Below are positions 1-64,000 of a DNA stretch of 64,000 nt, in pieces. Position 1 is the stretch's first letter, and each line of letters begins with the position of its first letter. The stretch is from Fimicolochytrium jonesii (taxonomy: Eukaryota). The stretch lies in assembly GCF_025526975.1 (NCBI RefSeq), contig NW_026515693.1, forward strand, positions 1 through 64,000, written 5' to 3'. A model generated the notes under the pieces. The model was not told where the DNA came from. It worked only from the letters and a program-made list of their open reading frames with translations, and made no database searches. The position numbers and the translations under genes were made by a program.

Positions 1-66
1 CCCTAACCCTAACCCTAACCCTAACCCTAACCCTAACCCTAGCCCTAAACCTAACCCTAACCCTAA
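1..66 (+). repeat. Telomeric (CCCTAA)n repeat
   Basis: About 11 CCCTAA units from base 1, with two variant units near the proximal end. Confidence 0.97.
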
Positions 67-628
67 GCCGGGACGGTGAAAGACTCGAGAAAGTTGTGGT
101 GAGACGTAACGAACTCTTCGATCTTTTTGGCAGCTTTGGCATCATCATATTCGACGAGCTTGCTCTTGTAAGCTTCCATAAGAAGTCTGAAATGTTCGGC
201 TCATTGGGTGTCTTGCGTAACAGCACGCTCCCAAGTAGCGAAAGCATCTGCAACAGCCGCAACGATAGCTTGAGTTTGTTGGTCCATTCTTGCTTGTGAA
301 CGAGTGTAAGGGCGACGCCCAGTAGAGGGGCCACGTTGACAAGGAATGTCTTGGTGATGTTAGCGGTAGGTGGTGCTACCATGTAACGTCAGAGGAAATG
401 TAGACGATATTGGGCCCTTCTGAGAGGGCTGAGAGCAGTGTATTGTAGTGAAGAAAAAAGTAAGAAGCTCTTTGCAGCGGCCGCTCGACTGACAGCCTTA
501 TATATGGGCTGCCAGTGGGGCTTGCGTGGCTTCAGTGAGGCTTGGCGCCTTATGTAATGTATCACCGAGAGCTCTGGTGGCCAGCCCGGGTCTCGGATCA
601 AGTAGAAGTAGATGAGATATCCCCAACA
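67..628 (-). mobile_element. Truncated LTR retrotransposon (probably Gypsy): 5' LTR 382-628, PBS 371-381, broken gag-like start
   Basis: LTR TGTAACG...CCCCAACA matches the solo LTR at 4284. Minus-strand PBS TGGTAGCACCA abuts the LTR. An ORF MDQQTQAIVAAV... from about 287 has an internal stop and is cut by the telomere. Confidence 0.75.
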
Positions 629-685
629 GAAGCCCTCTAGAACGCCTTCAACGCGCGTACCGAAGACACGCCTCAATCCGTCACT

Positions 686-2308
686 ATGACCTGGCGACAA
701 GCGATGGCCTCCCCTCAATCAGCTGACTTCAAGCTCGCAGCTGATAAAGAGTTCCAAGCCCTAGTTGATAACGGGACTTGGGAGCTCGTACCCCATCCGC
801 GAAATCAGCGCGTACTTGGTAGTACTTGGGTACTTTGTCAAATCTTCAATCCGGACGGTACTTTCAAGAAATTCAAGGGCCGCGGTGTAGTTCAAGGTTT
901 TCGTCAATCCAAGGGTATTGATTATAACGACACCTACGCTCCAACCCTACCCATGTCAGTTCTTCGCCTTTTCCTCACCATTGCCGTCTCTCTTGGTATG
1001 GAAATCCATCAACTCGACGTCCCCACCGCGTTCTTACGCAGCAATATCAACGGACACGTCTATGTTGAACAATTTCAAGGCTACAATGATCCGCAGAAAC
1101 CACGCGCAGACTGGGTATACCTCCTACGCAAGGCTCTATACGGTCTCAAGCAATCTCCGCTTCTCCGGTACCGTACCCTTCGCGAAACCCTCAGTTCTCT
1201 CGGCTTTACCCCGTTCAAGAACTGCCCTTGCGTCTTCTATCGCTACGCAACAACGACGCGCACTCTGGAGGCTCTCCAGATGCCCCTTATCTATGTGGAC
1301 GATTTCATCGCCTGCTGCTTTCCCGTACACGTCAAGCAAGTGAAAGGTGAACTATGTTCTCATTTCAACTGTACGGATCTTCGGTCCCATCAAGAACTGC
1401 CTAGGTCTAGGTCTTCGATTACCAGCTCTCGCCGTCAGGGAACCAACTCAAAATCAGCAATGTTACCTATATCGACGGTTTACTTGAACGATTTGGACAA
1501 CAAAACGCTACCCCGGTCTTTACGCCATGCGCCGGCTCTGCGCGTACCCGACCAGCTTCCGCAAGCCCCCCTTTTCATAGCAAGCTTCTCCACCAGGAAG
1601 CAGTGGGGGCCCTCACGTGGGCATCCATTACCTGGCGCTGGGATATTTCAACTGCTGTCGGCTTCGTCGCACGTCAAGTCTCAGCTCCTACCCAGGCCGA
1701 CTGGAATGATGTACTTCGCATCATGCGCTACCTGAAAGGTACCCGCACCTTTGAGCTTACCTACAAGTCCAGTCATTCCGATCAAGCTGGACTCCGCGTC
1801 TATACAGACGCATCCTACGCAGACGATGTCAACGACCGCAAATCTACCGCGGGCATTGCCAGCTTCTTCAACAGCCAGCTTATCTACTGGAAAAGCACCA
1901 AGCAGGAAGTGCGTAGCTCTCAGCTCCACGGAAGCTGAGTATATCGCCGCATCCCTCGGTTACAAAGAGGTCTTCTGGCTCCGCTCGATCATCGCGGAGG
2001 TCTTCGGCGACGAATACGGCAACATCAAGGACCCCACGCCACTCCACATCGACAATCAGAGCGCCCGCGAGATTGCCAACTCCACGGCTATTACTCAACG
2101 CTCCAAACACATCGACGTACGCTACCACAAGCTACGCGACGGCGTGGCAAAGAAAGACGTTGTACTCCTCAACACCGCGACGCAGGAACAACTGGCTGAT
2201 TACTTCACAAAGTCTTTTCCTCCCAAGACACATACGAAATTTATTCAAGCAATTCAAGAAGGACGCGCTGACAGCAATAGACAGCCGGCGACGACTACGT
2301 CCGAATGA
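686..2308 (+). pseudogene. Copia pol (RT and RNase H), frameshifted
   Basis: Motifs QLDVPTAFL, LRKALYGLKQS, YVDD, YTDASYA, SSTEAEY, KHIDVRYH, ADYFTK; frameshifts near 1385 and 1905. Confidence 0.9.
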
Positions 2309-2366
2309 GACATACAGAACACCCATACCGGGACGGCTTCTGGGCACTACATACAAATCCGGCACC

Positions 2367-3020
2367 TTAACCCGCCACCGTGATAGCCGCCGCTGCCCCG
2401 GCACCGGGGGCTCGACCGGCTCCGGCTCCGCCTCCACCAGGCGGAACCCCTGGACCACCTCCCCCGCCGTTTCCGTCACCGTCTCCATCCTCACTCAAAG
2501 ACGAATCATCCATGTGCTTTTGCAAGTACTGGAGTCGCTTCATCATCTTGTCTCGCTCCCGTCTCTCGACTGCATCACTGTGGCGCTTCGCGTCTATCAT
2601 CTTTTCTTTTGATATGCCGCCTTTTGCCTTATATCGCGACTCCGAGACTGCCTTACATCCAAGGTAGTCTGCCTCCTCCATCAATGCCTTGAACAACCCC
2701 TTCTTTCGCTTCGATCGATCCAGTTCCGCCCTTGTAAACGCCAGGTGCTTCGCGAGGTTCTCATGGTTATCCTTGCGGTACCTCAACGTCGATACCTTCG
2801 TCGCCAATCGAAGAGCTCCTCTAACTCGGGCTTTCGACATCGAAGAGTTGCTTGCGGACGCTGCGGACGATGCGCGCGTAGAGCGCGTAGTCGGACATGA
2901 GGGTCCCGGAGGAGGTGCAGCTGGAGGGGCTGCGGGCGCTCCCGTCTTACGGGCCGTTTGCTTCTTCTTGCCGTCGCCGCTCTTCTTGCCACTCCCGCCA
3001 TTCTTGCCTCCGTTCGCCAT
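2367..3020 (-). CDS. Antisense accessory ORF of Copia element A, 217 aa, basic, with H3-tail-like motif
   Basis: ATG-initiated uninterrupted ORF between the RNase H stop and the PPT; KKKQTARKTGAP near the N-terminus; charged helical centre; Gly/Pro/Ala tail. Confidence 0.6.
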   Translation of the reverse strand: MANGGKNGGSGKKSGDGKKKQTARKTGAPAAPPAAPPPGPSCPTTRSTRASSAASASNSSMSKARVRGALRLATKVSTLRYRKDNHENLAKHLAFTRAELDRSKRKKGLFKALMEEADYLGCKAVSESRYKAKGGISKEKMIDAKRHSDAVERRERDKMMKRLQYLQKHMDDSSLSEDGDGDGNGGGGGPGVPPGGGGAGAGRAPGAGAAAAITVAG

Positions 3021-4283
3021 TGTTTCGCGTATCGTGTGGTAGTCTGGGATACGGTAGTTGAGTATGGGGAACGTTGGTCTTACCTCTCTGGGGCGACTGA
3101 CATCTGTCTCTTGTTTTATACCCGCGGCGTTTCCCCCCTTCTTTCATTTTACTCTTTCATTTCTTTCATTTTTAGTCATAGCTATTCATCCCCCCGACCG
3201 CCCGCTTTTCGCGTACGGCTGCACCATTGTACTCATTGTTTGTTTTATCTTTCACTTAGATAGACTTGTGAGTTTGAGTGGGGATGTTGGAGGTATCATC
3301 CTCCCAAGTCCCCGGTTAGGGTTCCCATAGTTTATTTCCTCACGTGACTTCCCTCCCGCTTGAGCCACGCTTCCGCGTATGGGACTTCACTCTTTTCTTC
3401 CCTTTCGGACCTCGCGTCCTCTTTCTACTTCAGACAACACTGTATAACTTCTTATACAATATAGGGCTTCGTCTCCCCATTACGTGGAGTTCGCTCATTA
3501 TCTGTTTCCTCTGCCGACTACTGCTAAGTAACCCATACCCGGAGATCGATTGAAGATATTTCGAACTCGAACCCAGACACAATCGATAGTCGACGACCAT
3601 ATCGAAGATGATGGAGACAGAGAGGAAGAAGACAATGTTACAGACGATGATTGATGAGGACATCAATGTTTGACAAAAGGCAAGACGTAGTAGTGCGCTT
3701 TGAACTGCGCATGAAATCTATAATATCCCAACGCCAATTATACGCCCAGAATCCTTGATGAACAAATAAAATCACCTTTATACGACAACGTCAAATACAG
3801 TCAAAACTTTCGACAATAAATTGACAAACTCGCGTTTAAGACACTCCGACGATAACCAAATACACCTGCCTTTACCAAAACCTTGCTTCACAACGACCTT
3901 TTGTCCTTGGATACGACTGACATGCGAAAAATGTAGGCGTAGGAGAGGATTTCACACATGAAAGCGCCCCCGACCCGACTCTCAACCAACCAGAAGCTCC
4001 CACAACGCCCGAAACGCTGAAGAAATCAACTGCGAAACGAGAAAACCAATTTCCGGTGGCCGTGTACGCCAAACGTTGAAGAAAACCCCGAGAAAAGATT
4101 AGCGACAAGACTGTATCTGTGCCAAAATTGCGAATGGAAAAAAGGAAAAACGACGTAGACCCCCGCAGGAAAAGAGAAAAAGACCTCGACGTAGCTAAAT
4201 CCTCTCAAGACAGTTAGTAGAGAGTTTGGACTTCGAAAAAATCCCGTAGCCTAGAAAAATATGTATAAAAACCCGACTGTTTT

Positions 4284-4558
4284 TGTAACGTCAGAGGAAA
4301 CGTAGACGATATTGCGCCCTTCCGAGAGGGCTGAGAGGAGTGTATTGTAGTGAAGAAGAAAGTAAGAAGCTTGTCGCAGCGGCCACTCGACTGACAGCTT
4401 TATATATGGGCTGCCAGCGGGGCTTGCGTCGCTTCAATGAGGCTTGGCGCCTTATGTAATGTATCACCGAGAGCTCGGGTGGCCAGCCCGGGTCTCGGAT
4501 CAAGTAGAAGTAAAGAGATATAATATGAAATACAAATGAATATGAGATATCCCCGACA
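4284..4558 (-). mobile_element. Solo LTR, same family as 382-628
   Basis: TG...CA ends flanked by a 5-bp target site duplication GTTTT (4279-4283 and 4559-4563). Confidence 0.9.
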
Positions 4559-4956
4559 GTTTTTCCCAGACCTTTGTACGATATGCAGAACACACCGACC
4601 TACAACAGAGCCAGTTCTATTTTCTCTACTCCCGACAACTTCTTCTAGTTCCTTTCAGACTTTCAAGGCGCGCTCACAGACACCGAGAGCTTAGACAAGA
4701 CGACCCCGAGTGTCGCGACTTGTACTTTGCTGACGTCGCAGAGGACTTGATAGATCAGGAATCTCGTAAGAATAGCTGAGAGTGTGATTGGATAACTCCG
4801 TTGTCTTGTTTTGTAGTCAACCCGCAGATATTTCCGATTTCGTATTTCGTACCTGTACCCATATTTCCCGACCCAGTATAAGAAGAAGGACTCTATTCAA
4901 AGCACCTGGATATTAAGGTGGCAAGACGACGCTCTCGCGTGAGCTCTCCTCTTGTG

Positions 4957-5469
4957 CTATTGAGACCGGCAGCTTATTTTTCTGACACCCGACCGTACCC
5001 CCTCGATTCGACAGACCCTCGCTTCTGCAGGCCACCACCACAGCGCCGTCACGAAAGTGTAGTCCCGGGGGACACTGTCAGCCGGGACACTGGTAGTAAA
5101 CTGCGTGGTTAGGCTAGCAAACAAATGCAATGCGTCGCCGTACACTTGAGTGTAATTCCGGAGCAGCCCGTGTATCGCGCGGCATGTCATTGATAAGCGT
5201 CGAAAACTGTTCAGATCAGTAAGATGCTTCAGCACCTCGTGCAGGATCTCCTCAGGCAAGTGAGCAAGGCTTGCTTGTGGCTGGCGTGCCGCAGCATAAC
5301 CAGGGCATTCAAAATTCTCAGTAAAACGCGTTACGATCGTCCCGTCCCTCCAGGTGCAGCGGTCAATGTGAGCTTTTTTGCCCTCCTCACTGGCGACGTA
5401 GCAATCAGTGTGGACCACATACTTCCAGCAGTGCTTGCACCTGGATGGGCGTAAGTGACAGGTATACAT
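4957..5469 (-). CDS. F-box domain ORF, possibly a 3' exon of the upstream gene
   Basis: SLAHLPEEILHEVLKHLTDLNSFRRLSMTCRAIHGLL fits the F-box consensus; boundaries uncertain. Confidence 0.6.
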   Translation of the reverse strand: MYTCHLRPSRCKHCWKYVVHTDCYVASEEGKKAHIDRCTWRDGTIVTRFTENFECPGYAAARQPQASLAHLPEEILHEVLKHLTDLNSFRRLSMTCRAIHGLLRNYTQVYGDALHLFASLTTQFTTSVPADSVPRDYTFVTALWWWPAEARVCRIEGVRSGVRKISCRSQ

Positions 5470-5497
5470 CCAGGGGCAGTGTGATTGAGGAGGGGCT

Positions 5498-6622
5498 TCA
5501 CCTGATAAACGGGCAATTCCAAGGGAAACCGACTTCTATCGCGCTCCGGTGATTCCGGAGCTTTCTGCGCTGGTGGCTATCAGGGGGCCGATCATCGGTG
5601 AGACACATCGCGCAGTGAAATGGATGAGACATCTCCAGCTGGACGCAAGCCAGTGTCTTGCCCTCGCTGCATTCACCGTCGAACCACACGGACGAAAGCA
5701 GTCCTTTGGGAAGACTTGTATGTGAATCATCTACGTCCTGAATCCGTTGAGCGCGCTCCACGGCCCAAAGAATGCCAACAGCAAAGACAAAAAACTGGTT
5801 GTCCAAAAGTGTGCTTCCCCATGTGTGTCGCCTCCCGATGTTGTCGACAAATATGAGCTGTTTGTTATTGTTGAATATGAGCTTTTCGTTTGCAATCCAG
5901 CGGCAATCGCTCATGCAAGGCTGAAAGTAGGTGACCTTTCGCCTAAAAACTACTGAGGTATTTTCCGCTTGGATAGAACCGGGAGGGTCTAAAGGGCGAC
6001 AGAGGGATCGCCGAGACGTGGAACGACCGGAACGACCCGAAGTTGGCGTCGGATCTGACGAAGGCACCGGTATCAATTCTGGATCCAGTTCCAAGCGAAC
6101 CTCATCCTTGTACCGAAAATCCCCAAGCGCAGGGCCTCGAATGGTGAACCAGGCGGTCCGGAGCAGTTCGTCTGACATTCTGAACTTTTCATCTCCAAGC
6201 GTAAATGCTGCGTTCCAGATGGACGCGGCCCTACGCAGGCCGACGGGTGCGATCCAAGAAAGGCAGACGTTACGCAGCTCGGCAAAAACGCTGAGCGCAA
6301 CGTCCGCGATGTCTTTAGTCTGTGGTGCATCCAGAAAGGCGAGCTCTTCAACCCACTGCCACACAGGCGGCGGGAGCTTGTGACGTTCTTCATGCGCAGG
6401 CTGCCAGCTCCGCTGCTTGGAACACAGGTAGATTATGGACAGCCAGGTGAATGCGGGCAGTTCAGTGGGCGTGAGTGGCTGACGAAAGTCGAGATGCAAT
6501 TCGCTGTCGCTGACGTTGGCCAGCGCCAAAACGGAAGCGTGTGTCTCGAGTAGGAGGCGAAGCTGAGCTGGGGAGCTGACAACGACGCCGGCGGTGACCG
6601 AAGAGCCGCCGTCGTTAGACAT
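5498..6622 (-). CDS. Hypothetical protein, may splice to the F-box ORF
   Basis: Long open frame; first plausible ATG gives MSNDGGSS; no recognised domain. Confidence 0.4.
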   Translation of the reverse strand: MSNDGGSSVTAGVVVSSPAQLRLLLETHASVLALANVSDSELHLDFRQPLTPTELPAFTWLSIIYLCSKQRSWQPAHEERHKLPPPVWQWVEELAFLDAPQTKDIADVALSVFAELRNVCLSWIAPVGLRRAASIWNAAFTLGDEKFRMSDELLRTAWFTIRGPALGDFRYKDEVRLELDPELIPVPSSDPTPTSGRSGRSTSRRSLCRPLDPPGSIQAENTSVVFRRKVTYFQPCMSDCRWIANEKLIFNNNKQLIFVDNIGRRHTWGSTLLDNQFFVFAVGILWAVERAQRIQDVDDSHTSLPKGLLSSVWFDGECSEGKTLACVQLEMSHPFHCAMCLTDDRPPDSHQRRKLRNHRSAIEVGFPWNCPFIR

Positions 6623-7537
6623 TTGTTTGCGTTCGTTCAAGCTAATAAATGGCAGATGTGCGCTACTGGCTTCGAGTTCGGACGACGCCTCGGCCTGAGT
6701 ACGTACTGGATGTACGCGTCCGTCACAGTGCCAGCTCGGGCGTTGATTTGGGACACGCTGAAGAGTACTGAGAGGGACCGTTGTAGACAGCATCCCGCCG
6801 CAGCAACTGCCTGCCGAAGCCTCCGTTGACTGGATGCCAGGGATGGAACTGTTTATCGCACCCCCGCCTGAAGTGGGAGCTCCTAGACCCGGAGGCTGCG
6901 GCGATCGCGAACGCGCTGCAATTCGACCAAATGACTGTCGTCGACGGTCTGGTTTTGGCGAACGCCGCGAGATACATTGGCATTGGTCAGTCGTCGTTTT
7001 CCAAGAAGGTTTGATTGCACGCGAGAGGGAATTGTCAGGTGGAAACGGTGTGGACACTTGTGGATGAAAAGACGTGGAACAATCCATCCAAGCCTGGGGG
7101 AACTGATTCTCTTCCGTTTATGCATTTCGTGACCTCGTTACGATCCATTCCCCTCCAGCTGATGGCCTTCCCGAAATCAATCCTCAAGATGTCCGACCGC
7201 TAGCCGTTTCCGGATTGGTAAATCAAGTACGAAGAATGCGGACCCAGAGGCGACGCTTATATATTTTTGACCTTTTCGAAGTACCTTTTTGGTTTCTCAC
7301 AACCTGCTCAGCGAGTCGCGATGGGTGGAAGTGCTTCAACCGAATGTTCTCCCTCGCCGGAAGGCTCCATTCAAAGGAGGAAGCGCAGTCCTACAAGATA
7401 CGGAAGCGAGTTCACACCGTGTATGTGCACTGGCAGCTCCAAAGGTTCTTATCCAGTCTTCATCACAACCGAAGTGCGCACAGGGGTTAACCATCACACC
7501 TCAAGTACTCAGTCATGGTCATAGCGTCCAGCAAACA

Positions 7538-8689
7538 TTACTGATGCATCAGGAGGATTTGTCGAACCCGTGCGGCGGAGTCGCTCACCGCTGCCATTTT
7601 CTCCACAAAAGTCCCGTCTGCCATGGAGAGCCTCTCCATTGCGGTGTCCGCGTCTAACCCTGGATGAACATTGCTCAAGTTCAAGAAGCGAAGATTGCCA
7701 TCCCGTATCACCGAGAAACGATGAATTGACGAGCCCAAATCGATCCCGTTAGTCTTGAAATTGACGGGAATATGTCGCAAAGTGCCGTCATCGAAGACTC
7801 CATTCTCCGGATCATGCTCTGTGTCCGGGGTAGCGTGACCAGACAGGAAGTCGAACCCTATCAAATCCACCTTGTTCCTCATAAGAGGAATGACTAGTTT
7901 TCCGAGGCGAGACGAGTAGAGGTTGTCGCCGTTGGTAAAGAGAATGTACTCGCAGGCCGGCAGGGTGGATGATTTGGGATGGGCTTCAGCGTGCACAAGT
8001 CTGTCAATAACGGCATCTGTGTACGCTGGCAAATGGAAGAACATTTCACAATGAGCAATAAGCTAGACGGGTGGAGGCGCATCCGGAGCGGCGAGGGTTC
8101 ACTAACCGTAACCATAGTCCGTCACATTGTCTTTGAGATGCGGATAACGTTGCTCGGCTTCCTGGCGCGGGATATTGACAGATATGATGGAAGTTTTGCC
8201 TTTCCCCGACAACTTTGCTAGGCGCTCCGTGTCTGTAATAACATCATCTAATTTCCGCTGCTCTTTTGAGGAAATTGGCTGCGTAACTACCAGGAGTACT
8301 GTTGCTGTGAGCGGAGGATTGTCAGGAAGGGCCAGGCTGAGCAAAAAAGCCGGCAGATATGCGAACTGCTTCGAATATGTTCTCGCAACGATACAAAGAT
8401 GTGGTGAGGGGATATCAGAACGATCCCAATCGCCGAAGGGTGGCGGGGGATTGTGCCGTCTCCAGCGTAATCTTCCAAAGATGACAGACTTGACAGTGAG
8501 CAGCGTGATGGAGAGAAGCATGAAGCCGGCGACAAAAGTCTGAAAGTATCGTTTCACTGCGCGACTTCGTGATTGGCCCCATGCCGGCTTACAGCCCCTC
8601 CTGTAGTGGATACGTCTTGATAAGAAGAAGCGGGAGTACGGGGCTATATTATCGGGACTAGGAGCCTGCTCTAGGTTGATGTAAACCAT
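7538..8689 (-). CDS. Type II membrane GT-A-like putative glycosyltransferase (TNGDN family), 2 exons
   Basis: TM segment FVAGFMLLSITLLTV; intron about 8107-8027 joins DYGY-AYTD in frame; YILFTNGDNLY, IDLG, C-terminal LLMHQ; homologous to the domain at 14430-15410. Confidence 0.75.
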
Positions 8690-10511
8690 GTCGTTGCGAT
8701 GGCAGCGTTAGAGCGTGTTCTTTCCGGTGGCGGGTAAGGTGGGTTGCTTTACGACTCTATCTATCAACCGGACTCGGACCACTACTAGCAGGACTTGCAG
8801 CTGGCGACGCGTCCCGTGATTACGTGATTATGAACACACACGAGAGCGGACGCAACAAGTCTTTCGAGCGAAGGAGTCCGCACCGCACCGGCGCTCACGC
8901 ACGCCTCCTGAATCCACACAAAAAGCTCTTCGCTAGAATAGTTGCGGGTATTTTCTCTTCGGATTCCTTGCGTTTTCACCTCGTATCCTCATCGAAAATA
9001 AATTGACCTCAAAGGGAAGGTCTCCCAATCTGTTCACGTGCTTTAGTATGATTTACCTGCACCGAGCTTTCAAGTAGCACTCCGCTCATGCTCGCATTCG
9101 CCTAGCTTTGCCCTTCTTCGGGTTTTTCATGGCATGCCCAATCCTTTGGGATCACCCATGTTTTGCCAGTACCTGGTGTCATTCCCAGACGTGGAATATG
9201 ATCATATAGTCAATTGACTTCCACACATCGCCAACCCCGAAGGATGTGAAGAATGGAATGGTGCGAGAGAAGCTTCGCCAGCTTGACGGAAGCGCGAGTT
9301 ATCATGCTGATGTAAGCTCGTCGCGTACCCGCATACCCGGTTCCCAACAGGCAAGGCCAAGATGCGCTGTAAATGTCCATCAACCATCAGGGATCCGACT
9401 GACATCCAGATTCCTCCTCGAAAACGGCTGAATACCACATACATTTCACTCAAAGGTGGGAGGCAGCTTTCTCAGAAAAAAAAAAAAGACCTTTGCCCGC
9501 ATGGGTCTACCACCGGCGCACAGTCAGCCGGCTTCCGCAGGATTCTTCTCGTGAGTCTTGTTTTTGAACACGATGATGTTCCAAATGTCGTCCTGACCCT
9601 CGTCCCCTCTGTGTGTTCCCACAGACGATGCACGTGGTGCACCTCGCCTACTCTAGCAAGGCGACTAGCGGTCGTGACGTTCGTCGCGGTGGCCACAACA
9701 TTCATATCGCTCCTCGCCTTCCTGACCCTGCGTGAATTCCAGTCGCTCTTGCACGCGCCTCCAGGCCGGCTGCTTATGCCTACCAAAAGCGAATAGGGGA
9801 GAGAGAGAGCTCCCATTTGAATCGGGGAAAGCAGCCGTAGTTGGATACTCCCCATGCATATAGTCGTCGGGGATTTGAGTGAGTGTGAACAACACACGCT
9901 GTTCACACATCCCACGGAGCGGAGTCTGTAACAGCTGTTGGGGTCGCCAGCCTGTACGAGGAGAGCCGAAGTGAGAGAGGAGTGGTTTACGACTTGTATA
10001 TTCCCAGGAAACCCGTGTACAAAAAAGCCGCATCTATAAGGAAAATGGGCACCTCTCCTATCCGTGAGCGATTCCCGATTGTAGCCCCCTGCTCGTGCTC
10101 TCTGTGTTGATTGCCCGCGACACTCGGTGGGTCTTGTATGCATATGCAAGGCGCATACCGGGGCTTGATTTCGCGATTCCTGACAATTGGCTGGCCCCGA
10201 CCTCCAATCTGTCCTGTCTACTATAGAGATATGGTATATATCGTAACAATATTGAAGTTAAATGAAGCGGCGCAAGAGGGCTGTCCCTGAATAAGACGCC
10301 GGAAAGATTGACGTCGTTGATCATGCTTTTCGAAGCTGGCGCCTGGCATAGATGAGTGCCGTTCACCTATTCCTGGTGCGTCTATTCTATATGTTCCTAC
10401 TCCTAGATACGTCCGCATGTCACCTCCTCCTCCCTGTTCATCTCCGACGTGAGCAGCCCCGCCACCCCATTGTTGCCGTGGATGACGTTGGAGGTATACA
10501 TTCCCTCATTT

Positions 10512-12117
10512 TTACGCCGCGGGTTTCTGACACAGAACAAACATGTGCAGATGGATTCGGTCGACGACAACGAGGTTCAAGCCGGCCCATTTGCAGACTT
10601 GCTCGAGGAGTTCGTAGCTGAAGACGTGCTGATGTATGCCGCGAACATCCTGGATAGGAACGGTAATGAGTGGGTGCGTCAGTGTCTCGCGGCACAACCT
10701 CGAGTACCCTCGCGGAAGTATCCTTACCTCATTCCTCAAACTCCTAGACCTAAAATGCGCCAACGTGCCTGCAGGCGCATCCATTGAGAGATCATGCAGC
10801 ATCATGATTTCATCAAAGTGCTCGCTTGGCTCGTGCTCCTGTGTTCCGCGCTCGTAGTGGGAGAGCAGGTCCGACATGGGCGTGTAGTCTCGGTATTGAT
10901 CGAAGCAGAGTTTCTTGTACGGGAGCACTAAGAAGAGATGGCTGTAGGAGTGGGAGGGACAAATGTCGTGTTAGGAGGCGGAAGTCTGGTGAGGAGGGCG
11001 GGAATGACAACGTACCCGCCCGGTTTCAAGACGGAAACCATTTGAGTGACAGCGCGAAGCGGGTTGGCGATATGTTCCAGCATGTGGCAAGCGGCTACAA
11101 AGTCATAAGGTTTTCCAATCGCACGGAGCTTCGACATATCGGTGACATCGACGACATGCTGGACGCCCATCTCCTTATTGGGATGCCACTGGAAGGTCTT
11201 CTGGCCGTCCTTCAGCTCATTCTCCCACAGCGTTGTTGCAGCAAAGTTGGAATTGTCAAGCGACGAAATGACGCTATAGATAGGAAGTACGTTGCGGAAC
11301 GGGTCTGATGATCCACCGATCTCTAATCCGTTTTTGCCGCGGAGGGTGTTGAGGACGGTATGGAGCCCGACATTTTTCTCCGGCATGTCATCGTCGACTA
11401 GGTTGGGCGGGATGATCAGGTCGGTTTTGAGGAAGACGAGACCTTCCGCTTTTGTGACGACGTCAACGGACTGGGTCGTGTCGATCCCGCGGTAACTGTA
11501 AGTAACGTCGAGGGCCAACGCTTTTGCGTCCCCGAAATGTTCATAAAGATTAACTTGTGTTGAAATTCGCAGTCGACGACCTAAGGGAGGGATGCGAATG
11601 AGGAGGGGAAAGTATGATTGGTCAGTCGACCGCCCAGTATGATCACGGATGGTGCATGGAGCGACGTCCTGGTTTCTTTGCCCGCAAAGAACAAAACTCC
11701 CACTTCCCTTCCTCCCGCTTACTCACCGATATGCAACTTTTTCACTGCTCTCGTCACATCTAGTTTCGCTTCCCCATCCCTGTACCAAGCCTTGAGAATC
11801 ACGGGCCTATCATTTGTCAATTTCGAAGGAAACGGGTCCGCACTCCCAGCGCCAGCACTTGAAGGAGGAACTACCAACGTCCCATGGGAAACAGTCTTCT
11901 CGGACACGACACCGGGACCATGGTGTGATGGTGGAATAGCGGCAGCGGCGGCAGCGTTGTTATTACTGTTTGAGAGACGAATAGAATTCGGGGCGGTTGT
12001 TGTTGTTGTTGTAGCGAGAAAGAGGGAGCGCAGAAGGACGCCGATGACGAACAGCAAGAGGATTGCCCTAGCGGGACGGGTAGCGAGGAAAGAGCCGCAG
12101 CGGGTGGCAGGGTTCAT
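10512..12117 (-). CDS. Membrane-anchored class I SAM-dependent methyltransferase (Methyltransf_11-like), about 4 exons
   Basis: N-terminal TM; GLEIGG, YDFVAACHMLEHIANP, VLKPGG-HLFLVLP; introns about 11725-11583, 11015-10942, 10726-10649. Confidence 0.8.
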
Positions 12118-12685
12118 GGTGGTCGGATATCCTTAGGAGAGGGTGGATATATCGTTATGGGAGGGGTTTAGACGATGGCAGTCCGTGAATATATACTTTT
12201 TCCCAGAGGGAAGAGAAAGGGAAAGCCGCACTCGACCGGAAGCCTCACTTCACCCCAATAACCATGTGGTGCGTGTCCTTATTCCACTACCTACATCTGT
12301 ATCAATACACGCGCGACTCTAATAATAAACAACGGCAGATCATTAAAGGATCAATAAATACATCGCGTTTCAAACGTATGCGGCCACATACGGATCGCAG
12401 GACTCTTCGCAGAGAGGGGATCTGCCGCGTAAGCTGAGGGGGAAGACGCGCAAGGGGTGAACATTGAAATGGACTCGAAAACACTCGATTCGAATGGACG
12501 ACCAAGCAACAGACCTGTATGGACACTCTAATTTAAAAGGCTCCGTTCATCCGTCCGTTTGGCGGTTTGCCTCTCTTGTCTTTGTCGTTTTGGGACCTGC
12601 ATGCGCCTGCTCGTTACCGTCTGGTCAGCCGCTACGTTGGACTGTTGAGATCCGCAACTTCGAAAATCCTCACACCATCGTAGCC

Positions 12686-15410
12686 ATGTACATCCGTCGC
12701 CGACTTCGTCCGGCATATTGTACCATACTTATGCTCCTCGGAGGAGCTATTGTAATTTATGAAAGCACATCGGCGGCTTTATCTTTCATATCTCGTCATC
12801 GACCCGTCCATAAGTACGAGTCCCACATCGGTGTCCCCCTACCATCTAACCACGTTTACAACCATACTGCCAAAGTCTCCGCCAATGCTGGTGCACTGGC
12901 GGCTGCCGAGTGGCAATCGGGTGCACTACGGGAATTGCAAGAAGCGACTTCAGGTATAGCCGTGTGGCTTGCAAGTTCGCTTTCCTCCCCTGCTCACCCC
13001 CAGTGCTTTCGTACAAATCCAGTGTCAGCAAGGAATATCAAAGTTCTTGGGTTTGTCTTTCCGCAGTTCCATCCAATACCAGAAAATAATGCTTTTTGGG
13101 GCCCCAACTTCACGGAATGGGTTAACGTCAGAAAAGCCAGCAAGAACAAGTTTGGCATGGAGGTCCCGCAACCGGAATGGGGCTACTACAATCTTCTGGA
13201 CTTTGATGTTCGCAAGCGTATGGTAGGTATTGGCAGTTCCCTGCGCCTCCTGATGGGGTATGCTGCGCTTCGTCGCTAGGGCTCAAACGGTTGCATGCAT
13301 GAGTAGGGTGACTTCTTGAGGGATAAAGGAATGTACGGCATCGTAATCCACCACTACTGGTTCGAGCAGCGGCCGATCATGGATCGATTTGGGAAGGTAG
13401 GTTGGGAACTGCACGGAAGAGTCCGTTCAAATCCGGAGCTAACCACTCTCACTTCTTAGCAAATCCTTGTGGACGGTGAGCCCAATATGCCATTCTTCTT
13501 CAACTGGGCTAACGAGCCTTGGACAAAAAGGTATACATTGTGCTCCAGAGCTCATAAACGGATGCGTGTGATTGACATCCCACTTCTCTCGCAGGTGGGA
13601 CGGATTGGACAGAAGCGAAGTGCTGTTGCCGCAAAGCTACGGAGATGAGGTTACCTGGAAAGTGCACTTTGACTACCTGATGCCCTATTTTCTCCACCCG
13701 AAGTATATAAAGGTAAGGCCCCTTTGGCGCTGCTTTTTCTTCGTCCGCCGCCCCTTCATAATCTACCTCAATATCCCTTCAGGTCGGGGGCCGGCCAGTG
13801 TTTGCCATTTACAAAGCATCTCATATGCGGCATACCCTGGGCCCCATGATGGCTAAATTTAGACAGTGGGCGGTGGAGGCGGGCTTTCCTCCCGGCGGAA
13901 TAGAAGTCATGCAGGCCAACTGGCAGGACGACCCTGTAGATCCGAACGTAGATGCCGTATATGATTTTCAGCCTCACGCTGGCGGTTGGGACGCTGGTAA
14001 CAAGGCGCTCCCCGCAAAAAGACATCCAATCCATCACAGGTACTACTGGTTACGTATCTGTTTTCGAGGGATGAGCTCAGCAACAACTCCATTTTAGGGG
14101 CGCCATGGTATCCTGGGACAATACACCCCGACATCTCACCGACGGTGCGGCTAACATGTATCTGGGCTCACATCCATCGCGGTGGTACTACGAATTGGTG
14201 GACTTGATACAATCGATCGTTGCCGACCCTAACCCAATGGCATCCGAGAACTTTCTTTTCATCAATGCCGTGAACGAATGGGGTGAAGGCAACGTGCTCG
14301 AGCCGACCGTACAACAAGGTGACGCATACGCCCAATCCCTCAAGAGGGCGCTCCAATTTGCGCGCGAAACCGGGGGATTAGTGACAGCACGGGATTCCGA
14401 GGCATGGCTGCCCGCAGTTCCCCAGCGACCAGAGACCTGTATCCTTGTGCGAACGTACAGGGGTCACGAGGACGACCAGGTCTTTACCTTGCGCGGTCTG
14501 ATAACGTCCCTTCGCCGGTTAACCAATCCTAACTGGGTGGCGGTAATCTTCCCCACCGATATGTCTGACACCTCGTACTGGGATCGCTTGAGGGAGGACT
14601 TTGATGACGAACGCCTGACGTTCTACCACCCACCAGACAAAGTGCGCCGAGTCTACTCCACGAAAGACGCAGGATACCATGCGACTGACTACGTCCTGAA
14701 GAATCTGGAGAGGGCTTGCCCGCGGTGTGCCAGCGCTAAATGGCTGCTGGTCACAAATGGAGACAATATTTATCGCCCGGACACGCTTTCGTACTTCGAC
14801 CACCAACATGACTTCATCGGGCTGAACTTTTTCTCGCGCTGGGTCGTCCACAACAACGACCAGAAACATAAAGTCCTCTGGAGCGATAGGTGCGAACGAT
14901 TTCAGCAGGAGGTGAGTTTCTGTACTTTCTTTGAGGTCCATTTTGCCTTGATGAAGGAACTAAAGACATAGGAACGGGCACTGCAAGGATCACTGCTTTC
15001 GCCCATCTCCGGCTGTAGGAAAGATTGACTTGGGCGCCATGATACTGAATCTCACCAAGTTTCGTAAAACTGGTTATACGTGGTCGTCGTTTACGGGAAA
15101 GCATCCGCTCGCACAGGATGGGAAGATGGCCGAAAAGCTTATTTCGAACGGTTTCCGCTTCGCAAACGTCCCCGAACATGTGAAGGGCTGCCAGCTGCTG
15201 CATAATCCCAGCTATGCCGCCTGCCGGGGAATGGGGCACGTATGGTTCGATTCCCCTAAGTTTTCTGAGGCAACCTGCTTGAAAGGCTCCGACGTTCACG
15301 CTCTGTTCGATAAGCGGGGCGAAGGAGCGCTGGACGCCGACTACCTGCTCGCGAATGGACACTGCATTCGATATAGCAAAAAGAGGTACCAAGAGCTCAC
15401 ATTACCGTGA
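12686..15410 (+). CDS. WbsX-like (GH99-like fold) domain fused to a TNGDN GT-A-like domain, 7 exons
   Basis: TM anchor; FPQFHPIPENNAFWG, FTEWVNV, HHYWF, NWANEPW, WDNTPR, INAVNEWGEGNVLEP; then CILVRTY...WLLVTNGDNIY; six GT-AG introns restore the frame. Confidence 0.85.
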
Positions 15411-15679
15411 GGCCAACAGCGCTCCAGCGTCTGAGCCAAGACATGTACATAGAAGACCTTTGTCGAGGTGGTTTAGATCTGTCTGTTCGATACTAATGTC
15501 GTTTGCGCCACCAACGCTTTGACTGCCGTCTTACGAACCCCATCTGGGGGATATCTCTGAAGAAATCACTGGTTCACATGGGCATTCCACAGTAGACCTC
15601 TCTGGTCTCCGGAAGAGGATCAGAATATGCCTGGCTCCTCTTGCTCGGCAGGTGGTACGTATAGTAGGAGAACGAACAC

Positions 15680-16212
15680 CTAGCCAGTAGGCCCTGCGAT
15701 GTGTGTAGTCCGTGCGCATTCCGCCCCTTGGAGTGTGTCTCCGAGATGTTCGCACTGTTTCGAAACCCCAATGATACCAGCTTGATACGCAAGTGCGACA
15801 TAGATTTGCTTGGCCATCATTGCGCTCCTCACAGTAAACGGTCCCTCTGCCTCCACTATTCTATTCCTCTTCGGTAGGTATACGCTGCCGACCTGTTGAT
15901 AATTGCGAAGCCCAGTAAAATCTTCGTGAACGTGAGGAAAGACATCAAGAATGTGACAACCGCGACGAAAGTTACAGCCGCCAGCCTTGTGCGTGTAGTA
16001 CTGGAGACGATGTATTGCATGCATCGCCCGTGGGAAGAGATACAAGGTTAGGACGATGGAACATAGAGATGTCAAGACAAGGCTCACAAGAAGAAGCCTG
16101 TCGATTGACGACTGTTGGCTGATGGTATGCCCATGCTGGCGAAGTTTGGCCTATGATATTTGCGGCTTACTGAAGTATAATATCGAGGGTTCAGGAGGAA
16201 CTTGGAATCCAT
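15680..16212 (-). CDS. Small or truncated type II membrane protein of unknown function
   Basis: ATG at 16212; a phase-0 GTAAGC...CAACAG intron joins to TM segment LLLVSLVLTSLCSIVLTLYLF; no recognised catalytic domain. Confidence 0.35.
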
Positions 16213-17326
16213 ATCAACATTGACGACAGCGGGCGGTTGTGAGGTCCTCACAGCCGGCCGGTGACTTCTGCGGGCCACAAGGATTTATTGACCGCGTCCG
16301 GATTGTCATTGTCATTGGAGTCGGAGTTATCTGGCTCGCCGGGTCCGTAACGGAAGCATCAGCTAACCCGTGTGCATGTGTGACATGAGAAGGAATACGA
16401 GTGCCAGCAGGGCTCCGTCCTCCCGGTATACAGGGAACGCGACGCGCTTACGTCAGCATCGGGGCGCGCAATCACCCAGTTAGGGACTTATGATGGCCCC
16501 GATAGATACCAGTAAACGTGTCCCCAGCTCTGGAACCCCGTCGCTCAGCTAGGAAACGAGAGTTTGCGTCCGATATCAGTGTAGAAGGATCGACCCCCTA
16601 ATCATTGGCCCCCGTCCGACGGGGATTGGCGCTGCCAAACATGCAAAGCAACTTAGCTCAAAGTCCTGACTGATTGTGGACAGTTTTCCGGGAGTGGGAG
16701 AGTTTGCGTTGACCGATGTTACCGACGAACGACTTCCCTCCGATGTTGGTGGCCATGTGTACGTTGGGAACGGCAATCTCCACCTATGGGCTCTCAGATT
16801 TCTGTCTCTTGTCTTCATGTCCTCTCCCTCTCTGCCATGTTATCGCGTACAAGTACTATAGGAGTAGCCAGCTGAGAGGAGTACCTCCCATAAACCCTCG
16901 TGTAATCCTGTTCCTGTTATTTTTTCGTATTCCAGGTTCTCCTTTGCTCCCTCTCTGTGGTACCCACAGTCCCCACCATCTGCTGACGTTACCTCTGTGT
17001 CTCATGATTACCTACGCTGTATCGCGGATTCCACGCGTTCCACAATGGTACAATTTCACGTACTGTATGTTTAATCTGGATCACTTATGGGTTCGGGAGT
17101 GATTCTTTGAAGAACGTATACGGGCCAAACGGACCACATCAGGCACCAGTCAACGCACGAGCGACGCGTTACTAGACGACGACCCGTTAGTCGCTGAGCT
17201 GCGAATTACTTTTTCTCCGAATTCACGTTTGCCCATTTTCGGGTCGGTCACTTCCGAGAAGCCTTCCCACCCAGCCGTTGTAGACGGCAAAAGCATAGGT
17301 TGCGGAGCCAGCGACGGAATCTAGCG

Positions 17327-19559
17327 ATGAGGGCTGTAACAGACTTTTCCACGGCGTTCGCTTGGGTTACCACGGTGATCACCAGTTCGGCGGCGGCGCT
17401 GTTAATTCGCCTTTCTCGGAAAAGAGCGGGCGGTTCATATCAAGATTCCACCGCTATCATGTTATCGGAGAGCCTCAAGCTATTGGTGTACGTCATTGGG
17501 ATACGTTTTCAAAGGTCAACAAATCAAGCTACAGTTCCTGAGCAGGGCACTGTAGGTATGCGAGCGATCGTAAGTTGTCAAGGAGGTCCCAAGGTGCTAT
17601 TAGCTGCGGGGCTACTTTTCAGTCACAACTATTTGAAATTCATTGCCTCCTCATGGTAAGAAGCATACCGTCCTTAACGCTGGCGTATTGTTAGGGCGGG
17701 CAATGCCTAACCCCACCCTTTCTTCCACTTAGCCTGGGCGTTGCGCAAGTTTTATCCCTTAACCAGATGTCGATTTGCACCGCTGCGGTCTTCGCAACTT
17801 TCCTCCTAGGCCATGCCGTGGCCATTCGGGAGCGCTTTGCCTTAGCCGTTCTGGTTGTGGGAGCTATCATAGTACAGCTTCCTAAGAACCTGAACGGCCC
17901 TTCCGAGAATTCCTTTGGTCTATGGTCCGGGATTCTTGTTCCGTGGATATCTGGTTTTTTCGAAACCTATATGCAGTCTGCGAAAGTGTCCCGCTCGTCA
18001 CAGTTAGGGCTAAACCTGGAACTCAGCGTGTACTCCGTCACCCTCTCACTGTTCGCTGTCGCAGTGCAGAGCGGAGCAAAACTGCGGGAAGGCCAAGACT
18101 GGATCTGGAGCGGATACTCAGTGTGGACATGGCTGGCAATTGTTGCACATGGGTTGAACGGCCTCACCTTCTCGAATGCCCTTAACAGCCTTAGTAGAAC
18201 TCATAGGAACTCTGCTGGGGCGTGCGCCATGATTCTGAGCAGTTTCGCTGCAGTACGCATACTTGATGAAGCTTTTACGTTGTACGTGACCTTAGGTGGG
18301 TTCGTGAATTCAATAAGACAAACACGCATTTCACCGAGGGCTTACCGCCGTACAGGCCTGTTTTTGATCTTCTTCGCTACCATTCAATGCAACTGCTGGG
18401 ATAGCTTCAGTAAGATCGGAACCATATCTTACGGCATTGTCCGTAGCGACGGGACCTCCGCTAAACATTTCCGACAACGGAATGTGTCAAGATCGATTTT
18501 CCGGCCGATGCTGAGCATGTCCGGCGGGATATTAGTCATATTATTGGTGTGGACTACCAGGTGGACGTTCTTATATTCCGTGACTCCAGCGTTCTTGACT
18601 CCAAGCATCCCGTGCACCTTCAATCACACGGGTCCGCTACACGACGAAGATCTGAACTGCTTGATAGAAGTCTTTCCCTTCGCTACCCCGACGAAATTAA
18701 GGCCCGTCGTCAACGGCACTCACAAGATCAAAGGCATTTCATGGAATGATGGAACTCCTCCGTAAGTAATTTTGCCGCAACTATAGCTATCGATGCTCTC
18801 TTGACACCGCACTCCCGCAGTATTCCAATCTTTATTATGTTCAAGGATCGCGTATCCCAGCTTCTTGAGCTGATTCGCAGCTTACATCGGCACATCCTTA
18901 CGCCATTCGAGATCGTTATCATGGATCAGAATTCAACGTATCCGCAAGCGGTAAATTTTGTGAGCAGACTCGAAGAATCCGGTGTCACTATCCTGCGAGT
19001 GACTGATCCATGGAACACCTTCGACGAGCTCTACTACGTGTTTGTTCGTTTGCTTAACAAATACATGGAAACAAGTAACGCCAGCTACTACATCCTTACC
19101 GACCCCGATACCGCCCTTGATAATGCCCCTGGCGATGTGCTGCAAGTCTATCAATCCGTACTGGACGTCAATAACTTGTATAGCGTTGGGGCGGCCATCC
19201 GGTGGGACGACTTACCCGACGAGCTTCGCGATGGTCATATGATGTGGGAACAAGTGATGGTTACGTTACCTGCACAGTGCCATGTGTATCGGAGCGCATG
19301 CTATTATTACAATACCGCCAAAGTTGATACCACCTTCGCTATGTACAGAAAGGGTCAAACCCTAAAACGACTGGCCGAACCAACGGTACGGATGCTTCCA
19401 CCATTAGGGGTTAGGCACCTGGATTTTTATCTGTACGATAAGTCCATACAAGTACCGGATGATGTCGAGTTCTACGAAAACGCAGTTGCCGGAAACGGGG
19501 TTCACCACTACAGTCACGGGAACGAAATCGACAAGGGAAGCGAGGCGGTGTCGAGCTAA
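17327..19559 (+). CDS. SLC35A-like nucleotide-sugar transporter fused to a GT2-like glycosyltransferase, 4 exons
   Basis: STAIMLSESLKL, LNQMSICTAAVF, SGFFETYM, GYSVWTW; extra TM; then IPIFIMFKDR, IMDQNSTYP, YYILTDPD, VDTTFAMYR. Introns about 17656-17732, 18296-18355, 18762-18820 keep the frame. Confidence 0.8.
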
Positions 19560-20679
19560 GGACCAAAGTTAATCTACGATGGGACAAACGTCGGTGCTAT
19601 GGATATCATATCCAGAATTCGATATCTTAGGCATCCGACTGTCCTGTGAAAGACACAAGCAGTGGCTTCTCTCCATCGGAAATCCAAAAGTCACTGGATG
19701 GTGGAGATTGGAAAAGACTATACAATAGAACTCTGCTATCGCCCATCCTGTCTCCTATAATAACTTTTGAATCCAAGTGAAGGCATTCCGCACACCTTTA
19801 AAGTTGTGCTTCTCTGATAATGGTTCAACCCCCAGCTTGCAATGCTGGAGAGCGGGACATAAGCGGTGGTATTCGGGTTGTGTTCAAGCTCCGAGTCTTT
19901 TACGAATAGCTGAGGTGCGCAAAGTGCCCAAACTCGGCGGAACGCACTCTTTTGATGAGCTGGTATGTCTGGCAAGGGCAGATAATACGGTGTGGGACTC
20001 CCAAGTCCACCGGGACTAATATGTACGGAGCAGAAGTCGATTCGTGTTGACCCGCCGGTATGCTAAATTGCTTAGCAGGTGACTTAGGGTAGGCTGCTTC
20101 AGTGTCGGAAGTCCACATTGTCCGGATTACTGTCCTGGAAAGATCCAATGAGATTGGTGAAGCCCCTTTGCTCCGACAACGGGAATCTACAGTATCTTCT
20201 GCCCGATCAAGTCCGACGTGTGCTTCATGTTTATTGCGAAGAAGCTGTATTATCCGCCACCCGCTACTACTCCGCCCCGCTCAACCTGTATCCGTCCCTT
20301 CGCCCCCGCCGCCCTCTGTTTCACCTTCCTCACCCTACCTTTAAGGGCAACGTTGCCGTTCAAAAGTTCTCCAATGTCAACGGTCCTACGTCTTCAAATT
20401 CACTCCTTTAAATTTAGGATGGTCAACGGAACACCATGTGCACGCATAAACGTCGTTTAAGTGCAGATGCATGCATTTATGTAAGTTTTAAATATTATGA
20501 ACGCGTTGGAATTGACGCGCATTACGTCAGCCAGCGCCTGAAAGTGATGGGTCGCGCTGCCGACGGGGAGTTGTGAATTCGGCATCCGATCCTCCGCGAG
20601 CTTCAAATTCTGCGTAGATATCGTTGTTCCGATGCACCAGCTCAGGAAACACTCATCGTCGTCAAAGGCCCGCCTAGTA

Positions 20680-22225
20680 ATGATGGCCGTCAGATCGTTC
20701 ACGACACGGAAGTCCACGATCATTGCGGCATTAGTGCTCACAATGACCGGATGTGCACTTGTTTCGGTGCCCTCAAGGGACATGATTTCGTCTACAAGGG
20801 AACCAGCTGGCGGCATGATCCCCTTTTGGGCTAGTGCTCCCAGTAGCAAGGCGGATATCGTCGACAGGTATACTCGTTGCCTCACCCGACCTCCTAGTGG
20901 TGCTGTCATGTACAATACAGAACGATGCTGGAGTGACATCTCAACGTATGTCCTGGACTTTCCTCAGAAGATAAACATCGACCGGCTCCACAAATGGCTG
21001 ACTTCCCTTCCTGCAGTGAGATTTATATGGATGTATTGGCCAGAATCGAGGATTCGGCCCCGACCGAGCTTAGTCGTTTTCAGATTGCCGAAAACCAATT
21101 ATATTTGCCAAACTGGCAACCATTTGATTTATTCAAGCCTACATACGAGTGCAACGCCATGGACCTGCTCAGGTACAGTACGCTATATCTCCCATGCTGT
21201 TGATTGCACGTTTCTGCAACCTTCTAAAATCTTACATGGCTTTTAAGGATCGGCGAACCTTCGAGGAAGTCGGACAGTGGGAAGTGGCTTTGGTAATTGA
21301 AGACAACAGTGTTGACCCTGGCATACGAGCTCTAGCTAATATGACGCTTTAGCTCGGACAAGATTGAATTTGGCAATAAATGTGTGATCTTCTCCGTCGG
21401 ATCGAACAATCAATTTGATTTCGAAGTCGAGATGCACGGCCATTTTCCCAAATGTGAGGTACGTATGTATGCGCGTTACGGCCGGCATGCCCTTGAGACG
21501 CAAAATGCTGAAGGGAGCTTGTTTTGTTGCAACTTGCAGATTCACACGTTCGACTGCACCGGAGATTTCAGCAATCCATCCACAACATTTCACAGAACGT
21601 GTGTTGGAAGGGAGGATGTGAAAACCGAGAAAGGGGCCTTCAAGCGCTTGTCAACAATCAAGAAGGAGCTAGGGGTCAACACAGTGTCCTTGCTCAAGAT
21701 GGACATTGAAAAGTATGTGGTTTTGCGGCAGCAATCACTCTCCCGTTGTGCTGATCCCCGGATATCAGCTTCGAATGGCAGTTCTTCTTAGACATGCTAG
21801 ACGAACCAGAGGATAGTCGGCCAATGCAAATACTTGTTGAGTTTCATATTCGCATGGAGCTGCATGACCCCACCGGAAAATTGATGCCCTACCCCTGGGA
21901 TCTCGCGCCCACCCTCTTTGAGGGTTGGAATCGAAACTGGGCCATCCCAATCGCTCGAATGGTGAAAGTATTCCACCAGCTTGGGTATAGGATAGTTTGG
22001 CAGGTACCGATATGATGACATGTCCCTGAAAGGTTTCGAATGGCTTCCTATATTCTACGTTTATACTTACCTCTCCCCTTCCCGACTTCGTTTACTTAAT
22101 CAGGAAAGGTAAGGACGCTCCTTGTTGATATCCCGGAACCTGTTATTGACGTCTTATCCTTATACAGGAACCGGTGGGGAGAATTCGCCACGGAACTTAT
22201 TCTCGTCCATCAACGAGCCTTATAA
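20680..22225 (+). CDS. Membrane-anchored Methyltransf_22 (METTL24/FkbM-like) methyltransferase, multi-exon
   Basis: TM/signal segment; FKPTYEC, DSGKWLC, CVIFSVGSNNQFDFE, IHTFDCT, LLKMDIE, QILVEFH; about 7 introns. The start could be 20632. Confidence 0.8.
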
Positions 22226-22931
22226 GCATTCTGAGCAGATTGCCAATAGGAGGATACCCTTTGACGACAATGTGTGTATCGAAGCCCACAATAGTTTCTA
22301 TATGTACTTTCTGTGTGCGCGACAATGTACATGAACCGGTTGCGATTCGCTATCCTCACGAGAGGCTAGACTGTTCTCCGCCTGGTGCTGGGAAGAAGAG
22401 AGGACGAGATAGAGCTGGATCAATGCATAGATCACTCACAAGACTCAATTCTCTGCCTTAACACATCAGACGTAATGTATTGATATTGTTTCTGGTGTGG
22501 ACTTCTGCAGGCGGGACAAAGATTTATTGCCGACCTTTTCGTGCGTTCCTCGTTAGTGTCTAGAAATGTCCATTGCCTTATTATGGTTTAGGGCACCAAT
22601 TGCTACACCAATGCGCTCGCCATTCAACATGACACACGGAAGAGCATCTCCTTTATCAACAGCAGTTTTCTCCGATTGTATTGACGCGTTGCATATATGG
22701 TTAAAAGCATCTCCATCATAGGGTCATTGACAAAATGTGGCCATTGATTTGTGGCCGTTAATGTGTACATGTATATCTATGTGTTTGCGTATATGCATTT
22801 GTGAACCTCTTTCCAGGACAGTCTTCCTTCGCTGATACTGAAATGGGACAGGGATTGCAGGCTTCCATGACATATAGCTCCTTAGGAGAGCAGGCTGCTC
22901 ATAATGTCGGCGCTCAGCACCTGATGATGAA

Positions 22932-24103
22932 TCAGGCAGTGCCGCGGAGCGGTGGCCCAGACACATAGTACGGGCAAGAGTTTTTGTGGATGCCGAGCAT
23001 GTTGTCGTGCCATGTGCTGTAATGATTCAGCGCATTATCATCTTGGTTGACCGGAATGGTGAGAAAACAGATAAGTTCATATGTCGGCCATTGTTCGACG
23101 TATTTTTACAGCCATGGTCATACCAATGCCCCGGTTCGCTTTGATGAATATGAGCTCATACGGGTGGAAGCTCATGCCATAGTAGCGATCCCGAAAATTC
23201 ATGTCGCCGGAGTCACAACGATCCGGGTCACCCGTGGCAGAAGTCATCAGCGCATCCACTTTGTAGCCATTGGTCTCCAAGATGCCGGTCAAGGGAACCT
23301 CGCCCATATGAACTGCATCAGTGATTTTGTCCGGGCAAGGCAATGTTGCGGGCCCAACCGCATATCCAACCTCATCGAAGGCCAATACCATACTCTGCAC
23401 GTGCCGGGAAACTCCATGCATATTGCAATAGACCGTCGTCCCCACCATTTTGACGTCATCTGTGAGGCGATCGAGGAAATGATCGATCCAGCACCCTCTA
23501 TCGTATAGTGGAAGAAAGGGACCCCGCACCGATGCGTTAATCATTATGTACCGTCGGTAGCGGCGATGTCTTTTAGCCATATACTCTACTCCTTGGCGGA
23601 AAGAACCCAAATCGTAACATCTGCAGAGAAGTCGATGAGAGAAAAGGAAATAGGCAATTTTAGCTTCCCATTTTAGGTTAGGCAGCCATGGAATTTGGCA
23701 TGACACCTAACAGGACCCCAGACACATACTTGTTCTCTTTTCCCCACACGAAGATGTTTGGCAAGTTGGGAAACACCACGCCTTGAGGTGTGGGACTGTT
23801 CATAACGAACAGGTAATCGGCATTGCTTTGCAATCCATGACGTAGGAAAAACTCCAAGTTGGCTGTCTGCTGTGGTCTGTTCCGGGCGGCGTCTGCGGCG
23901 TTGAAACCATTGATTGTACCCATGCTTGCGCGGAAGGATTCATCTTCCGGAGTCATGCTTCCGTCGTAATAGACGTACACAATTAGAGGTCGAAGCATAG
24001 ACCTCCGTAGCGTCCTATAGAATATAAAAAAGGCGATGGCGAGCGCAATCATGCTTGCCCCCGCTAGCACTCGGCGAGGGACGAGTCGGCGAGGTTGGAA
24101 CAT
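22932..24103 (-). CDS. RgpF (rhamnan synthesis F)-like putative glycosyltransferase, 3 exons
   Basis: TM anchor; LIVYVYY, NLEFFLRHG, ENK-CYDLGSF, INASVRGPFLP, HVQSM, HPYELIFIKANR. Confidence 0.7.
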
Positions 24104-24572
24104 GTCGGACGTAGGTTATTGCTATCCAGGCGAAAGCTAAAACGAGCATATGGAAGAAGACAAGCAAATCGTTGAATTCATGTGATATGGGCGAGGGCAG
24201 TGCTGCACATATACGTATATAGGTGGCGGAATTTCAGCACGTTGGCAGGAAGCAGGCACAGCCCGGGCTTGCCACTTGATTGCTTTGTCAACAGTCGTAG
24301 AACCCAGTACTGCCCGTCAGTGGTGCATCTTCAGAACGCGTCGGTCGGCATGCGTTACATAATCATATTTGCACGCGTATTTGCCACGAAAAGTGCCCCG
24401 GCGAGGCTTCCTTGTGCAGGCGGCTTTCCATTTGGAAATATACTGTATATATATACATATATATATCACCGCACCCGCGTCCGATCACTGTGCCGGTCAA
24501 CTCTTCACCCTGCTCGCAACCTTTACTTCGTCCATCCACAAATCCTGCGCTACACCCCAGAAGCTACGAGAT

Positions 24573-27298
24573 ATGCTTGAGGGACCCTCTACAGCCCGGG
24601 TGGCGGTGGCCGGAATAGCGTCCGTGATCACTACGATTTTCGAGAAATACGTTCTTTTGATCTTCCCATTTCCACCACTTCTTCTTCTTATGCAGCAGGT
24701 GCGTTGTGTGGCGACGTTCGCTTAGAACCCGTTCCAGCGTGTCTCATCTTCCGTAATAGGGTGTAATTTTGGGGATCAGCCAGTGCGTCGTTGTTCCGAC
24801 CCGTCGCAATCGAACGCTTCTGCATGACCAAAGCAAACAAGAAAAGGGCGAGCGTAGCCATTCCGAAGACTATAATACGGCGCCTGCCTTGCGATCTCGA
24901 CGATATCTCACGATCGGCCTGCGTTGTGTTTGCACAGTGGCGACAATGACGGCCTTATGGCTTAACACCCTTCGAAATTTTCAGCTCTGTCTGCTCTGGA
25001 TTCCAGCGTTCGGGTGGATTCTCAATTACACGTTTTTCTCATCTCGCGCATCAGTATCTGGGTCTGCTCGATCATCCGCGATTTTGCCCATTACCATGCT
25101 CATAGCAGGTTTCAGTCTGTTGATCGACGGCGGATCGCGAATGGAAGCGCTTTGGACAGGGATATGGGCAGCGCTACTTATTGCGGTGACGGACGCGTAT
25201 ACAACACATTTCTCGCTCGAAGAAGATTCAAATGCGTTGCAGCAAGCTCAAGCTGCCGTACCGTACATGGCAGGCATCTCGCTGGTGCTCTCTGTATTCC
25301 AGTGGGGCTTGATGGATTCCTCAAACTTTAGCACATTGGTTATCGCGAGGAAGGATTTGTGGGCCGCTTGCGGGACATTAGGCGGTTGTGCCGCCGTATG
25401 GGCAGTATCGCTCTATCTCTCTGCCCAAATTCAAATCGGAGGCCACAGCGAAGCCTTTTCGAGTCACGCACAAGCTTTATGTGTGATTCTGTACACCTTC
25501 TTCAGCCATGGAACGGGAGTCGCGTCTTCGTATGACCGAGGGTTGAAAGACGCTTTTGGTTTGCTGCTGGTAGTTCTTGGGATGGGCATCGATATATGGG
25601 CTAAGAAGCATCAAAGCCAGGAGATTAGGTAAGGACGGGCGTGTAAGTCTTGAGGGCTGGCAAGAGTCGTTTTAGACGGCCATTCATTCTCGCCATAGTT
25701 CCTTCCCACTCTAATATTTGTTCTGTCTCCTTTGGGTTCCGTTTGGATTACAATCAACTTCCAGTCTTCCTCGGTCAGCCGCCGCTATCGAGCGAAATCG
25801 GAAAGTCGGATTATTAAATATCATAGTTATAGTAATCCTCGGAGGTGCCTGCGGACGAGTCTTTCTAGGTCTTCTCAAGTAAGTTACAAGACGTCTACCA
25901 GGCTCTTCCTGGGCGAGAGGTTGACAACAACTTGCTGTCACTCAAACCCGCATGTCCCTTATTCGCATCGCGTTACAGTTCACATTCAATGGCGCCGTCT
26001 ACGGGCCGATCGCCGCCTCTAGACCACAGTAACAAGCTTGCCCTAAACATAAATCTTAGCGGCGGCGAGCATCTGAAACTCTATGTCCCGCCCTGTCCTC
26101 GCCTGGCGCCTGAAAGAGCGGAGCCAGCCAAGCATGTCAACTGCCCCACGGAAACACTTCCCTTCTTCAATCGATCGCGTAGTGATGAGCCACGAATGGT
26201 TCGTATGAAAGGGGTAGCAGCGCCCCGAAGACTCTTCGACGTGTTTTATTTCAATACTGAAATGGAGATGCTCGACATCCGTCTGATGACTCTCTGGAAT
26301 GTCGTGGACTATTTCGTCATAATGGAAGCAGGATTCACATATACGGGAAAGGACAAACCCTTTATCTTTGGAGAAATGAAGGACAATCGATACAGTGCAT
26401 TCAAGAGTAAGATAATTCACATTCCCGTAGCCAACATGGATACGCCGGTAGACGATGGATTGCCGGATATACCCGCAAGTGGGGCCAGCAATGATTGGAA
26501 GCGTGAAAACGCCGTTCGCGATTACCTTCTCCGACAAGGCTTGAAAGCTGCGAGCCCTGCCGATGGCGACATTGTTGTGGTATCGGATCTGGATGAGATA
26601 CCGCGCCCGGACTATTTGCAGACTCTTAAGACTTGTCATGGTTGGGAAACCGTTTCCAAGCGCAAGGACAGGATTTGCATGAAAAGCGACATGTTCTACT
26701 ACAATTTTGAATGGATGCAGCCACATACGGCGTGGTGGCACCCTGACGTATACGTGTGGAAGGGGGACGGAACCATTCGAGGTACCTCCCGATGGGAGGG
26801 ACATCAATCCACCGAGGACATTGCATGCATAGATCATGCCGCGTGGCATTGCTCATATTGCTTTCCCACCATGGACTACTTGATTGACAGTAAGTCTCAG
26901 GAGTACCCACAACAAAGCGGTCACTGGTATTGAATCTCATCATATCGCATATATGCTCTGCATAGAACTCGGGTCCTTTTCTCATCAGGAAATGAACACT
27001 GAGCGCAATCGCAGTCCGCGTTGGATTCTCGGTAGCATGCTATCGGGCCATAATGTGTGGGATGAGGACGGGCATCCTTCCAATCAAAAGGTAAGAGAAC
27101 TCCTGGGGCAATCGAGTGACATACACCTTTACTGATCGCAGGTCATCTCACAAGGTTGCACCAAACTCTCCGACGTGGGTGGCCACGAATCCGGACTGTT
27201 ACGCGCACCTAATTGACCGTCGCTACGGGCTTACTGAACCATTGTGGTGGGAAGTTGGCAAATGGGGTGCTAATCAACTTGGACGACCGCTTTTGTGA
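24573..27298 (+). CDS. Divergent DMT/nucleotide-sugar-transporter-like domain probably fused to a GT17 (MGAT3-like) domain
   Basis: Multi-TM region 24573-25628; intron 25629-25763 leads in frame to TM VGLLNIIVIVILGG; intron about 25878-25978 leads to GT17 motifs FNTEMEMLDIRL, VVDYFVIME, VSDLDEIP, AWHCSYCF, SFSHQE. Confidence 0.7.
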
Positions 27299-27679
27299 TG
27301 TGATGGGCCGCAAATAGCGAGGCAGACGATGCAGCTTGGAACATTGGGAAGCTAAATGAAATGGACGAATTCCATTTGCCGTAATGGCGGATTCCCGCGC
27401 TGGAAGTTTGTTTCAGTGTTGTTGTAGACTTCGAAACCTCCTGAACAGATTTATCATTAGGACTTCGAGCCTCTCCTCATGCGAGATGGACCGTTATCGA
27501 TGCTGTGTATGTAATAGGTTGATTTAAGCCAAGCCTCCCGGTTTACTATAAAACAAATTTTGCCGAGCTTCCTTCGTTGAAAGTAAAACCAGAGGGCAAC
27601 ATGCAGATGGTGCGCACGCCTCATGTCATTGTATATATAGATCACGATAGCATACTTGACCCGAATTGACAGTGGTAGT

Positions 27680-29296
27680 TGCCGTCCTTGTTCGCGCGTC
27701 GCCAGCGCTTCAAACACTCCGCCCGCCGTAGACTCTCTTCCCCATTGCGCCGCCCAAAAAGTTCACCCACTGCACCTACAATGGCCTCTCCTTGCTGGAC
27801 ACGCCGCGGGTCACCCCCAGCTTCTCCCCACCCGAACCCGGGCACTCCTTCTTCGAGGCTCTCTCAGTCTGACGTCGTTACACTTTGACGCTCCCCGCGC
27901 TTCAGTGGGCGCACCCCTAGCATTCCACATCCATCAATAGATCCAGCACTTGGGGAGCAGAAAAAATGCCAGTCTTGCAAAAGCAGTTGGCAATTGGGAT
28001 GGGGGTAACGTAGCTCCACGCCTCACTGACAAGCTCTGTGCACGCATGCAGATCTATCGGCACCTTCTGCGTATCGACAACATTGCCGCGCCAATGTTGG
28101 CATCAATTTTGTTTATCCATACCCTCATGAGTAGCTTCCGGTAGTTGCTTTTAAGGTTTCGAATAATTCCAGCATCCATTGGCTGCAATATGGATGTGGT
28201 GTTTGGTGGGAGCGGATGGAGATTGATCGTCTGCAGGCGGGGTTGAAGCTCTTCAGCTTTGCCGTGGCCAGGAAAGTTGTCAAACAGAAACAACACGGGG
28301 CGCTGCAAAGATTCATCCCAATTCAAGAGAAATTCCTCCCCAATCTGGGAAGTCATCCACCCCTTTTTGCTGTTTCGATAAATGACGCTCATTGGTTTGT
28401 TTCTGAATGCTCGAGGATGGGCAGATTGGCCGATGACAAGGGGCAATTCCTTGTGGGAGCCGGTAGCGTTGCTGAGGAAGAGCACAGTCACCCGCTCTTT
28501 TGAGAGCTTTGTGCCGCTTGTGAGGCCATGTGCAAGATGGTATTTGGGGGCAACTTCCAGAATAAGCCTGTCTCGTCTGCGTTGTAGACATCATTTGGAT
28601 CCCACTCTGCAAGAAGCTGTTGCAGTTCCCGTCGACTTGCTGAAACCAGGTCTGTATCAACGGAGGCAGCTTCCCCATGCAGTTTGGACCGCTTGAGCCC
28701 GTGGCGCTCCCTGAAGCTCTGGGTCCAGCCATGGGAAGTTTCCAACGGGGGAAGTGGAGTGTATTCCCGAAATAAGGTGTAGAGGAATGTTGCCTTCATA
28801 TCGAGCAATCAGTCGGTGGCACCATGCCAGGAGACCTTTCTCAACAAGAGGAAGCGGCGTTCGACGTTTTTCGGCACTGGCAGGGGTTAGATTCTCAATG
28901 GCTTCAGTGATGTTGGGACCTCTTTGGCGGATTCTGGTGACGTTACTGGGAGCCACGCCAAGATTGCGGGCTAGGGTTGAGGGTTTGACACCATTTTCAA
29001 GTTGCTGAAGCACTTCATGTTGTTGACTGAGTGGCAGAAGGACTCTGGGTTTCTTATTGCGCTTTTTTGGAGTTCGGGAGGACTATATGTCGAGATGCTA
29101 GTAGAACAAGCTGATTCCGACACAGTGAATGCGTTGAGGTCAGTTGCTCGTTCCAGAACAGCCAAGATCAGTACAGAGTTGCAGTGCGGTGATTGCCGTG
29201 ATGATGCTCGCAATTGCGTAGGGAAGGAAGGAGCATTAGGCCGCGCGTCTAGAGCTCTTCCGTCAACTGAAATTTCCGTCAACTGAGACGTGACTG
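27680..29296 (-). mobile_element. pogo/Tigger-type DNA transposon relic (HTH and DDE_1), frameshifted
   Basis: VYNADETGLFWK, GWMTS, LFDNFPGH, LPPNTTSILQPMDAG; candidate 5' TIR TA-CAGTCACGTCTCAGTTGACGG ending at 29296; second TIR not found. Confidence 0.85.
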
Positions 29297-29419
29297 TATG
29301 TACGTAACCTTTGGCCGCGTAACCATATCAGCCTCGGTATCGCAGGTATCGCGGCTTTGATATCCGCAGTTTCTGCATCGAACCTGCATTAACACGCCCC
29401 ACACTACATTATACATATC

Positions 29420-30991
29420 ATGACCCAAAGACTGGAACGTGCGCTGTTCCTTCACGGGCGACTTCGCCCAAACCTATTGTTCGCGAATCTACTGCTGTTA
29501 TGCATCGTGATTGGGCTATATCTCCATCTTGCTGGACAGAGCCATTTATGGAGCTCTGGAACTGTGGTCAGTCATCCCCCCGGTGCGAACTCTTTGAATG
29601 TATGTAAAGTGGTAGATTATCTACACTTCAATTTACGTGTCTGACTGGCTGACACTATCCTAGTCGTTGGCTCCGATCAATTTACAGAGTCCCAACTCCG
29701 ATGCCGAAGTTCGGCGAAGGCGTTTCGACGCGCGCGTACATGAAGTTTTTGGAATCGCAGGGCAGGCGGCTTCTGGGCGGTCACATATAGCGTCGGAACA
29801 TGTTACACGACGATTGGGCATTAATCGCATGTTTCAGGACAGTGAGGCGCTGAATGTGCAGGCAAGAGCAGACCCTCCCTCTTTCCGCTGGGTGGTCTTC
29901 ACTTGCCACTGCGCGGGAGATATCGGCGGCCCGGACTGTATTTGTGGCGGTCTGGGTGATCGTTTGAAAGGCTGCGTCTCTGCGTACTATTACGGCGTTT
30001 TTACCAATCGAGCGTTCGCCATTAGCATGACGTTTCCGGATGACGTGCGAAGTTATCTTGTCCCCTCAAATTTGGATTGGAGCCTCGACCTCGCGAAACT
30101 TCACGGAAGAACCGAGGTGACAGTGAACTTGATTGATCCACCTGATGACGATAGGGCACTCCTGGATGGCCCTGACTCGTGGAACGACTACGATGTAGTC
30201 TATGTTCGGACCAACCGCGATCTTCTTAGCAAGATGCTCCAGAACCATTCATGGCAGCTTACAAGGGAGAAGTACTCATTGCAAAATTACCACCGCGAGA
30301 GTTTGGTAGGATCAGCGTTGCGAACACTTTTTCAAGCGTCCCCCAGAATGGAGCATATGCTTGAGAGTATCCGGAAGAGCATACCGAACTATCGGCGGCT
30401 CATCAAGATTGGCATTCAGTTCCGCGCTGGGGGACAAACTGGCGAGGGCGCATTTGAGCACGACACGGGCGGTCACAGAACCTCATTGGATATGGCGAAT
30501 TGCTTCATTGCTCGTGCTGTGCAATTTGCGCTGGACCGCCGCCTTCGAACAGATGAGGTCGTTTACTTCTTGACATCTGATCATGAAGCGATCCAAAGTC
30601 AGATGTCCGAGACCCTCAATGATTTGGGATACAAGACATTTACCACCACCGGTACGAGCCTTCTTCGATTCGCATCCGATAAGATGTGCAGTAATGAACA
30701 GTGTCCCATATTGCAGGCCCGTTGACACACATCGACAAGCCCGTTCACGAAGCTGGAGACCAATCACAAGAAATGAAACATCGGCGAACTTACATCGACT
30801 GGTTTCTTGAGGCGGAGATGGACTACCTTGTCATTTCCCGATCAGGTTTTGGAGAAACTGCTCATTTCTATACGCTGAATCCAACCGTACGGATAAGAAG
30901 CGTTGAGAACAACTGTGTGTTCGACAATTCTACCGACCACTCTTTATGGCCCGTCACTTCGAGCTCGAAAGGGGCCTTTATGACCGACTGA
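29420..30991 (+). CDS. Type II membrane GT-B fucosyltransferase-like protein (GT23/GT37-like), 3 exons
   Basis: TM anchor; CGGLGDRLKG, IGIQFRAG, YFLTSD, HIDK, DWFL...SRSGFG are fucosyltransferase-superfamily motifs. Confidence 0.75.
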
Positions 30992-31481
30992 TATAGTTGT
31001 TAGTGTTGATTTTGGTCTTGAACTGAGTGAATATATGGATTCCAGGACAACCCATTGGTATCACGGAGCCCTAAAAACCATGAACAGGAAAACTTCCGGT
31101 AGAAACGGACCACTCTGCGCTGTTGGCATTGGCACGGAGATCTGGCCGGAACGTGGGCGCGGTAGAGATACGCGCTCCAGGACTACCAGATGGAGATTAG
31201 GTACAAAGCTGGCAATTCTCGATCTCAGGCTGTCCCCGATTTCCTGTCGAGAGCTTTGCTGGAGGAGAAAAGGTCAATTGGGACCCAGACGGATGCAACT
31301 GAGGAAGTATCCGCCGAGAAGAGGAAGTGTTTGTGATGGAAGGAGACGGAGCAGTTGCTGAGGAAACCGAAGCAATCCCCCCTAGAAGGAGTGGTGACAA
31401 ACATTTCAAAATGCCACAATGTGCGAGCTGCTGCTGAATCTCAGCAGCAGATCACATGACCCACTAGTGACGACGCGCCGT

Positions 31482-31535
31482 TGCGAGTTTGGCGAGTTTG
31501 GCGAGTTTGGCGAAGTTGCACATTTGGCGAGGTTT
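31482..31535 (+). repeat. Short tandem repeat (GCGAGTTTG)n
   Basis: Three exact 9-bp units plus degenerate units. Confidence 0.7.
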
Positions 31536-31822
31536 GGACATATGGCGATAAGATGTGGGTGTCCAAACTAGCTTTGCTTCAACCTCCTACACACACCTTG
31601 GTTCTTGTCACAAGCCCAATTCTATGAACCCCAAGTACTTCCGAACAGCAGCGGGTTTTGGGACCCCTACAGTCTCCATCCAAGAGGGTGTTTTCATTCC
31701 CGGATGAGGGCAGCCAGCATGCACGAAGAAGCTAGGTGCAGGTAAAATATACCCAAACCTTGTTCACTTCTCAAGTCATCCCATTTACATTCCCCGTTGC
31801 AGATTTTGCAATCCAAGGAGTC

Positions 31823-32063
31823 TGTTAGAAGCTCTGGGAGTCCCAAAGTTTCAGTTCAGTTAGCGGTAGAGCGGACTATGAGCTGAACTCTATGTAAGGG
31901 GAGACAAAGCCCTATATTGTATATGAAGTTATACAGTGTTGTCTTTGTTGTAGAAAAGAGGACGCAAGGTCCGTGAAGTCAGAAAAGGTTGAAGTCCCGT
32001 ACGCGGAAGGGTGGCGTAAGCGGAAGGGAAGTGACATGAGGAAATAAACTACTAGAAACCCTA
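31823..32063 (-). mobile_element. Partial LTR related to the Copia A LTR, interrupted by Gypsy B
   Basis: Reverse complement aligns with about 3315-3520 (GACAACACTGTATAACTTC...TACAATATAGGGCTT) and ends in ...CTAACA. Confidence 0.75.
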
Positions 32064-33171
32064 TGTTATAAACGACGCGTTCATCCCGTTATCAACAGCT
32101 GTCACTTGGTCACAGCGGTTTCAGCGGTTGACAGCTGTCACTGCCAAGAACATGTCAAACGTCGCTCATGCCCCACGCTCCCCTCTCATTTGCCCTATCC
32201 CCACCTCTCCGCAACCTCGCCGCTCCTCCTCAATGACAAACAAGAACCAGCTCATCTGTGAGGTCATCTGTGAGCTAATCTCTTGTCATTTGTCAACCCA
32301 CACTACTTCTCCACACCCAGCTTTAGCTATGCTCAGGATGTTCGCTACGCACCGCTAAGCTTGCTCAAGGCTGGGGAGCATAGCTGTCACTCACCAGGTC
32401 ACCTCTTGTTGTTGTTCTTCGCTTTGCTGGCTTGCTTATGTAAAAATAGCCCCCCCCCCCCCCCCCCGTTCTTTGTGCATTCCCTTCTTCCCCAGCAAAA
32501 CAGCACCAGTTACTTCCAGTACATCTTCTTGTCTTGCTCTTCTTATCAATACATCAGTCTACATCCCAGTTCCTCGCTTCCTCGCTTGCCGGCTCTTGAT
32601 TGTAACAGTTTGCTTTGCTCCCAACAACTCTCTGAACCCGCTCAGTTCTTGCCAAGCTCTCCTATGCCACGTCCATAGAAACCGCGTCCACCAGCATTAC
32701 TCTCAAAGCATGGAATGCGATGTGCAAAGCAGTCACCCGGCTCCAAACCCAGGATGTCAATTTGCACCCAAATGTGGTACAAGCCAACGTGCTGCTCCAG
32801 CTACTGCCGCCCAGGAAACAAGAGATCCCAAGCCAAGGATGTGATGTGGACTACCTTCCACACGGGTTGTTTGCCTGATGTTCGTATACAATAACTACTT
32901 TGCTGTAAGGTATTGTAGACGGACTGGGTGTTCGTTGGCTCTGCTATGCGATATGTAGTAGAAGAACTACTTGTTGTGCATAGGAACGCGCGACGAGCAC
33001 TGTTAAAGTACCCATGAGGTCGGAGTCCACTGGAGAACACGTTCCAGTGAGGCATTAAAAGAATTAAAACCTCGATTCCACTGGAGAACACTGTGTGTGA
33101 CATGTCTTGCACTCCTAGCGAGACATATCTCGCCCGACACGTCGTTCTCCAACTAGACCGGACAACCCACA

Positions 33172-36100
33172 TTAGGGTTTTCCATGGACAAACCTACGTC
33201 CGATAATCTTATCAACATAGTACTCTTCCTTGCTCTTGACTTGGACGGGCTCTGGGTTAGAGTCCTCTACACCGTCGATGCGCAGCGGATCTGAAGTCGG
33301 CTCGTGCCAAGGCTTCAAGATATCCGTATGGAAGACCGGGTATAAAGCGCCCATTAAAGCTGGCAGCTCTAACTCGTACGTTTCCGGGTGTGGTCCTTTC
33401 TTCTTCACGATGAAGGATCCCAGCTAGCTCTCTCTAAACTTGAGCGGCTTCTTATTGAAAGCAGGGATCGTTATCCCGTCGCTGTTCAACAGGACTTTAT
33501 CTCCTGGACGAAAGCTCTGTACACGACGTCCACGATCGTGATACTTTGCTTGTTTGTCCTGGGCTTCCCGCATCTTCTGCTGCACTATGAGCTCAATGGA
33601 TTGGTATGCCTCAGCACGCTTCTCCATCTGTCTGATGAGCTCACGTCGTGACTCATGCAAGAATGGGGTGGACGTATCGTCCTTACGTTGCAACACCTTT
33701 GTGTTAACTTGCCAATGCATTGGCGCCTGCGGAATTCTACCCAAAACAACCTCGAAAGGGCAGTATCCAGTGCTGTTCTGCGTACGGTTGTAGGCAAACT
33801 CCAACATCGGCAGTTTGTCAACCCAATCATCTCCCGTTACATGAAGGTACGGTTTAGTCATCTTCTTCAAGATAGAGTTACACCGTTCGACCTTTCCGTC
33901 CGTCTGTTGGTGTCGTGCCGTGCACAAGCTCTGCTTAGAGCCCAACAACGATTGAAACGCCTTCCAAAAGTCTGCCAGGTAGTGGGGATTTCGATCTCCG
34001 ACAATCACAGCTGCAGTACCTGTATGGCGCCATACCTCACGGAAGTAAAGCTGGGCCAACTCCTTGGCAGTTATCGTGGATTTTGCAGGGATAAAGTATG
34101 CGCGCCCTGACAGATAGTCAATGAAGACAATAATACTGTCGTAAAACGCATCACTATGCACCTTCCCCCCCACGACCGTGTTATTGGCATCGAGACAGGA
34201 TCCATACCCATCGTGTGCCAACATCGGTCGGGAACTGGGAGCGAACAAAGTAAGCCAACACGCTTATTGTTCGGCGACTTGAACCTTTGGCAAGACCCAC
34301 AAGTCTTGATGTACCTTCGCATGTCCGCGTCCATATTGGGCCAGTAAAACTCACGTAGGAGCTTGCCCAATGTACCTTGTACCCCCGTATGCGAGCCAGA
34401 GAGCAACGAGTCATGGTACGCCTGCAATACAGTTCCTCGTAAAGCAGCTGGCACATAGAACTTATCGTGGTACGCCTGCAATACAGTTCCTCGTAAAGCA
34501 GCTGGCACATAGAACTTATCTGGTACAGTAAACGACCATAGTCATCGATCGAAAAACGGCAATCGAATGTAGACTGTCGTTCCTTCGGCTGTGACAGCGC
34601 CTCTTTCCGCAAAGCAAAGTACTCATCAGCCTCCAAGGTTCGTATCCAATCCTCAAGCGTAACATTCCCCAAAGGAATATACTCAACGGACATCCCCATG
34701 GCCGCAGCGATTTCCACTCGCTTGTTACACTCGGCGCAGCGAGGAGCATAATAAGGATTACGACTCAACACATCCGCGACAGTGTTCCAGCGACCAGGTT
34801 GATATTCAATATCAAATTTGAATTGTTGCAGGAATTCAACCCATCGTGCTTGGCGATGGCTGAGGAAGGGCTGTGTCTGCAGCCAGACCAAACTAGCGTG
34901 ATCGGTGAACGCACAAAACGGGCGGTCATTTGTCCGATCCTGCAAGTAATGCCTATTCGCCTTGCATATGCTAACCAGAGCCAATAGCTCCTGTTCGTGC
35001 ACGGGGTAACGTGTTTCAGCGGGTTGCATCTTCCGCCCAAAGAAAGCTATCGGCTTTAACGGTGGCAGATTCTTAAATCCCTTCACTGAGGTAGGCAACG
35101 GTGATGGGTAATGCTCCGATGGATCTGACGGCTGGGCGAGCCATCCTCCTATTGCAAAACCCGATGCATCCGTGAACACGTATAAATCTCGCTCCGGGTC
35201 GTAAGACGCGAGCGTAGGAGCTGTAATAATAGCTTCCTTCAGCTTAACAAAAGCCGTCTCTTTGACATTGCCCCAGTGCCAAGGCCTTTTGCCCGACTGT
35301 AGCTCTGTCAATGAATACGCGATGCATGCATAACGATCGACATATTGACTCAGGTAATTTGTCAACCCTAAGAAAGATTGGACCTCTTTCTGTTTCGTAG
35401 GACGTGCAAAGTTTCGCACGGTGTCCAATTTCGAGGGTGCAATGGCCATCGTATCCTCCCCCAGGACATGGCCGCAGAATTCAAGCTCTTTCTGCATCCA
35501 TTTGCACTTGGACGGCTTAACATAGAGTTTGTGCTCGGCGAGAACAGCCAAAACGCTGTCCACATGAGCGATGTGCTCCTCGGCCGTTTCCGAGAAGATT
35601 AAGATATCATCCAGGTAAGATATGACATACGCATCGTACATCTTCCCCAATATCTTATTGGTTAACCGTTGGAACGTTGCTGGCGCATTCGTCAACCCAA
35701 ATGGCAAAACCAAGTACTCAAAATGACCAAACCGCGTCCGAAACGCTGTTTTGTCTCTATCAGCCTTGCGAACCAAGAGGCGGTGATACGCATCTTTGAT
35801 ATCAAACAAAGACTTGAACTTCTTTCCACGTACCCGATCCCGCATCTCTGCAAGATTTGGTAACGGCGTATGATCCTTTATCGTTGCTTTATTCAGCCCA
35901 CGATAGTCGATGCACATACGGAGACTGCCATCCTTTTTCTTAGCAAATAACACTGCCGTGCCCCACGGGCTCTGCGAGTGTTGAATCCAACCACGCTCAA
36001 GCATGAGGGTAACCTTCTCATTTAGCTCTTTGAGTTCGGCTTCGCTCATATGTCGTAAAGGATTATAGACTGGTTTCGTACCAGGCTCCAGCTCAATATG

Positions 36101-37171
36101 GAAATCATCCTCTCCTCTATCGGGCGGCAACTCGGCGTGCTCGACAAACAAACTATCCACGTACTTCTCGAAAGTTGGGTAAAGAAGGTGATCCGATGGC
36201 ACGCCCAAATCAACCTTCTGTCCTGTAGCTTCGCACATTTGAACCTCTGGCTCTGGTTCGGCGCGATCGCGTTCATCTGTGGGGACATAAGCTGGTGACG
36301 CATTCACTGCAGCTTCTATGTCCATAACGTATGCTATGTAACACTTCCCATACACCTTTTTTCGAGATAAGCAAGTGAACTTCTGATAGGTTACAATCCC
36401 TGCACTCGAGTCTTCTCGTTCAGGCATCGCCGCCTTGAATCTTTTAGACTTCTTTCTGATGTCAAAGGACCGCAGATCGGCCGCATTACAGGACGACTGG
36501 GATTCCAATTTCCTAGTTACTGGTCTGGCAACCAGGGTATGTTCAACTTCATCTGCACGGAATCGTAGAACAGGAATCTCGTCTTCTATGTGCTCGAAAC
36601 GAACATCGTCAAGCATATAGATCCATGGCAATCCCAGAATAACATCTACCCGCGGGGGGGCAACCACAAATGGAAGCGCTTCTCGCGAGTAGTGTCGTTC
36701 AGCTCCCCATAACCGAAGATCGCCACAAAATAACCTGTTGGCGTTGAATGTATGGCCGTCGTCGCCCCAGGCGACATCAATGGGCATTTCAGGGTTATAG
36801 GTTTGGAAACCATGTTTCGACACCCATCCCTGACGTACCATCAGTGTTGTGCATCCCGTATCGATCAGAATGCGGCAAAACTTGCCATTCAACCTGCCAT
36901 GAACTACAAATGCACAGCGTGCGATCAACGCATCGGGTTGCAGTTGCAGTGCTTCAGGCCTAGTCTTCAAAACGGTCTCAGTGTCGTCTGGCTGGCACAG
37001 GCGCGCCCCCGCAGCAGACGTATTGCCACAATCAACTAGTATACCATCAGCGGACTCAGGGCGTATAGCCTCAAGCTCCTCTTCAATGGACATCATTGCA
37101 CAATGAGACGAATAAACGGTGTCTTTATTAAACGTCTCTACTGAGAACCCTTTTTCTGACCAGCGCCCCAA
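33172..37171 (-). pseudogene. Element C pol (PR-RT-RH-INT-chromodomain), disrupted
   Basis: LIDTG, RMCIDYRGLN, PFGLTNAPATF, YLDD, TDAS, ELLA, HQQTDGKVER; frameshifts near 34520 and 34170, stop near 33424, chromodomain cut at the LTR. Confidence 0.92.
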
Positions 37172-40100
37172 CGCGGCTTATCCTTAGCCTCGTCGGACTT
37201 CTTGTCCTTCTTCTTTTTAGGACAATCTCGCGCACGATGGCCCATCTCACCACAATCGAAACACTTCATGTGCGAGAGGCCTGGGCGTGCGTAAGGTTTA
37301 GCAGCTTCCGCCTTCTTAGCTTTCCCCCCCTTCTTGCCCACAGTACCGGCGGCAGAAGAGACATTAGCACGTTTAGGCGCACTACTACCAGAAGCAACCG
37401 CTTTATTGTTTGCGTCAGTTCCCTTATCAGCGAGACGACGTACAGCAAACGAACTAAGCGCACGATCCATCAAACGAATCAATGGAATGCGAGCAGAGGG
37501 TGTTGCTCCCTATAATCGACCATCGTATGCAATAACAACTGGGCGATCTCATAGCCGACGGTATTGGTCTTATCGCGAGTAAGACCACAAAGGAACAGGT
37601 TATTCAAATCGTCCGGAGTGATAACCTCCAGGTTGCGCTGTGCCTTGGCAACGATTCGTTTGAACTCCATCACATACGAATCCATTGACTTATGAAAAGT
37701 CATTCGGTGCAGAGCATTGAGCGCGTTGGTTTTCGCGTTCGTAGGATAAAACGCTAGTTTGAAAGCCGTTTCAAAATCCTCTTTCCACATGTCAAGCCTG
37801 CATGCGGTGTCAAACCAGGTACGTGCGTTGCCTTCAAGCGAGCTGGATACCTTCTGCATGTACTTAAAGTCGTCAATCGGAAGACCAAAAGTAACCATGA
37901 AGTCCGTATGCTTCTGCAAAAACGTGTCGACAAAAGCGGCCTCGCGCCGTTTGCCATTAAACGGATGCTGCGAGATCCATGTGCCATGATGCCTACGCTG
38001 CTTGATATAGAACGGATCCACAGACCCATCCTGCTGCACATCACGGTGCATTGTGGACTCACGCTCCAACGTAGCTCGCAAACAATCCTGTCGAGCCTGA
38101 TGTTCGTTGGCATGTTGATTGCAAACTTCTGCTTGAGCAGCATCAATTCGGGCATTGAACTCCTCACCGGAGATTGTCAACATAGCCGTAGCGGGTGGGT
38201 TACCAGCAGGAGGTGGAGATGGTCCACCGACCTGAATACCCTCCATTGGAACAGGTCCCGTCGTTTGAGGAGGAAGAGGAAGGCGAACTTCAACACGAGG
38301 CTCGTCAACCAAACTCTCCGGCTCCTCAACGATCTCAGTAATACCAGCTGTACCCCCTGGAGTGTTGTCCTCACTCCTGGTAACTGTACTACCCGTTGAC
38401 GTACTCATGACGACCTTCTGGCCAGTGTAATCACGTTTTCAGTTTGAATAACCTCAAACAACGACGAAGAGGTCCAGAATGCGGACAGCAGTACTCCGTT
38501 GATGTTGTATAGCTCAGTACCTCGAGCAAATACACACAAACAACTAGGTTTCGAATCAGGTATATGCCGTATGCAATAACCCAAATTCGGGCATAGATTT
38601 CCCCTCTTTTTGAGCGAAAAATCAAAATCCACCATGTCCGATGTGGGCGGGCTTTGGCTATGTTGATCCTAAACAGGATCTGAAGCTATCAGTTTAAAGA
38701 GCCCTTTGAGAGGATCAAGAAGAACCCTAACGGGTTAGCTCTGTCCCAAAACTGAAAGACTTTTCCTATCCGCCCGTTTTCGCTTAAGTATCAAATTTAC
38801 GACAAAGGTGATGACAGATTACTCGTTTTGCAGTGATTCAAGAATCCCAAAATGTTCAGGTAATTTCCAGGTAATTCTCTAGATCGGGAAGAACCTTATT
38901 GGGGGTCATTTCGGTCAAAACTGCTGCAGTTTTGCTATACGGAGGTTATAGTGGCAATGAAAAACCCGTTTTTTGATATCTCCGTATCGGTAGGTCGAAT
39001 CTCTTTGAAACTTTCACAAGTCTTCAAGCTCAGTGTGCTCTAAGAGGTTTCCGAGTTTGAAGAGGATCGAATTACTGGGGTAGGATTCCAATCCGTGGAC
39101 GGGTTACTAATTGGCTACTAGTAAACACGCGTTCATGTCGACTATGTGTCGACCGTTGAACGTATACTCTCAAGATGTTGATATACCGAAAGGGTAAGGT
39201 ATGGATGGCAAACTGTGAGTTATGGAGGTTTGTTTAACCATCCAGGTATGAAAAGCAAGGTGGTTGTGACGTATCGGTCGTTCCACTAGGTAAATAACCT
39301 AGAGGTCGGCGCTTTTCGACTATAGCGCACTAGGGGCTTCAGGAGTTACGGTGGACGTTGTCCTGGACGTCCTAAAGGCTATTTGAATCGTCTAGAAGGG
39401 TTGTATTGAAGTGCTGTGACGATTGCTACGTCCGCAATTCGAGATGCTGAAGTTGCCGACGTGTTTATCTACTAGGAAGCTCGTTCTGTTCGAACAAGTG
39501 GTGCTACCATGTGATGTGGACTACCTTCCACATAGGTTGTAGAACTGATGTTCGTATACAATAACTACTTTGCTGTAAGGTATTGTAGACGGACTGGGTG
39601 TTCGCCGGCGCTGCTATTCGGTATGGAGTAAAAGAACTACTTGTTGTGCATAGGAACGCGCGACGAGCACTGTTAAAGTACCCATGAGGTCGGAGTCCAC
39701 TGGAGAACACGTTCCAGTGAGGCATTAAAAGAATTAAAACCTCGATTCCACTGGAGAACACTGTGTGTGACATGTCTTGCACTCCTAGCGAGACATATCT
39801 CGGCCGACACGTCGTTCTCCAACTAGACCGGACAACCCACATTACAAAGGATCAGCTTACCTGATAAGTTCCACAGGACAAGGAGCAAGTTCTGGGGCTT
39901 CATGAACCAGATCCGTCTCATGTTCTCCCTCCAAGCAAACCGCTGCCCAACCAATGCCATCAAGATCCAGACTATTGGAACTTTCCAGATGGGCATGCCA
40001 CAGGCCTGGCTCACTCCTCTCATCGAACGGAACCTCCGTTTGGTCACCAACTACGACAAGTTTGTTCAAAGGTCATCCCAAAGACCTTCTCACCCAGCAA

Positions 40101-43100
40101 CAAATGCAACGGCAAAGGCCATCACCATGCCCTTCCTACCCCAAGTCACCAACAACACCCTACTCCTAGCTGCACAACCCTCAAGACATCCTGTACCAAT
40201 CCGCTCGCCATGCGGGTCCTGACCCCATCCGCACTCTTTGAGCACCCTGTCACCCTACAAACCTCTTCCCGGCAAGCCCTGCTCCAAATCTCCGCCCTCC
40301 TCAACATCGGTGCAATGTCCCGCTTCATGGATGAAAGGTATGCCTGCAAACATTGCATCCCTCTGGTTACAATGGAAACCCCGCCCATGCTCGAAGTGGT
40401 CGATGGCTGCCCCAGCAGCGCTGGCGCTATAACTCATGACACCCAACTCATGGGAATGTGGGTTAACGACCACTTTGAGGAAGTCACCTTCCATGTCACT
40501 CGCTCACGGCATGCTCCCATTATTGTGGGCCCTTCATGGTTTGAGCTGCACAACACGGACAGGCAATGGGAAATCCGCTCCCTAGGATTCCGGTGCAACT
40601 GCGACTTTGACGGCTACGCACACTGGGATCCCTTACCTGCGACACCTACCTCTGAACCCAAGCTGCCAAACCCGTTGATCTGTGTTCCCCAAGACAAAAT
40701 CAAGGTCCCTGTTCCTGAACCTGCCTCCTCCAAACCTAGTACCCAGAACACCGGCACCCCCGAGCCTAGTAACCTAGGCCCCGTCCAGACAATCCAAGTA
40801 TCGTTTACAAAATCCAAATCCCCAGCCTTGCCCAATGCTCCTAAGTCTACCTTCGAAGCACTCCTCCCAGACGAATACCAGGACTTTGCTGATTTGTTCA
40901 AAAAGAAGCATGCAGACACCCTCCCAGAACATCAACCCTATGATTGCCCAAACACCCTTGAACAAGGCAAGCAGCCCCCGTTCAAACCCATCTACAACCT
41001 GAACAAACCGGAAATGAAGGCCCTTGGCGAGTACCTTGAAGAGAACCTTGCCAAGGGCTTCATCTTGCCCTCCAAGTCCCCCTGAAGAAGAAGAATGGGT
41101 CCCTTTGCCTCTGCGTGCAATCTAGTGCCCTGAACAGCATCACCATCAAGAATCGCTACACTATACCTCTCATCCCTCGAGTCTTCTCGTTCAGGCATCG
41201 CCGCCTTGAATCTTTTAGACTTCTTTCTGATGTCAAAGGACCGCAGATCGGCCGCATTACAGGATGACTGGGATTCACATTTCCTAGTTACTGGTCTGGC
41301 AACCAGGGTATGTTCAACTTCATCTGCACGGAATCGTAGAACAGGAATCTCGTCTTCTATGTGCTCGAAACGAACATCGTCAAGCATATAGATCCATGGC
41401 AATCCCAGAATAACATCTACCCGCGGGGGGGCAACCACAAATGGAAGCGCTTCTCGCGAGTAGTGTCGTTCAGCTCCCCATAACCGAAGATCGCCACAAA
41501 ATAACCTGTTGGCGTTGAATGTATGGCCGTCGTCGCCCCAGGCGACATCAATGGGCATTTCAGGGTTATAGGTTTGGAAACCATGTTTCGACACCCATCC
41601 CTGACGTACCATCAGTGTTGTGCATCCCGTATCGATCAGAATGCGGCAAAACTTGCCATTCAACTTGCCATGAACTACAAATGCACAGCGTGCGATCAAC
41701 GCATCGGGTTGCAGTTGCAGTGCTTCAGGCCTAGTCTTCAAAACGGTCTCAGTGTCGTCTGGCTGGCACAGGCGCGCCCCCGCAGCAGACGTATTGCCAC
41801 AATCAACTAGTATACCATCAGCGGACTCAGGGCATTATAGCCTCAAGCTCCTCTTCAATGGACATCATTGCACAATGAGACGAATAAACGGTGTCTTTAT
41901 TAAACGTCTCTACTGAGAACCCTTTTTCTGACCAGCGTCCCAACGCGGCTTATCCTTAGGCCTCGTCGGACTTCTTGTCCTTCTTCTTTTTAGGACAATC
42001 TCGCGCACGATGGCCCATCTCACCACAATCGAAACACTTCATGTGCGAGAGGCCTGGGCGTGCGTAAGGTTTAGCAGCTTCCGCCTTCTTAGCTTTCCCC
42101 CCCTTCTTGCCCACAGTACCGGCGGCAGAAGAGACATTAGCACGTTTAGGCGCACTACTACCAGAAGCAACCGCTTTATTGTTTGCGTCGGTTCCCTTAC
42201 CAGCGAGACGACGTACAGCAAACGAACTAAGCGCACGATCCATCAAACGAATCAATGGAATGCGAGCAGAGGGTGTTGCTCCCTATAATCGACCATCGTA
42301 TGCAATAACAACTGGGCGATCTCATAGCCGACGGTATTGGTCTTATCGCGAGTAAGACCACAAAGGAACAGGTTATTCAAATCGTCCGGAGTGATAACCT
42401 CCAGGTTGCGCTGTGCCTTGGCAACGATTCGTTTGAACTCCATCACATACGAATCCATCGACTTATGAAAAGTCATTCGGTGCAGAGCATTGAACGCGTT
42501 GGTTTTCGCGTTCGTAGGATAAAACGCTAGTTTGAAAGCCGTTTCAAAATCCTCTTTCCGCATGTCAAGCCTGCATGCGGTGTCAAACCAGGTACGTGCG
42601 TTGCCTTCAAGCGAGCTGGATACCTTCTGCATGTACTTAAAGTCGTCAATCGGAAGACCAAAAGTAACCATGAAGTCCGTATGCTTCTGCAAAAACGTGT
42701 CGACAAAAGCGGCCTCGCGCCGTTTGCCATTAAACGGATGCTGCGAGATCCATGTGCCATGATGCCTACGCTGCTTGATATAGAGCGGATCCACAGACCC
42801 ATCCTGCTGCACATCACGGTGCATTGTGGACTCACGCTCCAACGTAGCTCGCAAACAATCCTGTCGAGCCTGATGTTCGTTGGCATGTTGATTGCAAACT
42901 TCTGCTTGAGCAGCATCAATTCGGGCATTGAACTCCTCACCGGAGATTGTCAACATAGCCGTAGCGGGTGGGTTACCAGCAGGAGGTGGAGATGGTCCAC
43001 CGACCTGAATACCCTCCATTGGAACAGGTCCCGTCGTTTGAGGAGGAAGAGGAAGGCGAACTTCAACACGAGGCTCGTCAACCAAACTCTCCGGCTCCTC

Positions 43101-46100
43101 AACGATCTCAGTAATACCAGCTGTACCCCCAGGAGTGTTGTCCTCACTCCTGGTAACTGTACTACCCGTTGACGTACTCATGACGACCTTCTGGCCAGTG
43201 TAATCACGTTTTCAGTTTGAATAACCTCAAACAACGACGAATAGGTCCAGAATGCGGACAGCAGTACTCCGTTGATGTTGTATAGCTCAGTACCTCGAGC
43301 AAATACACACAAACAACTAGGTTTCGAATCAGGTATATGCCGTATGCAATAACCCAAATTTGGGCATAGATTTCCCCTCTTTTTGAGCGAAAAATCAAAA
43401 TCCACCATGTCCGATGTGGGCGGGCTTTGGCTATGTTGATCCTAAACAGGATCTGAAGCTATCAGTTTAAAGAGCCCTTTGAGAGGATCAAGAAGAACCC
43501 TAACGGGTTAGCTCTGTCCCAAAACTGAAAGACTTTTCCTATCCGCCCGTTTTCGCTTAAGTATCAAATTTACGACAAAGGTGATGACAGATTACTCGTT
43601 TTGCAGTGATTCAAGAATCCCAAAATGTTCAGGTAATTTCCAGGTAATTCTCTAGATCGGGAAGAACCTTATTGGGGGTCATTTCGGTCAAAACTTGCTG
43701 CAGTTTTGCTATACGGAGGTTATAGTGGCAATGAAAAACCCGTTTTTTGATATCTCCGTATTGGTAGGTCGAATCTCTTTGAAACTTTCACAAGTCTTCA
43801 AGCTCAGTGTGCTCTAAGAGGTTTCCGAGTTTGAAGAGGATCGAATTACTGGGGTAGGATTCCAATCCGTGGACGGGTTACTAATTGGCTACTAGTAAAC
43901 ACGCGTTCATGTCGACTATGTGTCGACCGTTGAACGTATACTCTCAAGATGTTGATATACCGAAAGGGTAAGGTATGGATGGCAAACTGTGAGTTATGGA
44001 GGTTTGTTTAACCATCCAGGTATGAAAAGCAAGGTGGTTGTGACGTATCGGTCGTTCCACTAGGTAAATAACCTAGAGGTCGGCGCTTTTCGACTATAGC
44101 GCACTAGGGGCTTCAGGAGTTACGGTGGACTGTTGTCCTGGACGTCCTAAAGGCTATTTGAATCGTCTAGAAGGGTTGTATTGAAGTGCTGTGACGATTG
44201 CTACGTCTGCAATTCGAGATGCTGAAGTTGCCGACGTGTTTATCTACTAGGAAGCTCGTTCTGTTCGAACAAGTGGTGCTACCATGTGATGTGGACTACC
44301 TTCCACATGGGTTGTAGAACTGATGTTCGTATACAATAACTACTTTGCTGTAAGGTATTGTAGACGGACTGGGTGTTCGCCGGCGCTGCTATTCGGTATG
44401 GAGTAAAAGAACTACTTGTTGTGCATAGGAACGCGCGACGAGCACTGTTAAAGTACCCATGAGGTCGGAGTCCACTGGAGAACACGTTCCAGTGAGGCAT
44501 TAAAAGAATTAAAACCTCGATTCCACTGGAGAACACTGTGTGTGACATGTCTTGCACTCCTAGCGAGACATATCTCGGCCGACACGTCGTTCTCCAACTA
44601 GACCGGACAACCCACATTACAAAGGATCAGCTTACCTGATAAGTTCCACAGGACAAGGAGCAAGTTCTGGGGCTTCATGAACCAGATCCGTCTCATGTTC
44701 TCCCTCCAAGCAAACCGCTGCCCAACCAATGCCATCAAGATCCAGACTATTGGAACTTTCCAGATGGGCATGCCACAGGCCTGGCTCACTCCTCTCATCG
44801 AACGGAACCTCCGTTTGGTCACCAACTATGAGAAGTTTGTTCAAAGGTCATCCCAAAGACCTTCTCACCCAGCAACAAATGCAACGGCAAAGGCCATCAC
44901 CATGCCCTTCCTACCCCAAGTCACCAACAACACCCTACTCCTAGCTGCACAACCCTCAAGACATCCTGTACCAATCCGCTCGCCATGCGGGTCCTGACCC
45001 CATCCGCACTCTTTGAGCACCCTGTCACCCTACAAACCTCTTCCCGGCAAGCCCTGCTCCAAATCTCCGCCCTCCTCAACATCGGTGCAATGTCCCGCTT
45101 CATGGATGAAAGGTATGCCTGCAAACATTGCATCCCTCTGGTTACAATGGAAACCCCGCCCATGCTCGAAGTGGTCGATGGCTGCCCCAGCAGCGCTGGC
45201 GCTATAACTCATGACACCCAACTCATGGGAATGTGGGTTAACGACCACTTTGAGGAAGTCACCTTCCATGTCACTCGCTCACGGCATGCTCCCATTATTG
45301 TGGGCCCTTCATGGTTTGAGCTGCACAACACGGACAGGCAATGGGAAATCCGCTCCCTAGGATTCCGGTGCAACTGCGACTTTGACGGCTACGCACACTG
45401 GGATCCCTTACCTGCGACACCTACCTCTGAACCCAAGCTGCCAAACCCGTTGATCTGTGTTCCCCAAGACAAAATCAAGGTCCCTGTTCCTGAACCTGCC
45501 TCCTCCAAACCTAGTACCCAGAACACCGGCACCCCCGAGCCTAGTAACCTAGGCCCCGTCCAGACAATCCAAGTATCGTTTACAAAATCCAAATCCCCAG
45601 CCTTGCCCAATGCTCCTAAGTCTACCTTCGAAGCACTCCTCCCAGACGAATACCAGGACTTTGCTGATTTGTTCAAAAAGAAGCATGCAGACACCCTCCC
45701 AGAACATCAACCCTATGATTGCCCAAACACCCTTGAACAAGGCAAGCAGCCCCCGTTCAAACCCATCTACAACCTGAACAAACCGGAAATGAAGGCCCTT
45801 GGCGAGTACCTTGAAGAGAACCTTGCCAAGGGCTTCATCTTGCCCTCCAAGTCCCCCTGAAGAAGAAGAATGGGTCCCTTTGCCTCTGCGTGCAATCTAG
45901 TGCCCTGAACAGCATCACCATCAAGAATCGCTACACTATACCTCTCATCCCTCGAGTCTTCTCGTTCAGGCATCGCCGCCTTGAATCTTTTAGACTTCTT
46001 TCTGATGTCAAAGGACCGCAGATCGGCCGCATTACAGGACGACTGGGATTCCCATTTCCTAGTTACTGGTCTGGCAACCAGGGTATGTTCAACTTCATCT

Positions 46101-49100
46101 GCACGGAATCGTAGAACAGGAATCTCGTCTTCTATGTGCTCGAAACGAACATCGTCAAGCATATAGATCCATGGCAATCCCAGAATAACATCTACCCGCG
46201 GGGGGGCAACCACAAATGGAAGCGCTTCTCGCGAGTAGTGTCGTTCAGCTCCCCATAACCGAAGATCGCCACAAAATAACCTGTTGGCGTTGAATGTATG
46301 GCCGTCGTCGCCCCAGGCGACATCAATGGGCATTTCAGGGTTATAGGTTTGGAAACCATGTTTCGACACCCATCCCTGACGTACCATCAGTGTTGTGCAT
46401 CCCGTATCGATCAGAATGCGGCAAAACTTGCCATTCAACTTGCCATGAACTACAAATGCACAGCGTGCGATCAACGCATCGGGTTGCAGTTGCAGTGCTT
46501 CAGGCCTAGTCTTCAAAACGGTTTCAGTGTCGTCTGGCTGGCACAGGCGCGCCCCCGCAGCAGACGTATTGCCACAATCAACTAGTATACCATCAGCGGA
46601 CTCAGGGCTTATAGCCTCAAGCTCCTCTTCAATGGACATCATTGCACAATGAGACGAATAAACGGTGTCTTTATTAAACGTCTCTACTGAGAACCCTTTT
46701 TCTGACCAGCGTCCCAACGCGGCTTATCCTTAGCCTCGTCGGACTTCTTGTCCTTCTTCTTTTTAGGACAATCTCGCGCACGATGGCCCATCTCACCACA
46801 ATCGAAACACTTCATGTGCGAGAGGCCTGGGCGTGCGTAAGGTTTAGCAGCTTCCGCCTTCTTAGCTTTCCCCCCCTTCTTGCCCACAGTACCGGCGGCA
46901 GAAGAGACATTAGCACGTTTAGGCGCACTACTACCAGAAGCAACCGCTTTATTGTTTGCGTCGGTTCCCTTATCAGCGAGACGACGTACAGCAAACGAAC
47001 TAAGCGCACGATCCATCAAACGAATCAATGGAATGCGAGCAGAGGGTGTTGCTCCCTATAATCGACCATCGTATGCAATAACAACTGGGCGATCTCATAG
47101 CCGACGGTATTGGTCTTATCGCGAGTAAGACCACAAAGGAACAGGTTATTCAAATCGTCCGGAGTGATAACCTCCAGGTTGCGCTGTGCCTTGGCAACGA
47201 TTCGTTTGAACTCCATCACATACGAATCCATCGACTTATGAAAAGTCATTCGGTGCAGAGCATTGAGCGCGTTGGTTTTCGCGTTCGTAGGATAAAACGC
47301 TAGTTTGAAAGCCGTTTCAAAATCCTCTTTCCGCATGTCAAGCCTGCATGCGGTGTCAAACCAGGTACGTGCGTTGCCTTCAAGCGAGCTGGATACCTTC
47401 TGCATGTACTTAAAGTCGTCAATCGGAAGACCAAAAGTAACCATGAAGTCCGTATGCTTCTGCAAAAACGTGTCGACAAAAGCGGCCTCGCGCCGTTTGC
47501 CATTAAACGGATGCTGCGAGATCCATGTGCCATGATGCCTACGCTGCTTGATATAGAGCGGATCCACAGACCCATCCTGCTGCACATCACGGTGCATTGT
47601 GGACTCACGCTCCAACGTAGCTCGCAAACAATCCTGTCGAGCCTGATGTTCGTTGGCATGTTGATTGCAAACTTCTGCTTGAGCAGCATCAGTTCGGGCA
47701 TTGAACTCCTCACCGGAGATTGTCAACATAGCCGTAGCGGGTGGGTTACCAGCAGGAGGTGGAGATGGTCCACCGACCTGAATACCCTCCATTGGAACAG
47801 GTCCCGTCGTTTGAGGAGGAAGAGGAAGGCGAACTTCAACACGAGGCTCGTCAACCAAACTCTCCGGCTCCTCAACGATCTCAGTAATACCAGCTGTACC
47901 CCCAGGAGTGTTGTCCTCACTCCTGGTAACTGTACTACCCGTTGACGTACTCATGACGACCTTCTGGCCAGTGTAATCACGTTTTCAGTTTGAATAACCT
48001 CAAACAACGACGAATAGGTCCAGAATGCGGACAGCAGTACTCCGTTGATGTTGTATAGCTCAGTACCTCGAGCAAATACACACAAACAACTAGGTTTCGA
48101 ATCAGGTATATGCCGTATGCAATAACCCAAATTCGGGCATAGATTTCCCCTCTTTTTGAGCGAAAAATCAAAATCCACCATGTCCGATGTGGGCGGGCTT
48201 TGGCTATGTTGATCCTAAACAGGATCTGAAGCTATCAGTTTAAAGAGCCCTTTGAGAGGATCAAGAAGAACCCTAACGGGTTAGCTCTGTCCCAAAACTG
48301 AAAGACTTTTCCTATCCGCCCGTTTTCGCTTAAGTATCAAATTTACGACAAAGGTGATGACAGATTACTCGTTTTGCAGTGATTCAAGAATCCCAAAATG
48401 TTCAGGTAATTTCCAGGTAATTCTCTAGATCGGGAAGAACCTTATTGGGGGTCATTTCGGTCAAAACTGCTGCAGTTTTGCTATACGGAGGTTATAGTGG
48501 CAATGAAAAACCCGTTTTTTGATATCTCCGTATCGGTAGGTCGAATCTCTTTGAAACTTTCACAAGTCTTCAAGCTCAGTGTGCTCTAAGAGGTTCCGAG
48601 TTTGAAGAGGATCGAATTACTGGGGTAGGATTCCAATCCGTGGACGGGTTACTAATTGGCTACTAGTAAACACGCGTTCATGTCGACTATGTGTCGACCG
48701 TTGAACGTATACTCTCAAGATGTTGATATACCAAAAGGGTAAGGTATGGATGGCAAACTGTGAGTTATGGAGGTTTGTTTAACCATCCAGGTATGAAAAG
48801 CAAGGTGGTTGTGACGTATCGGTCGTTCCACTAGGTAAATAACCTAGAGGTCGGCGCTTTTCGACTATAGCGCACTAGGGGCTTCAGGAGTTACGGTGGA
48901 CGTTGTCCTGGACGTCCTAAAGGCTATTTGAATCGTCTAGAAGGGTTGTATTGAAGTGCTGTGACGATTGCTACGTCCGCAATTCGAGATGCTGAAGTTG
49001 CCGACGTGTTTATCTACTAGGAAGCTCGTTCTGTTCGAACAAGTGGTGCTACCATGTGATGTGGACTACCTTCCACATGGGTTGTAGAACTGATGTTCGT

Positions 49101-52100
49101 ATACAATAATTACTTTGCTGTAAGGTATTGTAGACGGACTGGGTGTTCGCCGGCGCTGCTATTCGATATGGAGTAAAAGAACTACTTGTTGTGCATAGGA
49201 ACGCGCGACGAGCACTGTTAAAGTACCCATGAGGTCGGAGTCCACTGGAGAACACGTTCCAGTGAGGCATTAAAAGAATTAAAACCTCGATTCCACTGGA
49301 GAACACTGTGTGTGACATGTCTTGCACTCCTAGCGAGACATATCTCGGCCGACACGTCGTTCTCCAACTAGACCGGACAACCCACATTACAAAGGATCAG
49401 CTTACCTGATAAGTTCCACAGGACAAGGAGCAAGTTCTGGGGCTTCATGAACCAGATCCGTCTCATGTTCTCCCTCCAAGCAAACCGCTGCCCAACCAAT
49501 GCCATCAAGATCCAGACTATCGGAACTTTCCAGAGCATGCCACAGGCCTGGCTCACTCCTCTCATCGAACGGAACCTCCGTTTGGTCACCAACTACGACC
49601 AGTTTGTTCAAAGGTCATCCCAAAGACCTTCTCACCCAGCAACAAATGCAACGGCAAAGGCCATCACCATGCCCTTCCTACCCCAAGTCACCAACAACAC
49701 CCTACTCCTAGCTGCACAACCCTCAAGACATCCTGTACCAATCCGCTCGCCATGCGGGTCCTGACCCCATCCGCACTCTTTGAGCACCCTGTCACCCTAC
49801 AAACCTCTTCCCGGCAAGCCCTGCTCCAAATCTCCGCCCTCCTCAACATCGGTGCAATGTCCCGCTTCATGGATGAAAGGTATGCCTGCAAACATCGCAT
49901 CCCTCTGGTTACAATGGAAACCCCGCCCATGCTCGAAGTGGTCGATGGCTGCCCCAGCAGCGCTGGCGCTATAACTCAGGACACCCAACTCATGGGAATG
50001 TGGGTTAACGACCACTTTGAGGAAGTCACCTTCCATGTCACTCGCTCACGGCATGCTCCCATTATTGTGGGCCCTTCATGGTTTGAGCTGCACAACACGG
50101 ACAGGCAATGGGAAATCCGCTCCCTAGGATTCCGGTGCAACTGCGACTTTGACGGCTACGCACACTGGGATTCCCTTACCTGCGACACCTACCTCTGAAC
50201 CCAAGCTGCCAAACCCGTTGATCTGTGTTCCCCAAGACAAAATCAAGGTCCCTGTTCCTGAACCTGCCTCCTCCAAACCTAGTACCCAGAACACCGGCAC
50301 CCCCGAGCCTAGTAACCTAGGCCCCGTCCAGACAATCCAAGTATCGTTTACAAAATCCAAATCCCCAGCCTTGCCCAATGCTCCTAAGTCTACCTTTGAA
50401 GCACTCCTCCCAGACGAATACCAGGACTTTGCTGATTTGTTCAAAAAGAAGCATGCAGACACCCTCCCAGAACATCAACCCTATGATTGCCCAAACACCC
50501 TTGAACAAGGCAAGCAGCCCCCGTTCAAACCCATCTACAACCTGAACAAACGGAAATGAAGGCCCTTGGCGAGTACCTTGAAGAGAACCTTGCCAAGGGC
50601 TTCATCTTGCCCTCCAAGTCCCCCTGAAGAAGAAGAATGGGTCCCTTTGCCTCTGCGTGCAATCTAGTGCCCTGAACAGCATCACCATCAAGAATCGCTA
50701 CACTATACCTCTCATCCCTCGAGTCTTCTCGTTCAGGCATCGCCGCCTTGAATCTTTTAGACTTCTTTCTGATGTCAAAGGACCGCAGATCGGCCGCATT
50801 ACAGGACGACTGGGATTCCCATTTCCTAGTTACTGGTCTGGCAACCAGGGTATGTTCAACTTCATCTGCACGGAATCGTAGAACAGGAATCTCGTCTTCT
50901 ATGTGCTCGAAACGAACATCGTCAAGCATATAGATCCATGGCAATCCCAGAATAACATCTACCCGCGGGGGGGCAACCACAAATGGAAGCGCTTCTCGCG
51001 AGTAGTGTCGTTCAGCTCCCCATAACCAAAGATCGCCACAAAATAACCTGTTGGCGTTGAATGTATGGCCGTCGTCGCCCCAGGCGACATCAATGGGCAT
51101 TTCAGGGTTAAAGGTTTGGAAACCATGTTTCGACACCCATCCCTGACGTACCATCAGTGTTGTGCATCCCGTATCGATCAGAATGCGGCAAAACTTGCCA
51201 TTCAACTTGCCATGAACTACAAATGCACAGCGTGCGATCAACGCATCGGGTTGCAGTTGCAGTGCTTCAGGCCTAGTCTTCAAAACGGTTTCAGTGTCGT
51301 CTGGCTGGCACAGGCGCGCCCCCGCAGCAGACGTATTGCCACAATCAACTAGTATACCATCAGCGGACTCAGGGCTTATAGCGTCAAGCTCCTCTTCAAT
51401 GGACATCATTGCACAATGAGACGAATAAACGGTGTCTTTATTAAACGTCTCTACTGAGAACCCTTTTTCTGACCAGCGTCCCAACGCGGCTTATCCTTAG
51501 CCTCGTCGGACTTCTTGTACTTCTTCTTTTTAGGACAATCTCGCGCACGATGGCCCATCTCACCACAATCGAAACACTTCATGTGCGAGAGGCCTGGGCG
51601 TGCGTAAGGTTTAGCAGCTTCCGCCTTCTTAGCTTTCCCCCCCTTCTTGCCCACAGTACCGGCGGCAGAAGAGACATTAGCACGTTTAGGCGCACTACTA
51701 CCAGAAGCAACCGCTTTATTGTTTGCGTCGGTTCCCTTATCAGCGAGACGACGTACAGCAAACGAACTAAGCGCACGATCCATCAAACGAATCAATGGAA
51801 TGCGAGCAGAGGGTGTTGCTCCCTATAATCGACCATCGTATGCAATAACAACTGGGCGATCTCATAGCCGACGGTATTGGTCTTATCGCGAGTAAGACCA
51901 CGAAGGAACAGGTTATTCAAATCGTCCGGAGTGATAACCTCCAGGTTGCGCTGTGCCTTGGCAACGATTCGTTTGAACTCCATCACATACGAATCCATCG
52001 ACTTATGAAAAGTCATTCGGTGCAGAGCATTGAGCGCGTTGGTTTTCGCGTTCGTAGGATAAAACGCTAGTTTGAAAGCCGTTTCAAAATCCTCTTTCCG

Positions 52101-55100
52101 CATGTCAAGCCTGCATGCGGTGTCAAACCAGGTACGTGCGTTGCCTTCAAGCGAGCTGGATACCTTCTGCATGTACTTAAAATCGTCAATCGGAAGACCA
52201 AAAGTAACCATGAAGTCCGTATGCTTCTGCAAAAACGTGTCGACAAAAGCGGCCTCGCGCCGTTTGCCATTAAACGGATGCTGCGAGATCCATGTGCCAT
52301 GATGCCTACGCTGCTTGATATAGAGCGGATCCACAGACCCATCCTGCTGCACATCACGGTGCATTGTGGACTCACGCTCCAACGTAGCTCGCAAACAATC
52401 CTGTCGAGCCTGATGTTCGTTGGCATGTTGATTGCAAACTTCTGCTCGAGCAGCATCAATTCGGGCATTGAACTCCTCACCGGAGATTGTCAACATAGCC
52501 GTAGCGGGTGGGTTACCAGCAGGAGGTGGAGATGGTCCACCGACCTGAATACCCTCCATTGGAACAGGTCCCGTCGTTTGAGGAGGAAGAGGAAGGCGAA
52601 CTTCAACACGAGGCTCGTCAACCAAACTCTCCGGCTCCTCAACGATCTCAGTAATACCAGCTGTACCCCCAGGAGTGTTGTCCTCACTCCTGGTAACTGT
52701 ACTACCCGTTGACGTACTCATGACGACCTTCTGCCCAGTGTAATCACGTTTTCAGTTTGAATAACCTCAAACAACGACGAATAGGTCCAGAATGCGGACA
52801 GCAGTACTCCGTTGATGTTGTATAGCTCAGTACCTCGAGCAAATACACACAAACAACTAGGTTTCGAATCAGGTATATGCCGTATGCAATAACCCAAATT
52901 CGGGCATAGATTTCCCCTCTTTTTGAGCGAAAAATCAAAATCCACCATGTCCGATGTGGGCGGGCTTTGGCTATGTTGATCCTAAACAGGATCTGAAGCT
53001 ATCAGTTTAAAGAGCCCTTTGAGAGGATCAAGAAGAACCCTAACGGGTTAGCTCTGTCCCAAAACTGAAAGACTTTTCCTATCCGCCCGTTTTCGCTTAA
53101 GTATCAAATTTACGACAAAGGTGATGACAGATTACTCGTTTTGCAGTGATTCAAGAATCCCAAAATGTTCAGGTAATTTCCAGGTAATTCTCTAGATCGG
53201 GAAGAACCTTATTGGGGGTCATTTCGGTCAAAACTGCTGCAGTTTTGCTATACGGAGGTTATAGTGGCAATGAAAAACCCGTTTTTTGATATCTCCGTAT
53301 CGGTAGGTCGAATCTCTTTGAAACTTTCACAAGTCTTCAAGCTCAGTGTGCTCTAAGAGGTTTCCGAGTTTGAAGAGGATCGAATTACTGGGGTAGGATT
53401 CCAATCCGTGGACGGGTTACTAATTGGCTACTAGTAAACACGCGTTCATGTCGACTATGTGTCGACCGTTGAACGTATACTCTCAAGATGTTGATATACC
53501 GAAAGGGTAAGGTATGGATGGCAAACTGTGAGTTATGGAGGTTTGTTTAACCATCCAGGTATGAAAAGCAAGGTGGTTGTGACGTATCGGTCGTTCCACT
53601 AGGTAAATAACCTAGAGGTCGGCGCTTTTCGACTATAGCGCACTAGGGGCTTCAGGAGTTACGGTGGACGTTGTCCTGGACGTCCTAAAGGCTATTTGAA
53701 TCGTCTAGAAGGGTTGTATTGAAGTGCTGTGACGATTGCTACGTCTGCAATTCGAGATGCTGAAGTTGCCGACGTGTTTATCTACTAGGAAGCTCGTTCT
53801 GTTCGAACAAGTGGTGCTACCATGTGATGTGGACTACCTTCCACATGGGTTGTAGAACTGATGTTCGTATACAATAACTACTTTGCTGTAAGGTATTGTA
53901 GACGGACTGGGTGTTCGCCGGCGCTGCTATTCGGTATGGAGTAAAAGAACTACTTGTTGTGCATAGGAACGCGCGACGAGCACTGTTAAAGTACCCATGA
54001 GGTCGGAGTCCACTGGAGAACACGTTCCAGTGAGGCATTAAAAGAATTAAAACCTCGATTCCACTGGAGAACACTGTGTGTGACATGTCTTGCACTCCTA
54101 GCGAGACATATCTCGGCCGACACGTCGTTCTCCAACTAGACCGGACAACCCACATTACAAAGGATCAGCTTACCTGATAAGTTCCACAGGACAAGGAGCA
54201 AGTTCTGGGGCTTCATGAACCAGATCCGTCTCATGTTCTCCCTCCAAGCAAACCGCTGCCCAACCAATGCCATCAAGATCCAGACTATTGGAACTTTCCA
54301 GATGGGCATGCCACAGGCCTGGCTCACTCCTCTCATCGAACGGAACCTCCGTTTGGTCACCAACTATGAGAAGTTTGTTCAAAGGTCATCCCAAAGACCT
54401 TCTCACCCAGCAACAAATGCAACGGCAAAGGCCATCACCATGCCCTTCCTACCCCAAGTCACCAACAACACCCTACTCCTAGCTGCACAACCCTCAAGAC
54501 ATCCTGTACCAATCCGCTCGCCATGCGGGTCCTGACCCCATCCGCACTCTTTGAGCACCCTGTCACCCTACAAACCTCTTCCCAGCAAGCCCTGCTCCAA
54601 ATCTCCGCCCTCCTCAACATCGGTGCAATGTCCCGCTTCATGGATGAAAGGTATGCCTGCAAACATCGCATCCCTCTGGTTACAATGGAAACCCCGCCCA
54701 TGCTCGAAGTGGTCGATGGCTGCCCCAGCAGCGCTGGCGCTATAACTCAGGACACCCAACTCATGGGAATGTGGGTTAACGACCACTTTGAGGAAGTCAC
54801 CTTCCATGTCACTCGCTCACGGCATGCTCCCATTATTGTGGGCCCTTCATGGTTTGAGCTGCACAACACGGACAGGCAATGGGAAATCCGCTCCCTAGGA
54901 TTCCGGTGCAACTGCGACTTTGACGGCTACGCACACTGGGATCCCTTACCTGCGACACCTACCTCTGAACCCAAGCTGCCAAACCCGTTGATCTGTGTTC
55001 CCCAAGACAAAATCAAGGTCCCTGTTCCTGAACCTGCCTCCTCCAAACCTAGTACCCAGAACACCGGCACCCCCGAGCCTAGTAACCTAGGCCCCATCCA

Positions 55101-55487
55101 GACAATCCAAGTATCGTTTACAAAATCCAAATCCCCAGCCTTGCCCAATGCTCCTAAGTCTACCTTCGAAGCACTCCTCCCAGACGAATACCAGGACTTT
55201 GCTGATTTGTTCAAAAAGAAGCATGCAGACACCCTCCCAGAACATCAACCCTATGATTGCCCAAACACCCTTGAACAAGGCAAGCAGCCCCCGTTCAAAC
55301 CCATCTACAACCTGAACAAACCGGAAATGAAGGCCCTTGGCGAGTACCTTGAAGAGAACCTTGCCAAGGGCTTCATCTTGCCCTCCAAGTCCCCCTGAAG
55401 AAGAAGAATGGGTCCCTTTGCCTCTGCGTGCAATCTAGTGCCCTGAACAGCATCACCATCAAGAATCGCTACACTATACCTCTCATC
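36397..55487. repeat. Four-copy tandem array, unit about 4.77 kb (5' half of C plus internal fragment of B)
   Basis: Homologous ORFs recur at 37479, 42252, 47025, 51792; C 5' LTR at 39510, 44285, 49055, 53823; identical junction CCTCTCATCCCTCGAG near 41170, 45945, 50712. Confidence 0.95.
37138..38408 (-). pseudogene. Element C gag, frameshifted near 37480, with CCHC zinc knuckle
   Basis: LEGNARTWF, CFDCGEMGHRARDC; repeated at about 41910-43181, 46684-47954 and 51451-52721. Confidence 0.88.
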
Positions 55488-57848
55488 AATGGCATCCTGG
55501 AGTGATTGCATGGCGCCTGATGCTTCACCAAGACTGACCTGTGCAGCGCCTAAAATCTCCATTGGGTACTCCATGAGGATGAGTGGAAAACGGCATTCCG
55601 CTGCTGCGACGGTCTCTTTGAGTCCAATGTGATGCCCTTTGGCCTGTCGAACGCTCCTGGCCTATTCCAGCACTTGATGGATGACATCTTCCGAGACATC
55701 CTGGATGTGTATGTCATGATCCACCTTGATACAGCATCATCACCTAGCCCTCCACTCCCGGAAGTTCACCCCGAAGGCGATCAACTACAAGGTCCACGAT
55801 AAGGAACCTTGCAATCCATGATGCATTCACACAGTGGCTACACCATCTCACTGGTGCTTCTCGCCGCATCACCGTCCACTGTGATCATAAGAACATCGAT
55901 CACTTCATGAGCACCCAAAAGCTGAATCGTTGTCAACTTCATCATCACCTATCGCCCTGGTTCTCAACAGCACCAGGCCAATGCTCTCCCTTGTCGGTGG
56001 GCATTTGAGCTAAAAGAGGGTAAAGAACCCTTTGACTCCCAAGAAACCACAATCCTAACCCCCAACCGCCATTGCCTCTCCGCCGCATACCTGACCCCGT
56101 TGGATTCCTCCCTCCTCGATTGCATCTGCACTGCCCTAGACAACAACCTTTTTGCGAAGACCAACCGGTCCCAACTCCAAGTCAGCCCAGCTGAACGAAC
56201 CAAAGAGAAACAAGAACGACTCAAGCACTTCACCAAGGAAGATGGCATCCTCCCACACCAGAACCTAGTTGACATCCCTACAAACGACCTATGGGCTGAA
56301 ATCTCCTTGAACCCCCGCCGATCCCCTTATGCCCCTGGAGATCCCAGGGTTGGTTGATTTGACTCTATCCTGAACTTTGTAAGTTGAAGAACAAAGATTG
56401 CACATTTCCTGGCTTGCTCAAAGACTGCAACGGGTGAGTCAACTGCCCACTTGGTTTGGATGCACATTGTTTGACTCCACGGTCTCCCAGACAACATCAT
56501 CAGCAACCGTGGCCCACGGTTCAACTCTTGCTTCTTCAAATGGTTGTTCACTCTCCTTGGCACCAAGGTCAACCTCTCCTCGGCGTTCCACCCCCAGATG
56601 GACGGCCAGACCGAGTGCACAAATCAGATCCTTGGACAGTACCTTTGTTGCTTCTGCAGTCAACAACAAGACAACTGGAAAGATCTCTTCCTGTCCGCAG
56701 AATTCTTGTATAAGAACACCATTCATTCAGCTATCCACACCATGCCTTGCTTCACCACCTACGGTTACCAACCCCGTTCCAGCCTTGCTTCCGCCACTTC
56801 AGCTGAATCCGTAAACCCCTTGGCAGAAGCCCCTGCCCAACAGACTGCAGGAACTCCACAAGAAGCTGGACCTCGAGCTTGCCAATGCTCAAGACCGCAT
56901 GAAGCGCTTTGCCAACAACAAGCGCAAGGCTGCTCCAAACTTCAAGACTGGCAACAAGGTGTGGCTTGTAAACAAGAACTTGAAGACCGCGTGGTTTTCC
57001 CAAAAGCTCAACCATCGCAAGATCAGCTGGTTCCCCATCATTGAGAAGATCAATTGTGTAACGTACCAGCTCAAGCTTTTGCCATCGTATAAAATCCACG
57101 GTGTCTCCCTCCTTCAACCCCGCATCACAATACCAGAGCGCAAAGACCCCAAACCCACGCCCCGAAAAGAGATTGAGGCACAGGAAGAATGGGTTCTTGA
57201 GGGCATTCTTGGTTCCTGCTTTCACTGCCGCCAACTCCCATACCTGGTCAAATGGAAGGCCTTGTAGAAGGAGGGGGTGATGTTATGAACAACACGTTCA
57301 TCCCATTCTCAACAGCTGTCACTCAGACACTCAAGCCTTGACAGCTGTCAGCGGTTGACAGCTGCCACTGCAAGGAACATGACAAACGTCGCTTATGCCT
57401 CCAGCTTCCTTCTCATTTGCCCAATGACCCCACCTCTCCGCAACCTCGCCGCTCCTCCTCAATGACAAACAAGAACCAGCTCATCTGTGATTTCATCTGT
57501 GAGCTAATCTCTTGTCATTTGTCAACCCACACTACTTCTCCACACCCCGCAACTTTAGCTATGCTCTCTATGCTCGCTACGCAGCTCTACGCTTGGTCAA
57601 GGGTAGGGAGCATGCCTGTCACTCGCCAGGTCCCCCTCTTGTTGTTGTTCTTTGCTTTGCTGGCTTGCTTATGTATAATTACTCCCCCCCCCCCCCCCCC
57701 CCCCCCCCCTTCTTTGTGCATTCCCTTCTTCCCCAGCGAAACAACACCACTTACTTCCAGTACATCTTCTTGTCTTGCTCTTCTTGTCAATACATCAGTC
57801 TACATCCCAGTTCCTCGCTCCCTCGCTTGCCGGCTCTCGATTGTAACA

Positions 57849-60800
57849 GTTTGCTTCGCTCCCAACAACTCTCTGAACCCGCTCAGTTCTCGCCAAGCTC
57901 TCTCATCCCACGTCCAAAGAAACCGCGTCGACCGGCATCACTCTCGAAGCTTGGAATGCGATGTGCGAAGCAGTCAACCGGCTCCAAACCCAGAATGTCA
58001 AGTTGCACCCAAATCTGGTACAAGTCCAGCGCGCTGCTCCGGCTACTGCCGCCCAGGAAACAGGAGATCCCAAGCCAAGGATCAGCTTATTTGATAACTT
58101 CCACGGGACAAGGAGCAAGTTTTGTGGCTTCATGAACCAGATCTGTCGTTCTCCCTCCAAGCAAACCGCTACCCAACCGATGCCATCAAGATCCAGACTA
58201 TTGAAACCTTCCTGACGGGCACGGCACAGGCCTAATTCACCCCTCTCATTGAAGACAACCCCCAATTGCTCACCAACTATGACAAGTTTGTTCAGCAGAT
58301 GCAGGCTGCATTTGGGGACACCGATTGGGTCTGGACCTCCGAGAACTAACTCCAGAACCTGCGCCAGACCCAAGCGGCAACCGGGTATGTAGCCAAGTGC
58401 CAACAGCTTTAGTGCGATGTCTCTTGGAACAATATGGGCCTGATTGTCACCCTCCATCGCGGCTTGGAGGAGGATATCAAAGACTTGATGCTCACAGTGC
58501 CCGGTGTTAGCTCCATCAATGCCATAATGGAGCGGGCCATTCAATGTGACAATGGCCTCTTTGGACGTCGCCTTGAAAGGGGCCATGCTCAGTCTAGCTA
58601 TATCCCTGTCCAAGCATCCGCTCCCACGTACCCATTGACATCTGCCCCAACGACCCCATGATCATCAATGCCACCCAACTCCCTGGTCCACTGACCTCTC
58701 AAGACCAGCAGCGCCAAATGACAAACACGCTCTACCTGTACTGTGGCAAGCCTGGTTACATCGCCCCAATAAGCGGCAAACATCGAGGTCAAGGATTCCA
58801 ACCCGCCGCAGCAAGTTCAACCGGTTCAGCTGCAGTGAAGGCTGACCCACTGAAACCATCTTCCCAGAGGCCTTCTCACCCGGCAACAAATGCAACGGCA
58901 GAGGCCATCAGCATGCCCCTCTTACCCCAAGTCACCAACAACACCCTACTCCCAGCTGCAAAAACCCTCAAGTCATTCTGTACCGATCCACTTGCCATGC
59001 AGGTCCTGACCCCATCCGCACCCTTTGAGCACCCTGTCACCCTGCAAACCTCTTCCCAGCAATCCCCGCTCCAACTCTCCGCCCTCCTCAACATCGGTGC
59101 GCTGTCCTGCTTGATGGATGAAGTGTATGCCCGCATCCATCACATCCCTCTGGTCGCAAAGGAAACCCCTTGCTCAAACTTGATGGTCACCCCAGCAGGG
59201 CTGCGCTATAACTCATCACACTCAACCCTTGGGAATGTGGGTTAACAACCACTTTGAGGAAGTCACCTTCCATGTTACTCGCTCACCCCATGCTTCCATT
59301 CTAATGGGCCTTCCATGGTTTGAGCTGCACAACATGAACATGCAATGGGAAATCCGTATTGAAACCTTAGCTGATATAGGTGTATCCGAGAAGTCACTAA
59401 GACTGGTTCGCCGATGACTGAGTGACATAGCTGTCCAAAGGGCAAAGTTGTGATGTAGAGGACGGTACTGTGGCGAGAGTAGTGCGATAGAAAGCTGTGC
59501 ATTGAAGAGGATAAAGTGAAGAGAGGGGATGGGCAACACGTCTGGCTTTTATAGGATTTAGGAGCTTATTTCCTGGGGATATAGCTATGTGCTGGGGCGT
59601 CCAAAGCACCCTCTGAGACCCCCTCAGAACGCCGAAGCCGTCTCTGAGTGCCGCAGTTAAGGTTTGTAAGGTTTTGCCAAGTCTGTGTGGCCTCATAGGT
59701 ACCTGCTGATGCCCCATGGGCGTCTGCCAAGTCCGCAGAAGGTGCTACAGACTCCCACAAGCTCAACCCAGACATCTTCAGAGCCTCCCAAGACGCGTCC
59801 TAAGTCTTGCAGAGCCTTCTAAGTGCCGCATCTTGATGCTATCTCAATACGCCTTCTCACTTGAAGGCTCTGCAGCCTCTAAGTGCATCGCAGCTCTCAG
59901 ACGTGTGAAGTCTGGCATGGGGAGGGGTTTGGTGAGCGCATCAGCTATCACCTCTCTTGTTGGGCAGTACTGGAGGATAACTGTCTTGTGTGCGATTTGT
60001 TCATGAATGAGGTGGTATCTGATGTCGCTGTGCTTGGTTCGTGCATGGTGAACTGGGTTTGTGGCAAGGGCCATCGCTCCTTGGTTGTCTTCCCAGATGA
60101 CTGTGGGACCTTGTATGAGTTCTGTCCGGCCTTGGTGCTTGCTCAGTTCTCTGAGTAGAGATCTGAGTCACATGGCTTCTTTACAGGCGTCAGTGAGTGC
60201 CATGTATTTGCCTTCGGTGAAGGAGAGTGCTGTAGTGCGTTGTTTGCGTGATGACCAGCTTACTGAACCGCCGAAGGTGAAGAGGTATCCTGTGGTCGAT
60301 CTTCGAGTGTCTGGGCAGCCTCCCCAGTCTGAGTTTGACCATCCCACGAGTTTTGGGGTTCCTTGGACCTCTCCCAGTCGAAGTTGGTGGTGTTTGGTCA
60401 TCTTGAGATAGGCCAGAATGCGTTTGGCAGCTTTCCAGAGTCTTTTGCCTGGATTGGCTGAGAACAGGCTCACAGCTCCAACTGCTTGGGCTATGTCTGG
60501 TCTTGTGCTGATCATTGCGTAGGTCAGACTGCCTACAGTGGCTCGATAGGGTTTGTCCTGCTTCTGTGCAGTCTCTTCAGGTGTTTGAGGTGCCATTTCC
60601 TTGGTGAGAGGGCTTCCCACGATCCTGGCACTTCTTCGCACTTCTTGGCTTTGTTGTCCAGCTTTCCTCGGTTTTTCTTGAGATCCATAGCATAGGCCAT
60701 ACATCCAAACACTCTGAGATGAAGGACAATGGGCTTGCAATCGGAGAAGGCTTTGGACGGCGTCCTGAAGATGTCTAGGGCAGCCGTAGGGCAACAATTT

Positions 60801-63800
60801 CGAATGTGGACAGCTGCAAGCAGAGCTTCTCCCCAGTATTCAAGTCCGAGACTGGCCTGGGTGAGTAGGCAGCGGGCCATTTTGACTAGAGTTCGATTCA
60901 TATGTTCTGCTTCTCTGTTCTGCTGTGGGGTGTCGGTAGCAGCGCGCTGGTGTTGGATTCCAGCCTTTCTGAGTGCGAGGGTGAATTGGATGGATTCATT
61001 CTCGCCTCCTTTGTCCGATCTGAGGACTTTGATTGATTTCCCAGTCTGTTTCTCCATAAGAGCCTTGTATTCCTCCCAGGCATAAAAGGGATCGCTTTTC
61101 TTGCGTAGGAGCTTGACCCAGACGATTCTGGCCTTGTCATCAATCCATGATGCGAAGCAGGTACATCCCCCACAGGTAGACGTCCTCATGTGGCCGCAGA
61201 AATCAGTGTGGACGAGTGCCAGGACTTCTGTGGCTCTGGTAGCTTGTTTCTTTGGGAACGAAGCTCTAGACTCCTTGGAGAGCGTGCAGATTTCGCAGAT
61301 GTAGCCATCAGGATGTCCAGTGACTCTGATGTCACGTTGGTAGCCATTGGTGAGCTTCTGAATGTCTTGGGCATTCAGATGACCGAGTCTCTGATGCCAG
61401 ATATGAAAGGGTGTGCTGCGAAGTGCTCTCGCTGAGTAGGCGTGTTCAGGGATAACCTGGACTGTCATGGTGTACAGACCGTTCTCCTTGAGAGCTCTGA
61501 AGGCGAGACCACCGTCCCTGGTCTTGATTGTGCACTCCGCACTCGAAAATTCGATTGGGCTTCATTCTCAGTCACCTGGGCTACTGAGATGAGGTCCTTC
61601 TCCAGTTTGGGAATGAATTAGACGTTTCAAAGTGTGCCAGCATGCTCCCTGTTTGTTCTGGTCGAGATGGATCCTGTTCCAATGGCTAGGACTGACCGGT
61701 TGTCAGCTAGCTGGACCTGCATCTCGGTTTCCAGCGTCTTGTAGTCCTGGAGCCCTGATGTGGGTCATGTGTGAGGAGGCTCCTGAATGGATAATCCAGC
61801 ACCGGATTTCAGTGCGTTTCATAGCTGCCATGAAGAGGAACCCGGTTCCCTGGCTGGCCTGGTTTGGTTTGGCTTGATTCGCATTGTTGGCTTGAGCTAG
61901 CTCTGGTTTGAGCTTCTTGCACTCGTTCTTCTAATGCCCTTCAATGCCACAGTGATGGCAATTTCCCTTCTTCCTGGCGAACCTGGCTGAACCCCCAGCC
62001 TCCTGCTGGTGTCCCCCGTCCCCAACGAAGGCTCTCCTTGCGCCTACTTTTCATTCAAAAGTCTGGCCGTCAAGAACTCCATGTCTAAGCTGTCCGTGCT
62101 GCTCTCAAGGCTCGTGATGACTTGTTCATAGCTGTTTGGTAAGCTGTATATCAAGGTAGTTATGATATCGTCTTCGGGTACTGGTGTGCCAATAGCCTCC
62201 AGCTCTTGTGCGAGCTGTCTGACTTTGTTGATGTGATTTGTGATCAAGCCTGACTCGTTCATGGTGATGGTAAGGAACTTCCGAGATAGGAAGAGCTTGC
62301 TGGCGAGCACCTTTCGTGCGTGCACCTCAGCTAGCTTGGACCAGGCTTCCCAAGCCGTCTGAGCTGTATGCACATGCATAAGCTGAGTGTTGTTCAGACT
62401 GAGGCAGATGTATGCCAAAGCCCACTTGTCCTTCCTCTCCATTGACTCCTCCTCCTCCCCTTCAGCCCCCTTTCCCTGCGACGGGCTTCCTGTAGCCGTG
62501 TTCCCTTCCTTCTCCTTCTTCCCAGCTTCCACTGCCACCCAAAGTCCCTTTGCCTTCAACATCATCATCATCCTAAACTTTCACAGATGGTAGTTCTCTC
62601 CCGTGAACTTATCCACCATAAGTTTCGAAGTCTCTGAGTCTCCACCCATCGTGTGTTTGAGCTAAATTCGTCGGTTTCGAGTGTGTGGACACGTTTCGGA
62701 TGATGGCGTAATGTTGGACGCGTTTTTTGAGTGTCAAGTATTGCGTATCTTGTCGAGTTGAGCACTTTGGCGCGTTTTCAGTCGAAAATGGGTGATTTTG
62801 GAAGGATATGTCGAGGGTAGGGTGTAGGTAGCGTCTGTAGGGGGTTGGGAACGTCTTGAATAGGATTGGCGAAGACGGCTTTGGTGATGATAAAGCTCAG
62901 GGCTCATAACCTATGAAAAAGTTAGCTGATATAGGTGTATCTGGGAGGTCACTAAGACTGGTTCGCCGATGACTGAGGCACGTAGCTGCCCAAAGGGCAG
63001 TGTTATGATGTAGAGGACAGTACTGTGGCGAGAGTAGTGCGATAGAAAGCTGTGCATTGAAGAGGATAAAGTGAAGAGAGGGGATGGGCAACACGTCTGG
63101 CTTTTATAGGATTTAGGAGCTTCTTTCCTGGGGATCTAGCTATGGGGCCTCCAAAGCACCCTCTGAGACCCCCTCAGAACGCCCAAGCCGTCTCTGAGTG
63201 CCGCCGTTAAGGTTTGTAAGATTTTGCCAAGTCTGTGTGGCCTCATAGGTACCTGCTGATGCCCCATGGGCGTCTGCCAAGTCCGCAGAAGGTGCTACAG
63301 ACTCCCACAAGCTCACTCAAGCCCAATCTAGCTACTACAACCCAATCGCAGCTCCATACAGGCATGACTGTCCGCTATGAGCTCTAAGAACATCATGAAA
63401 GCGCAGTGCTGACGCCTAGATGTCTGGGAAACGATCCAGACATCTTGAGAGCATCCCAAGACGCGTCCCAAGTCTTGCAGAGTCTTCTGAGTGCCGCATT
63501 TTGATGCGAACCCAAGCTGCCAAACCCGTTGATCTGTGTTCCCCGAGACAAAATCAAGGTCCCTGTTCCTGAACCTGCCTCCTCCAAACCTAGTACCCAG
63601 AACACTGGCACCCCCAAGCCTAGTAACCTAGGCCCTGTCCAGACAATCCAAGTATTGTTTACAAAATCCAAATCCCCAGCCTTGCCCAATGCTCCTAAGT
63701 CTACCTTGGAAGCACTCCTCCCAGACAAATACCAGGAATTTGCTGATTTGTTCAAAAAGAAGCATGCAGACACCCTCCCAGAACATCAACCCTATGATTG

Positions 63801-64000
63801 CCCAAACACCCTTGAACAAGGCAGGCAGCCCCCGTTCAAACCCATCTACAACCTAAACAAACCAGAAATGAAGGCCCTTGGCGAGTACCTTGAAGAGAAC
63901 CTTGCCAAGGGCTTCATCTTGCCCTCCAAGTCCCCCTGAAGAAGAAGAATGGGTCCCTTTGCCTCTGCGTGCAATCTAGTGCCCTGAACAGCATCACCAT
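57849..64000 (+). mobile_element. Second internal region of Gypsy family B, sharing LTR 57281-57848 and interrupted by Copia D
   Basis: Sequence after the LTR repeats that after 32607; longer gag than the first copy; pol resumes at 63508 and runs off the window. Confidence 0.85.
59357..63507 (-). mobile_element. Decayed Ty1/Copia element D with RT largely deleted (LTRs 59357-59849 and 62912-63507)
   Basis: PBS GGTTATGAGCCC; gag 62044-62571; WHQRLGHLN, LRSDKGGE, TPQQN integrase; abrupt jump near 60630 to RT end and RNase H (SWSSRKQ, ADALTK). Confidence 0.9.

Follow-up and report, generated by a model that had tools for sequence, protein, structure and literature searches.

An intron-rich cluster of eight glycan-type genes near a chromosome end in the chytrid Fimicolochytrium jonesii

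A subtelomere of Fimicolochytrium jonesii carries eight glycan-type genes, G1 to G8, in a row over 23 kb (positions 7538-30991 of the window, by which we mean the whole 64,000-nucleotide stretch of contig NW_026515693.1 that was analyzed). On one side lies a telomere repeat seen in the sequence, (CCCTAA) x11 at 1-66, and on the other a block of Ty3/gypsy and copia relics at 32000-64000, with four tandem 4.77-kb units at 36405-55487. Eukaryotic Golgi glycosylation genes are seldom clustered and chytrid surface glycans are poorly characterized; a search of one literature library found no report of such a glycan gene cluster in chytrids. Here several non-homologous genes with one functional theme are adjacent, and with moderate confidence we read them as one Golgi-lumen module that would build and cap methylated chains with deoxyhexose units on glycoconjugates that this chytrid secretes or displays at its surface.

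An exon-by-exon coordinate check found GT-AG boundaries in all 30 introns of the eight genes (56-146 nt) and no internal stops, and a hydrophobic anchor, N-terminal or internal, is predicted in 8/8, which bears out the preliminary description of intron-bearing, anchored, glycan-related genes in a row. Public F. jonesii proteins back two of the models, G3 (KAI8817629.1) and G8 (KAI8817635.1). In G5, a 5-nt micro-exon is inferred at 22104-22108, and the stop codon is at 22223-22225. As had been described, only one small ORF of unassigned family and transposon relics lie among the genes. The ORF, U1 (15680-16150, minus strand), at most a candidate gene, has one hydrophobic segment; a broken pogo/Tc5-type DNA transposon (28054-29082, minus strand), with matches to DDE_1, HTH_Tnp_Tc5, and CENP-B_N, separates G8 from the other seven genes. 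Two gene pairs, G2/G3 and G6/G7, are arranged head to head. The only pairwise likeness among the eight is between G1 and the C-terminal domain of G3 (30% over 60 aa), and the set is not a tandem array. With 2-5% glycan-type genes and 10,000 genes per genome, both our own assumptions, a run of neighbors in which 8/9 are glycan genes would arise by chance with a probability of some 2e-9 to 3e-6 per genome. The nonrandom clustering of these membrane-anchored genes, in the previously described setting between telomere and transposon block, is supported.

The queries against family libraries were single exons and public proteins rather than spliced models, and domains interrupted by an intron may have escaped detection. 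With single exons, Pfam gave no match above its cut-off for G1, G6, G8, or the glycosyltransferase (GT) domain of G4; these assignments rest on profiles, folds, or Atlas. No window ORF matched NCBIfam above cut-off. Matches of window ORFs to PsbW, TMEM218, MalA, and BID were spurious and were discarded.

G1 (7538-8689, minus strand; 356 aa, 2 exons) is a type II membrane, GT-A-like protein according to hhalign, the exon check, and anchor prediction. It and the C-terminal domain of G3 fall into one family (hhalign probability 90.9, E 1.2e-6; TNGDN motif), probably an unnamed one of GT-A type. In G3 (12686-15410, plus strand; 746 aa, 8 exons), a membrane anchor and a WbsX/GH99-like barrel precede this GT-A domain. 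The structure model of G3 matches GH99 endo-mannosidases (E 6.9e-10) as well as the GT-A enzymes WrtF and SpsA. E380 is invariant in 76/76 alignment rows and E383 is present in at least 90%; the region around them aligns to the GH99 NEWHEG motif. The N-terminal domain thus has both the barrel fold and the two Glu of the NEWxE motif, which we take to be catalytic, and E333Q/E336Q variants are named in the titles of the matched GH99 PDB entries. G3 resembles the GH99 endo-alpha-mannosidases in its barrel fold and NEWxEG motif, but it differs from them in its low identity (12-14%) and in its fusion to a GT-A domain, and its activity is a prediction. The gene had been described as WbsX plus GT: the GT-A domain is present, but the WbsX domain has a hydrolase-like barrel of the GH99 type and is no plain glycosyltransferase. 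We found no paper linking WbsX to GH99 or to RgpF. Literature matches for WbsX alone mostly concern a filarial antigen.

Two genes join a transporter to a glycosyltransferase. G4 (17327-19559, plus strand; 678 aa, 4 exons) consists of an SLC35A-type nucleotide-sugar transporter (Nuc_sug_transp, E 7.6e-14; 52 bits against a Pfam cut-off of 27), an anchor, and a DxD GT2-like domain, whose profiles matched no solved GT. G7 (24573-27298, plus strand; 762 aa, 6 exons) has an N-terminal DMT/SLC35 (TPT-like) transporter, an anchor, and a GT17 domain (E 1e-32; 114 bits against a cut-off of 26). Both fusions recur in other chytrids. Rhizophlyctis rosea HDV00_004736 shares the linker of G4 and is 53% identical in the GT domain; Geranomyces variabilis HDU87_002074 is 57-61% identical to G7 in GT17 and has a multi-pass N-terminus. 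In each gene the transporter domain is far more diverged than the fused GT domain. The SLC35A motifs QLK, GFAGVYxEK, and KYxDNIxK, which we presume have roles in binding, are all three altered in G4, whereas the R. rosea protein has QLK and GFAGVYxEK intact, along with most of KYxDNIxK. The fusions noted earlier are better supported by their recurrence, but their transporter domains both look degenerate. No F. jonesii fusion protein came up in searches for long relatives of G4 and G7, and the fusions thus find no backing in the public annotation for this species.

The two putative methyltransferases are also type II membrane proteins. G2 (10512-12117, minus strand; 435 aa, 4 exons) is a class I SAM enzyme (Methyltransf_23, PF13489, E 3.3e-9). 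Across the first intron, its lumenal start may carry a pattern like that of SUEL/rhamnose-binding lectins; neither half of this region matched Pfam. No relative of G2 was found in the prokaryote genome scan or among phages or plasmids. G5 (20632-22225, plus strand; about 363 aa, 8 exons) is Methyltransf_22-like (E 1.6e-4 on one exon, just under the Pfam cut-off). The RgpF-like gene of the preliminary description is G6 (22932-24103, minus strand; 326 aa, 3 exons), a type II membrane protein. Atlas calls it RgpF (rhamnan synthesis F) at 0.96 with 204/256 features, and RgpF accounts for 26/30 of its Atlas matches, making this one of the better supported assignments. The viral scan yielded no relative of G6, nor did phages or plasmids.

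The gene previously called FucT-like, G8 (29420-30991, plus strand; 480 aa, 3 exons), is a type II membrane protein whose fold agrees with this label. A profile of 99 relatives matches plant FUT4 (1.6e-20), AtFUT1, FUT8, and NodZ; the structure model (pLDDT 81.6) matches AtFUT1 at E 5e-14. In the alignment of relatives, R314 and D366 are nearly invariant, and G8 has the GT-B fold and conserved Arg and Asp motifs of the fucosyltransferase superfamily (GT23/GT37-like). The predicted fucosyltransferase fold is thus better supported, and transfer from GDP-fucose is a prediction from it. Fold and motifs are common to G8 and the GT37/GT23 enzymes, but structural identity is only 12-14%, no Pfam score exceeds the cut-off, and donor and acceptor are both predicted from the fold. 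A viral scan found no relative of G8. Its orthologue in Thoreauomyces is fused to DUF268, which we take to be methyltransferase-like.

Taken as a pathway, the DMT/SLC35 halves of G4 and G7 would either supply nucleotide sugars to their fused GT domains or serve as mere anchors. Sugars would be added by G1, the C-terminal domain of G3, the GT domain of G4, the GT17 domain of G7, and RgpF-like G6, while G8 might transfer fucose or another GDP-sugar. Capping by O-methylation of sugars may fall to G2 and G5, and trimming or release of the chain to the GH99-like barrel of G3. The sugar specificities are in every case those that the folds suggest. Other parts of the genome would have to furnish sugar donors and SAM. 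The pathway had been called self-contained, a claim that we do not retain because no gene for sugar-donor synthesis and no multi-pass synthase is present: the eight genes include no nucleotide-sugar synthesis gene, SAM transporter, multi-pass polysaccharide synthase, flippase, or exporter, a Pfam scan of 36 ORFs found none for donor synthesis, export, or a synthase, and the transporter domains look degenerate. A single module is favored by the intact exon structure, the anchors, the folds of G3 and G8, the recurring transporter-GT fusions, the DUF268 fusion of the Thoreauomyces orthologue, and the trio on contig L002 described below, and further by bacterial-type WbsX loci: among the neighbors scanned at seven of these, a methyltransferase occurred in four and an RgpF gene in one. 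Against it stand the strong divergence of the transporter domains, the lack of fused F. jonesii proteins among the relatives found, the sub-cut-off score of G5, and the GT profile of G4 that lacks a solved counterpart, together with the contigs of G. variabilis, the contig L001, and the weak relatives on L002 described below.

The arrangement is already known from bacteria and from the virus-defense chromosome of some algae; here it occurs in a chytrid fungus near a chromosome end. Bacterial O-antigen and rhamnan loci hold the same families (WbsX, PF14307; RgpF, PF05045) beside methyltransferases and GT2 enzymes. The F. jonesii cluster differs in having no ABC exporter, flippase, or donor synthesis, and its enzymes have introns, type II anchors, and fused SLC35-type transporters. 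The preliminary description had named the Aspergillus galactosaminogalactan cluster, with its different families, as an exception to the rarity of such clustering. That cluster, which consists of a membrane synthase core with an epimerase, a deacetylase, and a hydrolase, is likewise a fungal glycan cluster that includes a hydrolase, but its synthase, epimerase, and deacetylase families were not seen among our eight genes. The closest eukaryotic precedent is instead the small outlier chromosome of Ostreococcus tauri and other Mamiellales (chromosome 19 in O. tauri). It combines clustered glycosyltransferases, an RgpF/Wbx gene, methyltransferases, transposons, and a GT fused to a triose-phosphate-transporter domain, with surface glycans as the proposed product (PMC5082852). 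The F. jonesii cluster shares this combination but is a 23-kb subtelomeric fungal block of intron-rich genes, keeps RgpF-like and WbsX as separate genes, and has no epimerase or dehydratase. The GC content of the Mamiellales outlier is lower than that of the rest of the genome; within the window, that of the cluster (0.51) is not lower than in its flanks (0.52 and 0.50). Size variation among strains and an expression switch with virus resistance are Mamiellales traits; the F. jonesii cluster is known from one sequence alone.

If the eight genes act together, chytrid surface glycans could be approached through one small locus that can be deleted. New enzymes would come with it: GT-A proteins of the unnamed family, an RgpF-like enzyme from a eukaryote, methyltransferases acting on sugars in the Golgi, and the GH99-like WbsX domain. 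The locus would also be a test case for donor channeling by transporter-GT fusions and for fungal and algal convergence on glycan loci for defense. A bolder and rather unlikely extension is a "serotype" cassette of zoosporic fungi, subtelomeric and exchangeable, that has converged with the virus-immunity chromosome of algae, pairs the unnamed GT-A family with a GH99-like editing domain, and has parts reshuffled between lineages, in keeping with fusions that differ among Rhizophlyctis, Geranomyces, and Thoreauomyces. Such a cassette would write a fucosylated, O-methylated surface glycan governing recognition by giant viruses, parasites, or grazers.

Linkage in relatives bears on whether the genes share a product at all. 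Four other chytrids each yielded one or two orthologues, at 43-61% identity and never two per contig; in G. variabilis, that of G3 is on a 144,305-bp contig and that of G7 on a 7,863-bp contig, and because the latter is partial these positions fit linked and unlinked genes alike. The recovery of orthologues on separate contigs speaks for a somewhat unlikely alternative, in which the subtelomere is a collecting ground for accessory surface-glycan genes of separate pathways, with a common fast-evolving compartment but no common product. The transposon relic that parts G8 from the rest points the same way, as does the observation that Mamiellales outlier chromosomes keep similar functions despite little orthology (PMC5082852). 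A collecting ground would sit poorly, however, with a single unassigned ORF within eight glycan-type genes, with the two head-to-head pairs, and with a similar trio on L002. On this non-fungal-type eukaryotic contig, a copia element lies beside a WbsX+GT gene, a methyltransferase with a membrane anchor, and a GT of the G1 type; the methyltransferase has no detectable relationship to G2, and the pairwise match of the GT to G1 is not significant. A fungal-type contig, L001 (5.5 kb), showed no further cluster gene beside its WbsX-GT.

Were the product instead a free wall, capsule, or adhesive polysaccharide (rhamnan- or fucan-like), G6 and G3 would take on polymerization and the control of chain length, in the manner of bacterial O-antigen loci. 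The RgpF-like nature of G6 fits this proposal, as does a hydrolase barrel next to a GT, which would suit chain release; WbsX, moreover, accompanies ABC exporters and methyltransferases at polysaccharide loci of bacterial type. The eight genes nevertheless lack the synthase, flippase, exporter, and donor-synthesis functions noted above, and enzymes with a single anchor typically decorate glycoconjugates in the Golgi, so that we regard a free polysaccharide as quite improbable and such decoration as more likely.

Finally, a recently transferred and decaying bacterial or giant-virus island is largely refuted: several families are mostly bacterial, relatives of the G4 GT domain, at 22-33%, are present at 31 viral loci, and one report places a giant-virus capsid gene of F. 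jonesii on an otherwise fungal contig (PMC13533422), but the cluster has its 30 introns and intact frames, a GC content like that of its flanks, orthologues in four other chytrids, and a G3 barrel that a quick tree places with two-domain proteins of ascomycete type (99% SH-aLRT).

G1-G8 form a real and intact cluster in this spizellomycetalean chytrid, occupying 14,783 of the 23,454 bases of window 7538-30991. All 30 of their introns are GT-AG, and an exon-by-exon check found no internal stop. The preliminary description's claim that glycan genes cluster near the telomere holds. The exon boundaries were read from the DNA, with public models supporting G3 and G8 only. Hydrophobic anchors are predicted in all eight genes, and one unassigned ORF and a pogo relic are interspersed among them. 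At the start of the window stand 11 telomere repeats. A copia relic comes next, then an F-box ORF and an unassigned 539-aa ORF, all ahead of G1; past G8 lies a gypsy/copia block. The GC content is flat (0.50-0.52) across the cluster and its flanks. Kinship within the cluster is limited to G1 and the C-terminal domain of G3, so G1-G8 are not a tandem family. If glycan genes make up 2-5% of 10,000 genes, the chance of 8 in 9 neighbours being glycan genes is 2e-9 to 3e-6 per genome.

G3 encodes a WbsX barrel and a GT-A domain; its largest exon matched 8 proteins among 1037 candidates of 490-2000 aa, led by F. jonesii KAI8817629.1 (99%), Geranomyces variabilis HDU87_006881 (61%) and Sordariomycetes proteins (31-35%). 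A G3 profile of 76 rows (14 proteins, the metagenome contigs L001 and L002, and 60 of 66 filtered loci) matched GH99 endo-mannosidase at 6.7e-6. In the G3 model (pLDDT 83.8), the first domain resembles GH99 enzymes and the second the GT-A enzymes WrtF and SpsA. Taken with the conserved glutamates of NEWxEG in the alignment, these matches mean that the Pfam name "glycosyltransferase WbsX" masks a hydrolase-like barrel, whose probable role is trimming or transglycosylation. A quick tree places the two chytrid G3-type proteins as sister to two-domain proteins of ascomycete type (99% SH-aLRT), within a 19-row clade that also includes L002; this placement argues against recent bacterial transfer. 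The GT-A-like G1 belongs with the GT-A domain of G3 (hhalign probability 90.9 with exon 2 of G1, 16.3 with exon 1).

In G4, one unbroken frame links an SLC35A-type transporter, an anchor and a DxD GT2-like domain; the alignment of this last domain took in 21 of 31 viral loci. One of 3 matches among 1252 candidates, Rhizophlyctis HDV00_004736, has the same fusion and linker and largely retains the transporter motifs that G4 has lost. In G7, a DMT/SLC35-like domain (Atlas 0.95; no Pfam match to this part) is joined to GT17. The best of its 97 matches among 703 candidates, G. variabilis HDU87_002074, shares this layout, with 57% identity in GT17 and a membrane-part match over 32 residues only. 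The lost motifs and the weak membrane-part similarity suggest that the transporter halves may be relaxed carriers or anchors. Neither search returned a fused F. jonesii protein among the matches to G4 or G7, which counts against the fusions.

G8 is identical (100%) to F. jonesii KAI8817635.1. A search of representatives gave 423 relatives at E up to 0.001; the best 150, described here, are headed by proteins of G. michiganensis (HDU86_007773, 58%) and Thoreauomyces (HKX48_006801, 43%), with molluscs, Marchantia and other records at about 30%. A profile of 99 of these 150 matches FUT4, AtFUT1, FUT8 and NodZ, and POFUT1 weakly. The predicted structure (pLDDT 81.6; top match AtFUT1, E 5e-14, TM about 0.5) shows a fucosyltransferase fold, and the sugar donor is one that we infer. 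DUF268 is fused to a G8-type domain in 3 proteins (P0025, which is HKX48_006801, P0055 and P0081), and the viral locus L081 has it close to genes for a GDP-mannose dehydratase and a G4-type GT.

By Pfam, G2 is a class I methyltransferase and G5 a weak match to Methyltransf_22; from their membrane anchors and gene context, we infer that both methylate sugars. A 5-nt micro-exon of G5 (window 22104-22108) is predicted from GT-AG introns on both sides and the frame it restores. G6 is RgpF-like by Atlas only. The lumenal start of G2 (window 11400-11830, minus strand), which intron 1 interrupts, is a candidate SUEL/rhamnose-binding lectin domain by its pattern.

In a eukaryote-holding protein collection searched with G3, G4, G7 and G8, each had orthologues, and the only genome with two was G. 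variabilis, on contigs of 144,305 bp and 7,863 bp, the second partial. From 575 metagenome loci, 80 were retained, and two of these, L001 and L002, carry the complete two-domain WbsX-GT gene. The fungal-type contig L001 (5.5 kb) has no further cluster gene around it. The non-fungal-type L002 (5703-11947, beside a copia element) is a second small eukaryotic glycan cluster and falls outside the fungal clade in the G3 tree: the WbsX-GT gene is accompanied by genes for a methyltransferase that has an anchor but no relationship to G2, and for a stand-alone G1-type GT (hhalign probability 69.8, E 4e-5 against the type; pairwise similarity to G1 not significant). A scan of neighbours covered 47 of 100 ORFs at 1 viral locus and 7 WbsX loci of bacterial type; among the latter, a methyltransferase turned up at 4 and an RgpF gene at 1.

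We consider it probable that G1-G8 encode a Golgi decoration module in which the fused carriers or anchors of G4 and G7 would work alongside several GTs and the fucosyltransferase-fold G8, the methyltransferases G2 and G5 would cap chains, and the GH99-like barrel of G3 would edit them. The pathway had been proposed to be self-contained, which it cannot be, because donor synthesis, SAM import and synthase genes are missing from the eight. That unrelated glycan genes have accumulated at this subtelomeric site is a lesser but appreciable possibility, and a free polysaccharide pathway is unlikely. A decaying foreign island is very improbable.

The Aspergillus glycan cluster is a comparison case. 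In the literature searched (titles and abstract starts, including most papers that name the genus, largely outside subscription journals), we found no comparable cluster in chytrids or other fungi. The accessible parts of a survey of GT families in early-diverging fungi mention none (PMC8778642), and a giant-virus capsid gene is reported in F. jonesii (PMC13533422). The closest precedent (PMC5082852) is O. tauri chromosome 19, which carries transposons and genes for FkbM methyltransferases, an RgpF/Wbx fusion and a GT92 that bears a triose-phosphate-transporter domain, a set up-regulated in virus-resistant lines; its RgpF domain was termed the sole eukaryotic one known at that time. An algal precedent exists for this type of glycan gene cluster.

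Adjoining the telomere, a 239-bp direct repeat (93%; window 382-620 and 4284-4521) encloses both the copia relic, which is of RT/RNase H, and a minus-strand ORF (2367-3143) with no relation to it. Between telomere and cluster, window 4957-7117 holds the F-box ORF (PF12937, E 6.9e-6) and the 539-aa ORF, which had no match in a Pfam search. Window 36405-55487 contains four tandem units of ~4,770 bp that share 99.4% identity. Each combines fragments of two oppositely oriented gypsy-type elements, and the array either arose by recent tandem amplification or reflects the assembly.

Follow-up and report, generated by a model that had tools for sequence, protein, structure and literature searches.

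The closest described systems join a sugar transporter to a glycosyltransferase (GT) in two different ways. In mammals, Golgi nucleotide-sugar transporters (NSTs; SLC35A2, SLC35A3, and SLC35A4) form complexes with Mgats, B4GalT1/4, and UGT8, bringing a transporter and a type II GT together in one membrane (PMC9368800, section on these complexes); the same section treats it as an open question whether NSTs pass donors to particular GTs. In O. tauri, ostta19g00600 is a GT92 protein with a triose-phosphate-transporter domain, which likewise puts a transporter-family domain and a GT in one predicted protein, and the glycan gene cluster around it also has a Wbx GT and a methyltransferase (PMC5082852). 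In the part of that paper devoted to the cluster, the fusion is mentioned in passing and is uncharacterized.

Here, we analyzed a window of 64,000 nucleotides from Fimicolochytrium jonesii (NW_026515693.1, positions 1 to 64,000, forward strand), in which a sequence-only reading had proposed that an NST is fused in frame to a GT2-like GT. The mammalian complexes are non-covalent, whereas the link predicted in F. jonesii is covalent with a fixed 1:1 ratio, and the O. tauri protein differs in both transporter subfamily and GT family. Among the matches listed in a full-text literature search, with subscription journals outside its coverage, no description was found of this gene or of a natural SLC35A–GT2-like fusion, and the term-searched text of PMC5600933 and PMC6709370 held nothing relevant. 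The fusion design has precedent; novelty lies in which GT family is involved, in its having been fused twice independently, and in the erosion of the transporter. The reading that we favor, with a probability of roughly 55%, is that the fusion protein is made, that its transporter acts mainly as an anchor or as a weak carrier, and that its intact enzyme acts on surface glycans inside the Golgi lumen.

Gene model and splice choice at exon 4

The features of the gene and its surroundings are collected in Table 1. The full frame, running from the ATG at 17327 to the TAA at 19559, requires removal of intron 1. Intron 2 is in frame and without stops and would, if left in, open a 19-residue gap in the alignment with Rhizophlyctis rosea described below. 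Intron 3, which the sequence-only reading had proposed, is present (59 nt, GTAAGT...CGCAG, phase 2); its removal joins CC and T into a Pro codon to give DGTPP-IPIFIMFKDR, and its retention would cause TAA to be read at 18763–18765. The proposed one-frame joint is borne out in the sequence, the register across it being that of the R. rosea protein and of stand-alone homologues, without a gap. Splicing of the four exons gives a predicted 678-aa product in which an 11th helix and a stem connect an SLC35A-type transporter to a GT-A domain.

Table 1. Features of the fusion gene and of the neighboring glycan-related genes in the window
Feature	Position	Strand	Remarks
Exon 1	17327–17655	+	Start ATG and transporter helices 1–3, residues 1–110; PF04142 E 7e-4
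Intron 1	17656–17732	+	77 nt, GTAAGA...TTAG, CTAAC branch-like site at -26
Exon 2	17733–18295	+	Transporter helices 4–9; PF04142 E 7.6e-14
Intron 2	18296–18355	+	60 nt, inside helix 10; also removed in public model
Exon 3, 5' part	18356–18507	+	End of helix 10 and basic linker, predicted cytosolic
Predicted 11th helix, type II-like anchor	18508–18576	+	Best KD19 1.81, residues 344–362
Predicted lumenal stem, conserved in GT family	18577–18761	+	Cys384/Cys399, sequons at 387 and 417
Intron 3	18762–18820	+	TTGAC branch-like site at -20
Alternative AAG acceptor	18843–18845	+	Gives 84-nt intron in public model, whose 441-aa product lacks GT
Exon 4	18821–19559	+	GT-A catalytic domain, 245 aa
GT-like frames	7541–8707	-	
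Class I methyltransferase	10931–12132	-	
WbsX glycosyltransferase	12461–14968	+	
Methyltransf_22 protein	~20900–22100	+	
Type II-like gene	23080–24115	-	
Membrane protein	24760–25629	+	
GT17	25869–26930	+	E 1e-32
Weak fucosyltransferase-like frame	29664–30722	+	

It had also been noted that the GT exon has no leader of its own. This is correct but does not by itself prove a fusion, because a type II anchor is encoded in exon 3, where in-frame ATGs at 18508 and 18517 lie shortly before the 11th helix. The locus could thus hold two overlapping units, namely a type II GT of ~330 aa started at one of these ATGs and a transporter that is separate or decaying. Such an enzyme would be typical of its family, given that 19 of the 26 stand-alone relatives examined have an N-terminal hydrophobic segment, and a donor-like GTAAGA at 18410 could close the transporter by a frameshifting splice. 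The stretch from transporter to stem is, however, without a stop, and stops would be expected in a decaying separate gene; a terminator and a promoter would have to fit into only ~110 nt; and R. rosea has an open linker of similar length. The openness of the 33-codon linker is not significant when taken alone, as 1066 of 3666 intergenic stretches of equal length are also open. We consider two units decidedly improbable.

The public model of the locus (P0050; XP_052922599.1, Fimicolochytrium jonesii EV422DRAFT_209860, 441 aa) agrees with the 678-aa model at the start, in introns 1 and 2, and at donor 18762, and its exon 1 is identical. Its acceptor is 18845, which shifts the frame such that the protein ends eight codons on and the GT is dropped; splicing to 18845 in a script reproduced P0050 letter for letter. 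The acceptor at 18820 (CAG) is the first AG past the sole branch-like site found (TTGAC at -20), and for the acceptor at 18845 (AAG) no branch-like match lies nearer than this TTGAC. We infer that an acceptor that discards a 245-codon exon fits a transcript-based model better than an ab initio one, and a real alternative isoform without the GT is therefore possible.

A stronger version of this idea is that the predominant transcript is spliced to 18845 or keeps intron 3, the full fusion being a minor or regulated isoform. The products would be transporters of 441 aa (18845) or 433 aa (retention) carrying a dangling helix and stem, the first of which equals the public model exactly, with introns 1 and 2 concordant. 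This version is at odds with the position of the CAG at 18820 directly after the branch-like site, with a stem that would be useless without the GT, and with the constraint on exon 4. Of the 86 columns that 21 reference homologues conserve, the GT half keeps 76 (R. rosea, 67/80); selection therefore acts on the exon, and some transcript must carry it in translated form. A predominantly GT-less locus appears quite unlikely to us, and we favor the full fusion, a reading that amends or qualifies the public gene model, from which the enzyme domain is absent.

The glycosyltransferase half and its fused and unfused relatives

The model of the exon 4 domain (pLDDT 87.1, pTM 0.86, based on 24 sequences) has a GT-A Rossmann-like fold. 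The best Foldseek matches were TarP (E 8e-8), CgT, SpsA (E 1e-6), and GnT-I, and VIA-align gave Z scores of 12.7 for GnT-I (rmsd 3.8, 178 aligned), 12.6 for B4GALNT1, 12.0 for POMGnT1, and 11.7 for SpsA, the top rows all being GT-A. No structural match stands out (TM ~0.45–0.5, 11–18% identity). The DxD pair (TDPD, 19098–19109), D94 and D96 in exon numbering, follows strand 4 and is, like D169, invariant in 24/24 aligned sequences; a DTTF motif at 19326–19337 is also invariant. A GT-A fold (predicted here) and the DxD are features in common with GT2 enzymes (SpsA, TarP/TarS), GnT-I, POMGnT1, and B4GALNT1. The family differs from all of these in lacking a solved relative at the sequence level, as the GT alignment matched no solved structure.

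Assignment to a described family was attempted with several resources. Against PF00535 (Glycos_transf_2), exon 4 scored 14.5–14.8 bits and its R. rosea counterpart 22.4 bits, both under the cutoff of 23.3, and weak matches were obtained for 18 of 24 family members. Atlas returned GT2-like clusters (0.97) in which 14–29% of members carry PF00535; NCBIfam returned nothing meaningful for the GT, and no characterized member of the GT family was found. A fair label is “GT-A, GT2-like, family uncharacterized.” Relatives with ~25–34% identity are common in bacteria and phage. A bacterial origin of the GT is plausible, but the tree is unrooted.

Searches for relatives of exon 4 yielded 23 matches among 314 candidates and, in a second round, 27 among 367. 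The family comprises mostly single-helix eukaryotic proteins, with named records from Thoreauomyces, Kappamyces, Hyaloraphidium, and Nannochloropsis. In stand-alone homologues, a Cys-containing stem leads directly to strand 1 of the catalytic domain; exon 3 ends in the same stem, and the 59-nt splice restores this family register gap-free. In some further proteins, the same GT family is fused to a second, Pfam-positive GT2 domain (P0002, P0003, P0044, P0047, and P0049, from ENA/Logan), and in P0046 and P0077 it is paired with LicD.

A search among longer proteins (3 matches among 1252 candidates) revealed the same fusion in Rhizophlyctis rosea HDV00_004736 (KAJ3034758.1, 514 aa), a single predicted protein model that begins at helix 4 and runs from helices 4–10 through a linker and a hydrophobic helix to the stem and the GT. 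Residues 119–637 of the spliced F. jonesii model match this protein in a single alignment with few gaps (197/528 identical, 37%; E 2e-112). The two GT halves fall in one 5-row clade (support 100/99). The two transporter halves, together with the Logan fragment P0062, are set apart from other transporters with support 94/87, a grouping whose certainty is weakened by long branches.

Another fusion came from a profile search against 1.84 billion representatives, of which the best 150 of 4676 matches were examined. The protein concerned, P0059 (609 aa, JGI/IMG, on a 4-kb contig), combines a transporter that is complete (PF04142 E 1.5e-67) with a helix and with a GT from the same wider family. Its GT lies in a distant clade beside two unfused sisters, and a topology that forced the three fused GTs together could be rejected with AU p = 2e-6, on the basis of a quick tree under LG+G4 with 71 rows, near-duplicates and short rows left out. 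It follows that this GT family has been fused to a transporter at least twice.

The proposal that the transporter and the GT share one frame is thus supported by an orthologous fusion in R. rosea. In the corresponding architecture search, 188 proteins were scanned; the GT profile and the transporter profile were each matched by 95 of them and both profiles by just 2, a scarcity that speaks against the fusion. In 191 loci, no transporter was found beside the GT; four marginal matches of 14–15 bits were dismissed, and just 7 of 14 eukaryote-type loci had more than 1.5 kb upstream. Among other transporter proteins, P0085 (Gonapodya sp., KAJ3342139.1, 811 aa) joins an NST and an additional helix to a long C-terminal domain without a Pfam match, and is a candidate for a further transporter–enzyme fusion.

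A stand-alone GT paralogue, P0052, is recorded under the same species name as P0050 on a different contig and groups with Thoreauomyces stand-alone copies (support 96). Thoreauomyces HKX48_001062, considered as a possibly split orthologue, was rejected since it groups with this paralogue.

Asymmetric erosion of the transporter half

The transporter half matches PF04142 (Nuc_sug_transp) with 84.4 bits (cutoff 27) over residues 13–307, covering profile positions 10–312 of 315, and aligns colinearly with the family; its hydropathy correlates with the family profile at r 0.53, versus 0.66–0.83 for five controls. It shares PF04142 with SLC35A2/A3 (transporters of UDP-Gal and UDP-GlcNAc) and the other SLC35A proteins, among which are its best PDB sequence matches (the CMP-sialic acid transporter of mouse, CST, 6oh2/6oh4, and the maize protein 6i1r). 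Compared with SLC35A proteins, the F. jonesii protein adds the C-terminal 11th helix and the predicted lumenal enzyme, and several key residues are changed.

The scoring covered 69 columns in which conservation among 89 reference transporters reached 80% or more. Of these, the F. jonesii copy keeps 30, the lowest number among 94 rows. The median of 93% for the references is inflated, since the references define the columns, and a fair comparison is provided by held-out rows, which keep 46/54 (R. rosea), 52/68 (P0059), and 61/69 (P0085) columns. Over the 54 shared columns, F. jonesii keeps 23 and R. rosea 46. The end branches of the transporter halves of F. jonesii and R. rosea measure 2.46 versus 0.68 (FastTree, 95 rows) or 6.84 versus 1.03 (IQ-TREE, 24 rows), and those of the GT halves 0.45 versus 0.53. 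Erosion of the F. jonesii protein is asymmetric.

Four mouse CST positions are changed, all in exon 2: K124 to S123, E196 to Q191, K265 to N261, and K272 to R268. K124, E196, and K272 are each 100% conserved in the 89 references, and K124 and K272 are both Lys in R. rosea and P0059. In the helix-3 motif, Tyr is replaced by Leu and Gln by His; we take these to be Y98 and Q101, based on motif spacing. Retained residues include the equivalents of E52 and K55 (E48 and K51, in exon 1), S188 (S183), N210 (N204), and presumably N102 (N101), whose equivalence was set by motif spacing as well. The changes affect sites that matter in related proteins. The phosphate-binding residues Lys124 and Lys272 are described as conserved across all SLC35A members (PMC8192872), and the mutagenesis passages of 10.1101/580449 report that Ala at the equivalent lysines reduces or abolishes CMP binding and that E196K abolishes transport. 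The Q101H variant halves transport according to the corresponding passage of PMC6508934.

The sequence-only reading had gone on to suggest built-in channeling of the donor sugar to the enzyme. For the F. jonesii copy this suggestion is unsupported, as residues important for binding or transport in CMP-sialic acid transporters are lost. A scenario in line with it, in which a working, perhaps re-specified transporter passes its donor preferentially or directly to the tethered GT, we place on the unlikely side. In its favor, the frame, the hydrophobic pattern, and the five pocket residues listed above are kept, and the divergence might then reflect an unusual nucleotide sugar as donor. Two independent fusions of the GT family, as well as the transporter–lumenal domain fusion in P0085, suggest a repeated advantage, and mammalian NST–GT complexes have been proposed to couple supply and use (PMC9368800, in the same section). 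This scenario is weakened by the replacement of K124 by Ser, E196 by Gln, K272 by Arg, and the helix-3 Tyr by Leu, by the reduced or abolished CMP binding of Ala mutants at the equivalent lysines and the abolished transport of E196K (10.1101/580449), by the ~120 residues of linker, helix, and stem that separate the domains, and by the unfused operation of most family members. Given the kept pocket residues and an Arg at K272, some transport may nevertheless persist.

A transporter half serving mainly as an anchor, as we prefer, fits the state of its reading frame. Transporter identity to R. rosea is ~30% and the frame is still open; when neutral substitution without indels was modeled down to 53% identity, just 1 of 2000 runs left the frame unbroken. 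An open frame fits a region that is kept translatable and membrane-embedded for the sake of a needed downstream enzyme.

For the R. rosea transporter, the sequence offers an indication of the donor class. It has Ala at S261 and, by ungapped register, Gly at Y214, where HMMER placed a gap. Gly/Ala at Y214/S261 is the pattern of UDP-sugar transporters in the relevant part of PMC6508934, which points to UDP-sugars as the probable substrates. Unfused enzymes, the canonical fusion of R. rosea, the independent fusion P0059, and the eroded-transporter fusion of F. jonesii make up a rare natural series, and a covalent 1:1 pair makes the question of donor hand-over testable.

Predicted topology and genomic setting

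The termini of SLC35 proteins lie on one side of the membrane, thought to be the cytoplasmic one (PMC6508934, structural description). Past helix 10, the F. jonesii protein has ~35–40 residues with 7 K/R, followed by the hydrophobic segment. The 25 residues flanking helix 11 contain 5 K/R before and 1 after the helix, a bias that recurs in R. rosea (3 versus 1), P0059 (7 versus 2), and P0085 (4 versus 2), and four sequons (387, 417, 470, and 519) and two Cys pairs are found downstream. A basic segment, one helix, a stem, and a catalytic domain constitute the pattern of a type II Golgi GT. We predict from these features an 11-helix layout with a lumenal GT. The earlier suggestion that one extra transmembrane helix would place the GT in the lumen agrees with the positive-inside linker, the sequons and cysteine pairs, the R. 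rosea fusion, and the side assigned to the SLC35 C terminus.

Under the favored reading, the four exons would be spliced to one 678-aa Golgi membrane protein. Its ten transporter helices would finish in the cytosol, and the stem and the catalytic domain would be brought into the lumen by the basic linker and the 11th helix, the latter probably being the enzyme's former type II anchor. The eroded transporter would be mainly an anchor and at most a weak or re-specified carrier. The fusion itself predates F. jonesii, as R. rosea has the same layout with a canonical transporter; its ancestral benefit was likely the co-localization of donor import and donor use, rather than a sealed channel. In F. 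jonesii, most of the donor would come from a lumenal pool supplied by other transporters, and the enzyme would likely decorate surface glycans alongside the products of neighboring subtelomeric glycan genes. In a bolder view, which we regard as a long shot, an undescribed GT-A family captured a transporter twice for direct donor uptake, the transporter of the F. jonesii copy has turned into a pseudo-transporter, a scaffold through which the enzyme is docked to functional transporters, and two acceptors 25 nt apart switch the enzyme on and off within a subtelomeric surface-glycan cluster.

The window begins at a chromosome end, with a telomere array at 1–66 (CCCTAA x 11), and copia-type RT fragments are found at 641–2305. 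The fusion gene lies within a subtelomeric glycan gene cluster that spans 7541–30722 (Table 1). The mix of genes in this cluster resembles the O. tauri chromosome 19 cluster (PMC5082852, as far as described there). The fusion family points to a chytrid glycan pathway that is unstudied. At 14075–15410, the WbsX domain seems to run on into a second GT-like domain, similar by eye to the GT-like frames on the reverse strand at 7541–8707; this is possibly a two-GT fusion. A 57-nt inverted repeat (9665–9721 and 15928–15984, 72% complementary, 6.2 kb apart), both copies of which code for a similar hydrophobic stretch, is possibly a duplicated gene start or a remnant. Farther inward, at ~34000–56000, a Ty3/gypsy-type element with a 998-aa pol frame at 34184–37177 precedes near-identical gag/protease fragments that recur with a period of ~4.77 kb.
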